Of a stretch of 64,000 nucleotides of DNA, positions 1 to 64,000 are shown one piece after another. A program made the position numbers and the translations under genes. The notes under the pieces are model-generated. The model made no database searches. It had not been told where the DNA came from and saw nothing but the letters and a program-made list of their open reading frames with translations. This DNA comes from a virus, in IMG/VR virus record IMGVR_UViG_3300008267_000013, positions 23,793-87,792 of that record; one strand, written 5' to 3'. Position 1 is the first letter of the stretch, and the number at the start of each line of letters is the position of its first letter.

Positions 1-2
1 AA

Positions 3-404
3 ACATTTAGAACTCAACATAGAAATAACCGACAAGCAAGTAATAACGACGAGCAAATTAACCCAAGACTTTTCGAAGCAAGAGTTATTGGTGTTGGAGA
101 GCCGCTTAGTGCATCAGATGCAGTAAGGCAACATCATCTTGCTTCAGTTTCGTTATATGAAAATCTAATGCAGAAAGGCATATGTCGTGAGCAAGCCCGT
201 GGTGTATTACCACAGAATCTATATACAGAATATTATGGAACCTGTTCACTATCCAATCTACTTAAATTCATCGATTTAAGAACACATGAAGGCGCTCAAT
301 GGGAAATTCAGGTATTAGCTAAAGCTTGTTTAACGTTTGCAGAACGATTATGGCCTGATGTTATCAAAGCTTATTATGAGGTTAAAAATGCCAAGAACAG
401 TTAA
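3..404 (+). CDS. thyX: Flavin-dependent thymidylate synthase, 3' part (5' end outside window)
   Basis: Frame open from nt 3 (TFRTQHRNNRQAS...). C-terminal REQARGVLP...FIDLRTHEGAQWEIQ matches ThyX motifs. Confidence 0.9.
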   Translation, partial: TFRTQHRNNRQASNNDEQINPRLFEARVIGVGEPLSASDAVRQHHLASVSLYENLMQKGICREQARGVLPQNLYTEYYGTCSLSNLLKFIDLRTHEGAQWEIQVLAKACLTFAERLWPDVIKAYYEVKNAKNS

Positions 405-657
405 AACAATAAAAGATAATGATGGAAACGATTTAGAAGTATATACAGATAATTGCACTGTATGTTCTGTAGAGATGGTTTTTCCAAAAAGAGAAGCGGA
501 TGATCTTGAAAGCATGTTTCCTTTCCTAAGACAAAAAATTGAGGAATATAATCCTTGTATTAATTGTGCCATAGAGCAAGATAAAAAAGATAAAAAACCC
601 TTTTTAAGCCCAGAAGAGTTTGAAATTATTAGAAAATCTCTAACAAACAATCAATAA
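388..657 (+). CDS. Hypothetical protein, two CxxC motifs (possible Zn ribbon)
   Basis: ATG at 388 overlaps thyX end; CTVC and CINC. Confidence 0.55.
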   Translation: MPRTVKTIKDNDGNDLEVYTDNCTVCSVEMVFPKREADDLESMFPFLRQKIEEYNPCINCAIEQDKKDKKPFLSPEEFEIIRKSLTNNQ

Positions 658-660
658 AAC

Positions 661-1437
661 GTGAATAAAATAATAACTTTAGATAGAATAGTTATTGGTT
701 CTTCACTTGAAGCAGTATTATGCGCATTCTATAATAAATTAAAACTTATCTATACGCGTAATCTCCAACCAGACGTACACGATACAATTGAAGATTATGG
801 ATTGGGAACTAGCAAGCATGACGCATGGAATAAACATACGTTCCAGCTATCTCTTGCCGGCTATACGCCTTTTGGTGATAAGATAAAACATATAAGATAT
901 GTTGATAAGAATACAATAAAAGTTATCACGAAAGAAGAAGGTGTATATACTGTTATTTTTCAAGAACTATATGTGTTTGATGACCATGAATTCTTAGACA
1001 TACCGCCCCATCTTTCTTCCGATAAAGATGAAGTACGCATACTAGATTGGTTTAAAGTTGTAGAAGGTGATATATCATCACACGAATCAATACAGAACAA
1101 AAATAGATTTATAAATCAAATTATATTTTATAAAGATAAAAAAGAAGTTTGTGTTGTATCATATGTAAAAACAGAAGAGTTAGACTCTAAGCAGGAACAT
1201 CTTGTTAGAGTTAAAACAGAGAGTATATTAAGTAATCCAGGAAATGATATAATCCTTGATCATAGAGATAGACAGATATTTGATCTAGGAAAAAATATAT
1301 ATGAAGATTTTGATAACGTAACATTTTCTTATGCTGATCATAAGATCATGTATGATTTAAGAAGAGTACGTGCTAAAATCGATTATATGAAATATTTACG
1401 CATCAAGCTTGGGATAGCAAATGATAGAGACGAATAA
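661..1437 (+). CDS. Hypothetical protein with degenerate Rossmann-like N-terminus
   Basis: 258-aa ORF; IVIGSSLEA resembles a dinucleotide-binding loop. Confidence 0.5.
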   Translation: MNKIITLDRIVIGSSLEAVLCAFYNKLKLIYTRNLQPDVHDTIEDYGLGTSKHDAWNKHTFQLSLAGYTPFGDKIKHIRYVDKNTIKVITKEEGVYTVIFQELYVFDDHEFLDIPPHLSSDKDEVRILDWFKVVEGDISSHESIQNKNRFINQIIFYKDKKEVCVVSYVKTEELDSKQEHLVRVKTESILSNPGNDIILDHRDRQIFDLGKNIYEDFDNVTFSYADHKIMYDLRRVRAKIDYMKYLRIKLGIANDRDE

Positions 1438-2236
1438 AGATGTAGACCATCTAGCTGGTATTATACCAATAGCCGGCCAACCATTAGGCTTTAATATGCC
1501 ATGGCATGATTCACTTATGCCAATACATGAAAACTATCATGCTGTCGAGAGAGCAGTAAATACAGCTGCAGTTGCTGGCTGTAATACAATATGGATCGTT
1601 ATGTATCGTGAAAGCCAACCAATTATAAGAAAGAAGCTTGGCGAATGGGTATATGATCCAGAATCAACTTGGAAAAATCCTTGGCCATGGCTACAATTAA
1701 AGCGTGTACCAGTATATTATGTATCTATTAATGCTGTAGATAGAAAACGCCGTGATTCAATAGCGTGGAGTTGTCTATATGGAGCCAAGGTAGCATCTCA
1801 AACTTGTAAAAAAATAAGTAAATGGATACTACCAAAAAGATTTCTAGTAGTTAATCCGTATGGGGTAATTTCAGAAGAACAGATGAAAAATTGCCGTAGA
1901 GACTTAAGAGGCTCACAAGAAATTGTGTTTAACTGGGAGGGGAATAACTTTAAAGAGAATCTCTATACACCATTTACTTTTTCTCAAAAGCAATATGAAG
2001 AATGCCGCATATATTTCAGAGATAGATATTCTGGTGACGAGACAATGCGTCACTTTAAAGAAATATTTAAACCGTTATCATTAGAAAAATATAAATCAAT
2101 AGATGCAGAGTGGTTTTATAATATAGATGATTGGAATAGTTACTCTAATTTTATTAGATCCGAGCATAATAAATTATGTGAAAGACCAAAATATTTGGTA
2201 ACCCATAAATGGTGGGGACTTATAAAGGATACTTAA
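1421..2236 (+). CDS. Nucleotidyltransferase-like (GT-A fold) protein
   Basis: N-terminal GIIPIAG and LMPI resemble sugar-nucleotidyltransferase starts. Confidence 0.5.
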   Translation: MIETNKDVDHLAGIIPIAGQPLGFNMPWHDSLMPIHENYHAVERAVNTAAVAGCNTIWIVMYRESQPIIRKKLGEWVYDPESTWKNPWPWLQLKRVPVYYVSINAVDRKRRDSIAWSCLYGAKVASQTCKKISKWILPKRFLVVNPYGVISEEQMKNCRRDLRGSQEIVFNWEGNNFKENLYTPFTFSQKQYEECRIYFRDRYSGDETMRHFKEIFKPLSLEKYKSIDAEWFYNIDDWNSYSNFIRSEHNKLCERPKYLVTHKWWGLIKDT

Positions 2237-2628
2237 TGTGAGTAACGAAGAAGAAGAACTATACAATAAACTTAAGAATATGAAAAGAGAGAATGAGCTT
2301 CTTATGGTTATCTATGAAGAACTTGACGAACTTATATCCAGTGGATACAATGGAAAGTTGCAAGATGAATCTACGGAAGGATTATTCTATTCCATAAATG
2401 AATATAAGAAATGGAAATCATCATGAGAACACGACACGATGATGTATGTTTGTGGTGGAAAGATTGGCATAGTTGTTCATGTGGATACCTAGAAGAGGAA
2501 GTTAGAGCAGAAAGAGTGCGAGAATGCCTAGAGATAATTCCTAATACTTTTGCTGCTTGCGGCGAACTATATGGAGATCAACCACAATATTGTTCCACAT
2601 ATTGTCTAGAGAAAGCTAGAGGTCACAA

Positions 2629-2895
2629 ATGAGCGGCGGACATTTTAACAATAATGATTATATTTATTACCGCGTATATGAATTTGCAGATCAGCTAGAA
2701 AACCACATTCAGAACAACGACAAAGAAAATGATTATGGATATTGTCCAAACTATAGTCAAGAAGTCATAGAATTTCTAAAACCAAAAGTTGAAGAGATTC
2801 GCAAGATTGCCAAACTGATGAAAGAGATTGATTATCTTTATTCTGGTGACCATGGTGAAGATTCTTTCATGAAAATTGTCAAGGAGCAACAATGA
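2629..2895 (+). CDS. Hypothetical phage protein
   Basis: ORF coupled by overlap on both sides (MSGGHF...YLYSGDHGEDSF). Confidence 0.6.
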   Translation: MSGGHFNNNDYIYYRVYEFADQLENHIQNNDKENDYGYCPNYSQEVIEFLKPKVEEIRKIAKLMKEIDYLYSGDHGEDSFMKIVKEQQ

Positions 2896-3530
2896 AATAC
2901 GGAGGCGGCAGACCACCATCCAATAACTGGTCAGACAGGTACTGGAATATTAAACCAGGCGATTATATTCACGTTAGTTACTATTATTACCGTAGTGCGG
3001 CATTTGAATATGAACAACAACCAGATGAAAAAGATTATATTGTGTTAGATAAAAAGATTCAATATAATCACGATCAAGGTGTCTTATGGGATGTAAAAGA
3101 AGTTAAGACTGGTAAAGTTATCAAAGATTACCATCTCAACGAAATGACATCTATACATGATGAATGGACTGGACAAAAGCGTGCACAAGCCCGTAAGCTA
3201 ACAGAAGCAGAAGTAAGTCATATAACAAGCAATCCGTTTTACGTTGTTGAGCCTATTCCTCCACCAACACATCCAGATGATATTGTATTCCATGATCCCA
3301 AAGGTAAATATCCCAAATCAGGGAAACCAATTAAATACGATGATCCAAGGCCGGGAGAAGTCTGGTGCAATGCGGGTTGCGGTATGGGTAACGATAAGAT
3401 AATAATTAAAGATTATGAACTATGGGGAACATCACTTCCAAAAGCAGTGTCGTATACAAGACTAAATGATGATACTATTTATCGTAAGCCGTTAGAATGG
3501 TTCAAAAGATGTTTTCATAAAAGTAGATAA
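2892..3530 (+). CDS. Hypothetical protein with two xPG[DE]-type SH3-like segments
   Basis: IKPGDYI and PRPGEVW motifs similar to the array family. Confidence 0.55.
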   Translation: MKYGGGRPPSNNWSDRYWNIKPGDYIHVSYYYYRSAAFEYEQQPDEKDYIVLDKKIQYNHDQGVLWDVKEVKTGKVIKDYHLNEMTSIHDEWTGQKRAQARKLTEAEVSHITSNPFYVVEPIPPPTHPDDIVFHDPKGKYPKSGKPIKYDDPRPGEVWCNAGCGMGNDKIIIKDYELWGTSLPKAVSYTRLNDDTIYRKPLEWFKRCFHKSR

Positions 3531-3545
3531 CTGACGATACACAAC

Positions 3546-3574
3546 TTGACAGTGATTTGGAGGTCTGGTAGAAT
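3546..3574 (+). promoter_or_regulatory. Sigma70-type promoter for the DNA polymerase gene
   Basis: TTGACA-17bp-TAGAAT, then GGAG RBS before ATG 3614. Confidence 0.8.
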
Positions 3575-3613
3575 CTTTAAATTCTACTGGGCCTTTTCAA
3601 TATTGGAGATATA

Positions 3614-6600
3614 ATGTCTGATCGTAAGAAGCCATCGATTCCGTTTTATAATAGCCACGGTCACAGTACTTTTAGCATTTTTGATGGAATGGGATATCCA
3701 GATGAGCATGCAGATTTTGCTTTTCAGAATGGTCTTGAAGGTATGGCGTTTACTGAACACGGGAATATGAATTCGTTCTCTTATGCTTTTCAAAAATCCA
3801 AGAAGATGAAGGATGAAGGAAAAGATTTCCGTATTGTCTACGGTATCGAAGCATATGTTCATCCAGATATTAGCCAGTGGAAGCTTGATAAGGATAAGAT
3901 TAAAGAAGACGCTAAACTTGCAAAGCAGGTAGATGATGATGTTGGTCTTGTTGTAGAAAATGAGGCTGAAACAAAGAAAGGTATCCGTAATGTTCTCAAT
4001 GAAAGAAGCCATCTCGTACTTACAGCACAAAATCAGGTGGGACTTAATAATCTTTTTAAGCTGGTTTCTACTAGTTATCGTGGAGACAACTTTTATCGCT
4101 TCCCACGTATTGATTATGCTGCACTTAGCAAGTATAATGAAGGTATCATCGCATCTTCTGCTTGCATTGGCGGCGTCTTCGGGAATGACTATTGGCGTAA
4201 TCGTGATAACGGGGATGCAGCTGTCCTCGCAGCTATGGAAAAAACTGTTCAAAGCATGATGGATATCTTTGGTGACCGCTTCTACGGAGAGTTACAGTGG
4301 GCTAATTATCGTGAGCAACATATTATTAATCAATTTATCATTCAATTAAGTAAAGTTCACGGATTCCAACTAGTTAGCACTTGCGATGCACACTTCCCTT
4401 CACCAGATTTGTGGAAAGATCGTGAAATTTATAAGATGCTCGGCTGGATGAGTAAAAGTGAAGTCAACCTTGATACCCTACCTACAAAACTTGATGATAT
4501 GGAATACCAGCTTTATCCAAAGAATGGTGACGAGCTGTTTGCATCATATAAGCAATTTTCAAATGCTCTTGGATTTTCTTACGATGATAAATTGGTAGAA
4601 GAGAGCATTGCGCGCACCTCTGATATTCTAAAGAATCGTATTGAAAAGTATACGCCAGATACAAATATCAAGCTTCCTGATTTTGTAGTTCCGGCTGGTC
4701 AAACTGCTGACGCTACACTTGCCAAACTTGCTGTTGAGAACCTAAAAAGCACTGGTCTATATAAGAACAGCGAATATGTTGATCGCCTTAAAGAAGAATT
4801 ACATACAATTAAGGATCGTGGCTTCTCAAAGTATTTCCTTACTATGAAAACAATTTCAGACAAAGCATCTGAAATACAATTGGTTGGAAGCGGTCGTGGA
4901 AGTGGTGCGGGCTCGCTTCTTTCATATCTACTTGGTATTACACAAGTTGATCCAATTAAGTATAAACTACAGTTCTCACGGTTTATTCGAAAGGCTGATA
5001 ATTCAGGGTATCCAGATATCGACTACGACTGTGCTGATCCAATGGAAATCAAGGATATGATGATAAAGGAATTCGGTGAAAATACCGTTGTTCCAATTAG
5101 CAACTATAACACCCTACAGATTCGCTCCTTGGTTAAAGATATTTCTAAACTTTATGGTGTGGAATTTCAAAAGGTAAATGAAGTAACAAGTAAGATGTTA
5201 AACGAGGCTATTCCTACTGCAAAAAAAGATCATGGAATTACAGCCGGTGTATATAATCCAACATGGGAGGAGCTAAAGAAATATTCACCAACTCTTAATG
5301 CATACCTACAGGAATACCCAGATGTAGCTACACACGTAGAGACTCTACAAGGTCAAATTCGTAGCATTTCAAGACATGCTGGTGGCGTTCTATTTGCTGA
5401 TAACTTAGATAAGCACATGCCACTAATTAATAGCGGTGGAGTAACACAAACTCCTTGGACGGAGGGACAAACAGTACGCCATCTTGAACCATTAGGATTT
5501 ATTAAATTTGATATTCTTGGACTTGCTTCTCTACGCATGATTGAAACAGCAATCAAACATGTTTTAAAGAGAAAACTTGGTATTAATAATCCAACATTCG
5601 ATGATGTTAAAAAGTTCTATAACGAGAATCTTCATCCGAACGTTATCGATTTAAATGACCAGTTCGTGTATGAGAATATTTTTCAAAAAGGAAAGTTTAT
5701 TGGAACATTCCAATTTACTCAAGAAGGAGCGCAAAAGTTCTGTATCGATGCAAAACCAAAAAACATCGTAGATATCGCCGCCATTACTTCTATTTATCGC
5801 CCCGGTCCATTATCTGCCAACGTAGATAAAAAATATATTGAGGCTAAAAGCAATCCACAAAACATAAAATACATTCATCCTTTTGTGGAAGAAGTTACAC
5901 GTGATACTTTTGGATTTATTATCTTCCAAGAGCAATTATCATTACTGGCGCACAAGCTAGGACGTGATATTTCACTAGACGAAGGTAATGAATTGCGTAA
6001 GGTTCTAACAAAGAAGGGAACCGGCAAGGAAGCAGAAGTTAAGAATAAGCTATATAGCAAATTTATTGGCGGATGCTTAGACAAGGGTATCCATGAAGAA
6101 GATGCTATTGAATTATGGAAGACAATGGAATTCTTCTCAGGTTACGGTTTTAATCTTTCGCACGCTATTTGTTATTCAATCCTTTCGTTCCAATGCGCTT
6201 GGTTATTAAGCTATTTCCCAAGTGAATGGATGTGTTCTTTCCTTGATAAAGAACCGGAGGATCGTAAAGAACAAGCTATTTCTCTTGTTAAGAGTTATAG
6301 TTATAAGATCCGCAGCCTTGATATTAATAAATCAGGAACTGTATGGGAAGTTGACGCAGATAATGACACAACACTTGTTCAACCATTATCTTCAATCAAG
6401 GGTCTTGGCGATACTGCAATCGCTGAAATTATGAACAATCGACCTTTTAATACTGTTGAAGAGTTGCTATTCAATGAAAAGGTTGCGTATAATAAACTAA
6501 ACAAACGTGGCCTTGATGCTTTGTGCCGTAGTGGTGCGCTGAATAACTTGATGGATGACCGTTTTACTGGTATGAAGCACTTCTGGAGCGTTGTAGCTGT

Positions 6601-7042
6601 TGATCGTCCAAAGTCACTCAAGAAACTAAAAGAAAACATTGAACTATATAAACCAGAAGGTGATTTTACAGATGAGGAAAAGATAGAACATATGACAGCA
6701 CTCACAGGTGTTTATCCAATCAACCTTGTTCTTACGGAGGAAATAAGGGATAAATTAGCGAAGAAAAGCATTGCTCCACTTGGTGGAGTTGAAGAGTGTA
6801 AAGAATGTGGCCTTGTATGGTTTATACCTCGCAAAAAAGACATAAAGTCTACCAAGAATGGTAAACCATATTGGATTCTATCTGTAACAGACAGTACAAA
6901 TACGATAAGCGAAGTTAAATGTTGGGGTATTAGAGAAACTGATGTTATACACATGAATAGACCTTATCTATGTAAAATCAATAAAGATTCATATGGTTAT
7001 TCAATACGTAATTTTAAAGAACAAATACGGCTATTAGGATAG
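3614..7042 (+). CDS. dnaE: DNA polymerase III alpha subunit (family C)
   Basis: PHP domain (HGHSTFSIFDG, TEHG, GIEAY, TCDAH), GRGSGAGS, catalytic YPDIDYD, HAGG, KFDILGL, YGFNLSHA, C-terminal OB-like region. Confidence 0.97.
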   Translation: MSDRKKPSIPFYNSHGHSTFSIFDGMGYPDEHADFAFQNGLEGMAFTEHGNMNSFSYAFQKSKKMKDEGKDFRIVYGIEAYVHPDISQWKLDKDKIKEDAKLAKQVDDDVGLVVENEAETKKGIRNVLNERSHLVLTAQNQVGLNNLFKLVSTSYRGDNFYRFPRIDYAALSKYNEGIIASSACIGGVFGNDYWRNRDNGDAAVLAAMEKTVQSMMDIFGDRFYGELQWANYREQHIINQFIIQLSKVHGFQLVSTCDAHFPSPDLWKDREIYKMLGWMSKSEVNLDTLPTKLDDMEYQLYPKNGDELFASYKQFSNALGFSYDDKLVEESIARTSDILKNRIEKYTPDTNIKLPDFVVPAGQTADATLAKLAVENLKSTGLYKNSEYVDRLKEELHTIKDRGFSKYFLTMKTISDKASEIQLVGSGRGSGAGSLLSYLLGITQVDPIKYKLQFSRFIRKADNSGYPDIDYDCADPMEIKDMMIKEFGENTVVPISNYNTLQIRSLVKDISKLYGVEFQKVNEVTSKMLNEAIPTAKKDHGITAGVYNPTWEELKKYSPTLNAYLQEYPDVATHVETLQGQIRSISRHAGGVLFADNLDKHMPLINSGGVTQTPWTEGQTVRHLEPLGFIKFDILGLASLRMIETAIKHVLKRKLGINNPTFDDVKKFYNENLHPNVIDLNDQFVYENIFQKGKFIGTFQFTQEGAQKFCIDAKPKNIVDIAAITSIYRPGPLSANVDKKYIEAKSNPQNIKYIHPFVEEVTRDTFGFIIFQEQLSLLAHKLGRDISLDEGNELRKVLTKKGTGKEAEVKNKLYSKFIGGCLDKGIHEEDAIELWKTMEFFSGYGFNLSHAICYSILSFQCAWLLSYFPSEWMCSFLDKEPEDRKEQAISLVKSYSYKIRSLDINKSGTVWEVDADNDTTLVQPLSSIKGLGDTAIAEIMNNRPFNTVEELLFNEKVAYNKLNKRGLDALCRSGALNNLMDDRFTGMKHFWSVVAVDRPKSLKKLKENIELYKPEGDFTDEEKIEHMTALTGVYPINLVLTEEIRDKLAKKSIAPLGGVEECKECGLVWFIPRKKDIKSTKNGKPYWILSVTDSTNTISEVKCWGIRETDVIHMNRPYLCKINKDSYGYSIRNFKEQIRLLG

Positions 7043-7352
7043 ATTGGTTACTATTTAAAGTATTACGAGGAATAAATATGAAACTTGTCATCAAAAATAG
7101 ATTAAATGAAAATATAACTCCACAAATGTTAGATAGTAGTAGTTTTAGAACTGCAATTACGAATAGTTTAAAACATATGAATAACAGCCAGGATGTTAAA
7201 CAAACAGGTTTAAACATTTTAGATAGTGAGGGAAGACCAACTATTAAGGGATATTATTTGTTTAGAGATGGCGATAATTTTTCAGTTTATCACCTCAGCG
7301 ATCCTTCAAAAAAGTTTCCAATACAAATAAGCGATTATATATAGGATAGTTA

Positions 7353-7691
7353 ATGTTAGAAACTAGACCATGGGGTTATTTCGTTGTTCTGGAGGATAGA
7401 GAAACCCACAAGCTTAAAAGAATAGTAGTCAATCCATCTGGTGCATTAAGCTATCAATCGCACAGCAAAAGGATGGAAGTTTGGACAATTATAAGCGGAG
7501 AGGGTACTTTTATATTAGATGGCATACCACAAATAGTTACAGCTGGTATGATCTGTAGGATTCCAAGAGGTTCTAAGCATAGAATGATAAACAAATCTGA
7601 TGTTCCCTTGGAATTCATAGAAGTTCAACTTGGTGAATATTTTGGGGAAGATGATATCGTAAGATATCAGGACGAATATAATAGAGTATAA
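7353..7691 (+). CDS. Cupin, type II mannose-6-phosphate isomerase C-terminal-like
   Basis: RPWG, LSYQSH...EVW, HR..N, FIEVQLGEYFGEDDIVRYQDEY. Confidence 0.88.
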   Translation: MLETRPWGYFVVLEDRETHKLKRIVVNPSGALSYQSHSKRMEVWTIISGEGTFILDGIPQIVTAGMICRIPRGSKHRMINKSDVPLEFIEVQLGEYFGEDDIVRYQDEYNRV

Positions 7692-8044
7692 CTATTTATA
7701 AACATGAAACTAAAAATAAAAGAAAAAATTAAAGAAATCGATAATGAACAAGAAGAAGATGATCTAAAATCTCATCGTTTCGACAAACAACATTTAAAAT
7801 CTGAGGCAACTCGTCTAGATCGCATGATGCATGATTTAGCTGTACCGCTTCAAGAAAAAGTACCACTACAAATAGCTCAAGAGTATTTCTCTGTTTATGG
7901 TTCTGAGGGTGAGCGAATGAAAATAGCTGACCTTGTAGATAAAGAAGGTTTAGTTCGTATCGCTGATATATTTGTAATGGCTAAAATTCAAGATAATGTT
8001 GATTTAAGTTGGCACTTAGATAAATACAACAAGGAATAAATAAT

Positions 8045-8398
8045 ATGAAGATGACAAAAAAAGATCTAAAAGCAATTATCATGGAAGAATTACAAAACAT
8101 GCAAGAGCAACAAGACGGTTTTGAAATGGAAATTGACATGGGAGTTCTATTCCAAGGCAATATGGTTAGAGTTACAGTCTCTGAATCAGAGACTTCACGC
8201 GATAGAATAGTTATAAAAAAAATAAATGGTGAAGATGCTAAACAATTTGTAGAAGCAGTTGTACAAGAAGTACCTTTTGAAGTAGAAATGAGCAAACTCA
8301 GCAGAGATGAGCAAAATGCCTTAGCTACAGCAATGGAAAAAGAGAAAAAGGGCGAATGGTCAGACTGGGCAGCAGATCAAGCCGCTAATAGAAGATAG
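8045..8398 (+). CDS. Hypothetical protein with MKxTKxxLxxIIxEEL leader (putative internal head protein)
   Basis: Leader shared with 19723 and 50063. Confidence 0.55.
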   Translation: MKMTKKDLKAIIMEELQNMQEQQDGFEMEIDMGVLFQGNMVRVTVSESETSRDRIVIKKINGEDAKQFVEAVVQEVPFEVEMSKLSRDEQNALATAMEKEKKGEWSDWAADQAANRR

Positions 8399-8931
8399 TT
8401 CGCTAGACAAGCGCCACTTCGTGTGATATAGTTTCTTTAGCCTAATGGATAGGCAACAGGAGCAAATCATGAAGTGGCGCTTTAATCATTCTGACCTCTC
8501 AGTTAATCCAGAAACATCAAAAATTGAATCTACAACAGCTGTAAGGATTGAAAGTGGTGGCGTTGAAATGACGCTATATGTATCCGATGTGCCAGAAGAG
8601 CATATTGTTGGAACACGTAAGGCTCTAGTGGATTCCGGTAATTTATTGCGACGTATTGGTCTTGAAATGCTCAGAAAAGCAGAGAAGATCAACTAATGTC
8701 CACAAAATTACAATTAAATGTCGCCTATCATAACAAAGGCGAACCATATCCACAACATGACTTCTCACATCTAAAAAATATAGACATAACAAAACTGTCT
8801 AAACATCCTTGTTATTCTAACGGGGATATCGTAGAGAAACTAGAATCTCAATATAATAAGAATTCTAAGTTGACAAAGGGTGAGTATTTCTATTATACTA
8901 TCTTTGTAGAACATGATTTCGGGAGGAATTC

Positions 8932-9336
8932 ATGCGAATAGTAGCTGCAAGTGGATATTTTAATCCATTACATGTCGGACACGTAGAATATCTTGAAAAA
9001 GCTAAAGGCTTAGGAGATAAGCTTATTGTTATTGTTAATAATGATTTTCAAGTTAAGCTGAAGGGTTCTAAAGATTTTATGAGTGAACAGGAACGGTTAA
9101 CGATTATTCGTTCACTAAGATGTGTTGATATGGCTATTCTAGCTGTTGACACAGATCCATCTGTCTGTAAATCTCTAGAGATCATCCGTCCTCATGTATT
9201 TGCCAAAGGTGGCGATAGATTCACGTACGAAATCCCAGAATCAAAGATCTGTAGGGAACTAGGAATTGCTATTGTTGACGGTCTAGGAAATAAAATTCAA
9301 AGCTCATCATGGCTATTAAGCCGGAAGGATGGATAA
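8932..9336 (+). CDS. Cytidylyltransferase-like (HIGH family; RfaE/TagD-like)
   Basis: GYFNPLHVGH, ER..II, KGGD, IQSSS motifs. Confidence 0.88.
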   Translation: MRIVAASGYFNPLHVGHVEYLEKAKGLGDKLIVIVNNDFQVKLKGSKDFMSEQERLTIIRSLRCVDMAILAVDTDPSVCKSLEIIRPHVFAKGGDRFTYEIPESKICRELGIAIVDGLGNKIQSSSWLLSRKDG

Positions 9337-9795
9337 ATGTCAGATGTAATACTGCAATGGAAGAAACTATCAGCAAGTGCAAAGGGTCCGCAAAAGGCGC
9401 ATGGTGAAGATGCAGCTTGGGATTTGTTTGCGGACTGTTTCAATAGTCCTTCGAATACTGGCTACATTTCAATTCAACCAGGGGAAACAAAAATTGTGCC
9501 AACTGGTCTGGCTATTATGCCGGAACAGGGTTGGTCTTGCGATATTCGTGGCCGCAGTGGAATGAATAGCAAGGGTAAATTTGCTATTCTTGGACTCGTT
9601 GATTCTTATTATACCGGTCCTTGGGGCATTGTAATACACAATGGTACAGATAAAGAAGTAACAATCCAACATCACGATAAGATCGCCCAGTTTACAGTGC
9701 AGCGTGTATACGACACACGGCTTGTAGAAGTTGAAGACTTTGATGTAAGTGGCGACAAGCGCGGTTCTCATGGGTTCGGATCAACAGGTGGCTAA
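9337..9795 (+). CDS. dut: Trimeric dUTPase
   Basis: AAWDL, GRSG, GLVDSYYTG, IAQF, RGSHGFGSTG motifs. Confidence 0.95.
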   Translation: MSDVILQWKKLSASAKGPQKAHGEDAAWDLFADCFNSPSNTGYISIQPGETKIVPTGLAIMPEQGWSCDIRGRSGMNSKGKFAILGLVDSYYTGPWGIVIHNGTDKEVTIQHHDKIAQFTVQRVYDTRLVEVEDFDVSGDKRGSHGFGSTGG

Positions 9796-10294
9796 TGGGT
9801 GCTGTCAAAAATAGAAGGAATAGGCACGCTAAAAAGCGAGCAGAGCAGCGTTACAATGTATTACTTAATCGTGAAGATCGTAGGGTTATAGCAGCTAAAA
9901 TTCGTGATAATAACTCTATTTTTATTGGCAGGACCACAAGTACAAAATCTATTCATCTAGTAAAATACAAAGATGAAGAGTATATAGCAGTATACAGTTC
10001 TTCTACCAACTGTCTTGTTACGTTTTTACCAAAAGATTGTAGAATCTACAAGCAATACTTAGAATCTAAGGCGGCACAAAATGAATCGAAAACAACGCCG
10101 ACAGCTGAAAAAGCTAGCAGGCGAAAAAGCAACATCGACAATAGATTTGATGTTGAATATGCCGAGCGAATGCTCAGTCTGCCAGAATCCATATGATAAA
10201 ACTAATCGAGAAATGGCAATGACATGGTTTGTTGAAGTCTATAACAGTCAAAAAATAGTTAAATTAACCTGCCCAGAATGCCACAATAAAAACA

Positions 10295-10615
10295 ATGGAT
10301 GAATACGGTACATCAAAAAAGAAATATGTATTCCATGACCATGACCATCTCCATGCGAAGTTGGTTGTTAAACTTATGGAAGATGGTATAAAGCAGGGCA
10401 TTCTCTTTAGAGAGTTTTTAAAGGCTTATTCAGAGGATAACCCTGATATACGTAAGTGGGTTGAAAATAATCCAAATATGAAAATTAGCAATCGTTCGAT
10501 GGCTAAAAGAAAGATGCAACAACGAAAGCTTGAGTTGATAAATAAAAAGTTTAACCTTGATCAAAAAGAGGTTGATGAAATATTTGACATCCTAGCGGAT
10601 GAATTTGGTGATTAA
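10295..10615 (+). CDS. Hypothetical protein
   Basis: ORF overlap-coupled to its neighbours. Confidence 0.6.
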   Translation: MDEYGTSKKKYVFHDHDHLHAKLVVKLMEDGIKQGILFREFLKAYSEDNPDIRKWVENNPNMKISNRSMAKRKMQQRKLELINKKFNLDQKEVDEIFDILADEFGD

Positions 10616-10863
10616 TGGACTATTTAGGATGTACGGATCAATGTCGAAAAGATAAATGCCCATGCAGCAGAGAAGCGTGCCGGCATTGGATGGATTACAA
10701 AGAAGATTTAAATTGTAGTGTTATAGCGGCTGAAGATCATGGACCTATGACACTTGAGGAAGTCAGTAAAAGAATTGGTTTAACTCTTGTACGCGTTAAA
10801 CAAATTGAAGATGCGGCAATGAATAAGATGAAAAAAAGAATTTTGCCAATACTTCATGAATAA
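10615..10863 (+). CDS. Cys-rich protein with sigma70 region-4-like HTH
   Basis: MTLEEVSKRIGLTLVRVKQIEDAAMNKM. Confidence 0.8.
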   Translation: MDYLGCTDQCRKDKCPCSREACRHWMDYKEDLNCSVIAAEDHGPMTLEEVSKRIGLTLVRVKQIEDAAMNKMKKRILPILHE

Positions 10864-10945
10864 TTTTTTACTTTTGAGGTAGTAGATACTATTTATTATG
10901 TATTTTGCCAATTTTTGGATATTATAAATCCCTAGGAGATAAATA

Positions 10946-11704
10946 ATGGCTGATAAGAAATTACTAGAAGAGGCAACTATTCGCAGATTCATGAAACTAG
11001 CGAATATTGCTCCAACTGAGAAAGGCGTACTAACTGAAGGTACCATGAAAGTTAAACTATCCGGTCAAGAACCAGCTGGTGGCCGTGCTGCGTTCCCAAT
11101 GGCTAGCCAAGGTGTACGTGGTCCAGTACGCGAAGAAGCTGAAGAGGAAATGAAAAAAGAAGGTTGGATGAAAGAAGCCGACGAAGAAGAAGCCGCTCCA
11201 GAAGCTGATGCAGCTGATATGGGCGACATGGCAGGCGACGATATGGGCGCCCCAGCGGAAGGGGGTGATCTAGAGTCTGCTGTTGCAAGCGTTGTTGATG
11301 CATTAAATGGTCTACTAGCTGCTGCGGGTATGGAAGATAAAGAAGTAGAACTAGACTCTGGATCAGAAGAAGGTGGCGAAGAAGCTGCTGGTATGGAAGA
11401 TGAAATGGCTGCTCCAATGGCCGAAGCCAAAGAAGAAGAAGAAAAAGAAGGTAAAAAAGAAGAAGAGGAAGAAGAACTAGAAGAAAGCATTGAACTAGTT
11501 GACGACACTCTTATCGAGAAACTTGTACAACGCGTATCAGCTCGTCTAGTTGCTGAAGCTCGCAAACAAAAAGATGCTAAACTAGCCGAAGCTAAAAAAG
11601 GCGGCGCTGGTAACTGGCTAGCCAAGCCAAAACACTCCAAGCCACCAAAAGCCAAAGGTAACCCAACCAAAGGTGGCACTCCATTCAAGGGTGGAAAGAA
11701 ATAG
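10946..11704 (+). CDS. Acidic low-complexity protein, putative head scaffold/internal protein
   Basis: E/A-rich; many LxE sites; preceded by ACTATTTAT motif and strong RBS; followed by a terminator. Confidence 0.6.
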   Translation: MADKKLLEEATIRRFMKLANIAPTEKGVLTEGTMKVKLSGQEPAGGRAAFPMASQGVRGPVREEAEEEMKKEGWMKEADEEEAAPEADAADMGDMAGDDMGAPAEGGDLESAVASVVDALNGLLAAAGMEDKEVELDSGSEEGGEEAAGMEDEMAAPMAEAKEEEEKEGKKEEEEEELEESIELVDDTLIEKLVQRVSARLVAEARKQKDAKLAEAKKGGAGNWLAKPKHSKPPKAKGNPTKGGTPFKGGKK

Positions 11705-11722
11705 TATTAAGCGGTAAATATT

Positions 11723-11756
11723 AAAAAGAGCGGCTGGGTGACCGGTCGCTCTTTTT
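11723..11756 (+). terminator. Rho-independent terminator
   Basis: AAAAAGAGCGGCTGG-GTGA-CCGGTCGCTCTTTTT. Confidence 0.85.
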
Positions 11757-12925
11757 GTTTGTTCTTTACAAGATATTTTGTAAGTGTTAAGATGTATCGG
11801 AGGTGAAAAAATGGTAGATGCTTTTATGTTTTTTGTACTTGGTGTTGTAACGATGAGAGTGTTGCAATTCCTGTTGGGTATAGTTCCAAATTATTATATA
11901 TTTAAACAAGCTGAGTACTCAGCGTTTAGAATACTGGCTGATGTTCATTTACAAAAATTAACTGTTATGAAGATAATTGAGGCTTGTTATTTTGATACAG
12001 GCAGGGGAGATGAATTTTTAGCTATACAAAATGAAGTAAATAAACGCTACAATGATATAATTAGTAAGTGTATAGAACGTATCAAGACTTCACTACCATA
12101 CAAAACTACTTATAATAATCTACAAGAAGCAATAGAAACTCTGATAGAGGAGAAAAGAAATGAACATCAAAGATGAGGCAATGCTGGAAACAATTAGAAA
12201 AATGATCGTAGAAGCAAAGAAGGAAATGGGTAATAAGAAAATCCTAACAGAAGGTAAAACGGCAAAGGAAGTATTTAATCAACACGACAAGAATCTTAAA
12301 GAATATATTCTTGAGAATGTTTTAAAGACCCTATCAGAAACACAAAAGTAATGACCGTAAAAGATCCTAAAAAAATCATTAGAAATCTTTTCGATAAATA
12401 TGCCACCAAAGAAGAAAATGTGGTGTATGCAGAAAAACTATTTATTATAAATACAGTTATAAATTATTTATTTAAAGATAAACATTATACTTCCATAGAC
12501 AAGGTAAAATTAGTTGAATATGGTGAAATTATTAATAAATATTTAAAGGATGAAGTTGACATCTACTGGAAAGATGATACACTAATGGTTGAGGATGTTG
12601 AGGGTGTTAGAAAACCTAGCGGGGTATAAAATGAGGCCAACTGCTTGGAAGCTTTATGAATCTAATGATTGTGTTACCTACAGGATTCAATTTGATGAAG
12701 TACCTTGGAAGTTCAAGAAAGCATTGCATGAAGCTATGAAAGATTGGAAATCTGGTCCATATGGTTGGCATAAAACAACTGGTAACCAACTATATACGTT
12801 TAGTAAAGAATTTAAGAATCTGGAAGACTGGACGCAATGGGCCGAATCATTCCCTATCCAGATAACCGAGAAGCGTGTGTGGGGCGACCGGGAAAAAATC
12901 ATTCTACACGGAAAGAAGACAAAAA

Positions 12926-13594
12926 ATGGCTAGAATCACAAAGAAGAGCAAGATCTCAGGTGAACAAGAAATTGCTGTTGAAGAGGATGAATCCGGAAAC
13001 CTAATTATTATGCAGCCACCAGCTGCTCCAGAGGTTAAGTTTCGTAAAATTGGTTTAATTGGCGATGTTGACGAAGAGAAAAGCGCGGACATTATTCAGT
13101 CTCTATATGCACTCAAAGAAATGGGTAGAATCGAAATCCCTCCTGCTACTAAGCGAAGCAAGCCAAAGATCTCCTATGATCCAATCGATTTTATCATCTC
13201 GACTCACGGTGGAAGTGCTAGTGATATGTTTGCGATGTACGATGTGATGCGTGATGTACGCTCAGATGGCTGCGAAATCCACACTTTTGGTGTTGGTAAG
13301 GTTATGAGTGCAGGTGTGTTGCTTCTAGCTGCTGGAACAAAAGGTGAGCGTAAAATTGGTAAGCATTGCCGTGTTATGATGCACTCAGTTATTGGTGGTA
13401 ACAGCGGCCCAATCTTTAATCTTGAGAACGAGATGAAAGAAGTACGCGCAACTCAAGAACGTTATATTCAAGCTCTTAAATCAGAAACAAAAATGTCCAT
13501 TAAACAGATTAATAATTTCTTTAATCGCCATGTTGATATCTATTTATCGGCTGAAGAAGCAGTTAAATTAGGAATTGCTGACATTGTAGTTTAA
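12926..13594 (+). CDS. clpP: ClpP-like serine protease (copy 1)
   Basis: ISTHGG, KVMSAG (Ser), VMMH (His), DIYLSAEEAVKLGIAD (Asp). Confidence 0.9.
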   Translation: MARITKKSKISGEQEIAVEEDESGNLIIMQPPAAPEVKFRKIGLIGDVDEEKSADIIQSLYALKEMGRIEIPPATKRSKPKISYDPIDFIISTHGGSASDMFAMYDVMRDVRSDGCEIHTFGVGKVMSAGVLLLAAGTKGERKIGKHCRVMMHSVIGGNSGPIFNLENEMKEVRATQERYIQALKSETKMSIKQINNFFNRHVDIYLSAEEAVKLGIADIVV

Positions 13595-13608
13595 GGAAGA
13601 ACATTTAA

Positions 13609-15669
13609 ATGATAAAGAAGAAAGATATAGACCTAGGCTCTATTGTTAAGCAGAGTATCTTAGAATCCAAGAAAGATCTTGGAATTATAGCAGAACAAGA
13701 GAATTCCAAAACAAATAAGAAAAAATTTGTTTACAGGGAGTTTGATCCAATAAGAGACATAAAACTAGTTGACATGAACCCCGGTGCTTGGAGTCTTGCT
13801 GGAAATCCTGATGCTAATGATATTGATGCGGTTTTACAGAATTTAGTAGAAGCCGGCGAAGACCCAATACAGAAAATCAAAAGTTTATTTAAAAATTTAA
13901 ATGAATTGATGAAAGTTACCAAAACATCAGCAGGTTTAACAATAAGTAAAAGCGCTAGAGAATTTTCGTCACAGCAAGAAAAATTTTCTCATGCACAAAT
14001 CATGAGATTACTGTACACAATGTTTGTTGAAAGTAAACCAGGTGTTACAGGAACATGGTTTGAATCTTTTATAGCTAGAGCAGTTGGAGGTTACTCCACA
14101 AACAGAGACGATATAACCATAGAAGATGTGAGAGTTGGTAATAACTTCCTAAGTTTGAAAGTTATCTCATCAGGAACTGATATAACTGGTTCCAAGTTCA
14201 ATTTAGCAAGAGGTATATTATCTGCCGAAGAAGCTGGTGGCGCTGATTCGGGAATCATATATTTAGTGTGCGTAAAAGATACAAATAGTTTTCCTATGTA
14301 TTTTGAAACATTTTCATTTAAAATAAATAAAAATAACTTTTTCAAGTTTGTTTGCAGAAAACCAAACCCAACCGCAGATGAAATAAAAGCGCAAGCAGAG
14401 AGTATTCTTGGCCGTTTTATAGACGCTTTACCAGATAACTTAAAAACTAATCCTAACTTTAAAAAAACACTATCCGAGAATCTAATATTAGAAGGAAGAC
14501 CAGTAACATCAATAAAAATAAAACAATTAACTGCCGCAGCAGAAAATTATGCTACTGATAAGCTTGGTTGGAATAAGCAAGCAGGTGATTTGATTTCACA
14601 CTTTTTCACAAAATATTTTGAAGATTTAGTTGAAAATGTTTATAGTGTTTCTTTAAATATTAAAATAGGTGATAAAAGTCTTTACGAAGCATTAAGCGGC
14701 ACTAAAGAAACTAAGGCATTATTTCCAGGATTCAATGAATTAAAAAAATTAATGAATCCAAATGATAAACCACAACAATCGTTTATAAATGACGTTCTTT
14801 ATTCTAAAATAATGCAAGGCTATTATAATCTCTCTGATAATCACAATGTGTGGTCGTTCGCGGAAACTATTGAGCCAGATAAAAATATTAGAAATCTAGC
14901 TGTAAGAGTAAATAATAGAGAAGTATTATCACCTGAAGAATATAAAATAATTGATGATCACTTAAAAAATAATAGTAGTAAATATGTAAACGCTTGGAAA
15001 ACATTTGTAGAAAATGAAAAGGTTGTTAGTTTCTTTAAATTTCTTGATGAGTTTGCTTATTATGCACAAAAAGCACAAAAAGAAGCATCATCCAGCGCCA
15101 ACCCAGAACAACCTGCTTTAGCTCAACCAGAAATCCCTAGTCAGCCGCAGACAGGACTTCAAAACAAAACTTCATCGTATATTGATCTATTCTTTAAGTA
15201 CGTTAAGACAAACTCTGAAACATTCAAAATATTAAGTCAATCAGAAAATAGTAAGCAATTAGAGGAATCTAAAAAAGATACCGGCTCAAGATTCGAAATG
15301 TCTATCAGTTTAGCTAAAACTTTAGCTAATACTTCCGAGGCTGAACTTGATGATGCGTATGATACTGTGTACGTTGATACAAAATTTTTATTGAAAGAAG
15401 GAACACAACTAGAAAATGAATTAAAAAATGATATATTTATGAAATTGTTTAAAGATAAACACGACTTAGAACAAAGATATTTACAATATTTCGCCTATGG
15501 AGAACTTGAGGGTGCTAAATTATTAACTAGTGTTGTTGATGATTTAAAGAAAGATTCTACAGATTTCTTACAGGGATTAGCTAATAAACAGCCCGTACAA
15601 GAAAATAAAAACAATAAACACTTGACAAAACAATGGGCAATGGATATATTCAATAAGTTGATCAAATAG
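13609..15669 (+). CDS. Large hypothetical protein, possible PD-(D/E)xK-like segment
   Basis: 686-aa ORF; FESF...EDV...LSLK weak motif; several LxE sites. Confidence 0.55.
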   Translation: MIKKKDIDLGSIVKQSILESKKDLGIIAEQENSKTNKKKFVYREFDPIRDIKLVDMNPGAWSLAGNPDANDIDAVLQNLVEAGEDPIQKIKSLFKNLNELMKVTKTSAGLTISKSAREFSSQQEKFSHAQIMRLLYTMFVESKPGVTGTWFESFIARAVGGYSTNRDDITIEDVRVGNNFLSLKVISSGTDITGSKFNLARGILSAEEAGGADSGIIYLVCVKDTNSFPMYFETFSFKINKNNFFKFVCRKPNPTADEIKAQAESILGRFIDALPDNLKTNPNFKKTLSENLILEGRPVTSIKIKQLTAAAENYATDKLGWNKQAGDLISHFFTKYFEDLVENVYSVSLNIKIGDKSLYEALSGTKETKALFPGFNELKKLMNPNDKPQQSFINDVLYSKIMQGYYNLSDNHNVWSFAETIEPDKNIRNLAVRVNNREVLSPEEYKIIDDHLKNNSSKYVNAWKTFVENEKVVSFFKFLDEFAYYAQKAQKEASSSANPEQPALAQPEIPSQPQTGLQNKTSSYIDLFFKYVKTNSETFKILSQSENSKQLEESKKDTGSRFEMSISLAKTLANTSEAELDDAYDTVYVDTKFLLKEGTQLENELKNDIFMKLFKDKHDLEQRYLQYFAYGELEGAKLLTSVVDDLKKDSTDFLQGLANKQPVQENKNNKHLTKQWAMDIFNKLIK

Positions 15670-15677
15670 GAGGAACC

Positions 15678-17243
15678 GTGAAGGTTTACAACAAAGAATC
15701 AGATTTAAATCAAAAAATTGTATCAGGTGTTAAAAAGTTAGCCGAAGCTGTTGGAACAACATTGGGGCCAAAAGGCCGTAATGTTATAATTCAACAAAAA
15801 GGTAAGACGCCATTCATAACAAAAGATGGAATTTCAGTCGCTTCTCATATTGAATTTGAAGATCCGTTTGAGAACGCTGGCGCTCAAGTTTTAAAGCAAG
15901 TATCGCAGAGGACAGTAGAGGATTGTGGTGATGGTACGACAACATCAACAATTCTTGCAGCTGCTGTATTAACTAAATCGCAGAAGTACATAACTGCTGG
16001 TTCTTCCCCGACAGATATTCGTCGCGGTATGGAGAAGGCTGTTGAAGGCATTGTTGCTAATTTAAAGGATCTTGCAAAGCCAATCTCAAGTGTAGAAGAT
16101 ATTGAACATATAGCGACAATATCAGCAAACGGTGATAAAAAAATTGGTAAACTAATTGCGACAGCTGTTGATAAAGCAGGTGTCGATGGAGCCATTTCTA
16201 TCGAAGAAGGCCGCGCTCTAGAAACAAAATTAGATATCGTAGAAGGATTTCAGTTTGACGCTGGTTACGCCTCTCCGCAATTTATTACCGATGAACGCAA
16301 GGGTTCTGTAAGATATGAAAACGCTCTTGTTCTCGTAACAGACCAAGATATGGAACATATTGATGATATGATCCCTGTTCTAGAGATTGCAGCACGTGAT
16401 AAGCGCCCACTTGTTATTGTTGCCGAATCTGTTGAAGGACAGGCTCTTGCAGCTCTTATCATGAACGCAGTACGTGGTACAATGCGTGTTATGGCTATTA
16501 AAGCCCCACGATATGGTCAAGAACGCAAGAATCTATTAAAAGATCTCTCAATATCAGTTGGAGCTAAGTTTATTTCCAAAGAACACGGCATGTTGCTAAG
16601 AGATGTCAAATTGGTAGATCTAGGCTCAGTTAAGAGCGTAGAATCATTAAAGAATTGGTCAACATTTGTTGGCGGAAAGGGTGATCATGAAGAAATTGAA
16701 AAGCGCATTGAATCACTTAAAAATGAAATTACTCAAACCGATGACCTATCTGAATGTAGCCGCATCCAGGATCGTATCACAAGACTCGCAGCAGGCGTGG
16801 CTATTATATCTGTTGGGGGAGTTACAGAAGTAGATATGATTGAGCGTAAACACCGTATCGAAGATGCGTTATCCGCAGTTAAGAGCGCTCAAGAGGAGGG
16901 AATATTACCTGGTGGTGGCGTAGCTCTGCTGCGTGCAATAGCAGGATTAAATGTTACAGGTGACAATCAAGATGAAGAATTTGGTATACAAATCATCAAA
17001 GACGCATGTGAAGCTCCTATCCGTAAGATAGCCGAAAACTGTAATGAAAAAGCGGATGTCATCATCAATAATTTAACTGGTCGCGATACTTGGATTGGTT
17101 ATGATTTTAAAGATGGAATATATGTAAATTTCCAAACGGTTGGAGTGCTCGATCCTGCAAAAGTAACACGCTGCGCTCTTCAAAATGCTGTGTCAGCAGC
17201 CTCAACTTTATTGACAACAAATTACGCCATTATTGAAGTCTGA
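15678..17243 (+). CDS. groEL: GroEL-like chaperonin
   Basis: TLGPKGRNV, ITKDG, GDGTTT, EEGILPGGG, GVLDPAKVTR; no GGM tail. Confidence 0.96.
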   Translation: MKVYNKESDLNQKIVSGVKKLAEAVGTTLGPKGRNVIIQQKGKTPFITKDGISVASHIEFEDPFENAGAQVLKQVSQRTVEDCGDGTTTSTILAAAVLTKSQKYITAGSSPTDIRRGMEKAVEGIVANLKDLAKPISSVEDIEHIATISANGDKKIGKLIATAVDKAGVDGAISIEEGRALETKLDIVEGFQFDAGYASPQFITDERKGSVRYENALVLVTDQDMEHIDDMIPVLEIAARDKRPLVIVAESVEGQALAALIMNAVRGTMRVMAIKAPRYGQERKNLLKDLSISVGAKFISKEHGMLLRDVKLVDLGSVKSVESLKNWSTFVGGKGDHEEIEKRIESLKNEITQTDDLSECSRIQDRITRLAAGVAIISVGGVTEVDMIERKHRIEDALSAVKSAQEEGILPGGGVALLRAIAGLNVTGDNQDEEFGIQIIKDACEAPIRKIAENCNEKADVIINNLTGRDTWIGYDFKDGIYVNFQTVGVLDPAKVTRCALQNAVSAASTLLTTNYAIIEV

Positions 17244-17290
17244 TAACTATTTATTAGAGGCGGTATTTTTCATGAAAGGGGGGTAGCGAA

Positions 17291-17611
17291 ATGGACCAAC
17301 AAAATAGCTTTAGAGATATAGAAGAAGTGATGATCGAAATTAAGATTGGAACTGAGAGAATAACCAGCAAATTAGAGCAGTTAGGCGATACCATCTCTAA
17401 GCTTGAGAGTTCCATTTCACGTATAGATAGTGCTATCTCCTCTCAAGAAAGAAGACTAATTGTTTTAGAGCAATCTGTTCCTAGAAATTTATTGGAAGAC
17501 CTAGCACTTCTGAAGAATTCACAAGCTAATCAAACAAAGCTTATGTGGCTTATAGGTGGTGCTGCTGTTTCTGGTTGGTTAAAAACAATCTTTACCTTGA
17601 TAACTCAGTAA
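17291..17611 (+). CDS. Coiled-coil protein with C-terminal membrane segment
   Basis: Heptad-like region then LMWLIGGAAVSGWL; upstream ACTATTTAT. Confidence 0.5.
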   Translation: MDQQNSFRDIEEVMIEIKIGTERITSKLEQLGDTISKLESSISRIDSAISSQERRLIVLEQSVPRNLLEDLALLKNSQANQTKLMWLIGGAAVSGWLKTIFTLITQ

Positions 17612-18912
17612 GAGTGTGTTACAATTACCGGGAAGTGGCTTATGCTGCTTCTCGGTTTTTTATTGGAGGATATATGAACGTTAAAATTAGTTTTACAATA
17701 CCAATTGAAGAATTACCAAATAAGATTTATGGGATTCTTAAAGAAAATGTTAATAAATTAGAAGATGCAGGTGAAATGTTAAACCAAGTATCAATAAACC
17801 AGAGTAACTTAATATCTTCTATTAAAAATATAGATTCTATAAGAAAGTTACTACTTACAGTTGATACGCAGCTTGGAGATTGCTATAATATCCTTCTTGG
17901 TTACAACAAAGCAGTAACAGAATCTTTGTATCCAAAAGAAGAAGGGGTAAATAATGCAGTCGATGTGGACAACGACTCTTCACAAGGGTGATATAGTAAA
18001 GATTCCTCAGAACACTCATCTTTTTAGGGGAACATCGTTTTTTGTACCAGATAAACCAATATACGGAATAATTACAGAAGAAATAGAAGGTTATTACGAT
18101 ATTATGGTAAATGGCGAGAATTGGCTAGCCTTTAAGTGTGAAGTATACCCAGGGAGATAACATGGTTAGATTTACAGAAGTTTATCAGAAACAAGGTACT
18201 AATCAATATAGTATGAGAGAGATTACTATCAACCCACAACACGTTGTAGCCTTTAGGGAAGATCCAGGTGTTCAGTCTGCATTAAATGAAAATAGACTAC
18301 CAGAAGGTCTTTCTAAGAATATTGGCTTTACTCGTATCTATTTAAATTCAGGGCAGTTTAGTCTAAATGTTGTTGTAGCTGGTTCGCCAGAGATGGTGGA
18401 ACAAAAAATGTCCACCTCTAAGAAGCTGCTCAAGGGCTAATCTATGGCAGAAGATAATCAAGATGATGATGAACTAAAAGATTATTTTGTTGTTAAGTTT
18501 GAAAAATTCCTTCAGCTGATGGAAGAAATAGAACACAAATATCAAATACTTGCTGATTTAATTCATGAACAAGTATTAGCTACATTACCAGACTTTTGGG
18601 AAGGTACTCCTATAAAAGATCTAATGAGGTTTTTTGTAGATGTATCCGATTTAAGAGACTTTTTGGAAGATAAAATAAACAACGCTTCCGACGATGAAGT
18701 TAAGTTAGCTGCAAAATATAATATAAAAGATGTTTTGATGAAAACAGAAGAACTAGCAAGGATGAATGTCCTACTTGTTTCAGTAGAGGAGCTAGAAGCA
18801 AGAATTGAAATAGAACATAAAATTTCTATACAGACCCATTGACAAGTTTAAAGTAGTGATTACACTATAGACATACCGCGCCACTGGCGCTTTTTCAAAA
18901 GGAGAAAAACGT

Positions 18913-19275
18913 ATGTCAATACTAGTTCGTGAGTTCGACAATCTATTTAGCAGCACGGCTTCAACCACTTGGGCAGATAGCCCAAGTTATGGTGCATATC
19001 ACCAACATACCCGGGAGGATGAGATCCTTATCGAAGTACCACTTGTTGGGATGACTAAAGAAAATGTATCTGTTGATGTAAGTGATAATGTTTTAGCAGT
19101 TATAGCTAAAACTGATAACACAACACGATATACTAGAAACTTTAGTCAGAAGTGGATCCTAACAAAGGATTCTGATGCCGAGAATATTTCTGCTAAACTT
19201 GAAAATGGTTTACTTTCTGTACGTATTCCACGCACCAAACCAGCAAAGAAAGTTATTAATGTATCTGTTATTTAA
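18913..19275 (+). CDS. Small heat-shock protein (Hsp20/alpha-crystallin)
   Basis: VPLVGMTKENVSVDV...ISAKLENGLLSVRIP. Confidence 0.9.
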   Translation: MSILVREFDNLFSSTASTTWADSPSYGAYHQHTREDEILIEVPLVGMTKENVSVDVSDNVLAVIAKTDNTTRYTRNFSQKWILTKDSDAENISAKLENGLLSVRIPRTKPAKKVINVSVI

Positions 19276-19292
19276 TAATAATTAAGTAATGG

Positions 19293-19322
19293 GCGAGCAG
19301 ACTAAAATCTGCTCGCTTTTTT
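19293..19322 (+). terminator. Rho-independent terminator
   Basis: GCGAGCAGA-loop-TCTGCTCGC-TTTTTT. Confidence 0.8.
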
Positions 19323-19357
19323 ATTGCTTTATATATATTATAAAGCTATTTATAGTC

Positions 19358-19681
19358 ATGAGATTAATATTATTAGACAAACGTGAATTAGAAATGGGTA
19401 TTGAAAAAGAGAGTACCGAACACGGAATGTCATATGAAGAAGCTCGCAGAACAGCCATTGATCACCTAAAAGAACGACCTGATTATTATTCTGTAGCTGA
19501 AAAGGCTGGCCTTGAAGAAGAGGGTCTTGAAGAATGGACTGATTCTATTTTCACTAAAGAAAAAACAGGCGGCAGAACTGGTCGTTTAAAGAAACATTGG
19601 AACAAACAAAAGAGAAGTGGTAAGAAACAATTCGCGGATATTCCAGTTGGGGCTAGCGGCGGAATGTTTACAGACGAATAG
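19358..19681 (+). CDS. DUF5661-like phage protein
   Basis: ELEMGIEKESTEH...AIDHLKERPDYY recalled as the DUF5661 pattern. Confidence 0.55.
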   Translation: MRLILLDKRELEMGIEKESTEHGMSYEEARRTAIDHLKERPDYYSVAEKAGLEEEGLEEWTDSIFTKEKTGGRTGRLKKHWNKQKRSGKKQFADIPVGASGGMFTDE

Positions 19682-19722
19682 TTCTGTGATACACTATATA
19701 AGTTTTATAGAAGGATAATAAC

Positions 19723-20133
19723 ATGAAGATTACAAAAGAAAGACTAGAACAACTAATCCAGGAAGAACTAGCTGTTGGTGTTATAAGCCCAGAAGAGATG
19801 AAAGGTGGCGAAGAACCACGCGATCCAGATGGCTATGAGGGCCGTATGGCAAAGCAAAATCTATGGAAAATCTGCGAATACGCCAGAACTCTACATGATC
19901 TCATAGGCGACGATGAAAATCTAGAACCATGGGTAGAAGAGAAAATTGCGGTAGCAGCATTTATGATGGATTCAGTTGGACACTATATGGAATATGAGAA
20001 ACACCGCTCACACGAAGGCTCAGAAGGTGAGATGGACCATGCTGATTTTGATGGTGGTCACGAAGAAGAGGGTGATGAGGAATATGAATTTGAATTCGAA
20101 CCCGAAGAAGGCGAAGAAGAAGAGGAACTATAA
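19723..20133 (+). CDS. Acidic protein with MKITKERLEQLIQEEL leader (putative internal head protein)
   Basis: Shared leader; LEPWVEEKIAVA. Confidence 0.6.
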   Translation: MKITKERLEQLIQEELAVGVISPEEMKGGEEPRDPDGYEGRMAKQNLWKICEYARTLHDLIGDDENLEPWVEEKIAVAAFMMDSVGHYMEYEKHRSHEGSEGEMDHADFDGGHEEEGDEEYEFEFEPEEGEEEEEL

Positions 20134-21218
20134 TGTTAACAAGAAAAGAAACTCGTAAAGTTCTTGTTGAATGGAAAAACTTTCTTCAAGAAGGTGAAGG
20201 TAAGAAAATAGCAGTTGTTGATTTAGACGGAACTGTTTTCGAGAAGGGATTAAACCTAGCAAATATCCCAGAGGGAACAGTTGCTGGTCCAATTAAATAC
20301 TTCGCCTTATCGTCTGTTGAATCATTAACTCCAAACGCTAAATCAAGCAATGGTATTTTTAATGGTAATGATGAAATATTTACTGATGTTATCAAGCAAG
20401 TTAATGATTTAAAGAAGCAAGGTCACAAGGTTGTTATGTTAACAGCTAGATCCGTTCCAAACTTCGCTGATTATAAGGCCAAAAATGATCCTAATCTTAA
20501 TTTTGTAGATTCAGGTGTTACCTTAATTGAAACTAACGGTGAGTTATTAAACAAACTAAGCCAACTTGTAAGAGATATTGGTTTAGAAGTTGATGAAATT
20601 TATCCACTAAACGCTCCCGAAGAAGGCAAAAAACATGCCAAGAAAGCAGAATCATACAAGAAAGATGCAATAATCAACATTGTCAGAGATGCCTCAGAAG
20701 TAATCATTTTCGAAGATGATAGAGAAATAAAAGTAGCTCTACAAAATAAGCTACATAAAGAGTTACCAGATGTTCTTGTTAATTTTGCAAATGTTGGCCC
20801 AGCGATAACAGATACCGCACGCGAAGAAGATGCTGCTGCCAAAGAACAGGTTAAAACTACAGCTTTAAAGGTAGTAGAAGCAATCTTTGGTGAAGGTACT
20901 TATGTAAGACCACAGGGTAGACCATCAGACACAATAGTTAAAATGCGCGATATTCTATATCCTGCACAAATTAGCAGCGAAGAAGACGACATTCTGCAAT
21001 CAGTTATTAAAATTTATACAAATGCTACAAAGAAGCTAACCTTCAAAGATTTTGAAATTGTCAGTAATCTAAAAGATAATAAAGCGCTATTAAAGAAGTT
21101 TAAAGCAGCCTATAAAGAAGCTAGTAAAGAGCAAGGGTTCACACCAGAACCTGATGAGATGGGTGATCAACTTAAAGAATCCTTAAATAAATTGAGAGTT
21201 ATATTAAAAAATAAGTAG
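20133..21218 (+). CDS. HAD-superfamily phosphatase-like protein
   Basis: VVDLDGT, MLTAR, IFEDD motifs. Confidence 0.7.
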   Translation: MLTRKETRKVLVEWKNFLQEGEGKKIAVVDLDGTVFEKGLNLANIPEGTVAGPIKYFALSSVESLTPNAKSSNGIFNGNDEIFTDVIKQVNDLKKQGHKVVMLTARSVPNFADYKAKNDPNLNFVDSGVTLIETNGELLNKLSQLVRDIGLEVDEIYPLNAPEEGKKHAKKAESYKKDAIINIVRDASEVIIFEDDREIKVALQNKLHKELPDVLVNFANVGPAITDTAREEDAAAKEQVKTTALKVVEAIFGEGTYVRPQGRPSDTIVKMRDILYPAQISSEEDDILQSVIKIYTNATKKLTFKDFEIVSNLKDNKALLKKFKAAYKEASKEQGFTPEPDEMGDQLKESLNKLRVILKNK

Positions 21219-21631
21219 TTTTCAGAACTAATTATATATGTAGGGAAAGGAGAATATAATTTTAACGGGCTTGATACGCCAAGGATAAACCCAGAATGTG
21301 TACCATTTGTAAAAAGTTTAAAAAGGGAACGATTGATACCGACGAAGCAAGAGATTTGTTAGAGGAGTCACTAGAGTTCCTGAGTGAAGAACACATCGAA
21401 GAAGTAGAACAGATGATCTTTGAAGCAGAAGATACATATGAATACATGATGGAACGCCACCTTGATAAGCTAGAATTAGACGGTGGCCCTGGCTATGAAG
21501 ATGACGAAGATTATATTATCGAAGAAGATCTTCACGAAGAAGAAATCCCAGAAGATGATGACGAATAATTTATAAGGATAGAAATACAGCCACCGCATAG
21601 AAATGTGCGGTGGTTTTCTATTTATTACAGC

Positions 21632-22327
21632 ATGAAATTATATTTCAATCACGAAATGGGTTTTGGTAAGATGATGCATGAAACAATGCTTTATTATCCA
21701 TTTGGTGCAACATTTGAACCACATGAGCGTTCACACGCATTGGAAACAGGTTGGTTCCCCATTAATAATGTTATGTGGTTTCAAAGCCGCTCAACAAGAA
21801 TAAACTTAAAAAAGTATTCACCATCGGAGAAAGTGTTAAAGCTTTCAAAGAGCATAAAATATTATCCAGATGTCAATATGACACCTGTTAAAAAAGCGCG
21901 TCTCCAGGAGATATATGATAAATATGTCCAACATAAAGGTTTCCGCGATTTATCATTAACAGTTGATGATATGATTGCAAACTCAAGCGGACATGTGTAT
22001 TATGTACACAATAACAAGATAATAGGTTTTACATTCTATAAGATAATCGGCAAGAATTATCTCTCAATAGAGTTTGCTTGGGATTATGAATTACCAAAGT
22101 TATCACTTGGACATGTTAGTATATATTTTGAAAGTCTGTTTGCAAAAACGCAGCGTTGCGAGTATATGTATCTCTCTGCTGGTTATGAGTCATGCTCGCT
22201 TTATAAAGCAGACTATAAAGGGTTTGAGTGGTGGAAAGGGTATGAGTGGTCAGATGATGTTGACAAGTTCAAGAGCCTATGCTACATTGATGAGCAAGTG
22301 AAGATCTTGAACTTTGAGAGCACATGA
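21632..22327 (+). CDS. Aminoacyl-tRNA-protein transferase-like (Ate1/Bpt family, GNAT-like)
   Basis: LETGW, STRINL, IYDKY, WDY...LSLG, YMYLSAGYESCSLYKADY resemble Ate/Bpt motifs. Confidence 0.7.
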   Translation: MKLYFNHEMGFGKMMHETMLYYPFGATFEPHERSHALETGWFPINNVMWFQSRSTRINLKKYSPSEKVLKLSKSIKYYPDVNMTPVKKARLQEIYDKYVQHKGFRDLSLTVDDMIANSSGHVYYVHNNKIIGFTFYKIIGKNYLSIEFAWDYELPKLSLGHVSIYFESLFAKTQRCEYMYLSAGYESCSLYKADYKGFEWWKGYEWSDDVDKFKSLCYIDEQVKILNFEST

Positions 22328-23011
22328 AGCTCCATACAATAGAAATTGGTGATCTTGTTTCACACTGCGGCATACCAAAAACGCTTGGTGTAGCATACGA
22401 ACAAGTTGATTGTCCATCAAGTGCTTTTTATGCGGTACACTGGATTGTGCATCCTGACATTGACATGTACGGCGACTATGGTATAATCGACATCAAGTGG
22501 TTGAGGCCATTCAAACCTTGGCGTGGATTCTATAAGCGAGAAGATTAAGATGGGATGAACGTGGAATAACCACGATCAATATCGATGAAGAAGGATGGGA
22601 GTTTGTATAATGATTAAAAAACTTAAACAACTTTATTACAGATGGCTTAGAAGAGGAATGGTACCAGAAGATGAAGTTTATATTGTGTTGCGAAGACCAG
22701 ATGCAGAAATAGGGCTTGTTAATATAGAAAGTGTACATAAGACTCTAAAAAGTGCTATCTCTGGCCGCAATAGACTAATCCGCAATAGTGGCGATATTGA
22801 TGGTTACCAAATTGAAAGATATGGAATGTGGAGATCCTAAATGTCTCAAGGCACAAGCCTCTTCGTAACTTTCCTGTTCGTGTTCATTAATGGTATCATA
22901 GCAGGAATAGCAATAGCTGGCGCAGGAAAGTAGAAGAAGTTACTTGACAAGAAACAAGAAGTGAAGTATAGTAAGTCTACAACAACCGCCCTGCGGGGCA
23001 AGGAGAAAACA

Positions 23012-23254
23012 ATGGCTCGCTCAACTCGTAACACCCGTTCTACGGCTACTGCTTCAACCACCGGCAACGTACGCCGCAGCGCCAAGCGTAGCATCACCAA
23101 CTACACCTTCACCTATCAACGTGATCGTGTAAGCCGCCGTGCTGGCTCATCCTATCTAAACATTGCTCCACGGGGCGATGGGTCACCAGTTACGATGACT
23201 CTACAGGAGGCCCGCAGCCTATATAACTTCCTAGAGGCGGCACTAGGTCAGTAA
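23012..23254 (+). CDS. Small basic R/T/S-rich protein, probable nucleic-acid binder
   Basis: Own TTGACA-17-TATAGT promoter (22944), AGGAG RBS, downstream hairpin. Confidence 0.6.
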   Translation: MARSTRNTRSTATASTTGNVRRSAKRSITNYTFTYQRDRVSRRAGSSYLNIAPRGDGSPVTMTLQEARSLYNFLEAALGQ

Positions 23255-23337
23255 TCCTTAACCCGTAGTATAAAAGGAATATGAAGCGACACCCTGCTAC
23301 TTATACTAGCAGGGTGTTTGCTTAGGAGGACAGATGT

Positions 23338-23742
23338 ATGCAGGACACAGAAGAAAGTATAGCTCTTGCTAAAAAGCTATATGATAGATACCGTAGAATA
23401 TTCAAGAAACAAATTCATATAGATCACCACCCTGGCTGGTATCCTATAATAGAAGATCTAACACACGATTTATATGAGCTGTCGCTAGAATATTCAGAAG
23501 GCTCTATAAATGTGGAATGTGTACGCGATAAGATGGGTGGTTTAAGATATTATGTTGAGTATCATCTACCAGATGAAGAAATAATGGAGATTGAGAAACT
23601 TATAAGAAAGTATGAGAAACAGTCTCTAAAGACTTGCGAAGAGTGTGGCGAATCTGGTAGTATGTGTTCACCGAAGATCTTTTGGTTTGTAACACTTTGT
23701 GCTAAATGTAGAGAAAGATATGGGGATATAAATGGAAGCTAA
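23338..23742 (+). CDS. Hypothetical phage protein with C-terminal Zn finger
   Basis: GWYPII, DKMGGLRYY, CEECG...LCAKC. Confidence 0.65.
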   Translation: MQDTEESIALAKKLYDRYRRIFKKQIHIDHHPGWYPIIEDLTHDLYELSLEYSEGSINVECVRDKMGGLRYYVEYHLPDEEIMEIEKLIRKYEKQSLKTCEECGESGSMCSPKIFWFVTLCAKCRERYGDINGS

Positions 23743-24468
23743 GAACTATTTACTAATAGCTAGAAGCGGTGATGGTTTTATGCATGAGAAGGTTAATCTC
23801 ATGTGTGACGTAGAAACAGCAAAGTTAGTTTTGAAACTAATGATGCAGACCTCCCCTCGTCTAGTTAGAGGTGAGATTATCGATGGTAATAGGACTCATA
23901 TTGGCGATTTCTCTGTTAAGCCATCTGTATTTATATACCGTGATGGCGAAACATTTTCAGAAGAAATGAGTTGGCGATGATCAAGTTTAAGTATGAGAAG
24001 GGTGATATCGTTACTTTTACATTTGTGGAAGGCGCAACAACCTATAATAATGGTGTTGTAATCAACCGCTGGCAAACTGATGCAAAGCGCAAAGGTGGAA
24101 AGCGAGCAATTTATGAGATTGCAAGCATGAATCACTGCATGAACAGTTTCTCTATTGGAGAAAGCTGTATCTTAAAGAAGATTAGTGAATGAAATATAAG
24201 TGGTCGGCAGGCGATCTAGTAGAATTTATACCAGGAAATTATCTCTTTAGGGGTTATAATACCTCTTTCTGGCTTGAAGGGGCTGGTATAATATATGGTA
24301 TTGAGGATGATCATTACATTATAAGAGTGTACAATCTACGTAGAACATCTACTAAAAACCTTGCTACTTATGACATTGGTGAAACAATGATGAAACTACC
24401 TGCTAAAGATTGCGATATGCAGGAGTGTTTTAGATCTCTAGAGGACTAATTATAGCAGGAGGTCTGCT

Positions 24469-25065
24469 ATGTCCTTGATTTCTGAAGAACAGCTAAAAAA
24501 GATTTTTAAAAATTGCAAAGACGATAAAATTAAATTTTATTGTGATGCTTTCAATAAAGTATTTCCAATATATGAAATTAATACACCAAACCGTATTGCT
24601 GGTTTCCTTGGACAAGTTGCTGTTGAATCAGGTGAACTTAAATACGACGTAGAACTTCCATCTAAATGGAACAAAAAGAACCCTAAAGATCCTAAGGAGC
24701 CAATTGGTACGCTATATGAGGGCCGCGCCAACCTAGGCAATAAAACGCTTGGTGATGGCCCTAAGTTTATTGGCAGAGGTATATTACAGTTAACTGGTAG
24801 AGCAAACTACGAAACAATGTCTAAAAAACTAGGTTTAGATCTAGTTAATAGTCCAGAATTGGCAGCAACACCAGAAGTCTCTACTAAGATTGCATGCCAA
24901 TACTTCAAAGATAGGGGTTTATTATCTCTATGCGATGTATGGAACCTGGATGAAGTGACACGCCGCGTCAACGGTAATGCCAAGCTTCACCTAAAAGAAA
25001 GGATAGAATATTCAGAGCGGGCATTAAAAGTGTTAAAGGATAAGAAGGAGTATGCGAACTGTTAA
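24469..25065 (+). CDS. Glycoside hydrolase family 19 endolysin
   Basis: FLGQVAVES, YEGRANLGN...GDGPKFIGRGILQLTGRANY, TRRVNG; late motif upstream. Confidence 0.92.
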   Translation: MSLISEEQLKKIFKNCKDDKIKFYCDAFNKVFPIYEINTPNRIAGFLGQVAVESGELKYDVELPSKWNKKNPKDPKEPIGTLYEGRANLGNKTLGDGPKFIGRGILQLTGRANYETMSKKLGLDLVNSPELAATPEVSTKIACQYFKDRGLLSLCDVWNLDEVTRRVNGNAKLHLKERIEYSERALKVLKDKKEYANC

Positions 25066-25273
25066 AGGAAGAGCGACTGTTGCTGATGTAGTTGTGATGC
25101 TATTTGTAGTAATATTTGCATTAATTGTATTACTCGGAATACAATGTAAGAAGGTTGAGCGCACTGATCACCTATCTAATTGTTTAAAGGTATGCTATCC
25201 TAAAGACGTAGACGAAGATAGTTCTAGAATATATTGTCATTGTAAGGAGAATGTTGATGAGAGCGCAAAATAA
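25052..25273 (+). CDS. Membrane-anchored Cys-rich protein
   Basis: N-terminal TM; CLKVCYP...YCHCK. Confidence 0.6.
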   Translation: MRTVKGRATVADVVVMLFVVIFALIVLLGIQCKKVERTDHLSNCLKVCYPKDVDEDSSRIYCHCKENVDESAK

Positions 25274-25493
25274 AACGAAAACGAACCCTAAAGTAAATTA
25301 CTTAGGTATGCTCGTTATAACGTGGATTCTTATATTTATGACAATCCCATTCTTTTATCAGACTTGGAAAGAGCGAGCTGAGGCAAAGGCCCAGTTGACA
25401 GAATGTGAAAGAATGTGTTATCCTAGCCAAATCTTGGAAGACGGTGAAAATTATTGTTACTGTAAGCCATACGTGAAATCAAATCTTCCTTAG
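25251..25493 (+). CDS. Membrane-anchored Cys-rich protein, paralogue of 25052
   Basis: TM; CERMCYP...YCYCK. Confidence 0.6.
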   Translation: MLMRAQNKTKTNPKVNYLGMLVITWILIFMTIPFFYQTWKERAEAKAQLTECERMCYPSQILEDGENYCYCKPYVKSNLP

Positions 25494-26542
25494 AGGAATA
25501 ATAATGAATCCCAGGCAATTCTATCTTATCGTGGACAAGTGGGGTAATATAATTGCATATAGGGATTTTTCTTGGTCACCAAGTGATGTGTCACCATATA
25601 AAGTTATGCACTGGACAGGAATAGTATTTGTGGAGTGGAAGAAATAATGGTTCTTAAATATTTTTATCGTGTCTACGACACAGAAAGTGAGATACCGATG
25701 ATTCTTAATCCGTGTTATGTTGTTGTTGACAAAGATGGTGATTTTGTTGACGCCTCAAGCGCCAAACTGCCACCATCTGCTCTTGATCACGTTTTGGAAC
25801 GAGTCAATAGACAATTTCCAGAGAACAAACCATTTCGAGTTGTTAAATGGACAGGTAAAAGTTTTGTAGAACTAACTCCTGTAACTTAAAGGATTTAATA
25901 TAAATGTGGAATATTGCAGTTGTAAGTAAAACTAACAAAGATGATATTAAATGGTTTGTAAATGGATATGATGGCCGTCCGTTAAGATTTATAGAGTATG
26001 GTACAGCTGAACGTGAAGCTCTATATATGAATAACGGAACTGCTGGTGCAATATTTCTTGAAGATGATCTAGAATATCGTGTTATACTAGAACAGAAAGA
26101 AGCATGGTATGACAATTAGGAATAGCGCTATATGTTTAGAATGCAATACAGAAGTGGAGAGTAAACACCGCCATGACTACGTTAGATGCCCTTGTGGTAA
26201 TGTTGCTGTTGATGGCGGTAAGGATTACTTTAAACGTTCTGTACGAAACGTTGCAATGTTTAAAGACACAAGTATCTGTGAAGCCAGAGGGGACAATGGA
26301 ACTAACTGATAAACAATATTTTTGTTTTACAAACTATACATATGATAAAGAATTTTATGTTATGACCACAAATGCTTCCGAGACAGGTGAATGGGAAACA
26401 TGCGTATTTTGTAACGACCCAGTCACAGGTGTCAGGGACTTTGAAAGTTTGGTTGAGCAAATAAGATTCAATTCACAAGATGAAGCAAAACAAATGCATT
26501 CTGATGTTCTTTACAAGTGGAATACACTTGGAGTAGTTTAAA

Positions 26543-26866
26543 AATATAAATGGTAGTTGGCTTAATGGTAGCCATCTTTAATCAGTGAGACAAAATCCCG
26601 AGGCGTATGCTAGCAATCCAAATACTGGACAGAATGCGAAAGCCCCGAAAAATACTTCTTACGAACCCCGATAGAGTAAGAGGTTATTGTAACAACGGTG
26701 TTGTACGTTTAGTAGGGTAACTGTGGCTAGCTGAGAGGAGGCCCGGGTTGGGGAATGGGACAAATGGACTGACTGAACTAACCACTTCGTTTTAATTAAC
26801 AGGTGGAGCCGATAAAAAGGCCGATACAAGTCCATCTCTTAGGTGTAACAACAGGCCATTTATATT
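26543..26866 (+). ncRNA. Candidate ~320-nt structured non-coding RNA, family not recognised
   Basis: ORF-free, GC-richer; 11-bp closing helix AATATAAATGG/CCATTTATATT; several internal stems; terminator immediately after. Confidence 0.65.
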
Positions 26867-26867
26867 G

Positions 26868-26893
26868 CCCTCCTCGTAAGGGGAGGGTTTTTT
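26868..26893 (+). terminator. Rho-independent terminator after the ncRNA candidate
   Basis: CCCTCCTC-GTAA-GGGGAGGG-TTTTTT. Confidence 0.85.
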
Positions 26894-26938
26894 ATTGGTA
26901 GCTTGACTTGATATAGACTACCATGTAGAATGTACCCT

Positions 26939-27559
26939 ATGGAAAACAACATCGTTAACGATCCACAAATTAATGATCGACTCCAGCAGCTTCTACAGAA
27001 ACCATTAACTCCCAAGCATTTAAATGTAATAAAATCATTTAGTGATTTCTGGAGTAAGTATCAATATTTAACTATCAAGCAAGTTTCTTTTCTGGACAAT
27101 ATAGAATCAAGTTATAATGATGACTATAACTCTTGGAGAGCAAACTTCGGAGATGATAAAAAAGAACTACTAAAGATGGCGGTTAACTATTACCAAAATA
27201 GTCAGTATTTTATGGAGATTGTAAATAATTATTACATGGACAAAAATTACATTCCAACTCGTAGACAATACGAAAGAATGTGTGAGAATAAGTATGTAAA
27301 GCGAGCCATAGGATATTACAAGTCTAATCCATTATATGAATTGGGCGACATAATTACTCCTAGAGCTCGTTATCTTTATAAAATAAGCGATACTTTAACC
27401 GTAGGTATAATCAATAAAATTGGTGAACCTTCGTTTCTAAACGGAACCAGATTGTACGATGTAATGTGGTTAGGCGGAACAAAATTTTCTAAAATGTTTG
27501 AGAGAGAAATAAAAATTTACAGACACCCCAAAAAGGAGAAGAAAGATGGCACAACGTAA
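26939..27559 (+). CDS. Hypothetical protein with C-terminal SH3-like domain
   Basis: YELGDII...YDVMWLG; resembles the C-terminus of 43199-44098; TTGACT-17-TAGAAT promoter. Confidence 0.6.
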   Translation: MENNIVNDPQINDRLQQLLQKPLTPKHLNVIKSFSDFWSKYQYLTIKQVSFLDNIESSYNDDYNSWRANFGDDKKELLKMAVNYYQNSQYFMEIVNNYYMDKNYIPTRRQYERMCENKYVKRAIGYYKSNPLYELGDIITPRARYLYKISDTLTVGIINKIGEPSFLNGTRLYDVMWLGGTKFSKMFEREIKIYRHPKKEKKDGTT

Positions 27560-27787
27560 CATTACAGAAGATGGCAAATACTATGTTTCAACTTCTAGTT
27601 CTCAGCAAAACTGGGAGACCAAGGTGTTTATGATTGATAAGGATGGCAAGATGCTCTTTGATGTTGCTCTTGAGGAAAAGAATTATTCCAACGAACACGA
27701 GGCTGATGTTGGTCACAAGAAGGTTCTTGCAAAATGGTGTGGCAGAATCGACGCCGAGGAAGAGTTGGGTATAGGGGAAGGCGGTTA

Positions 27788-27973
27788 TTGATTTTGTTTG
27801 TTCCCGGTGATATTGTAGAGAAAAAATATAAACCATTTCGTCTTATAAGGCACTTTATGGTTGTCGAAGGTGAACATCCTTATTATAACTGTTATGATAT
27901 TGATAGTGAAAACTTCGTAAAAAATATCCTTCTTTCTAATACATTGTTGTGGAAAGTTGAAAAATTAGCCTAG
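27788..27973 (+). CDS. GD..KVA family protein
   Basis: FVPGDIV...EKLA; TTG start inferred. Confidence 0.6.
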   Translation: MILFVPGDIVEKKYKPFRLIRHFMVVEGEHPYYNCYDIDSENFVKNILLSNTLLWKVEKLA

Positions 27974-27982
27974 GTTTATAAT

Positions 27983-28210
27983 ATGTATAATACAGGTGAT
28001 ATTCTAGAAAGAATTATAATAAGTAACATAGATAGAATGAATCCTATATTTAGAGATGACAATATACATTTCTTGATAGTTGATAAAAGAGAATATTTTC
28101 TAGAAGTATCTGGCAAGTGTGCAGTTATTTACACACTTATGTCACTAAAGACCAATCAACATCACACAATCAGTTTGAGAGATACACGTAATTGGAAAAA
28201 AGTAGCATAA
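27983..28210 (+). CDS. GD..KVA family protein
   Basis: YNTGDIL...WKKVA. Confidence 0.7.
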   Translation: MYNTGDILERIIISNIDRMNPIFRDDNIHFLIVDKREYFLEVSGKCAVIYTLMSLKTNQHHTISLRDTRNWKKVA

Positions 28211-28226
28211 TAGGTGACACCATGAG

Positions 28227-28436
28227 ATGGAGCAGGAAGAAAAGATAAACGGAGTTGGCGATATAATAGTAGAATGTTATATGAATAGCGTTCGCGGCGA
28301 GCAACATTATATTATAATAGATCAAAACTATTATCAATATGAATTACTGCCACTAAATGCAGCCAATAAAGATTATCAATCATCGTTCCTGTTATTAAAA
28401 AGTACGGTTGTCATGTATTATATAAGAGTCGCTTAA
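28227..28436 (+). CDS. GD..KVA family protein
   Basis: VGDII...IRVA. Confidence 0.7.
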   Translation: MEQEEKINGVGDIIVECYMNSVRGEQHYIIIDQNYYQYELLPLNAANKDYQSSFLLLKSTVVMYYIRVA

Positions 28437-28825
28437 TGAGATATAACATAGGAGATGTTATAGAAGCAGATTATGTATCGCATAAGCAAATATATTACAT
28501 TAAAGATATAATAGCAGATGAATACATACTAAGAACAATAGATGGTGATTTACAAAGAGATCTTCATTGTCTGCTAACAAATGTTAGCAATATAACGTAC
28601 AAAAAGGTTGATATGTCGCTTACTAAAGATATGATGATATCAGTAGATTCAGAAATTCAATATTATAGCAACCAAGAACTAATTACTTATAATATATCAT
28701 ATACTGAATTAAACAATAAATATCCTAATTCTTATTTTAAATACAGAGTAGATCGTAGTACAGAAGAGCTATTAACCAGAGGATTAGAACCATCTGATGC
28801 CAGTAAAAGCAGAGGTGATAGTTAA
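28436..28825 (+). CDS. GD..KVA family protein extended past YKKVD (apparent fusion)
   Basis: YNIGDVI...YKKVD then a ~70-aa extension starting with Met. Confidence 0.6.
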   Translation: MRYNIGDVIEADYVSHKQIYYIKDIIADEYILRTIDGDLQRDLHCLLTNVSNITYKKVDMSLTKDMMISVDSEIQYYSNQELITYNISYTELNNKYPNSYFKYRVDRSTEELLTRGLEPSDASKSRGDS

Positions 28826-29000
28826 TGTAGGTGATATTATTAAAGTAAAGAGTGCTGAAACAGAATTCAGTGGCCTCTACCTAGTATTAGAAATAAAATC
28901 AACTCAAGGAATAAAAATATATAATCTGCAGGATCTAAGATTCCCAGACACATTCTGGACTTTTTTTAGCGATGATGATATATTGGAAATACTGGCGTAA
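28797..29000 (+). CDS. GD..KVA family protein
   Basis: VNVGDII...EILA. Confidence 0.65.
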   Translation: MPVKAEVIVNVGDIIKVKSAETEFSGLYLVLEIKSTQGIKIYNLQDLRFPDTFWTFFSDDDILEILA

Positions 29001-29003
29001 AAA

Positions 29004-29240
29004 ATGATGCCTTCACACGATAGATTAAGAGAAGTAAGATACGATGTGGGCGATCTTGTCAAACGTTATAATATGCTTGACTCGGATAAAGAGGCCACAT
29101 CATGCGTATATTTAATACTAGCTGTAAATATCGATGAAGAAGGTTGGGTCTGGTACTACTGCTACAGTTTCGGATCAGGTACATATCGTGAATTTTTGAT
29201 GGATGATAATTCCGCTCGTAAATATGTTAAATTAGCGTAG
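29004..29240 (+). CDS. GD..KVA family protein
   Basis: YDVGDLV...VKLA. Confidence 0.7.
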   Translation: MMPSHDRLREVRYDVGDLVKRYNMLDSDKEATSCVYLILAVNIDEEGWVWYYCYSFGSGTYREFLMDDNSARKYVKLA

Positions 29241-29252
29241 AAAAGAGGACAT

Positions 29253-29468
29253 ATGCGTAAATTTAAAGATGGTGATAAGGTATCTGTTAAATCGTGTGAA
29301 GAATTAGAGATGCCATGCAGCGTTGAGGGTCTTGATGATTGGATTCCAAAATTAACCTCTTTGGATGGTCGTACTATTTATATGTATAAAGTAACTGGTC
29401 GTCACGCAAAGCGCGGTAATGCAGTATCGGTTCGCGTATCAGAAAGTCAATTAGAACTTTGGAGTTAA
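29253..29468 (+). CDS. SH3-like small protein (divergent family member)
   Basis: KFKDGDKV...ESQLEL. Confidence 0.65.
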   Translation: MRKFKDGDKVSVKSCEELEMPCSVEGLDDWIPKLTSLDGRTIYMYKVTGRHAKRGNAVSVRVSESQLELWS

Positions 29469-29469
29469 T

Positions 29470-29655
29470 ATGAAAAGTTTTGAGTTGGGTGATATTGTAC
29501 ATGATTTTGAATATGACCAATATTATCTAATCACACACATTAAACAATCAGATACATATAAGTACCTGTATTCATTGATGGATTTAGAAGATTCATCAAG
29601 AGTTATAGGGGCATCACTAGCAAATCTTAAAAAATTATACAAGAAGGTAGCATAA
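29470..29655 (+). CDS. GD..KVA family protein
   Basis: FELGDIV...YKKVA. Confidence 0.7.
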   Translation: MKSFELGDIVHDFEYDQYYLITHIKQSDTYKYLYSLMDLEDSSRVIGASLANLKKLYKKVA

Positions 29656-29808
29656 AATGAGCTCCGAAAGATGGATAAGATTGATATTATCATCCATAGT
29701 TGGAGCAACTGCTTATGTAATTATAGCAGTTATATACACGCATTATAAAACTCACGATAAATATACGGTCTATAATAAGTCGCCGCTAACAATAGGGCCG
29801 TATAAAAA

Positions 29809-30030
29809 ATGAGCAACGAGCGAATATTTAAGCCGGGGGATATAATAAAGTATATACCAGACAAAGATAGCAAGATAAAAGAAGCCTTTGAACAGGAACT
29901 ATATATAGTTATATCAGCTGGTCCTTATATATTTGAAGAGGGTTTCCAAATGGTTGAAAAAATGCATCTGATATCTGGTGTTATACAGATGCGTCCCATA
30001 ATGATTAATAGATGGGAAATATTGGCTTGA
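29809..30030 (+). CDS. GD..KVA family protein
   Basis: FKPGDII...EILA. Confidence 0.7.
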   Translation: MSNERIFKPGDIIKYIPDKDSKIKEAFEQELYIVISAGPYIFEEGFQMVEKMHLISGVIQMRPIMINRWEILA

Positions 30031-30203
30031 AGTTTAGAGTAGGTGATATAATAAGAGCAATCAATAAATCAACTGGTATATATGTTCACTTCCTAATTTA
30101 TAGGATTGAAAAGTGGCACTATGTAGCTTACTGTATTGAAGATGGTATGCCAAGCGTATCAATCAGTCCAATATACGATAATGATTTTGAAAAGGTTGCT
30201 TAG
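30027..30203 (+). CDS. GD..KVA family protein
   Basis: FRVGDII...FEKVA; TTGA overlap. Confidence 0.7.
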   Translation: MKFRVGDIIRAINKSTGIYVHFLIYRIEKWHYVAYCIEDGMPSVSISPIYDNDFEKVA

Positions 30204-30254
30204 ATCAGTAAGTTGTGCTATAGTATTTAAACTAACTAACTCAAGGAGGAAAAT

Positions 30255-30479
30255 ATGAGCAAAGTTAGCATCGTACTAAGTATTGCCGTTGGATTGTGGT
30301 CAGCGACTGCTCTTGGAGTCGGTACCGCATGGTTGTTCAGTAGAACTAGACCAGTACAAGTTGTAAGACTCGACAATAACTGTGTAACTGTTCAGCAGGG
30401 TATGTTTCACCGACTAGAATGTTATAACAGCAATGTTCCACCTCATGATCCCGTGGAACAGATTGGTTATGCAGAGTAA
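30255..30479 (+). CDS. Small membrane protein inside the array
   Basis: AAGGAGG RBS, N-terminal hydrophobic helix, terminator at ~30503-30532. Confidence 0.7.
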   Translation: MSKVSIVLSIAVGLWSATALGVGTAWLFSRTRPVQVVRLDNNCVTVQQGMFHRLECYNSNVPPHDPVEQIGYAE

Positions 30480-30580
30480 TAATAAATAGATATAGCCAAT
30501 TCAGCGGCTGGTGTGTGAACACCAGCCGTTTTTATTATCTGCTTGACAACAAACATACGTTGACCTATACTATCAACACG

Positions 30581-30808
30581 ATGGATACACCACAGGTTGG
30601 CGACATATGGAAGAACAACTGGTCAAGTAACCTCAACACACATAATTGCGGCGAAACTCACTACCTATTGATAAAGAAGGTAGAGCCCGACAACTCCAAG
30701 GATACAAAGTGGGTAGCATTTTCTTATAAGAGATATAAGGAAGTACTCATCTATATTGATAACTATTCAAATGAGATAGTTACAAATAGTTTCACAAGGG
30801 TATCTTGA
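30581..30808 (+). CDS. GD..KVA family protein
   Basis: PQVGDIW...TRVS; TTGACA-17-TATACT promoter at 30543. Confidence 0.7.
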   Translation: MDTPQVGDIWKNNWSSNLNTHNCGETHYLLIKKVEPDNSKDTKWVAFSYKRYKEVLIYIDNYSNEIVTNSFTRVS

Positions 30809-30809
30809 T

Positions 30810-30992
30810 ATGCTATCATCAACTATAGAACCTGGTGACATCTGGAAGAATGATAACTCACAATTCCATAATATCATTATTGAACCCGACATCGTAAACC
30901 CTTGGTGGATTACATGGGTTATTGAATTGGGCGAATATAATCTCTATCATAAAGATGATTTTGATATGCGTTGGTGGAGGAAAGTAGCATGA
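30810..30992 (+). CDS. GD..KVA family protein
   Basis: IEPGDIW...WRKVA. Confidence 0.7.
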   Translation: MLSSTIEPGDIWKNDNSQFHNIIIEPDIVNPWWITWVIELGEYNLYHKDDFDMRWWRKVA

Positions 30993-31192
30993 GTAGCAGA
31001 GACGCAAAGTGGGATGTTGGCGATATTATCAGAGAAGAATGGGGTGACGAATCAAGGCATTTCCTAATAATGAGTGTATGTTTGTGGGAAACAAGTATTG
31101 ATACTTATGAGTGTCGTGTTTTAGAGACAGGACAAACCATGAACATAACTCCACATTATAGTCCACCAAACATGTTGAGAAAAGTCGCATGA
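30989..31192 (+). CDS. GD..KVA family protein
   Basis: WDVGDII...LRKVA. Confidence 0.7.
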   Translation: MSSRDAKWDVGDIIREEWGDESRHFLIMSVCLWETSIDTYECRVLETGQTMNITPHYSPPNMLRKVA

Positions 31193-31413
31193 GGACTCTT
31201 AAATTCAGCATCGGAGATATCATAACACGCGGCAAGCCACACCATGATATGTTCAAAGATAATTGGCGTAAGTTCTATCTTATACATGATATAATCTATG
31301 AAGAAGAGCAAAAAGAATATAGATATTGTTTATACAGTTTCCAAACAGGTTCTTGGAGCGGCTATTTCCCAGCAGGTGAACTTGTAGAACCTTTTCTATT
31401 CAAGGTAGCCTAA
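31189..31413 (+). CDS. GD..KVA family protein
   Basis: FSIGDII...FKVA. Confidence 0.7.
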   Translation: MRTLKFSIGDIITRGKPHHDMFKDNWRKFYLIHDIIYEEEQKEYRYCLYSFQTGSWSGYFPAGELVEPFLFKVA

Positions 31414-31592
31414 TGAATCCACAAGTTGGTGACATATGGAAGATAGGAGATCACTATCATTATCTTGTCTTAGAAGAGAGACTTGACTACTGGGGGGAGA
31501 AGCAGTATTATATGTACATCCTTGAGAGAGACATGTACGACTGCCTCTCATTAGATTTAATAGAGTGATGGAATGGTACAAAAGTGGTGTAA
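31413..31592 (+). pseudogene. GD..KVA family member with in-frame TGA
   Basis: MNPQVGDIW...LIE, TGA at 31566-31568, then WNGTKVV* abutting the next ATG. Confidence 0.65.
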
Positions 31593-31802
31593 ATGTCTAA
31601 ACCTCATCAAGTTGGTGATGTTGTCATGGTTGAAAATGACTGGATTGCTTATGAGAATGGTAGTTTGGTTTACGAAACAGGACAAAATCATTATCTTATA
31701 CTTGAACGCTGCGATTATACCTGTACCTATACAACGATTCATCTGCAAAGCGGCAAGCATATCCTTACAAGTATGTTAGATAACGCAACAAAGGTCGCCT
31801 AA
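31593..31802 (+). CDS. GD..KVA family protein
   Basis: HQVGDVV...ATKVA. Confidence 0.7.
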   Translation: MSKPHQVGDVVMVENDWIAYENGSLVYETGQNHYLILERCDYTCTYTTIHLQSGKHILTSMLDNATKVA

Positions 31803-32038
31803 TGGAACTCAAGAATATCCTACTTCTCGATAAAAACAAGAAAGTGTATTATACACATTATGAAGTTGGAGATATTCTTAGACACGAAGCAGAAATTAGT
31901 GCTCATTATCTGGTAGAAGATATACGCGTAGAAGATAATCTTGGAGTTTACTCGCTTAGAGTTCTTGAAAATAACGATATCTTTTCATGGGACGTAGAAA
32001 TAGTAGATAAAGCCCGCAAAATCAAGAGGGTCGCATGA
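31802..32038 (+). CDS. GD..KVA family protein
   Basis: YEVGDIL...IKRVA. Confidence 0.7.
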   Translation: MELKNILLLDKNKKVYYTHYEVGDILRHEAEISAHYLVEDIRVEDNLGVYSLRVLENNDIFSWDVEIVDKARKIKRVA

Positions 32039-32235
32039 TGGAACACCAATACGAGCCCGGTGATATTCTTGCAGTTGATGAACCTTGGTCCAATGAAACA
32101 TTTTATTACTTGATAGAGGGTGAGCTTGATTCTGTTCATGCGTACATGGAATTAATGTATCCTTACCGCTGTCTAAGTGATGGCAAGACAGGATGGGGTA
32201 AATTCAATGCGCCTTCAACAAGGAAAGTCGCATGA
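32035..32235 (+). CDS. GD..KVA family protein
   Basis: YEPGDIL...TRKVA. Confidence 0.7.
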   Translation: MMEHQYEPGDILAVDEPWSNETFYYLIEGELDSVHAYMELMYPYRCLSDGKTGWGKFNAPSTRKVA

Positions 32236-32417
32236 TGAATATGTTCCAAATAGGTGATATAGTAAAATGTACAACTACTAACATGATAGAACACATGCTC
32301 ATACTTGACACACAACCAGACTACTGGTATATTGTCCTGTGTCTAGAATCCGGCTTTACAAAAACACATAAGATGTGGCCGAATCAAATCCCAAGAGTAT
32401 ATATGAAGGTCGCATGA
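32232..32417 (+). CDS. GD..KVA family protein
   Basis: FQIGDIV...YMKVA. Confidence 0.7.
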   Translation: MMNMFQIGDIVKCTTTNMIEHMLILDTQPDYWYIVLCLESGFTKTHKMWPNQIPRVYMKVA

Positions 32418-32620
32418 TGTTTAAAACCAAGTATCAGATTGGCGACATTATCGAGGGTAGTCACATACCTGGCGCAAAAATACACCTGCTAATTGAAAAC
32501 ATTACCTATATGGGCAAGAAGCCATTTGAGTATTGTGTACGGAATCTTGAAGAAGATTTGATATATGAAAAGTCAGTAGAAAGAACCGATAAAAGTCTTT
32601 ATTACAACAAGGTTGGCTAG
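32414..32620 (+). CDS. GD..KVA family protein
   Basis: YQIGDII...YNKVG. Confidence 0.7.
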   Translation: MMFKTKYQIGDIIEGSHIPGAKIHLLIENITYMGKKPFEYCVRNLEEDLIYEKSVERTDKSLYYNKVG

Positions 32621-32656
32621 CTTGACAACCCTAACCTCTTGCGCTACTATACAACC

Positions 32657-32881
32657 ATGACGCCACGATACGAACCCGGCGATATCCTTCACCATTCAGG
32701 TATGGAAGGTATTGAGTTTTATTGTTTGGTGATGGACGTTGAGACCGTATCAAACTGTATTATAAACGGTAACTACGAACATCGTAGAATTTATACTCTT
32801 CTTTGTATGGATGACGGAGAAGTGTATAGATTCAATACAGCAAACATTGATTGTAGTGTTTATTATAGGAAGGTTGCGTAG
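32657..32881 (+). CDS. GD..KVA family protein (recent duplicate A)
   Basis: RYEPGDIL...YRKVA; own TTGACA promoter at 32622. Confidence 0.75.
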   Translation: MTPRYEPGDILHHSGMEGIEFYCLVMDVETVSNCIINGNYEHRRIYTLLCMDDGEVYRFNTANIDCSVYYRKVA

Positions 32882-32917
32882 CTTGACAACCATCACTTCT
32901 TGAGGCACTATACAACC

Positions 32918-33142
32918 ATGAAGCCCCGATACGAACCCGGTGACATCCTTTATCATCAAGGCAGCGGCTTTGGTGAATTTTATTGTTTAGTTATGGATAT
33001 CGAACACAAGACAAGACCAGATCCAAGAGGTAGAAAGTGGCCTTTTGATGTCTACGTTCTTCTTGGTATGGATGACGGCGAGACTTATACAATAAGTACT
33101 CAAAATATTGACTGTAGTGTATACTATAAAAAGGTTGCATGA
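32918..33142 (+). CDS. GD..KVA family protein (recent duplicate B)
   Basis: RYEPGDIL...YKKVA; own TTGACA promoter at 32883. Confidence 0.75.
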   Translation: MKPRYEPGDILYHQGSGFGEFYCLVMDIEHKTRPDPRGRKWPFDVYVLLGMDDGETYTISTQNIDCSVYYKKVA

Positions 33143-33345
33143 CAAAGTATCAGATAGGCGATATCATCCGTGTTGAAGTTTCTCACAGAGAAGAACCACT
33201 CATCTTCTTGATTGAAGATATTATAAATGAAAATCGGCGCGATGCCGCCCTATATTGTGTTAGAGATTTAGAATCAAACGAGACAAAGAAAGTGTTTAGC
33301 AACACCCTAGATAAACGCGATCTAACCGTTTGGAAGGTGACCTAA
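33139..33345 (+). CDS. GD..KVA family protein
   Basis: YQIGDII...WKVT. Confidence 0.7.
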   Translation: MTKYQIGDIIRVEVSHREEPLIFLIEDIINENRRDAALYCVRDLESNETKKVFSNTLDKRDLTVWKVT

Positions 33346-33539
33346 TGGAACCTCAAACTGGGGACATATGGGAATACAATTTCGACACACCAGATTATCA
33401 CTTAACATATAACCTGTTGGTGCTAGGGAGCGGCATCATGTTCAGCAATTATTATCTGTGTCTTATACTAGAAACAGGTAGCATACAAGAGGCAAGTTTC
33501 ATGCCAACACCCAAAGAAACATACGAGAAGGTTGCATGA
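33345..33539 (+). CDS. GD..KVA family protein
   Basis: PQTGDIW...YEKVA. Confidence 0.7.
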   Translation: MEPQTGDIWEYNFDTPDYHLTYNLLVLGSGIMFSNYYLCLILETGSIQEASFMPTPKETYEKVA

Positions 33540-34745
33540 TTTAAAAAACGAATAGGTAGAAGAAGTAGGAGGACGGGGGGGTCACAAAACCAAAGAAGGT
33601 ACTATTTATATATAGAAAACAAAGATAGGTTCCATGCTGAGAAGACGCACGGTGATCACCACAAAAGAAAAGGTGATCCACAGCCAAGCGGACGCATGGA
33701 CTGTGTCCATCTTCAAAGTGCAAACGAACCAGTTGATGGACGCCGGAAGCAGGATCTGAACCCTGAACCGGCTAAAAAGAGAATGAAAAACCCCACAGTC
33801 CACAGGGCGTGGAACCCCTGATAGTTTTCAAGAGGCGGCAATCACCAGGGACAAAAGATTGCTGACCACTTGGTTGGACAGATCAACTGGGGGTTTTGTT
33901 ATTAAACTAAAAGCTGGTTAGGCCCATGGTGCTGATGATGGAGCCGCAAACTAACAAACAAAAAAAGATCCAGCCACCAGTAGAGGTAGGAGGACCAGTC
34001 CCAGTCATAGAAGTAGAAGATCCTGGAGAGAGGTGAGGTATAGCACTACAAGTAGAGTAGGATAAGCACTAGTGCCAGTAGAGGTAGGAGTATACCAGGA
34101 GGGGAGGGAGTAGAGGGGAAACAAATAGATCCCATACCCACCCATCCATAAGGTAGAGGGAGTAGGGGGAGGGGTATGACTAGGTAAAGTTCTATAGCAA
34201 ACCCAGTATAATAAAAAGTGGACGAGATGGACCGGCGAAGCGGTCCTGCTCTCCCAGTTGAGGAAGAGGAAAGAATCAGATGCTAGTAAATAAGCATACT
34301 GCCCTTATACAATAGGTTGTGGTAATTGAAAAAAAGGTATACAATTGCTTATTATAAGTTATTATCTACTGGTTAAATGTGGCAATTGGTGTCAAAGCGG
34401 GGCAAGAAGTGGCATCGAGTGCCAACACAGCTTTAGCCCTTATTTTATAGGGTTTTCGAACAAGCCCATCCGGAAACCCCTTATTTTAAGCTAGATTGTG
34501 ATAAATTTTATTTTTATAACATGGATCCCCTATAGATTAAGACATAATAGAATAGCCCCTTCACCATTAAGCCTAAAATAAGGCAAAACGTGATTTCACA
34601 AAATGCCTTAAAATAAGGCACTTCCGAATATTAGACGTATATGTTGAATATATGATAAATATATATTATATGCGGCACCCCTACTCTAATAAATTTAGTA
34701 TACCACCGATGTTGGCAGGTGTCCAGTAGCGTCTATTCAATAGAT
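33540..34745. other. Long non-coding region with short repeats (candidate origin or genome-end signal)
   Basis: No credible ORF; five GTAGAG-led purine repeats; CCTTATTTTA twice and its complement twice; lies at a strand convergence. Confidence 0.45.
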
Positions 34746-34893
34746 ATGGAAAAAGGGTAAAGGGTGGGGGCTAGCCGGGTCAGTAGTCCTTTTTTTTGTT
34801 AGATAGGGCAGGAAGAAAAAAGGATATAGCAGGGGCCTAGCCCCCTCCGCTCCCCCCTTTATTAACAGGGGAGGGAAGGCTTGACTCGCGGTG

Positions 34894-35955
34894 CTACTCC
34901 TTCTTCTTGACACCCGCCAGCATGGAGGTGATGAACGGCTTGACACCCTCCTGCTTGTGGAACTTGAGAACAAACGGAAGCAGTCCCTTGCTGCTGTTCA
35001 TGTTGGTGTAGAACTTCATAGCTGCCTCAGAGGGCAGGGAGAGGAAGTACTTGCGGAGGTTTTCCATATGGTCAGCCTCCATACTGTCACCCAGCTTGCC
35101 GCTGTCGATGATCTTGTCAACCATCGCAACGTGATCGTTCAGCTTCCAGCCCTTCGTCTTTGCCTTGCCCTCCAGAATATCCTCAACCGTCACCTGAGAC
35201 TCATACTTATCGGCAAAGTCTCGGAAAGAAACAGCCGCCTCGAAACCAACGAAACCCGTGGAGATATTGAAAACAGTTGAAAGGTTACGCTTGAAATCAC
35301 CCTCCATCAGCTTGCCAGCCTCAATTGTGCGGCTCAATCGCTCCCAGCTACGACGGGAGGGATAAACCTTGCCCGGTTCAAACTCCTTTGTATGCTCAAG
35401 GTGCGCCTTATTGTGTCGGATAAAATCAACAAGGATGGGGTTGCAGCGATCCTTTGCATAATCAATCCAATCCTCAACAGACGGCTCAACATCAAAAACA
35501 GTCCAGCGGTCCAGTTCGGCAGGGTCCATATCGTTGACCTGATACTGAGCAGCGTGGATTCCACCGTTGACAGCAGCAAACAGCAGGGTATCGGGATGCA
35601 GCCTGTGACCATTAAGCTGTCGGCTGTCCGCAAGCTGGAAGAAGCCCTGCCGCACCTCAGTTGTCGCACGGTCAATCTCGTCCATGAACAGGACAACAGC
35701 CTCGCTGCACGCACGCTTGTACCAATCGGGGGGATTCCAAGCGGTCGAATCGCCGTCAATAACAGGCAAGCCAACAAGATCGCCCTCGCTCATCTGCGAG
35801 GCTCGACGTTCCACTACCGGCAAACCCTTCTTCTCGGCAAACTGGTACACCAGTTCACTCTTGCCGACACCGTGACGACCCCGGATCATAACAGGGTAAC
35901 GGCTATCAGCGATCATGTGGACAAAAGAATTAAACGTCTTGAAATCAACAGCCAT
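34894..35955 (-). CDS. MoxR-like AAA+ ATPase
   Basis: Walker A GRHGVGKS, Walker B LFMDEIDR, DLVGLP, MDPAELDRW, PSRRSW. Confidence 0.9.
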   Translation of the reverse strand: MAVDFKTFNSFVHMIADSRYPVMIRGRHGVGKSELVYQFAEKKGLPVVERRASQMSEGDLVGLPVIDGDSTAWNPPDWYKRACSEAVVLFMDEIDRATTEVRQGFFQLADSRQLNGHRLHPDTLLFAAVNGGIHAAQYQVNDMDPAELDRWTVFDVEPSVEDWIDYAKDRCNPILVDFIRHNKAHLEHTKEFEPGKVYPSRRSWERLSRTIEAGKLMEGDFKRNLSTVFNISTGFVGFEAAVSFRDFADKYESQVTVEDILEGKAKTKGWKLNDHVAMVDKIIDSGKLGDSMEADHMENLRKYFLSLPSEAAMKFYTNMNSSKGLLPFVLKFHKQEGVKPFITSMLAGVKKKE

Positions 35956-36174
35956 TGTCGGACCTCGTTGACGGCTCCATGCCGTCCATGTGGGAGAAGT
36001 TACAACGTGCAGATGGGGTTGTCAAGCAGTTGGTGGGTGGTGCATCAGCCGCGAACAGGTACACAATATTGCATGGGGGGGTTGGTGTCAAGTTGAGCGA
36101 TCATATAAAAAGGGATGGGCTGCGGGGCTAGCCCCCCTTCAAGCACCTTTTATCGGTGCCATCGGGGGTACACT

Positions 36175-37347
36175 TTAACCCTTCTTGCTATTCTTCACTT
36201 CAACAACAATCTCGTTTGTCTGGAAGTATGGACTCTCCTTACCGGCACGGTCAGTCATCCACATACGTCGGACACGGCAAGGAACAGGCGCAGGAGCCTG
36301 CATATCGGTTAAAACAATAAGCCCATCAATTTCGGGGTGCTTGTTGACCCACTTGGTTGGTGCATCGAAGTCGGTGCCGCCGCACATAACACGCTCAGTC
36401 CTGTGCTTCTGTCCTTTCTTCCATTCATACACCAGCTTATCGCCTACCTCAGTATCAAAAGGTACAACGGTGAAAGTTACCAGCTTCGACAGACCATTCA
36501 ATTCAGCAAAGAACATGGAAAGCATCTCGTCGCTAACAGAACCGCTCTGGTCAATAGCAATTGCAATATGTGCAGAATGGTTTGTCTTGCGACCGGGATG
36601 GATATATGGGAACCGCTTGTTGATACGCTTGATTGTGTTGGAACGATTCGCCCGCTGTGCGTTGCCAATAAAGTTGCGGAGGATTGCACGCCAATCAACC
36701 GATCCGTTGACGAATTGCAGGATCGCCCGCTTAACGTCCTCGTGCATATTGCCGAATCCACGGCTAGACTTGGAGGCTTCCTCGACGCCCTTCTTCATAG
36801 CCTCACGCAGACGCTCCCGTGCAATAGCCTTGCTGTCACCGTTCGCCTCGTTCTCTCCCCATCCATCGTGATCGTCAAAGGAATCCTGACCATCACCAAA
36901 GTTGGGATCATTCTCTGCCTTCTCCTCCAACAGCTTCATATATTGTTCAGCCGAGAGGTAATCATCGAAACCAAACTTGGACGGGAAAACACCAAACTCT
37001 GGAATCTCGTCCTTGATATGGCAGTTGATCGACATATCAGTTGCCATGTTCCACATACGGCTCACTTGCTTGCCATCAGGGTTGCGGCTCAATACGTGTT
37101 CAAAGATCAAGTGGTAGAACTCATGCTTGAGAACACCCGTTCGCTGCTTGTCGGGCAATCCATCAAAGAACGCTTGGTTGTATGCCATATCAAAGAAGCC
37201 GTCATCGGTGATACGAACACCAGCAGTAGGAATATTATTGTTAGGGTGCTTGTTGACAGACCGGCTCATAGCAGCAAAGAATGGCTCCTCACGCAGAAGC
37301 CGGAAAACATCATGCTCAAGGTTGTAGTCGCTCAAGGTTGTCTCCAT
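36175..37347 (-). CDS. DUF2201-type metallopeptidase plus VWA-like domain
   Basis: HEFYH, WNMATDMSIN, MIDAS DQSGS, GGTDF, VLTD. Confidence 0.88.
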   Translation of the reverse strand: METTLSDYNLEHDVFRLLREEPFFAAMSRSVNKHPNNNIPTAGVRITDDGFFDMAYNQAFFDGLPDKQRTGVLKHEFYHLIFEHVLSRNPDGKQVSRMWNMATDMSINCHIKDEIPEFGVFPSKFGFDDYLSAEQYMKLLEEKAENDPNFGDGQDSFDDHDGWGENEANGDSKAIARERLREAMKKGVEEASKSSRGFGNMHEDVKRAILQFVNGSVDWRAILRNFIGNAQRANRSNTIKRINKRFPYIHPGRKTNHSAHIAIAIDQSGSVSDEMLSMFFAELNGLSKLVTFTVVPFDTEVGDKLVYEWKKGQKHRTERVMCGGTDFDAPTKWVNKHPEIDGLIVLTDMQAPAPVPCRVRRMWMTDRAGKESPYFQTNEIVVEVKNSKKG

Positions 37348-37478
37348 GCCGCTCTGTGCGGCGTCCAGTCAATCTATGGCAAGCATCGGCACTTGTCAAG
37401 CTGGGCTGGTGGAAAAAAGATGGGTCAGAGGGGGCTGGTCCCCCTTCACCACCGTTTATTGGTGGCTCGGGGCGGCAG

Positions 37479-38108
37479 CTAGGCGATGGGCTTCCAACCG
37501 TAGACCTTTTTGTCGAGCCGATCATGGCCTTGGAAGTCTCGGAGAACTCTACCCATATCGGGCTGTCCATCGTTTGAGGGTGATAACAGCTTTGGGGGGT
37601 GGTCCCAACTATAGAGCGGACGGCTGTAGTCCTTTAGAGTGGGATGGAGCAGGCTGCGATCAAGGGTTGTGATGCAGATTGGTGCGGTGATGTTACGGCT
37701 CATATCATGGAGCGGCATAACGTTGATGTTGATATGAGCAACGTGTTGGTAGCGGATCAAATCATCACAACCATTGGGAGTTTCGGGATAGTACCCACTA
37801 GCAGACTTTAAGATGGTACGAACAGTTTTCTTGTACTTTACATTACGGTACTCAAGGTAGTTACCAAAATAGCCGTGTACGCACTCATTGGGATCAGAGA
37901 TGATGCAGTTAACATAATCGCCAGCATGATAATCATATGCTTCAATGATGGCACCTGATCCATATCCGCTGGCAATCAGGAGCTGCACTTGACGCAACCG
38001 CTCGCCTCCAACATGACGCCTAACAGCTTCAATCTGTGACAGGCGAACTCGGCAGACAGACTGGTTGTGATTGTACTCGCGGCAGTATCCACATTGACGA
38101 TCACCCAT
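37479..38108 (-). CDS. Hypothetical protein with N-terminal zinc knuckle
   Basis: CGYC...HNQSVC; GGAGG RBS. Confidence 0.7.
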   Translation of the reverse strand: MGDRQCGYCREYNHNQSVCRVRLSQIEAVRRHVGGERLRQVQLLIASGYGSGAIIEAYDYHAGDYVNCIISDPNECVHGYFGNYLEYRNVKYKKTVRTILKSASGYYPETPNGCDDLIRYQHVAHININVMPLHDMSRNITAPICITTLDRSLLHPTLKDYSRPLYSWDHPPKLLSPSNDGQPDMGRVLRDFQGHDRLDKKVYGWKPIA

Positions 38109-38118
38109 GATTGGCCTC

Positions 38119-38310
38119 CTAAGCAGCTATATAGAACGGATTGTCGGGTAGGTCAAGTCCAAAAGGGCTTGTGTAGGTTGAATACGTCCCATCGTTCAAT
38201 ACATAGATATGTAGCTGGTGGACATCGTTTGGATATACCTTATCCTCATAGATTAACCAGTATGTCCCATCATGCTTTCTACATAGGATATCACCAACTT
38301 GGACCATCAT
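38119..38310 (-). CDS. GD..xA family protein
   Basis: VQVGDIL...YIAA. Confidence 0.65.
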   Translation of the reverse strand: MMVQVGDILCRKHDGTYWLIYEDKVYPNDVHQLHIYVLNDGTYSTYTSPFGLDLPDNPFYIAA

Positions 38311-38642
38311 GCCTTGCCCTTGTGGTTAGCTACACCAGAAAAGGTTGCCACAGTTTCGAACTTGATACCAGTTTCCTTGGCACGATATGCCAATTGACAG
38401 TTCTTACCTGTATTCAGGCCGCTATTAGCCGCCCAATAACGGAGGTAGTCTTTTCTATCATCCTGTGATTGGAACCGCAAGATCTGGACTTGGGCCTGCT
38501 TACCCTCTCCAGAAGAGATACCAGCATAACGAACAGTAGACTCCTCAGAACAAATTTCACAATGGGTGGAGAGGCCACCAGCACGACGCTTGGCAGGCGA
38601 ACGATGATCAAACTGTTCGCCGCACACTTGACAGGTTCTCAT
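38307..38642 (-). CDS. Hypothetical Zn-finger protein
   Basis: CQVC...CEIC; ATGA overlaps. Confidence 0.65.
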   Translation of the reverse strand: MRTCQVCGEQFDHRSPAKRRAGGLSTHCEICSEESTVRYAGISSGEGKQAQVQILRFQSQDDRKDYLRYWAANSGLNTGKNCQLAYRAKETGIKFETVATFSGVANHKGKA

Positions 38643-38830
38643 GCTAACTTCCTCCACTTAATTCTTTCAAACTGATTATCCAAGTCCATGAACCAATCCC
38701 CAACCTCACCATCTTCAAGTTTCAAGCACAGATGGTAATCGAGATCATCGATATAGTCAAGCACAAGCAGGGTGGCAGTTCCATACTGGGGATAACTATA
38801 TTCCCAGATGTCACCAATGTTGACAGTCAT
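38639..38830 (-). CDS. GD..xA family protein
   Basis: VNIGDIW...WRKLA. Confidence 0.7.
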   Translation of the reverse strand: MTVNIGDIWEYSYPQYGTATLLVLDYIDDLDYHLCLKLEDGEVGDWFMDLDNQFERIKWRKLA

Positions 38831-39015
38831 GCCAGCACCTTAAACTCTGCCATGCCAAACTGGTATCTAACGTTTCTACCATTAGTCAGCGAGATAGTAT
38901 CGTAAATATATCCATCTACATCCTTATCAAGCCTGACAATAAGAAAAATATTATCGTCTCTATCCCAATCGTACTGGACAATATCCCCGACATGGCACAG
39001 CGGTTCGTTGCTCAT
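38827..39015 (-). CDS. GD..xA family protein
   Basis: HVGDIV...KVLA. Confidence 0.7.
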   Translation of the reverse strand: MSNEPLCHVGDIVQYDWDRDDNIFLIVRLDKDVDGYIYDTISLTNGRNVRYQFGMAEFKVLA

Positions 39016-39115
39016 GAGAGAAACCTACAGCGGGGCAGTTGGGTTGTCAAGCGGCAGAAAACGATAAAAGGGTAGGAGAGGGGGACTAGCCCCTCTCGTA
39101 GCGGGTATTTCTAGA

Positions 39116-39190
39116 TGGTGCTTTCGGGAAGAGTTGCACTTCCATCACGAACTTTACAAGAGTTGTATTTTGCTATTAAACTACGAAAGC
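39116..39190 (-). tRNA. tRNA-Thr(UGU)
   Basis: Cloverleaf GCTTTCG/CGAAAGC+ACCA; loop CTTGTAA; atypical T-loop TGCAACT. Confidence 0.8.
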
Positions 39191-39262
39191 TAGGAGTAAT
39201 AAGCACTAATTACATTATATAGTATACCACAAATAGAATAGTATTTAAATGTTTTTTGTTGT

Positions 39263-39334
39263 TGGAGGCCCGTGAGCGAGTTGAACGCTCTTAGCAGATT
39301 TAGAAGATCCGCCGCTGAATCCGTCAGACGGGCC
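39263..39334 (-). tRNA. tRNA-Arg(UCU)
   Basis: GGCCCGT/ACGGGCC+TCCA; loop CTTCTAA; TTCAACT T-loop; short D-arm. Confidence 0.85.
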
Positions 39335-39339
39335 ATAAA

Positions 39340-39855
39340 CTATCTTTTCTTGCTCAGACGTTCTTTTTTCTTTTTTTCATTATTGGCAGATTTGCATAAT
39401 TCACACCTACATTTTCTATATTGATAGGTATTAGGTGTTCCGTGAACCCAAGTAGAGGGATCACTTGTTGTACCACCTCTGGTGGTTACTTGTTTTGTCT
39501 GTCCGTATTTTCCGGCACACTCTCTAGAACAGAATGGACCAGCTTTGCCCTTCTTAATGTTTCCTCTTACATCACGCGCTTCTCTTATAAATTCTTTTTC
39601 ACAAAGTGGACAAATATGTTTACTAAGTTCAGCAATAGGAGCGTGCATCCTACTATGTTCTTCTCTTGATAGTATCTCTAGGTTCTCTATCCTATTATCT
39701 AGTTTGTTTTCATTTAGATGATGCACAACTTCATCAGTAGTCAGTCTCCTACCAATATGTTGTTCCATAATCCAACGATGTTCTAGATAATATCTAGATT
39801 TACCATCTATCTTAACGCAAATATACTTGTAACCTTCTTTAGAAACGTGTGGCAT
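39340..39855 (-). CDS. HNH homing endonuclease
   Basis: EHRWIMEQHIGR...VVHHLNENKLDNRIENL plus C-terminal Zn motifs; AT-rich. Confidence 0.9.
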   Translation of the reverse strand: MPHVSKEGYKYICVKIDGKSRYYLEHRWIMEQHIGRRLTTDEVVHHLNENKLDNRIENLEILSREEHSRMHAPIAELSKHICPLCEKEFIREARDVRGNIKKGKAGPFCSRECAGKYGQTKQVTTRGGTTSDPSTWVHGTPNTYQYRKCRCELCKSANNEKKKKERLSKKR

Positions 39856-39924
39856 AATTACCTCCTATTAGCCCCTCTACCATAATTAGTTAGTTGTGGC
39901 GGAAAAGGCTAACAGGAGGTGTCA

Positions 39925-40221
39925 TGGTCCCAGCTGAGCGAGTCGAACGCTCAATCCCGTAAGGGCGGTTGATTTTCTTACCACTTCAGCTTTCGCTGCC
40001 ATCTTTCGATGTTTGTGGTCTGGACTATGCCTTCACCTTTTAATCTTTCGATCAGTCAGGTGGGTGCCGTCTAGTCTCTACACGTTCTAGATATTTCTAT
40101 CTAGCTTCGCTCGGCGTTGCCAGTTAAGGGTTCACCGAATTTGACACCATTCAGATAGAGGATTTCGCCTCTACTGCTCAATTAAATAAGTCAACTGTGT
40201 ATGCCATTCCACCAAGCTGGG
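39925..40221 (-). tRNA. tRNA-Leu(UAA) with group I intron
   Basis: Exons join as GTTGA-CTT|AAAA-TCAAC; long variable arm; ACCA end. Confidence 0.92.
39977..40187 (-). ncRNA. Group I intron (compact, IC3-like) in tRNA-Leu
   Basis: AAATTCGGTGAA, GTAGAGACTAGACGG, GGCATAGTCCA core; terminal G; P1 CTT/GAG. Confidence 0.9.
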
Positions 40222-40257
40222 TTAATCTTAGTTACTAATTTTCAAAGAAGTACTCAG

Positions 40258-40549
40258 TACGACCCCTGGGAATTGAACCCAGACTCTCTCGATTATCCTG
40301 CCACTATGGCTTTCGCCACCCTTTCGGTTTGTGGTCTGGACTATGCCTTCATCTTCGCCATTACGCGGTCAGACGGGTGATTATAGTCTCTGCACGTCCT
40401 GCTTTCGCAGTTTCGCTCAATGTTGGGACGGATAACTAATTGCAAGTATATCCAGACCGTTCGTTGAATTTACACCATTCAGTATAATATTTCTACTATA
40501 CTGCTCATATTTCTAAGTCGAGTGCTTTCACCAATTAAGCTAGGGTCGT
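40258..40549 (-). tRNA. tRNA-Ile(UAU) with group I intron; no encoded CCA
   Basis: Exons join as CTCGA-CTT|ATAA-TCGAG; acceptor ACGACCC/GGGTCGT. Confidence 0.82.
40297..40514 (-). ncRNA. Group I intron in tRNA-Ile
   Basis: GCAGAGACTATAA, GAAGGCATAGTCCAGACCACAAAC core; P1 CTT/GAG; P10 ATA/TAT. Confidence 0.9.
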
Positions 40550-40685
40550 ACTCAGTACTTCTCTTTCAACCTTACAAGAGGCAGTCTATCACACCTCCGT
40601 CACACTTTCAAGTTCTTTCTCAAACTTTCTTTTGATTCCCTGCCGGGGCAGAACTTCAACCACCAGCAGGGATCAACTTCAACCT

Positions 40686-40716
40686 ATCTTAGTGGCTATC
40701 GGGCGGGTTGTCAAGT
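40686..40716 (-). promoter_or_regulatory. Sigma70 promoter; direct repeat of 41484-41514
   Basis: TTGACA-ACCCGCCCGATAGCCAC-TAAGAT; points toward the tRNA cluster. Confidence 0.8.
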
Positions 40717-40847
40717 GATCGGACACAACGAACCCGGTTCGTATTGCTCACGCCGTCGTTGCGCGGGTTGCCGTAGCCGAAGTCCAAGCCCCTGCCATGC
40801 TCCACATCGGCCAGCCGCTCGATCTCGTCCAGTTGCTCGGGGGTCAT
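40689..40847 (-). CDS. Small ORF ending in a DGR variable-repeat-like Lcl tail
   Basis: MTPEQLDEIERL...DFGYGNPRNDGVSNTNRVRCVR. Confidence 0.6.
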   Translation of the reverse strand: MTPEQLDEIERLADVEHGRGLDFGYGNPRNDGVSNTNRVRCVRSLDNPPDSH

Positions 40848-41044
40848 TTCCACTCCGTAAGACCACGAATGGCGAAGAGCTTGTCGCACGCCGCCTTCCA
40901 GTCCATCTCTTTCCGCTCCAGCAGGAACTCAAGCCTCACGATCTCGGCGTTCGCTTGCCGCAGGGCTTTGATGAGCTTCATCGGGATACCGTTCGGGTCC
41001 GACGATGCCAGAAGCTCGTACTCGTTCAGTTGCTGTGGGGTCAT
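40844..41044 (-). CDS. Hypothetical protein
   Basis: MTPQQLNEYELL; GGAGG RBS; ATGA overlap. Confidence 0.65.
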   Translation of the reverse strand: MTPQQLNEYELLASSDPNGIPMKLIKALRQANAEIVRLEFLLERKEMDWKAACDKLFAIRGLTEWK

Positions 41045-41463
41045 GACTCACCTCCAACAGAACGGACACAACGGACCCGGCGCGTAATGCCCACGACGCT
41101 GCTGTACGTGTTGCCGTGGTTGAAGTACACGCTCCACGCGAGCGCTGTAAGGCCGGACACGGGAGACGACGACCAGAACCATTCACTGGGGCAGTCAGGA
41201 AACACGCTGCACGCTGGATTGTGTGTCTCGTAGTCCACAAGAGACAGAAGCTCCCTGACCGTGGGCAGCCGCCACCCATCACCCAGAGAAGCGGCATATG
41301 CCTTGGCCCCTTCCCAAGTGAACTCCCTATCCGGCACGTCCGCCTGCCACTCAAGATCACCCACCTTCACGGTGCGGATAGATGGTCTACTCTGTGCAAC
41401 CTCCATATCAGCAAGACGTTTTTCGAGCATGGCAACACGGGCAGATAAATCTTTAACAGTCAT
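41041..41463 (-). CDS. DUF1566/Lcl C-terminal domain protein (C-type-lectin-like DGR-target fold)
   Basis: WEGAKAYA, GWRLPTVRELLSL, FWSSS, AWSVYF..G, VRCVR. Confidence 0.9.
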   Translation of the reverse strand: MTVKDLSARVAMLEKRLADMEVAQSRPSIRTVKVGDLEWQADVPDREFTWEGAKAYAASLGDGWRLPTVRELLSLVDYETHNPACSVFPDCPSEWFWSSSPVSGLTALAWSVYFNHGNTYSSVVGITRRVRCVRSVGGES

Positions 41464-41483
41464 ATGCGCCTCCCTATCCACCC

Positions 41484-41514
41484 AATCTAGTCACTATCAG
41501 GCGGGTTGTCAAGT
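41484..41514 (-). promoter_or_regulatory. Sigma70 promoter; direct repeat of 40686-40716
   Basis: TTGACA-ACCCGCCTGATAGTGAC-TAGATT. Confidence 0.8.
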
Positions 41515-41768
41515 AGTTCTTCAGTTTCCTCGTCATAGAAACCGATGTTGCCGCCGGTCACATCGTTCAAGCCCTCTACGAATCCAGCAACGAAGTCCTC
41601 ACTGTAACCGTTCCTGCGGTACTCGTCAAGAAACAGATTCATCTTTTCAATGATGTGCTTGCGAGCAAAAGCCTGCCCAGCCTCATTGCCATGCAGGTTA
41701 TCCTCAACCATCTGCTCACTATACTCGGTCATCTCGCTGCTGTCAATCTCAGTCACGATGTTATCCAT
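41487..41768 (-). CDS. Acidic hypothetical protein
   Basis: MDNIVTEIDS...; GGAGG RBS. Confidence 0.65.
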   Translation of the reverse strand: MDNIVTEIDSSEMTEYSEQMVEDNLHGNEAGQAFARKHIIEKMNLFLDEYRRNGYSEDFVAGFVEGLNDVTGGNIGFYDEETEELLDNPPDSD

Positions 41769-42062
41769 CACTAGCCTCCGTTGGAAAGTGGCATCCCATA
41801 TGCCAACACTCGCACTCACGTTCATGTTCCCACAGGCACCGTCGAGCCTGTTCAAAAGGTACAGGATCAATCGACACCATATGTGGATGCTCAGATGAAA
41901 TTACATCTCTACACTTGTCACAGAGCATTGGTTGGTGAGGATCACGCAGCATCTGGTCGCTACGGATCCGGCATCTACGGCAAGCCGGCAGCAACCCTTT
42001 CAAGTTTGTCACGGCAACCTGCACCGTTGATTCCCTAATCTTAGCCACTCTTCACCTTCCTG

Positions 42063-42275
42063 TCAAGCGTGCAACTCGTATGTGTAGTTTTTATCCATCG
42101 TGTTGAGATAACTTGTGCTGTACTCGTCTCGATCCATGTCATAGATAGAGTAGTACGGCTTACCGTTGATATCAAGAGTAACACCAGTAACAAGAAAATA
42201 TCTTGTTTCCACATGGTGTTGCTCGGAACCATAGACCCATGTGTTCTTCACAATGTCACCGATCTCGTATGTCAT
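42063..42275 (-). CDS. GD..xA family protein
   Basis: YEIGDIV...ELHA. Confidence 0.65.
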   Translation of the reverse strand: MTYEIGDIVKNTWVYGSEQHHVETRYFLVTGVTLDINGKPYYSIYDMDRDEYSTSYLNTMDKNYTYELHA

Positions 42276-42394
42276 AGATGTACTTTAAAGCTGCCACCCA
42301 CCGTTGTCAAGCAGGATGATCAGATAAAAGGTTGATGTGAGGGGGCCAGCCCCCCTGCACCCAGCTTTTTCTGCTGGGCCGGGGATGGCTAATG

Positions 42395-42440
42395 TTACTC
42401 GCGCTTCTTTAGGCCGTTCTTAAAAGTTGGGCGTTTCCAT
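42395..42440 (-). pseudogene. Displaced 3' remnant of gene 43199-44098
   Basis: Encodes KRPTFKNGLKKRE* versus ERPSYKNGLKKR* in the intact gene. Confidence 0.8.
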
Positions 42441-42471
42441 TTTTTTATACTATTTATTTTAGGAGATAAAA

Positions 42472-43197
42472 ATGACAGAAGAACAAAAAGCTTTAAAAAA
42501 AATAAAAGATAAGGAATATAGAGGTAAAAATAAAGATAAAGCAAAAGCTTGGAGGGAAGCTAATAAAGAGTACATTAAGGAATATAGAAAAAAATATTAT
42601 GAAGAAAATAAAGATGAATTATTAGAATATTATAAAAAACAGAGAGAAGAAAATCCTGGGGAGAATACTGAGCGCTGTAAAGAATATAGAAAAAATAACT
42701 TAGAAAAATTAAGAGGATACGATAGACAAAGAAGGAAGGAAGGGAAGAAAAAAGAATCCGATAAGAAATATCGCGATAAAAATAAAGATAAAGCTAAGGC
42801 ATATAAAAAAGAATATTCTAAAAAAAACAAAGATAAATTAAATGAATACAAAAAAGAATATTTGAAAGATAACCCAATGTATAGGACCCATAATCAATTT
42901 TCAAATGCTATACGAGATCATTTAAAAAAACTTTCAATTAATAAAACACGCAATTGGGAAGAATTAGTTGGTTATACCTTAGAAGATCTTATGAAGCACC
43001 TTGAATCGCTTTTCAAAGAAGGCATGACTTGGGATAACTATGGCAGTTATTGGCACATTGACCACGTTCGTCCCAAGTCATGGTTCATCTTTGAATCAGT
43101 CGAAGATCAAGCGTTCAAAGACTGCTGGGCATTGTCCAATCTTCAACCTTTGGAGGCTAGTCTCAATTGCTCTAAAGGTAACAGATACGAAGGTTAG
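42472..43197 (+). CDS. HNH endonuclease with Lys-rich helical repeats
   Basis: GMTWDNYGSYWHIDHVRP...NLQPLEASLNCSKGN; AT-rich insert in the GC-rich island. Confidence 0.9.
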   Translation: MTEEQKALKKIKDKEYRGKNKDKAKAWREANKEYIKEYRKKYYEENKDELLEYYKKQREENPGENTERCKEYRKNNLEKLRGYDRQRRKEGKKKESDKKYRDKNKDKAKAYKKEYSKKNKDKLNEYKKEYLKDNPMYRTHNQFSNAIRDHLKKLSINKTRNWEELVGYTLEDLMKHLESLFKEGMTWDNYGSYWHIDHVRPKSWFIFESVEDQAFKDCWALSNLQPLEASLNCSKGNRYEG

Positions 43198-43198
43198 T

Positions 43199-44098
43199 TT
43201 ATCTTTTCTTTAGGCCATTTTTATAAGACGGCCTCTCATGCCACTTGATAATCTTTTCAGCAACGTGTTCAGTCCCATCCTTGCCAAACCACAGAACCTC
43301 GATTAGCTTGCTGCCCTTGCCAGCACGCCAGCGACGTGTTTCTGCTGTTACCTTCATAACGGTGCCGATACGCTCAACCTCCTTGCTGGGAGTAGGAGTT
43401 GCGCCCCGGTGGACAACATCATAGTTGGAAACCCACAGGGGATCATGCCCATCATGCCCAATATAGGGATCACGCAGCTTGACAAGATCACCCGGCTCAT
43501 ACGGAGTGTCACGGTTCACTTCACGATAATGTGCAGCCTCATGGTGAGAAGTTACCGTGTTGAACATAAGGTAGGTTTCTGGACGGTTGCGATAACGCTC
43601 AGTCAGAGCTTCCGCAGCACTCCTTTCCTCCTGAGTTGAACTGTACTGGTTAACCTGCAAGCTGTTACCATAGCGATCATGCAGCCAGTATGAACTGTTG
43701 AAGAACTGCTTGTAGAAATCCTGCAAGTCCTCACGCTCGTCATACTCCTTGAGGAACTGTTCGTTTACTTCATCAAAAGCAGGGCTGGAGAAATAAGCGT
43801 ACTCAACACAACGCTCAAAGTTCCAGTTGGTCTTGACAACAGATCGGAAGTTTTCCTCGTTCACTTCCCAACGGTTGAATCGCTCGTCATAATATTCCTT
43901 TACCGTGTAAGGAGTCCCATCCTCATGGACTCCATAATAATGATTATGCTTCTGTGAACCGCGAACGACACACATATCCTTGATATTCTGTAGAGTGTAG
44001 CCCCGCGCAGGGTCCAGCATGATGCTGGCAATATTCTGTCGCTTGAGAGGGAACTTGGTGTTGGGAACAAACTTAACAATCTTCTTCTGACGCGCCAT
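43199..44098 (-). CDS. Hypothetical protein with C-terminal SH3-like domain
   Basis: 299 aa; YEPGDLV...IEVLWFG. Confidence 0.75.
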   Translation of the reverse strand: MARQKKIVKFVPNTKFPLKRQNIASIMLDPARGYTLQNIKDMCVVRGSQKHNHYYGVHEDGTPYTVKEYYDERFNRWEVNEENFRSVVKTNWNFERCVEYAYFSSPAFDEVNEQFLKEYDEREDLQDFYKQFFNSSYWLHDRYGNSLQVNQYSSTQEERSAAEALTERYRNRPETYLMFNTVTSHHEAAHYREVNRDTPYEPGDLVKLRDPYIGHDGHDPLWVSNYDVVHRGATPTPSKEVERIGTVMKVTAETRRWRAGKGSKLIEVLWFGKDGTEHVAEKIIKWHERPSYKNGLKKR

Positions 44099-44134
44099 GT
44101 GTCACCTCACCCGTCCATCGGGGATATTGACAAT

Positions 44135-44425
44135 CTATAACGGGATGCTGCTGCTGTCAAGCGCCTGCTTGCAATCTTCGCAACAATCTTTCGACAACTC
44201 TTTCCACGGTACCTTTGGCAGATTAAGGATTGCTTTTCTAACCTGCTCCCGCACACCATAATGAAAACAGTTTATTATATTGTAAGAGGTAAAGTTTCCA
44301 ACTCCTCTGGGGGTTACATTATGTGTGATTGTACATACCAGTTCAAAATCAGACAGTGCGATTAGCTCGCTCGCCAGTTTCTTCAAGCCTTCCTCGTCTA
44401 GCTTGTTTGACGGTATCCGCATCAC
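44135..44425 (-). CDS. Hypothetical protein
   Basis: AGGAGG RBS; promoter at 44465-44470. Confidence 0.6.
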   Translation of the reverse strand: MMRIPSNKLDEEGLKKLASELIALSDFELVCTITHNVTPRGVGNFTSYNIINCFHYGVREQVRKAILNLPKVPWKELSKDCCEDCKQALDSSSIPL

Positions 44426-44790
44426 GTCCTCCTGTCCACTCTATATAGAGCAGGCTGCTTCGCCTGTCAAGCTGGCGGGGCATAAGAAAAGGGAGTAGAG
44501 GGAGGGCTAGCCCCCTCAGCCAACCTTTAATTCCCAGCCGGGGAGGTTGACTAGAAGGAGGGGGCGGGGTACATTAAGAACATCAGGAGGACGGAACAAA
44601 TGGACTGGGACAACTTAGACGAGGAGATGGAGTGGGAGGGGGAGGACTGGTGTTGGGATGATGATATGCCGACTCCCGTTCACAATGCTTGGTGGTACGA
44701 CTTGACTGCTGAAGGTTAGTGTACTAGATTAACTTTTACGGGGCAATTGAGCCTCACACAAGCTGGCTAATCCAGCATCGGAGCAAGACA

Positions 44791-45108
44791 ATGGCTGCTA
44801 CCCGCGAGAACGTTCTGGCTGCTATCGTGAAGTACGTTGAGGATCATGGTCGCCGCGCCCCTGCCAAGGCTATCGCTGAGGCTGTTGGTGACAAGCTGCC
44901 GGTTGTGCAGGGCATCATCAAGGAGCTGGTCGCTGCTGGTTCTATTGAGTCGAGCCGTGGACGCAACGGCGGTGCAAAGCCCTCTGGTCAGAACATTGAC
45001 AAGGTTGAGGTTGAGACTGCTGCGTCCGACGAGGACATGGCCGCACAGTTTGCGGCACTTGTCAACCAGCTTGAGCAGGATGCAGAGGCCCAGGCCGCTG
45101 TTGGTTAG
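44791..45108 (+). CDS. Winged-HTH protein
   Basis: AKAIAEAVG...VQGIIKELVAAGSIESSRGRNGG; hairpin downstream. Confidence 0.8.
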   Translation: MAATRENVLAAIVKYVEDHGRRAPAKAIAEAVGDKLPVVQGIIKELVAAGSIESSRGRNGGAKPSGQNIDKVEVETAASDEDMAAQFAALVNQLEQDAEAQAAVG

Positions 45109-45340
45109 TTAACAATAGCAAAGGGTACAGGGGCCGCTCTCCATGTCGGGGGGCGGCCTCGTTGCATAGGTGCCTAAGATAGCACCCCCACCGCAGTAGA
45201 CAAGGGTGAATAAACTTTTTTTAGCAGGTAAAAAAGAGGGGTCGAAGAGGGCTAGCCCCTCCCGATTCCCGTTTTTTTCTGTAGACTCCCGGCGGGCTCT
45301 CGACTACTTTGACAATGTACCCACCACGGAGGAACACAAT

Positions 45341-45997
45341 ATGGCAAAGCTCCCTTGGATTCTCGGCAATGCGAAGTTGCAAAAGACTAGCGGCAATGGG
45401 TTCGGACGTGTTATTGGGTACGGGATCCCCCCAGACTTCGACTTCGAGGTTGACGGGAGTAACTTTAACACGTGTCCTGGTGCTCTTGCCTGTCGTGCCG
45501 TCTGCTATGCAAAGCAAGGCGCATATAACTGGCCGGCAACCAAGGCGGCGCGTCAACGTGCTCTTGAATCCACCCTCAGTCAATCGTTCGTTGACGATGC
45601 GGTCGCGGACCTTAAGCGGATGCGCGGCGTTGGTGTTGTACGTATCCACGACAGCGGTGATTTCTATTCGCAGACGTATCTGGACAAGTGGGTTGCAATT
45701 GCCCGTGCGTTCCCCAATATTATCTTTTACGCCTACACCAAGAGTGTCACGCTTGACTTCACAGGCATTCCCGAAAACTTCCGCGTCACCTTTTCGCTGG
45801 GTGGTAAGTATGATTCACAGGTTGACCTGAGCAAGCCGCACTCCCGTATCTTCACAACGCATGAGGATATGGAGCGGGCGGGATATGTAGACGGCGGCAA
45901 AAGCGATGCCCCGGCGATTCAAGGGCTGGTCAAGATCGGCCTCCCTTGGCACGGTGTTAAGAATCTAACAGACTCTCAAAAGAAGTTTTTCCGATAG
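45341..45997 (+). CDS. GP88-like phage protein (Cys motif, radical-SAM-like)
   Basis: GNAKL, TCPGALACRAVCYA, RIHDSGDFYS, FYAYTKS. Confidence 0.8.
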   Translation: MAKLPWILGNAKLQKTSGNGFGRVIGYGIPPDFDFEVDGSNFNTCPGALACRAVCYAKQGAYNWPATKAARQRALESTLSQSFVDDAVADLKRMRGVGVVRIHDSGDFYSQTYLDKWVAIARAFPNIIFYAYTKSVTLDFTGIPENFRVTFSLGGKYDSQVDLSKPHSRIFTTHEDMERAGYVDGGKSDAPAIQGLVKIGLPWHGVKNLTDSQKKFFR

Positions 45998-46338
45998 TGT
46001 AAAGCCCCACGGTGTCCAAAAAAAGGATGCCGAAGGGGGCTGGCCCCCTACCCCACCACTTTTCTGATGGCAGGGAGGGAGACCAGTCTTTTTTAGATAA
46101 GGAAACGCACGTTGCCCCTATTCTACCGCCCTAGAGTCAACGTGGAGACGCGATCGTCATCTTTGCGACACGGTATCGCCTAATAACCTTGCCGCCCTTC
46201 CTGAGGGGATTAACGTTGTTTAATTCCTGACAGCATGAGCGGGCATTCTTTCGCATGGTGAAGATAGCATCCTCGATCCGGCGCCAATTATTGCCAACAC
46301 GCTTTAGAACGGTATAGATATGATTCTTCTTTGTTGTC

Positions 46339-46566
46339 TTAATCGTCATCATCCATCTCCTCATCTGGCATGTCGTCAAGCTCTTGAGCGGCACGGTTAG
46401 CTAGAAACCCCATCTGTTTAACTTCATCGTCAGAGAAGTCATCTAGTTCAATATCTAAACCATATTCATCCTTGATCTCCAGGATTGATACCCGCCCGGT
46501 ATGTGAGACCTCGGCCAGAATATCATATTGACCAAAGTCATCCCGGAAGTTATAGTTGACGCGCAT
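46339..46566 (-). CDS. Small acidic protein
   Basis: D/E-rich, GAGG RBS. Confidence 0.65.
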   Translation of the reverse strand: MRVNYNFRDDFGQYDILAEVSHTGRVSILEIKDEYGLDIELDDFSDDEVKQMGFLANRAAQELDDMPDEEMDDDD

Positions 46567-46567
46567 T

Positions 46568-46744
46568 CTAGATCCCCTCCTCTACAACGATGTATGAAAC
46601 ACCTGTAGACTTGAGGCGACTGTTTAATACCTCCGCTCGATCAATAGCGGCCTGCTTATCCTTGAAACGTAGCGGCTGGCCATCGAATTGGACAACATGT
46701 CCGCCACTTGCGTAGATTGCTTTTATAACCCAATTTGTTTGCAT
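46568..46744 (-). CDS. Small protein, paralogue of 25904-26119 (not in ORF track)
   Basis: MQTNWVIK...DGQPLRFKDKQAAIDRAEVLN; AGGAG RBS. Confidence 0.6.
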   Translation of the reverse strand: MQTNWVIKAIYASGGHVVQFDGQPLRFKDKQAAIDRAEVLNSRLKSTGVSYIVVEEGI

Positions 46745-47170
46745 TTATTCTCCTGTGCCTTGAGGCACGTTATCATCAGTCTCGATCTTGGACTTGTTAC
46801 GGCGAATCCTCTTCCTCTTCAATTCGCGGTCATATTCAATAGAAAGGCAGCTCATCTTCTCAGGAACAGGAACCTCCCGTGCCTTAGCCTTGCGTGAGCC
46901 GCAGTTATCACACTTCGCACAGTCAAGGTGGTTGATACCACGGCAGCTACTATTAACGCACCGCCATGCGAAACCAGCCCGCACAAGAATACCACCAAGA
47001 ACAGCATACTCGTCTGCATCGTAGTTGTCAAGGTCAACAGCAGCAATCAGTCGATCAACAAAACCTTCGGTGAATTGCGTCTTGAGACGAACAGCAAAGT
47101 TATTCTTTCCACCCTTCTCGATCTCAGTCTGTGCGTCAACACTCTCGATATTATCCATGGCAACCTCCAA
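46745..47170 (-). CDS. Hypothetical protein with RanBP2-like Zn ribbon
   Basis: WRC...CRGINHLDCAKCDNCG. Confidence 0.65.
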   Translation of the reverse strand: MEVAMDNIESVDAQTEIEKGGKNNFAVRLKTQFTEGFVDRLIAAVDLDNYDADEYAVLGGILVRAGFAWRCVNSSCRGINHLDCAKCDNCGSRKAKAREVPVPEKMSCLSIEYDRELKRKRIRRNKSKIETDDNVPQGTGE

Positions 47171-47905
47171 AGTTAGTTAGCGTGACGGTAGTTAGCAGCA
47201 TCCCACTCAACAGGCAAGCTAATCTCATAATGCACATATTGTTGCCAATCAGCATAACCAAGCGACTGTGCGAGGCGGTCACGCTCCTCAACACTCATCA
47301 TGTCGTCGGTGCGACCAACAATCTTCTTGACCTTGTTGTAAACCATGTCAAACATAACAACCCCCAAGGTGAGCCAAGCCATGATCATATAAGTCGGCAT
47401 CTGTGTCCTCCCGTTCAACTGAAGCTATATTCTCATGAGACGGGGATGGTTGCAACAAAGAAAAAGATGTAAGCGGAGGGGCTAGCCCTCCCCGGTCCCG
47501 GTTTATATTCAGCCGGGTGGGAGGCAATCCTACAAGAAGAACTTGACAACGAATGCAGTTGCAACGCCACCAGTCAAGGCACCAAGGAGGAGCGAATAAC
47601 GCACAAGATTAACAACCTGCTCATCGTTGAAGGAATAGGAGATGGAGTTAACAGACGACAGACGCTTTGAGACGCGCATGAGAAGCCTCCAGGGAGTTGG
47701 TGAGTCTTTGTAGATCATGGCAACCGCCGGAACATATCATACCATTGCTGGACAAGCAACGCATAAGTTTCTGTGATGGAACCGCTACTCTTCTTCTTCG
47801 TTGGCTTCTTCCCGCCAGTCCTCTTCCTCTTGGCGATTGTACTCTTTTTTTGATCGGTGTGGTCCACTTTTTGTTACCCCTTGGATGATGCGAACCATGT
47901 GAATG

Positions 47906-48151
47906 TCACGCGTTCTTATTCGTGAACTTCCAGCCATCAGGCGCCGTTTCATTCCACACCTCGCGTGCATACTCGGGGTCGATCACATCAAGGTCGGCAA
48001 AAAGATCAGAAACAACTTTATAGCTATCACGACCCTTGGTCCACACGCCATGATCGTCGCTGTAATCATACCACCAATCATGACGGCTCATCACGTTGCG
48101 GAGCTGGGTGGCAACAGTTTCACGGTCCTTGAGGATGGGGAGATTGTTCAT
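47906..48151 (-). CDS. Hypothetical phage protein
   Basis: HDWWYDYSDD motif; AGGAG RBS. Confidence 0.7.
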   Translation of the reverse strand: MNNLPILKDRETVATQLRNVMSRHDWWYDYSDDHGVWTKGRDSYKVVSDLFADLDVIDPEYAREVWNETAPDGWKFTNKNA

Positions 48152-49328
48152 CTGTGTTCTCCTAGCAGCACCGTGCTGCCTATGAACTGATATTACGTCA
48201 GGACGGGTCAGCGTACAAGATAAAAAAACGGTGATGAAAAGGGGCTAGTCCCCCTTGCCAACCCTTTTATGGGCTGGTGGGGGCATCCCATATGTTGCGG
48301 CTGGGTGGTACCGCCGGGGCCTAATACACCCCTTCCAGTTCTGCACTTGTATCATACCATGCGGCCAGAGGGCAAGCCTCATCCTGCCAGTCGGTCATCT
48401 CCTCATAAGCCTCACGGCTGTCAACCTTCTGACACTCATGGAGGGCCATGAGTTCAACAGGCGGCGGAGCGATGTAACCAACAACACCCTCACGCTCCAG
48501 AGCCTCCTCGCGCTCGACAAGCTCTTCGGCTTCACGGTCAGTCATGGGGGGAACCTCGTCAGAGAAAAGGTGCTGGTGGGCTTCGGTCAAGGTCATGGTG
48601 TCTCCAAGATTGCGACAGCGGCGCAGGGCTTCAATGAAGTTGGTGTCGTGGTGACGCATCTTTTGTCTCCAGAGTTGATCTAGTCTAGTGTCCTGCAATC
48701 TAGTTGTCAAGCCGGTACATGGCGGCAACAATGATGAGGGCAACTACAAGGGAAGAGAAAAAGATGTTCATGATGCGGTCGTTGTTCATGTTTGACTCCG
48801 TGTCGTGCGCTGTTGATGAAGTGATATTCTCATGGAACCGGCAGGGTGACAAGATAAAAAAAGGGTGCAGGATAGGGGCTGGCCCCCTCTGCCAATCCTT
48901 TTTGGACTGGCTGGGGTCTTAGCCTATCGGGGTTCGGAGTCCTTCACCAGCTGTTCAAACTGGTCATACACCCGCTGCCGGTTGCCGTTCAGTTTGTAGA
49001 CACGTTTAACGTGGGCATACATGGAACCCCCTCTGTGCTTCAATCCAGCAAGCTCTAGCTTCAGAGCCGAAAGCTGGGTCCGCATATGATACCAGTTGAT
49101 CGATTGCAGGCCCGTGATCAATGACATAGCTTCTCCTTCTCGTCCCCATAATCACCAGAGCAGCAGGGGCCGCAGATTGCAACCTCCTGTCCATTGATCG
49201 CCCCAACAACACCATGCAGGGAGGGATCGAAGTAGACCCCGCAGCAGTTGCACCTCTTGTCCATTAGAGCGACCTCCCGGGGTTGGTGGCAACAGCCACG
49301 ATGGCAATGATGATAAACGTCATTGAGA

Positions 49329-49574
49329 TCAAAGGTCACACTCCTTCCAGCTCATGCCATTCATCGCCATGAGCTGACGCAGCCCACCCTGCTGGCAGCT
49401 CGTTGTCACACTATAACGTCCGCTGTTCAATGTCAAGACACCATCCTTCCTACAGAGTAGCGGAGTGTTATAAGAAAAAATGATGCTGCCATCAGTCCAG
49501 ATCGAAGTGGACTTGCGGCAAGTCTTGCCTGCGTTCCAAGCATTGAAGGCATCCTGAACATTCTTGCGGGCCAT
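49329..49574 (-). CDS. Hypothetical early protein
   Basis: MARKNVQDAF...IFSYNTPL...YSVTTSCQQ; GGAGG RBS. Confidence 0.65.
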   Translation of the reverse strand: MARKNVQDAFNAWNAGKTCRKSTSIWTDGSIIFSYNTPLLCRKDGVLTLNSGRYSVTTSCQQGGLRQLMAMNGMSWKECDL

Positions 49575-50062
49575 GGCATCCTCCGTTGTGTGCCGTCTTG
49601 ATGTGTCTAATCTCTCATGGGTTGACTGCCTTGGCAAGAAGAATAAACGATTGCTTGTGGGGGCTAGCCTGCCACGATCAACCTTTTTCCTGGGCAGCAT
49701 ATAAACTTTTTTAAAGCTTGACTGGCATGAACACTTTTATTTTTATGTATGGGGTGGTGGGGAGGGGAGGTGGTCATACTGCAAGATGTCACAATATAAG
49801 TCCCTAGAGATATTAAAAAGGGTTAAAAACGGGCATAACCCTCGCACCAACTCCCGGAAAAATTCTCATTTTTGAAACATATAATATTTTAAGAAAACTT
49901 TAACATGTGTTATATTAATCGTCAACAAAAATTTTTTTAAAAAATTTCTAGGATTTCTTCTTGTCTACTGTTTAAATAACTGGTAGTCTATATACAATAT
50001 ATTTTGTTATCTTTATTTAAAAAAATATCTACTTATAGTATACAGGAGAGCAATCAAATATT

Positions 50063-50830
50063 ATGAAGATAACTAAAGAATACTTAAAGCAAGTAATAAA
50101 AGAAGAACTAAATAATCTTGAAGAAGCTTCTTTTTTAGATAAGCTAGCAAATACAGCTCGCAATGTTGTATCCCCTATCAAAAGAGTAAGCTTGTCCCCA
50201 ACTGGTGCTGCTGCTGTTTCAAATGATGAAACCGTTATTCGTGACATACTATCATCTAAGCATGTTGATGTTGTTAATGGTTTTAAAGCAACAGTTACTA
50301 ATTTTTTGATGCCCGGTAAAGCAACCAGCGTTGCTAATATGTTTAGCAATTTAAAGAAACGTTTTCCATTTGGAGATAAATTTTATACATCACTTCAAAA
50401 TTACTTGGGTTATTCTGGTAAAACAACTCCCGGCACAGCTAACATAGAGAAGTTTAAAAAACTTATTGATGATATAAAGCCAGGGCAGACTAAAAAAATA
50501 AAAGAAGCTGATGTTCCTGGGGCCTTATCTGATAGAGAAAGGGATGCTTCCGTAAGATCAACTGCTTCAAAATACGGCTTATCAGCTGGTGATGCCGTCA
50601 AAGCGGACGATATCGACAAGGCTCTAACAACCTTAGCCACCGATAAAACAAATTTAACACCAGATGAGATGGCAGATGTTGCTTCTAAAAAAGGTCTTGG
50701 GGCAGATAAAAACATTCTTGATAAAATGACTTCCTCTGCTTCTGCACAACAATCCTCAGCCAGCCCCACAACCACATCATCACCGGCGACCAAAGTTCCA
50801 CTTGCATTACGTCGTCTTAGAGTTAAGTAA
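50063..50830 (+). CDS. Protein with MKITKEYLKQVIKEEL leader (putative internal head protein)
   Basis: Shared leader; CTACTTAT motif upstream. Confidence 0.65.
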   Translation: MKITKEYLKQVIKEELNNLEEASFLDKLANTARNVVSPIKRVSLSPTGAAAVSNDETVIRDILSSKHVDVVNGFKATVTNFLMPGKATSVANMFSNLKKRFPFGDKFYTSLQNYLGYSGKTTPGTANIEKFKKLIDDIKPGQTKKIKEADVPGALSDRERDASVRSTASKYGLSAGDAVKADDIDKALTTLATDKTNLTPDEMADVASKKGLGADKNILDKMTSSASAQQSSASPTTTSSPATKVPLALRRLRVK

Positions 50831-50860
50831 TCAAATAACATTACAGAAAGGTAGTATATA

Positions 50861-51097
50861 ATGAATTCTCAAGTCAATCAACAACGTATGAACGTAGATC
50901 TATCAAATGCTCTTGATATAGTTTGTGAAGAGTGTGGCTGCAAGACCTTCCGTGAGGTTGCTTTTATCAAAAAAGTTTCTGCTCTTGTTTCGCCAACCGG
51001 CAAGGAAGCTGTTGTTCCTGTTGGAACTTTCTGCTGTTCCTCATGCGGTCATGTGAATAAAGAATTCGATCCATTCCACAAACCAGTTGCGCCCTAG
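50861..51097 (+). CDS. Zn-ribbon protein
   Basis: CEECG...SALVSPTGKE...CSSCGH. Confidence 0.75.
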   Translation: MNSQVNQQRMNVDLSNALDIVCEECGCKTFREVAFIKKVSALVSPTGKEAVVPVGTFCCSSCGHVNKEFDPFHKPVAP

Positions 51098-51395
51098 GTT
51101 CCTTTCTGTTAGAGTGCAGTTTGGAAGTTTCACTGGTCTCAACCATGGAGGTTTTCTTGATGCACCGTGCTGCTCTTGCAAGAGAAGTTGTCAATCATCA
51201 ACCCTCAAATGTGCTTCGCACTGCTGGTTCCCGAAAAAAATTTGGGCGCGAGCTTTGCGAGGCACTTCAATTTTGGAGCTTTGAAGAAATGCAATCTTTT
51301 GTTGAAGAGATGCGCGGCTTGAATTTTCGGCTGGCTGAGGATCGACAACTTTTTGTTCAGTTCCTTTCATCTTGGATTGGGATTGGAGATAGAAC

Positions 51396-51923
51396 ATGAA
51401 GGTTCTTACGCTCTCTAGCACATATGAGCCGCTTGGTGTTATAGATTGGGAGAAAGCAATCACGCTTGTTTTTTCAGGCAAGGTTCATGCTGTCTCTGAA
51501 TATGATCGGGAGATTCATTCACCAACTTGTTCTATGAAAATTCCATCTGTTGTTGCTTTCAAACACAGCAAAGGTCGCAGAGTTAAGTCTGTTAGATTTT
51601 CTAGAAAGAACGTTTGGATTCGCGACGAAGGCCGTTGTCAATATTGTAAATCACATGTGTCCATCAAAAGTTTTACACTTGACCATGTTGTGCCAAGAAC
51701 ATTAGGTGGTTCAACTATTTGGACAAATGTTGTTACTTGCTGTGCATCCTGTAATCAAAAAAAGGGTGACAAATTGCTACATAAATGTGGCATGACTCTA
51801 TATAAAGTACCAACAAAACCTTCTAGTCTACCATATGTACAAGATGTAGAATTTTTTTATAATTTTCAAAATACGGTCCCTGAGGATTGGAAGTTTTGGC
51901 TTGGAGAGGACTGCTGTAAATGA
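51396..51923 (+). CDS. HNH endonuclease (McrA-like family)
   Basis: FSRKNVWIRDEGRCQYC, TLDHVVPRTLGG, NVVTCCASCNQKKGD. Confidence 0.9.
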   Translation: MKVLTLSSTYEPLGVIDWEKAITLVFSGKVHAVSEYDREIHSPTCSMKIPSVVAFKHSKGRRVKSVRFSRKNVWIRDEGRCQYCKSHVSIKSFTLDHVVPRTLGGSTIWTNVVTCCASCNQKKGDKLLHKCGMTLYKVPTKPSSLPYVQDVEFFYNFQNTVPEDWKFWLGEDCCK

Positions 51924-52519
51924 TTATAACTTTTATCGATACTGAAACAACTGGGCTGGATCTTATGCAGCATGAGGTTATCGAACTTGGAATGCTTCGT
52001 GTTCATGTCGATAAATCCTGGACTCATTCCAAAATGGAATGTTTTGAAGCCAAGATTAAACCTAAATTTATTAAACGAGCATCACCACAAGCTTTGAAAG
52101 TCAATGGTTATACAGCTGATAAATGGAAAAAAGCTATCAAGGCAATAGATGTTTTGCCAATTTATAAAGAATGGGTTGAGAGTTCTGATTACCTTGCTGG
52201 TCAAAATTTAATTTTTGATTATAATTTTATTAATCAACTTTTTGATCGTGAAGAAATAGAACGTCCACAATATCCCAAGTATTTTGATACTAAGAAAATG
52301 GCGGAAGAGCTTGTCAAGAACGGTACAGTTAAAAGAACTTCATTAGATTATCTATGTGAAAATTTTAATATACATACAACCGGTAGAGCACATACCGCTC
52401 TAGCCGATGTTATGCGTACTTTTGAATTGTTTAAAAAATTATCTGAAACAGTTAAACCAAACGCATTATCGTTTAATAAACCATATGATCCTTTCGCGGA
52501 GCGTGAAAAAAATGGCTGA
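51920..52519 (+). CDS. dnaQ: DEDDh 3'-5' exonuclease (DnaQ/epsilon-like)
   Basis: DTETTG, QNLIFD, AHTALAD. Confidence 0.9.
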   Translation: MIITFIDTETTGLDLMQHEVIELGMLRVHVDKSWTHSKMECFEAKIKPKFIKRASPQALKVNGYTADKWKKAIKAIDVLPIYKEWVESSDYLAGQNLIFDYNFINQLFDREEIERPQYPKYFDTKKMAEELVKNGTVKRTSLDYLCENFNIHTTGRAHTALADVMRTFELFKKLSETVKPNALSFNKPYDPFAEREKNG

Positions 52520-52947
52520 TCCTTTAAAAGATTTGACACCTGATGAAAGAAAGATAGTCAACATTTTGTCATATGGATCACCAGCTGCCAAGCAAGAAGT
52601 TATAATTAAATTGATCTATCTTGGAAAACCAGAAGTATTAGCTAAAGTATTAAATTCAATGTCTGATGCTGATTATTATAAAGTTATGCCTTCTGGATAA
52701 CTAATTATTATAGGAGGGTATTTTATGATTCCTGCCTATATCATCGAAAGTGATAGAAAAAAGCAACAAAATGAAGAAGGAATACAACTAGAAATACCCG
52801 ATTACACTAGAGAATATGAAGAATATTTAAAGCATAAACAAGAAGAAACCGAGCAACAGCAGCCTGAAACAGTAATTATAATAGATATTTATTAAAATAA
52901 AAGACTACTTATGGTATATATTTAAAACCATAGGTAGTTTTTTTATT

Positions 52948-53526
52948 ATGCTTGATGCCGAAACACAACAATTAGCACGCAGCTTATATAAATTTATGAA
53001 AAAAAAGTTTGGATTCACTTCCAAACCACATATTAAATTTAAATATAGCGAACAAAATGCCGCTAATCATCTTGGGATGACTGGTCACTACGACCCTGAT
53101 TCTGAAGAAATAGTTATATTTTGTGCAAATCGTCATCCAAAAGACATCCTACGGTCACTAGCACACGAACTAATGCACCATATTCAAAAACATGAAGGCG
53201 TGTTAAACCCCGAAGACGCAGCTTCAGAGGGTGATCCAAACTATATCGTTCACGATAAATACTTGGAAAAGATTGAAGCTGATGCTTTTGATCGTGGTAA
53301 TATTGCATTTAGATTCTGGGAGGCGGAACAAAAAATGAATGGTCATGATAAATTATTAAATCAAGAAGAGCAAGTTCAAAAAGAAAATAAAGAAATTAAT
53401 GTTAATCCTGCACTAAAAGATTCAGTAGTATATGTAAAAGATGATAGAGCTTGTAATGATCTATACAACAATAGAGAAGAAACTGTTTTTCAAGATCTAT
53501 TAAAGAAATTTGGGATTAAAAAATAA
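52948..53526 (+). CDS. Zincin-like metallopeptidase
   Basis: RHPKDILRSLAHELMHH...EADA. Confidence 0.75.
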   Translation: MLDAETQQLARSLYKFMKKKFGFTSKPHIKFKYSEQNAANHLGMTGHYDPDSEEIVIFCANRHPKDILRSLAHELMHHIQKHEGVLNPEDAASEGDPNYIVHDKYLEKIEADAFDRGNIAFRFWEAEQKMNGHDKLLNQEEQVQKENKEINVNPALKDSVVYVKDDRACNDLYNNREETVFQDLLKKFGIKK

Positions 53527-53528
53527 CA

Positions 53529-54653
53529 ATGGCTACTAAAAAAATACAAGAAATGAATGCAGCTGGTGGCGGTTCTGTCGGTTCTGTACAGGGTACAGCA
53601 GGTGGTTTTAGACGCCGTTATAACAGAGCAGCAAAAAATAAAGGGCAACCATTTCAGGTTGCCCCGGAAGTTACTGGTGAGAGCGTGTTACGTGAAGCAA
53701 TACGTAAATTAGTATTCCTAAATCGCATTAAATATCACGAAGAAAATGTTAAACGCGAAATGCAAGAGCAAAAATTACGTAAAGTAATTCGTTATTTGTT
53801 AAGAGAAGGTGACGACGCTCTTGAGGGTGCTCTTGATACAACTGGGCAAACCGCTGCATTTAAATTTTTACAAAAAGTAGAAACAACGACTTTTAAAAAT
53901 TTCTATAGTAATCTAAAAACTTCTAGAAAACAAAGAAGAGAATTTAAAAAAATGTATCTAACCGGTGTTAAGGTATACCTTGATGCCCTCGATCAACAAT
54001 ATTATATTTTAAACCCGCAAGCCAAACAGGGCGGTTCAGCACCAGCTATGCCAACTGGAACACCAGTTTCACCTGTGGCAGCACCAGTAGCAACGGCTCC
54101 TATAGCTGAGGCTACAAAGCCAGTAAATCCTGCTGCATCAGGTGTAGCAGACAGTATTTCATCTGATACTGGACACATACAAAAGCAGGCTATTAGTGCT
54201 GCTGTTAGTCCAAATGTCTCTGCGTCTGGCGATGAAACAATTAAAGCAGCAATCGAAAACGCTAAAGATGCTCTAAAAGCAGACTTAGCACAAATAGATA
54301 ATCTGTATTTTAACTTAAGTTTTAAAGAATTTACTACTAACACAGGTAGATCAACCAGTGATCGTAGAGATTTTAGACTATTTTTAATAGGCGATGAAGG
54401 AACTGTAGGAAACTTACAAGTTAAATTTAAACAATATAATCTTGCCAATCCAATTAAGAATACAATACCAGACGATATCCCAGACGAGGATTCAGACGAA
54501 GCAAGTCCAATTCTTGATGTGCCGAAAGATAGCGCAGCAGGCAGCGCTCCACCTCCAGAAGCACCGGCAGCAGGAGCAACACCACCACCACCGGCAGCAG
54601 ATGGAGCTCCAATTCCGCCTCCTGAAGGTGAGCAACCACCAGAACAAGCATAA
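53529..54653 (+). CDS. Hypothetical protein with Pro/Ala-rich tail (putative virion protein)
   Basis: LREAIRKL and LRKVIRYLLREG motifs. Confidence 0.6.
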   Translation: MATKKIQEMNAAGGGSVGSVQGTAGGFRRRYNRAAKNKGQPFQVAPEVTGESVLREAIRKLVFLNRIKYHEENVKREMQEQKLRKVIRYLLREGDDALEGALDTTGQTAAFKFLQKVETTTFKNFYSNLKTSRKQRREFKKMYLTGVKVYLDALDQQYYILNPQAKQGGSAPAMPTGTPVSPVAAPVATAPIAEATKPVNPAASGVADSISSDTGHIQKQAISAAVSPNVSASGDETIKAAIENAKDALKADLAQIDNLYFNLSFKEFTTNTGRSTSDRRDFRLFLIGDEGTVGNLQVKFKQYNLANPIKNTIPDDIPDEDSDEASPILDVPKDSAAGSAPPPEAPAAGATPPPPAADGAPIPPPEGEQPPEQA

Positions 54654-55002
54654 AGGAAAAATAAAATGAATACTTTAAAAAGAAAAAAATTATATAGAAT
54701 AAACATGGCTACCAAAAATGTATCTGACACTGTAGCAGAAGTTGCTCCAAAAGTCGAACAACCTGTAGCAGAAGTTGAAAAACAGCTTCCGGTAGCATTA
54801 AAAGACGAACCAGTTGTTGCTGTAGAGGTAGTTGAAGCGGTAGAGATGCCAGTAGCAGAAGTAGTAGTTACAGAAGAAGTACAAGAAGAAGTAATAACAG
54901 ATACAGAAGAAAATAAAGAAGTAAAGAAAAACGTACTTCCTAAATTTAAAAAATTCAAAAAAGATGTTGAAGTAGGAGAGTAGTTACTGTATACTGTTCT
55001 TC

Positions 55003-55350
55003 ATGAAAACTATATTTGAAGAAACAGCAGAGAGAATAGGTAAATTAGTAGCAGAAAAGAACGTAGCTTACGGAAGTTCTTTTTCACAAGCTCACAAAAT
55101 TCTAGAGGTGCTGTATCCACAAGGTATAGCACCTCATCAATTTACTGATGCACTTGCAATTATTAGGGTAGTAGATAAGCTTTTTAGAATCGCAACTAAA
55201 AAAGATGCTTTTGGAGAAAGTCCTTGGCAAGATATTGCTGGCTATGCAATACTTGGTGTAGTAAAGGCTGAAAATGAATCCAGACAGATGGATACTGAAC
55301 GAAACAAAAAGATGGACCTCCTTACTGAAGAAGCTGAGGAAAGAAAATAA
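55003..55350 (+). CDS. Nucleotide-modification-associated domain (Nmad1/DUF1599-like) protein
   Basis: EKNVAYGSSF, RVVDKLFRI, WQDIAGYAILG. Confidence 0.75.
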   Translation: MKTIFEETAERIGKLVAEKNVAYGSSFSQAHKILEVLYPQGIAPHQFTDALAIIRVVDKLFRIATKKDAFGESPWQDIAGYAILGVVKAENESRQMDTERNKKMDLLTEEAEERK

Positions 55351-55714
55351 AAGTAGTGAAGAGTTTGAGGTTATGTTAAATAATCTTACATTAGAAGAAT
55401 TAATTGCAATGAAGTTAGAATTATCTTCTAAAACTCTAAGAAGCCCATTATTTGGTACCCCTATCTGGGAGCATATACCACAGATAGTGCAAGATGCTGT
55501 ACTAGTGTTTGCTATATCCACTACACAAACTTACAATGAAGCTGCAGCATTTCTTGGAATGACACCATATAAATTATTTAGATTAATAAAAAAATATAAA
55601 ATTGATAACTACTTAGATTTAAATTATAAAGAAAAGTTTTGGAAGCGTAGAGAAGAAAAAGCCAGACAAAAACAGGAATATTTAGATGGTAAAAAAAATA
55701 CAGAGCAAGTCTAA
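55274..55714 (+). CDS. Fis-like HTH protein
   Basis: EAAAFLGMTPYKLFRLIKKYKI; start uncertain. Confidence 0.6.
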   Translation: MNPDRWILNETKRWTSLLKKLRKENKSSEEFEVMLNNLTLEELIAMKLELSSKTLRSPLFGTPIWEHIPQIVQDAVLVFAISTTQTYNEAAAFLGMTPYKLFRLIKKYKIDNYLDLNYKEKFWKRREEKARQKQEYLDGKKNTEQV

Positions 55715-56019
55715 TACGTTTAAAAAAGTCTTAATATCTCTAGGCATTGGTGCTATGATTAGCACAGTTGTATGGTTAGTTCTTGACAGAAGAGCAGTTC
55801 ATAATATGGTATGTCAAATAGTAGCTGTAGATGAACAAGAAGGCATTGTAGCAGTTAGGTGTTTGGCAAAATGAGTATGTTTGCAGTATGTTTTATGATA
55901 CAATGTGCTAATGTATGTGCAGAAATTATTGTTAATAACGATGCTTCATATTCTGTTGGAGAGTTTAAGATTGTAAATTATGATGAGGAGTGCTTAAGAA
56001 ACGAAAATAAATAAATTTA

Positions 56020-56058
56020 TGGGGATATAGCTCAACTGGTAGAGCACCGCGTTTGCAA
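56020..56058 (+). pseudogene. 5' half of a disrupted tRNA-Ala(UGC)
   Basis: GGGGATA-TA-GCTC-AACTGGTA-GAGC-A-CCGCG-TTTGCAA then breaks; matching 3' end ATCTCCACCA at 56721-56730. Confidence 0.8.
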
Positions 56059-56062
56059 AAGA

Positions 56063-56584
56063 CTAACCCCATCTTCCTGATTTTGTTAAATAATGTTGTT
56101 CATCGTGACATCTAGAACATAAAATAATTAAATTATCTAAAGAATTGTTTTCTCTATTTCTATCTTTATGATGAACTTCTAAAATTTGAGGAATCTTGTT
56201 ATAACCACACTCAGCACATTCGTTAGGAAAATTTCGAAGAGCTATTTCTCGATAGTTGCTAGAACCACCAGAATAATGTGGAGGATGAATTTCTTTTAAA
56301 CCAAATTCTAATCTTTGTGCTAAATCTTTATGTTCTCTACAGCAAAAATGTAAATTTGATTTAGATGTCTTTTTTTTAGAATTATTTTTGTAGAACATTA
56401 CATGACAATAACTACATTCGACATTAGGTATATTAATTTTAGCGTTTCTTTCTAAGTGAGTTTTAGAAACACCAATTTTTGAACATTTTTTAGAACAATA
56501 TTTAGCATTGCCTCTATTTACTTCACGTGATTGTGCTTGAAAAATTTCCTTACATTCCTTACAAATTTGTGATATAGTTTTCAT
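56063..56584 (-). CDS. HNH homing endonuclease
   Basis: CAECG...LEVHHKDRNRENNSLDNLIILCSRCH plus N-terminal Zn repeats. Confidence 0.9.
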   Translation of the reverse strand: MKTISQICKECKEIFQAQSREVNRGNAKYCSKKCSKIGVSKTHLERNAKINIPNVECSYCHVMFYKNNSKKKTSKSNLHFCCREHKDLAQRLEFGLKEIHPPHYSGGSSNYREIALRNFPNECAECGYNKIPQILEVHHKDRNRENNSLDNLIILCSRCHDEQHYLTKSGRWG

Positions 56585-56598
56585 AGTTAACCTTTAGT

Positions 56599-56676
56599 GG
56601 GTCGCGGGACTGCATAGTGTGGTCACCTGTCTTGCACACAGGAAATCAGCTCGAAGCATTATCGAGGCGATCCACC
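56599..56676 (+). tRNA. tRNA-Ala(UGC), non-canonical
   Basis: GGGTCGC/GCGATCC+ACCA with G3:U70; loop CTTGCAC; T-loop AGCATTA. Confidence 0.75.
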
Positions 56677-56873
56677 ACTAATATATAGTGGAGAAATATA
56701 AATTTACACCAAAATAATTAATCTCCACCACTGAAGAGAGCGCATAAGAGCATGCCCCTGACGCTGAAGTCTTATGCGGTTAACGCGACGGAAAAGGGAT
56801 GCATACCTGAGTACAGACTCTCTCTTATATTGCAATATAAATCATTTGCGTCTGGAATAGACGAAGGAGGCAA

Positions 56874-57150
56874 GATGAGTGATGAATCAGAGCAAGTTGT
56901 TAATGGTGACCCTTGGACCAATGAACGTTATCTATCTTCTTATGAAGAGGCGACATTTTTAAGAGACAGTCTAAAGGCAAGGGACCATTCTGGAACTCTA
57001 CAAGTTAAAATTAAGCGATGCGGTGTTGGTGGAACTTTATATGTTGTTAAAAGCCGCCAATCTAAAGAACTACGTGCCGCTACAGCTGCTGTAGAAGAAG
57101 AACTAAACGCCCCCAAACCAGCCAAGAAATCAAAAAAAGCTAAAAACTAG
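56874..57150 (+). CDS. Hypothetical protein
   Basis: AAGGAGG RBS before MSDESEQ. Confidence 0.65.
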
Positions 57151-57159
57151 GGGTATAAA

Positions 57160-57756
57160 ATGTTTAGATTAACTTCAGAACAAGAACAAACCAAAACCAA
57201 GGCCGAGGAAGCAGAGGACGAATCCTCAGTAGAAACATCTGGATGTAAGATATTTTATTATTCAGAAGTCAATAGAGACTCTGTATTGAGTCTAAACAGA
57301 CAACTTATCGACCTTTCAAATAAATTATTAAACGCTTCAAATGTTTATGAAATCCCAGTACCACATATTAAATTACATATAAACAGTGGTGGTGGAAGTT
57401 TACTTGACGGATTCGCAGCGGTGGACTATATTAAAGCTTGCAAGGCCCCGGTTCACTCAATTATTGATGGAAGCGCTGCTAGTGCGGCAACTCTTATGAG
57501 CGTGGTAGCACAAAAACGTAGCATTCATAAGCACTCATTTATGCTTATCCATCAATTATCGGGCGGTATGTGGGGTAAATACGAAGATATTGTTGATGAT
57601 TTTAAAAATTCTACAAGGTTTATGGAGACAATCAACACTATATATACCCAACATACCAAGATCCCTGCTAAAGAACTAAAAGAAATGTTAAAAAGAGATT
57701 TGTGGTTTGACGCAAAAACTTGTCTCAAGTATGGTCTTGTAGACGAAATTATCTAA
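57160..57756 (+). CDS. clpP: ClpP-like serine protease (copy 2)
   Basis: INSGGG, GSAASAA (Ser), MLIHQ (His), RDLWF (Asp), YGLVDEI. Confidence 0.92.
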   Translation: MFRLTSEQEQTKTKAEEAEDESSVETSGCKIFYYSEVNRDSVLSLNRQLIDLSNKLLNASNVYEIPVPHIKLHINSGGGSLLDGFAAVDYIKACKAPVHSIIDGSAASAATLMSVVAQKRSIHKHSFMLIHQLSGGMWGKYEDIVDDFKNSTRFMETINTIYTQHTKIPAKELKEMLKRDLWFDAKTCLKYGLVDEII

Positions 57757-57771
57757 AGGAGAAAGTAAGTA

Positions 57772-57957
57772 ATGAAGAAAGTAATTTTAGTAGCAATTCT
57801 AGTAAGTGTTATCGGTTTTGTAGCTGGCTGTGTAAATGATCCAACTGTAGATCAACGTACCATGACTGATACTTCAACTGATACAGGCAGCGAAGTAAGT
57901 GTAGACGTAACCAGCACCTCAACTGGTACCGAAACAAGTACAGAAGTTGCGAATTAA
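57772..57957 (+). CDS. Thr/Ser-rich lipoprotein
   Basis: Signal peptide with lipobox VAG-C. Confidence 0.7.
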   Translation: MKKVILVAILVSVIGFVAGCVNDPTVDQRTMTDTSTDTGSEVSVDVTSTSTGTETSTEVAN

Positions 57958-57966
57958 TAATAAAAG

Positions 57967-58041
57967 GCGGGTGTAGTTCAGTGGTAGAACTTTAGTTTTC
58001 CAAACTAAATGTCGCTGGTTCAACCCCAGTCACCCGCTCCA
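57967..58041 (+). tRNA. tRNA-Gly(UCC)
   Basis: GCGGGTG/CACCCGC+TCCA; loop TTTCCAA. Confidence 0.92.
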
Positions 58042-58364
58042 CTTGAGATGTCCGTTGAAAGTTCTAGTCCATAATGAAGACCTCAACGCCGAGAACAAAA
58101 CGGAAGGCGCTGGTCAACTTAACAAGGAGAATAAATGTCGCTAAAGCATGACTTCTGCCACAATAGAAAAATGAAATTAATTGCTTATGAAGAAATGATT
58201 GATGAGAAAAGTTACATTTTTATTCGTTGTGCTGGAGAAGAAATGCGTATGCCAATAGCGGCATGGCGTGAATTAAATGCAGCATGGAATGAAAAAGCAT
58301 GGGATGAAAAATTTGATGTTCTACAAGACTGCATCCCAGAAATTCAGGAAGAGCTATAGTTTAT

Positions 58365-58655
58365 TGGTCAGTAGCCAAGCGGCAAGGCAGCGAGCTGTAA
58401 ATTAGCAGCGTTTGATAGAAATATCAAAATGAAAAGATTGTAATATCAAGGAACCCTCTGTTTGAACTTTAAACGTGGCAATCTTGAGCCAAGCAAAAGT
58501 AGAAATACTTTTGAAGGTGCAGAGACTATAATCAGTCCATCTTAACGTAAAGCCGAAGATGATGGAATAGTCCAGACCACAAACCGAAAGGGTAGCGAAA
58601 GCTATAGTGGTAAGTAACTCGCCTAGCGTAGGTTCGATTCCTACCTGACCAGCCA
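58365..58655 (+). tRNA. tRNA-Asn(GUU) with group I intron
   Basis: Exons join as GCGAG-CTGT|TAA-CTCGC; acceptor TGGTCAG/CTGACCA+GCCA. Confidence 0.9.
58399..58614 (+). ncRNA. Group I intron in tRNA-Asn
   Basis: GCAGAGACTATAA and ATAGTCCAGACCACAAAC core; P1 GCTGT/GCAGC; P10 TAA/TTA; terminal G. Confidence 0.9.
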
Positions 58656-58772
58656 ACCTAACAACCACTAAGTGCCTAAAAAACATTTAGTGGTTGTTTT
58701 TTTCAACATTATAAACACTCAAGCTACTATAGTTGAGACACTAACAAAGCGGTTAAACCGCAAGGAGAAAAT

Positions 58773-59177
58773 ATGTCACGTTTCATGATCGCACTATCAC
58801 TAGCTCTACTATCTGTATCAGCCCGTGCAGTAGAAACAACCACAACACAATCTACTGTCGGAGTTTCTACTTCATCACCAAACCAAACTACTCAATCAAC
58901 TGATGGCGGTAAGAGAGATAATCATGGTCAAAGAGTAAAAGAAGTAGCTACTGGTGACACTAAAGGTAACGATAAACGCGATGAAAACCGTGAGGTTAGA
59001 CAAGAACGTCGTGAGTTACGTCAAACACGTAGAGATGAACGTCGCGAGCGTCGTGAACAACGCCGTACCGAACGTCTAGAAACCAAAAACACCTCAGTTA
59101 CAACGGAAGTTTCAGTTGTTAATGGCGATAAACACGAAGGCTCTGGTCGTAAAGACCGTGAATCAGGTAAACGCTAA
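58773..59177 (+). CDS. Exported low-complexity protein (Thr-rich, then R/E-rich)
   Basis: Signal peptide ending ARA; terminator ~59208-59239. Confidence 0.7.
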   Translation: MSRFMIALSLALLSVSARAVETTTTQSTVGVSTSSPNQTTQSTDGGKRDNHGQRVKEVATGDTKGNDKRDENREVRQERRELRQTRRDERRERREQRRTERLETKNTSVTTEVSVVNGDKHEGSGRKDRESGKR

Positions 59178-59803
59178 CATAGAATTTAAATAAAATATTC
59201 TAGAAACTGAGCCAACTTGAAAGAGTTGGCTCTTTTTTTGTCTACTTGACGAGCAATACAGTAGTTGCTATAGTCTTCTTCTTGATGCTTGACAGGCAAG
59301 CATCAACTACCGTGGAGCAAATTAATGTCTGATAAGATTCCTTACGTTCAAATGAAGCTTGTATTTGAAGAGATGATGAATTCTACATTTGGAGAAATGG
59401 GGAAGCTTGTTCATGGGTGGTCAAAGGATGAATTTCTTGCCAATTACAAGGAAGAAATGATTGCTGAAACGGAAGAAGAGACATATGATATTGTATTAAC
59501 TGCCCCAAACACCCTACAGTAGAGGCACAAATGAGTCACACAAAGCAAGAGGCATACAATATAATTGGTCAAATTAGGTGTGTTAGCGCTGAAGATGTGG
59601 GCGATGGCACAATGAAAGTTGTTTTTGACTATGATGAAAAGTTTAAAGATGAATATAAGCGACTTTTTAATCTAAAAAGATTCTCAAAAAAGCATTTTGA
59701 ACAGCAGTTAGAACAAGCAATCAAACATTTTGCTGAAAAAATAGAGCTTGAAACTGGTTTACGTGAACTGCGTGAAGATGTCATCAAGACACTTGAGGAT
59801 TAA

Positions 59804-60355
59804 ATGACTGATAATTCTGAAATCCAGGGCCTTAATGTCAGTGACAAGTACAAGTTTGATCGTCTAACTCGCTGGACAAAGGATCTTATCAAGAAGGATC
59901 TCCAGCAAAACGCATTTCCATATGCTGTATGTATGGAAAACTGGGCCGGTGACTTTAATTTAAGTAGCTGCATAAGGGCAGTAAATGCTCTTGGTGGTTC
60001 TGAAATGTATTATCTTGGTAGGAAGCATTATGATAAACGCGGAGCGGTAGGCACATATAACTATACGCAGGTGTCGCATCTTTCTACAAGAGAAGAACTT
60101 TTAAGGTTAAAAGAAAAATATGTACTTGTTGGACTTGAAAATACAGTTTCGAATCCACAATCACTTTATGATTACACATGGGATAAAAATTCTTTAATTA
60201 TCGCTGGTGAGGAGGGTATTGGCATTACACCGGAAACTCTAGAATTATGTGATAAGTTTGTTTATATTCCTCAATACGGCTCAGTGAGAAGTATGAATGC
60301 AGCTGCGGCAGTAAGTATTGCTTTATATGATTACACATCAAAATTTAAAAAATAA
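59804..60355 (+). CDS. SpoU/TrmH-family RNA 2'-O-methyltransferase
   Basis: FNLSSCIRAVNALG, GEEGIGI, IPQYGSVRSMNAAAA. Confidence 0.92.
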   Translation: MTDNSEIQGLNVSDKYKFDRLTRWTKDLIKKDLQQNAFPYAVCMENWAGDFNLSSCIRAVNALGGSEMYYLGRKHYDKRGAVGTYNYTQVSHLSTREELLRLKEKYVLVGLENTVSNPQSLYDYTWDKNSLIIAGEEGIGITPETLELCDKFVYIPQYGSVRSMNAAAAVSIALYDYTSKFKK

Positions 60356-60388
60356 TGATGTGTTCCAAAAGTACCAACTAATTATTTT

Positions 60389-61306
60389 ATGGAAAATAAA
60401 ATAAAATGTGTTAAATGTAAATTAGAAAAAGAAAGTGCTTCATATACTTTAAACACTGGGGATAGATATTCAAAAACTTGTTTAGAGTGCAGAAAAAAAT
60501 TAAATAAAGAAAAATATCTTAGAAGAAAAAAAACTTTATCTATAAAAGATAAAATTATAAAATATGAAGCTTATTATGATGAAAACAATGTTTTAATAGC
60601 ACAAAAATGTGCTAAATGTTTTTTAATTAAAAGCTTAGATAATTATTTTAAAAATAAATCAAGAAAAACAGGTTTTGATAAATATTGTAAAGATTGCCGC
60701 CATACCAGTAGAGTCAATCGTTCTGAAGAAAAAGCAAAAATAGAAAGACAAAAAAATAATGAAAGATATCATAAAAACAAAGAAAAAATAAATAAAGACA
60801 TAAAAAATAAAAGAAAAAACGACAAAAAATATATAGAAAAATACCTATCTTATAAAAAAAAATATTACTCTAAGGAAGAAAATAAAATTAGACGAAGACT
60901 TAAATATAAACAATATCATAAAAACAAACAAAAAAATGATCCTTGTTATAGAATGATGTTTGTTATGCGAACTAGATTGCGCAATGAAATAAAAAAATCA
61001 CTAGGTAAAAAAACTAAAAAGTTTAGTGAATTTTTAGGAATCGACTATGTTTCTTTTAAACAATATATAGAAAAACAATTTACGGAGCATATGAGTTGGG
61101 ATAATTATGGTACTTATTGGGTAATAGACCACATAAAACCGTGTTGTTCATATGATTTAACAATTGTCGAACAACAACAAGAATGTTTTAATTATAAAAA
61201 TTTGCGGCCTTTAGAAACAAAAGAAAATTTAATAAAGGCAGGCGAAGATAGAAAATTATCAATTAAAACAAACAAAAAAATATGTTATCCACCTAAAGAC
61301 GCGTGA
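60389..61306 (+). CDS. HNH endonuclease with Zn-finger and Lys-rich N-terminus
   Basis: MSWDNYGTYWVIDHIKP...NLRPLETKENLIK. Confidence 0.9.
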   Translation: MENKIKCVKCKLEKESASYTLNTGDRYSKTCLECRKKLNKEKYLRRKKTLSIKDKIIKYEAYYDENNVLIAQKCAKCFLIKSLDNYFKNKSRKTGFDKYCKDCRHTSRVNRSEEKAKIERQKNNERYHKNKEKINKDIKNKRKNDKKYIEKYLSYKKKYYSKEENKIRRRLKYKQYHKNKQKNDPCYRMMFVMRTRLRNEIKKSLGKKTKKFSEFLGIDYVSFKQYIEKQFTEHMSWDNYGTYWVIDHIKPCCSYDLTIVEQQQECFNYKNLRPLETKENLIKAGEDRKLSIKTNKKICYPPKDA

Positions 61307-61586
61307 CCAGTTGCTCAAGCTTAGGGAGGAATACGAGCTTGTGGCTATTGAAAATACTGTGCCGTCTGCTGTTGCTCTGGCTAACGCTGAATATAAGCGT
61401 CCTCCTCTATTTATATTGGGCGAAGAGGGTGTCGGAATCACTCCAGAAACCCTTGAACTTTGTGAAAAGTTTGTATATATTCCTCAGTGGGGAAGTGTTC
61501 GTAGTCTCAATGCTGCTGTGGCTGGCAGTATCATTATGAATGATTTTGTGACTAATCATGCGCATAAATTTTCAAATAAGAATTAA
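61284..61586 (+). pseudogene. Displaced C-terminal half of the SpoU methyltransferase
   Basis: VIHLKTRDQLLKL...GEEGVGITPETLELCEKFVYIPQWGSVRSLN parallels the intact copy; N-terminal half absent. Confidence 0.85.
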
Positions 61587-61667
61587 AAGTTTATACTACA
61601 TATTGTAAGATGAAGGCACCGGATAAGATTCATCGGTGCCTTTTTTCTTATCAAAGGAACCATTTAA

Positions 61668-62993
61668 ATGGCTAAAAAAACCGGCAAGAAGATCTACGTT
61701 ATAGATACTAACGTATTTCTAAGTGATTTTAATGCTGTATATGCTTTTAAGGATAACGATATTGTTGTTCCTATAAAAGTTCTTGAAGAAATTGATAAGC
61801 ACAAAAAGCGCCAAGATGGTGTTGGTGCTAATGCGCGTCAAGTTATTCGCGTATTTGATGCTTTAAGAGAAAAGGGTGAGCTAACTGCAGGTGTTAAAAT
61901 TAGTGGCAAGAAAGGGACTTTAACCGTTAAAGGCTACGGCCCCGTAAGTCCATTACCAAGTGAAATGTCAATACAAGACCCTGATAATCAAATACTTGCA
62001 ACCGTTAAAACTGTAATAGCTGATAGTCCGGAAGCAAAAGTTATTCTCGTATCTCAAGATATTAATATGAGAGTTAAGGCTGGTGCTCTTGGAATTACAG
62101 CCGAAGATTATACAACAAATCAAATTGTTGAAAAGATGGAAGAAATCTATACTGGATTTACTTCTTATCTTGTCGATGATCATTTAATTGATCGTTTCTA
62201 TGCTAACGAACGTATATTTGTAGACATAAAAGATATATCCCTACAACCAAATCAATATGTAATGTTAGTTTCAAATGCTAACGAAAAGAAAACAGCACTA
62301 TCTAGATTCAGAAACTACAATCATCCACTCTCAAAAGTAAGAGAATATCGTGATGGTATCTGGGATATTCGCGCTAAAAATAAAGAACAACAATTTGCTT
62401 TTGATCTATTAATGGACCCAGAGATAAAGATTGTTTCGCTTGTAGGTCTTGCTGGTTGTGGAAAAACTCTAATAGCCCTTGCTGCCGCACTAGAACAAAC
62501 TATAGCAGCAGAAATTTATAAGAAAATTATTGTTTCGCGACCCGTAGAGCCAATGGGACGCGATATTGGATTCCTACCTGGCACTCTAGAAGAAAAAATG
62601 GCACCTTGGGTTGCTCCAATTCAAGACAATCTTGAGTTCCTTATGGGTGACGACAAAGAGCATCTAAAAATGCTACAAGAAAAAGGAACTATTGAAGTTG
62701 AAGCACTAACATTTATTCGTGGTCGTTCTATTTCAAAAGCTTTTATTATAATTGATGAAGCACAAAACTTAACAATGCATGAACTAAAAACAATCATCAC
62801 TCGCGTTGGTGAAGATACAAAAATTGTTCTAACTGGTGATATTGCTCAAATTGATAATCATTTTCTAGATGCCACCAATAATGGTCTAACTTATGCTGTA
62901 GAAAAGTTTAAACCATTTGAATTAGCTGGTCATGTAACCTTGCAAAAAGGTGAAAGATCTGCGGTTGCCAGTCTGGCTGCTAATGTTCTTTAA
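61668..62993 (+). CDS. phoH: PIN-PhoH (PhoH2-type) protein
   Basis: VIDTNV PIN domain; GLAGCGKT, IGFLPG, FIRGRS, IDEAQN, TGDIAQID. Confidence 0.95.
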   Translation: MAKKTGKKIYVIDTNVFLSDFNAVYAFKDNDIVVPIKVLEEIDKHKKRQDGVGANARQVIRVFDALREKGELTAGVKISGKKGTLTVKGYGPVSPLPSEMSIQDPDNQILATVKTVIADSPEAKVILVSQDINMRVKAGALGITAEDYTTNQIVEKMEEIYTGFTSYLVDDHLIDRFYANERIFVDIKDISLQPNQYVMLVSNANEKKTALSRFRNYNHPLSKVREYRDGIWDIRAKNKEQQFAFDLLMDPEIKIVSLVGLAGCGKTLIALAAALEQTIAAEIYKKIIVSRPVEPMGRDIGFLPGTLEEKMAPWVAPIQDNLEFLMGDDKEHLKMLQEKGTIEVEALTFIRGRSISKAFIIIDEAQNLTMHELKTIITRVGEDTKIVLTGDIAQIDNHFLDATNNGLTYAVEKFKPFELAGHVTLQKGERSAVASLAANVL

Positions 62994-63042
62994 GTTGCTT
63001 TTTCAAATTTTCAACACTATGTAATGTAGTGGAGGAAATAAA

Positions 63043-63654
63043 ATGATTAAAAAAATAACAAAAGAAGGAACATGGAAAGAAAAAAGAGTATTGGTAGAAT
63101 GTGAAATATGTCACAAAGAAAGAGAAGTTGCCTATAGAGTAGCAGTAGATAAGAGCAATCTAATTCATAGATGTATTTCTTGTGCAACAATTAATACACA
63201 GACAGGCCTGAAAAGATCAGAAGAAACTAAAAAAAATATAAGTAGAGCTCTTAGAAAAATAAATAATGGTGGAATTAGATATAATCAATCTGGTGGTTAT
63301 AAACAAATATTAGTCGATAATGATCATCCAAGAAAAAAAGATAGAAAAGGCGGTAGCTACATTTTTGAGCATATATTGACTATGGAGCAAAAAGTAGGAA
63401 GATTTCTTGAAAAGCATGAAATAGTACACCATATAGACAAAGATAAACAAAATAATAACATAGAAAATTTACACTTATTTTCTGGAAACAACAATAAAGA
63501 ATCATCACAAATGCATAACGCAGCACATGAAAGTTTAGAACAAGTAGGTATTGAATTATATAAACTTGGTCTAGTTAAATTCGTAGATGGAAAGTACAAT
63601 CTACCAGAAGAAATCAAACAAGCAGTCGCTAGTCTAGCTGCCTCGGTACTCTAA
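63043..63654 (+). CDS. HNH homing endonuclease with C-terminus borrowed from old phoH end
   Basis: YIFEHIL...IVHHIDKDKQNNNIENL; ends AVASLAASVL. Confidence 0.9.
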   Translation: MIKKITKEGTWKEKRVLVECEICHKEREVAYRVAVDKSNLIHRCISCATINTQTGLKRSEETKKNISRALRKINNGGIRYNQSGGYKQILVDNDHPRKKDRKGGSYIFEHILTMEQKVGRFLEKHEIVHHIDKDKQNNNIENLHLFSGNNNKESSQMHNAAHESLEQVGIELYKLGLVKFVDGKYNLPEEIKQAVASLAASVL

Positions 63655-64000
63655 TGAAGCAATATATAATTGAATCAGCATCAAAAGCGCAAAATTCTCA
63701 AAAAGAATTTACTCTTTTTAAAAGAATTACCGTACAGGTAACAGATCCACTACCAGATGGTATTAATTTAAAAAAAATATTAAAGGATGTAGAAAGAAAT
63801 ATTCCTGAACATGTAGTTTCTGATGTTGATTCGATTTATATTGGAAATTATAAAATGCTGCAAGACCGACAGGCTGATTCCATATATGTTAATGGATCAA
63901 TACTTATAACCAACAATCAGCCAAGCGAAATAGAATTATATAGTACTTTTATACACGAAATCGGACACGCAGCTACTGAAATAGCCAAAGATTTTATATA
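63654..64000 (+). CDS. HExxH metallopeptidase-like protein, truncated by window end
   Basis: Open frame MKQYIIES...FIHEIGHAA. Confidence 0.6.
   Translation, partial: MKQYIIESASKAQNSQKEFTLFKRITVQVTDPLPDGINLKKILKDVERNIPEHVVSDVDSIYIGNYKMLQDRQADSIYVNGSILITNNQPSEIELYSTFIHEIGHAATEIAKDFI

Follow-up and report, generated by a model that had tools for sequence, protein, structure and literature searches.

Nuclease genes between intact and displaced gene ends in an uncultured freshwater phage: probable end-replacing homing cassettes

The free-standing homing endonuclease genes (HEGs) of phages are usually pictured as lying between genes or as splitting them. The window analysed here, 64,000 nt of IMG/VR record IMGVR_UViG_3300008267_000013 (positions 23,793 to 87,792; a metagenome contig of an uncultured freshwater phage), has four sites (gene 43199, tRNA-Ala, SpoU and PhoH) at which a His-Me/HNH nuclease gene is flanked on one side by an intact gene and on the other by a truncated copy of that gene (Table 1). 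We read these sites as end-replacing homing cassettes, with a probability of roughly 75%. Nuclease-free alleles of close relatives and checks of the junctions were obtained from Logan contigs of the metagenome runs X1, X2, X3 and X6. The closest IMG/VR relative, G001, contains a single SpoU gene and a single PhoH gene; nucleases of the cassette families were looked for in G001 and were absent, and its SpoU gene is followed directly by PhoH.

The initial annotation had described four HNH genes, each between a working gene and its remnant. The layout was confirmed at all four sites, and profile matches supported the HNH type for 63043 and 56063 (HNH_3 and HNH in Pfam); the label did not hold for 42472 and 60389, which have no Pfam match and instead match PHROG 1035, named 'endonuclease VII'. 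Endonuclease VII is a His-Me finger nuclease, as is HNH. The catalytic-motif residues HH..D..N..N and DH..P..N..N..K were seen in the nucleases, and those at 42472 and 60389 are paralogs with 35% identity. When the 64-kb window was searched in six frames, each of the two short displaced tails (42395..42442 and 63622..63654) was the top non-self match to its own query, just across the nuclease gene, with scores of 39 (next best, 26) and 59 (next best, 32); the SpoU pair was recovered by tblastn at an E value of about 1e-31. Two more free-standing nucleases on the contig, one at 39340..39855 on the minus strand and one upstream of the window, had no detected remnant. An intron- or intein-encoded homing endonuclease was rejected as an explanation: Rfam found no group I intron at any of the four cassettes, its group I introns being located only in three tRNA genes, and in the same-strand cases, SpoU and PhoH, the nuclease gene begins downstream of the working gene's stop codon.

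Table 1. Features of the four nuclease sites, with positions in the window
Feature	Position	Strand	Basis or remark
Displaced gene 43199 tail, 15 codons and stop, GC-rich	42395..42442	-	reads ...KWKRPTFKNGLKKRE, stop
Free-standing Endo VII-type His-Me nuclease, 241 aa, convergent with gene 43199	42472..43197	+	PHROG 1035, E 8.8e-13
Gene 43199, 299 aa, working copy	43199..44098	-	ORF; ends ...KWHERPSYKNGLKKR, stop
Canonical tRNA-Ala(UGC) 5' half, positions 1-38, cut at anticodon-loop end	56021..56058	+	partial Rfam tRNA match
HNH nuclease, 173 aa, antisense to the tRNAs	56063..56584	-	Pfam HNH_3 and HNH
Complete non-canonical tRNA-Ala(UGC), working copy	56599..56677	+	covariation; G3:U70, A73, encoded CCA
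45-nt conserved element 3' of the non-canonical tRNA	56686..56730	+	anticodon-loop-like TTT[GA]CAC; tRNA-Ala-type 3' end TCTCCACCA
Intact SpoU methyltransferase gene	59804..60355	+	Pfam SpoU_methylase positions 3-142 of 142
Free-standing Endo VII-type His-Me nuclease, 305 aa	60389..61306	+	PHROG 1035, E 3.8e-12
Displaced native SpoU 3' part, codons ~88 to end, frame still open	61282..61586	+	Pfam positions 71-141
PIN-PhoH gene, working copy	61668..62993	+	Pfam PIN_4 and PhoH; ends ...SAVASLAANVL, stop
HNH_3 nuclease, 203 aa, running in frame into displaced PhoH tail	63043..63654	+	Pfam HNH_3; ends ...KQAVASLAASVL, stop
Displaced PhoH tail, AVASLAASVL and stop	63622..63654	+	top non-self match to PhoH tail in the window

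The origin of the two copies could be traced at the SpoU site. The remnant and the C-terminal half of the intact copy share 55% protein identity, and the last approximately 8 codons of the nuclease gene 60389..61306 overlap the remnant in another frame. The SpoU gene of G001 is 83% identical to the remnant and only about 63% identical to the intact copy. Nuclease-free contigs from runs X1 and X6 match the window over 59700/59702-59940 and then depart from it. The X6 contig comprises window positions 59702-59940, 148 other letters, and positions 61302-62407, and its single SpoU gene consists of the first 137 nt of the window's SpoU gene, these 148 nt, and the window's remnant, at approximately 95% DNA identity; in the X1 contig, 59940 is joined to 61332, the shorter side of the joint being only 33 letters. 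Because the nuclease-free X6 contig joins the 5' end of the window's SpoU gene to the remnant, the intact SpoU gene is a chimera that is native to about position 59940 and foreign from 59941 to 60355, with the native 3' part displaced behind the nuclease gene. The expectation that nuclease-free relatives would carry one copy, matched by the remnant, was thus borne out for SpoU by the X6 contig and by G001.

At the PhoH site, four nuclease-free contigs with a single tail, from three runs (X1, X3 and X6), leave the window sequence at 62968-62972, continue with a tail of their own of 21-25 nt, and rejoin it at 63653/4. The same expectation was upheld here for copy number and insertion point; the remnant, with only 33 nt, is too short for an allele match. 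The last ~90 nt of PhoH together with the spacer are 86-91% identical to the HEG-bearing locus L003, as against 75% and 42% for G001, and it appears from these comparisons that the last ~25-90 nt of PhoH and the spacer (62994-63042) move together with the nuclease gene. The stop codon of 63043..63654 and the start codon of the following gene share bases (TAATG). Among the close loci of HNHb, 12 of 13 lie directly 3' of PhoH, the thirteenth (L220) being without upstream sequence.

The PhoH element occupies a fixed in-gene position in many phages. In the PhoH-linked nuclease family, 12 of the 29 protein clusters end in an in-frame PhoH-type tail, and the junction, wherever it can be seen, comes after the GERS codons, as it does in the window and in L140, L141 and L216. 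In the latter three loci, the working and displaced tails differ by recoding (e.g., Ser TCC versus AGC). The PhoH-tail state is scattered over the nuclease tree, with 7 changes, at least 4 of them forced. The recurrence proposed in the initial annotation stands for the PhoH element, which is found at an identical in-gene position in distant phages; same-position recurrence was not found at the other three sites.

These data bear on the order of events. Two copies flank each nuclease, as they would if a partial tandem duplication of the gene ends had come first and a nuclease had later entered between the copies; no direct evidence favours this order, and we consider it very improbable, given that the nuclease-free alleles in the contigs and in G001 are single-copy, lacking the nuclease and the second end together, that the SpoU copies have only the above 55% protein identity and one of them fits the backbone relative far better, and that the PhoH tails differ by recoding. 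The earlier reading, in which a nuclease invades its target and carries a diverged replacement end with no need for splicing, is supported by the SpoU chimera and by the nuclease-free PhoH alleles, and no HNH-free relative with both copies was seen among the nuclease-free contigs and G001.

We also considered whether the layouts could be an artifact. The window is a metagenome contig, and nuclease-plus and nuclease-minus alleles are both present in freshwater runs, from which an assembly could have joined the two kinds of strain into a chimera. We give this explanation almost no weight: the junctions 60355/60389, 61282 and 62993/63043 are each spanned, with 0 differences, by separately assembled Logan contigs of run X2, and the PhoH layout is also present in unrelated contigs and in protein clusters of other sources. 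Run X2 may be the source sample of the window; hence its contigs represent an independent assembly and not an independent sample.

The role of the displaced piece is a separate matter. The same nucleases are located cleanly between genes, after an intact PhoH or SpoU gene and without a remnant, in L003/L135, L136, L137, L139 and G002, the last of which carries a nuclease homolog 40% identical to 60389..61306 after SpoU. Since relatives have the nuclease without a remnant, the displaced piece is dispensable and may be a by-product. Moreover, at three sites the 3' end of the nuclease gene is either cut short or changed where it meets the remnant, which looks like illegitimate joining and not like a designed boundary. 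Both observations would fit scars without function, left by ordinary intergenic free-standing HEGs through one-sided break repair, in which the replacement end would be a co-converted flank and the remnant debris to be lost. The gene side would have been joined by homology and the other side illegitimately, the downstream DNA being too diverged; the downstream gene 63654 is in fact just 35-45% identical among relatives, and T4 intron homing shows one-sided illegitimate repair with microhomology junctions (PMC2988022). Most steps of this explanation are common to it and to end replacement, the sole difference being a role for the displaced piece. We regard it as unlikely, although not negligible: the in-frame PhoH-tail fusion recurs without a shift in codon position in 12 of 29 clusters and in loci with nuclease identities down to 50%, which would be hard to produce by independent random joins.

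Gene 43199 has no Pfam or PHROG match, and its native and foreign parts were assigned by GC content and codon choice only. The nuclease gene 42472..43197 has a GC content of 0.20-0.31 within an island of 0.45-0.55, and GC content falls from 0.56 to 0.42 at about position 43300. The remnant has GC-rich codons like the surrounding island, and AT-richness is seen in both the nuclease gene and the working tail; this composition suggests that the AT-rich replacement tail corresponds to the last ~48 nt of the gene (43199-43246). A terminator-like hairpin follows the displaced tail 42395..42442. The closest homolog, P0030 (94% identical), departs from gene 43199 just past ...KWHERP, and its tail is a good match to neither tail copy in the window. 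The displaced-tail type, RPT[LF]KNGLK[KT]RE followed by a stop, was also found in the distant homologs P0035 and P0039.

The tRNA-Ala site has a different geometry, in that there is no chimera and a whole other tRNA takes the place of the split one. In G001, a complete canonical tRNA-Ala gene comes immediately after the homolog of the upstream gene 55859. The canonical and non-canonical tRNA-Ala forms are mutually exclusive in G001, G002 and G004: only the non-canonical form was found in G002 and G004, and only the canonical form in G001. The 45-nt element 56686..56730 may, to judge from its sequence, be the decayed 3' half of the split tRNA-Ala; it follows the non-canonical tRNA in L093, L094 and L096, and in L097, the fourth relative copy compared, the flank is different. 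The nuclease gene 56063..56584 is without the ~11 C-terminal codons and the terminator that are present in relatives (five homologs compared). Its homologs in G002-G005 adjoin other tRNA genes, and the module of nuclease and non-canonical tRNA is located beside tRNA-Thr, tRNA-Gly or tRNA-Ser in relatives. The non-canonical tRNA is no intrinsic part of the cassette, since many nuclease-free tRNA arrays also contain it.

The non-canonical tRNA-Ala at 56599..56677 has the D loop GCATAGTGT and the T loop AGCATTA. Across 17 distinct copies of its family, the D loop is GCATAGNGT and the T loop GGCGGTA or AGCATTA, and not the canonical GG and TTCRANY; 99.7% of cells are paired, 16 of 21 pairs have changed on both sides, and G3:U70 is present in all copies except one, which has an Asp anticodon and G73. 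With this covarying cloverleaf and the tRNA-Ala identity elements G3:U70 and A73, 56599..56677 has the hallmarks of a tRNA. Neither tRNA-Ala copy of the window was among the ARAGORN and Rfam tRNA calls, and the non-canonical one had no Rfam tRNA hit at E<=1.

In the end-replacing cassettes proposed here, the mobile unit would be a free-standing His-Me/HNH nuclease gene together with the adjoining part of the target gene from the donor phage. During co-infection, the nuclease would cut inside the gene of a nuclease-free allele, and donor DNA would serve as the template for repair of the break. With one crossover within the 5' gene part common to both alleles, the recipient would receive by copying both the nuclease gene and the foreign end of the target, and the remainder of its own gene end would come to lie behind the nuclease gene, outside the gene. 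The target would be kept whole without splicing, now as a chimera presumably without the cut site. The displaced piece could act as a downstream homology arm, and at PhoH the displaced tail would keep the downstream gene translationally coupled. At tRNA-Ala, the cassette would have brought a complete, structurally unusual tRNA-Ala instead of a gene end. More tentatively, it is possible that end replacement is a common and selected homing mode of free-standing nucleases in large phages and that the element makes use of the displaced fragment, both as the downstream homology arm and, at PhoH, as the adaptor for translational coupling; the tRNA version would then swap the canonical for a redesigned tRNA-Ala, whose altered D and T loops would protect its gene from the nuclease and might also protect the tRNA itself from host defences that target tRNAs.

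The layout, by analogy, matches two known systems, and the idea is not new in kind. In the WHO elements of Torulaspora and Lachancea yeasts (Coughlan et al. 2020, PMC7282813), whose targets have a fast-evolving, mosaic 3' end, the nuclease gene is likewise located just 3' of its target; homing swaps the target's 3' end for the donor's presumably resistant version, and the old 3' end is displaced downstream as a fragment, with no splicing. WHO nucleases are intein-derived, LAGLIDADG-type, eukaryotic nuclear and meiotic, whereas those in the window are HNH and Endo VII-type phage enzymes. Allele-specific cleavage has been demonstrated for WHO, and the WHO model needs the downstream fragment as a homology arm (PMC7282813); the phage cassettes are known here from sequence, and in them such a role for the fragment would be analogous. 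In the mORF 'gene hybrids' of fungal mitochondria (Allomyces atp6; Glomus atp6, atp9, cox2 and nad3; Beaudet et al. 2013, PMC3630166), the order is the same, namely foreign C-terminus, endonuclease ORF and native C-terminus; the native piece is closer to a near relative than the inserted piece is, the endonuclease ORF may share the reading frame of the gene, and four hybrids occur in one genome. The mORF nucleases are LAGLIDADG or GIY-YIG and organellar, whereas among the phage cases one target is an RNA gene and one nuclease is oppositely oriented.

Among phages, the T4-type free-standing HEGs SegB (tRNA cluster), SegG and MobE show flank co-conversion and one-sided illegitimate repair (reviewed in PMC2988022), and they resemble the present cassettes in occurring in a large phage, in spreading by break repair with co-conversion of neighbouring DNA and, for one of them, in an association with tRNA genes. 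Unlike the present cassettes, the T4 examples figure there as intergenic or gene-splitting (mobE in Aeh1 nrdA, mobA in gene 60), and not as carriers of a substitute end that leaves a displaced remnant (PMC2988022). F-CphI of cyanophage S-PM2 is an Endo VII-motif free-standing homing endonuclease whose target is an intron insertion site in psbA (PMC6083498); the nucleases at 42472 and 60389 can be likened to it by family name only, through their match to the PHROG named 'endonuclease VII'. Our literature search found no phage description of an HEG with a replacement gene end and a displaced remnant.

If the sites are end-replacing cassettes, the conserved genes that these nucleases enter are left whole, a substitute end being brought in with the nuclease. 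End replacement would offer a simple reading of two features of phage genomes that are puzzling to annotators, namely gene-end pseudogenes and genes with a mosaic 3' end, and would also point to likely cut sites. The non-canonical tRNA-Ala family comprises functional-looking phage tRNAs that escape standard tRNA finders. With alleles of both kinds, nuclease-plus and nuclease-minus, present together in freshwater metagenomes, the process could be followed in nature.

The 87.8-kb IMG/VR viral contig of which the window forms the last 64 kb derives from a large uncultured phage and was estimated by CheckV to be 43% complete. The sequencing runs containing up to one quarter of the sampled words from parts of the contig were freshwater metagenomes for the most part. 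The window is AT-rich overall, with a GC island of 45-50% at 32-52 kb; repeated hairpins centred on GGGGCTAGCCCC, with A and T tracts on their flanks, punctuate this island (window about 34750-49700). The PhoH, SpoU, ClpP and tRNA regions are common to five related contigs (G001-G005; 79-168 kb), and no GenBank phage matched the 52-64 kb segment in a megablast search. The initial annotation described four nuclease genes, each lying between a working gene and a displaced remnant of the same gene, and our analysis found this arrangement at all four sites.

Working genes, nuclease genes and displaced pieces at the four sites
Site	Working copy	Nuclease gene	Displaced piece	Remark
Gene 43199	43199..44098(-)	42472..43197(+)	42395..42442(-)	
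tRNA-Ala	56599..56677(+)	56063..56584(-)	56021..56058(+)	
SpoU	59804..60355(+)	60389..61306(+)	61282..61586(+)	
PhoH	61668..62993(+)	63043..63654(+)	63622..63654(+)	in-frame fusion to nuclease

In a six-frame comparison of the whole window, the short displaced tails were the best non-self matches, and the two SpoU copies matched with an E value of about 1e-31. The description of all four nucleases as HNH proteins applies to two of them, which match Pfam HNH_3/HNH; the other two are paralogs matching PHROG 1035 ('endonuclease VII'). The contig carries two more free-standing nuclease genes, one at 39340..39855(-) and one upstream of the window, and no displaced remnant was detected at either.

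Public contigs aligned over window 59700-63950 provided nuclease-free alleles of SpoU and PhoH. A 2.6-kb contig from metagenome run X6 matches 59702-59940, continues with 148 unmatched letters and then matches 61302-62407; run X1 gave an agreeing joint (59940 to 61332), the shorter side of which is only 33 letters. The X6 contig represents a nuclease-free allele with a single SpoU gene, which starts with the first 137 nt of the window's gene and ends with the window's remnant. A comparison with 13 relatives revealed 83% identity between the remnant and the C-half of SpoU in the closest relative, G001, whereas the intact SpoU is ~63% identical to that of G001 in both its N-half and its C-half. 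G001 carries SpoU followed directly by PhoH, without nucleases of these families. The expectation that the remnant should match the allele of endonuclease-free relatives was thus borne out for SpoU. The ~63% identity of both halves to G001 would fit a wholly foreign origin of the intact gene; this reading is ruled out by the first 137 nt of the gene, which are common to nuclease-free close relatives. Because the X6 allele has both the window's gene start and the remnant, the intact SpoU is a chimera of a shared first part and a foreign later part, the crossover lying close to 59940. The native gene has lost about 125 nt, and its 3' part from about codon 88 now lies behind the nuclease gene, the last ~8 codons of which extend into the remnant in another frame. 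The closest relatives found in a search for a donor were 64% identical to the intact SpoU and 40% identical to nuclease 60389, and distant homologs of this nuclease at five further loci (L127-L131) do not adjoin SpoU. The displaced SpoU fragment lies in a frame that is open for 116 codons from stop to stop (window 61236-61586(+)), with possible TTG/GTG starts; its product would comprise no more of the SpoU domain than the C-terminal half.

At PhoH, four contigs (one from run X1, two from X3 and one from X6) match the window as far as 62968-62972, continue with their own tail of 21-25 nt, encoding SLAAQVL* in three of the four and differing in the second X3 contig, and resume at 63653/4 with the next gene. 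These empty sites are shorter by 681-684 nt, and the endonuclease-free relatives accordingly have one PhoH tail and no nuclease, as had been predicted. The low or absent cover of the nuclease genes in the three runs was left out of the evidence. The last ~90 nt of the window's PhoH and the 49-nt spacer share 86-91% identity with those of L003, a locus carrying a nuclease 72% identical to the PhoH-linked one; the values for G001 are 75% and 42%. Nucleases of this family (HNHb) lie directly 3' of PhoH in 12 of the 13 close loci with DNA context obtained from IMG/VR and metagenome scans, down to 50% nuclease identity, and the thirteenth (L220) lacks upstream DNA. The displaced PhoH tail in the window keeps a TAATG stop-start overlap with gene 63654, and in G004 this overlap joins PhoH itself and the counterpart of gene 63654.

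The PhoH fusion might be regarded as a one-off scar; this reading is weakened by PhoH-type tails, which end 12 of the 29 HNHb protein clusters, and by the recurrence of the fusion at three other loci (L140, L141 and L216). There, working and displaced tails occur side by side, the junction lies immediately 3' of conserved GERS codons, and the tails differ by synonymous or conservative changes, among them Ser TCC versus AGC. On a nuclease tree that excluded the last 22 residues, seven changes of tail state are required, with at least four forced by well-supported branches. The nucleases of L003, L136, L137 and L139 have different ends, without a remnant. In two distant phages, L140 and L141 (about 666-1684), residue 305 of the PhoH match is separated from residue 306 by about 1 kb of DNA, which may be an intein, an intron or some other insertion.

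Gene 43199 had no close relatives in IMG/VR, and homologs in three relatives were only 33-39% identical. A protein search returned one 94%-identical homolog, P0030, without genomic context; it parts from the working copy directly after KWHERP, and its tail is a poor match to either copy. The tail type of the remnant was found in distant homologs. Nuclease 42472 and the working tail are AT-rich, and the codons of the remnant are GC-rich like the surrounding island; judging from base composition and codon use, it is plausible that the remnant is native and the working tail foreign. One of the GGGGCTAGCCCC-centred hairpins comes directly after the remnant.

The displaced piece at the tRNA-Ala site is a clean canonical tRNA-Ala(UGC) 5' half that ends at position 38, and G001 carries a complete canonical tRNA-Ala at the same spot, behind the same upstream gene. 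The adjoining HNH gene 56063 lacks about 11 codons and a terminator found in five homologs. The working copy belongs to a non-canonical family detected by DNA pattern search in 21 viral contigs, no copy of which was called by ARAGORN or Rfam. In a cloverleaf derived from 17 distinct copies, 99.7% of cells were paired and 16 of 21 pairs had changed on both sides. The aligned copies keep G3:U70, A73 and CCA, except L111, the sole aligned copy with an Asp anticodon, which has C3:G70 and G73; the same variant occurs in L116 and L121. The D loop is GCATAGNGT, and the T loop is GGCGGTA or AGCATTA. Members, including three Asp(GUC) variants, were found in large phages (window 56599-56677(+), L104, L106-L111, L113-L119 and L121-L126), mostly inside ordinary tRNA arrays, and many arrays carry the gene without a nearby nuclease. 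G002 and G004 (about 90% complete) have the non-canonical tRNA-Ala without a canonical one, and G001 is the opposite; in view of this mutual exclusivity, the non-canonical tRNA is probably the functional tRNA-Ala. In G002-G005, the nuclease and tRNA module lies behind tRNA-Gly, tRNA-Thr or tRNA-Ser, and the canonical half is absent. In the window, the tRNA is followed by a 45-nt element that is also present behind three of the four copies shown from relatives; it combines a motif resembling an anticodon loop with a 3' end of the tRNA-Ala type, and may be a decayed 3' half of tRNA-Ala. The outcome at this site fits the proposal that the element replaces its target; the history is less clear than at SpoU and PhoH.

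The anticodon loops of tRNA-Leu(UAA), tRNA-Ile(UAU) and tRNA-Asn(GUU) (window 39925-40221(-), 40257-40549(-) and 58365-58655(+)) are each interrupted by a compact, ORF-less group I intron of ~210 nt, and the three introns are mutually related. In G001, tRNA-Leu(UAA) and tRNA-Asn(GUU) are intronless and the sole tRNA-Ile has a GAU anticodon; in G002, tRNA-Asn has an intron, and tRNA-Leu(UAA) and tRNA-Ile(UAU) do not. The fifth HNH_3 gene (39340-39855(-)) separates the intron-bearing tRNA-Leu from an odd tRNA-Arg(UCU)-like gene directly after it (39263-39334(-)); the two tRNAs are 7 nt apart in G001. The tRNA-Arg-like gene, at which ARAGORN made no call, has a 7-bp acceptor stem, an aberrant D region, an anticodon stem of possibly 6 bp and a canonical T arm that shares all but one base with the T arm of the nearby tRNA-Leu. 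No duplicated target end could be established at this nuclease, the sole similarity being one of 18 nt between the T arms of the two tRNAs. A third nuclease gene of the Endo VII type lies upstream of the window (16428-17069 within G000:C1:14828-18031 of the source record), between a DnaB-like gene, in which LAGLIDADG-type intein motifs can be read, and an NrdB-like gene, as identified by reading of translations only; the genes fit tightly, and no remnant was seen.

The best reading of these sequences is homing by break repair, in which repair would bring in the donor's gene end together with the nuclease and leave the recipient's own gene end behind. The displaced piece may itself have a role, by analogy with the model for the yeast WHO elements, where it is proposed as a homology arm (PMC7282813). 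It may instead be debris from repair that was one-sided and partly illegitimate; one-sided illegitimate repair is known from T4 intron homing according to a review (PMC2988022). The truncated nuclease 3' ends at three junctions and the existence of remnant-free relatives favour debris, whereas the repeated occurrence of the in-frame PhoH fusion at a single codon favours a role. The same layout, and the same test of whether the native piece matches a relative, have been reported for fungal mitochondrial mORF gene hybrids, four of which occur in one Glomus genome (PMC3630166), and for WHO elements, which replace the 3' end of FBA1 (PMC7282813). A limited search of the phage literature returned accounts of co-conversion, of split genes and of nucleases sited at recombination boundaries, and did not return the end-replacement layout. 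Because empty and filled alleles both occur in metagenomes, the phage cassettes provide unusually direct natural evidence for this published layout.
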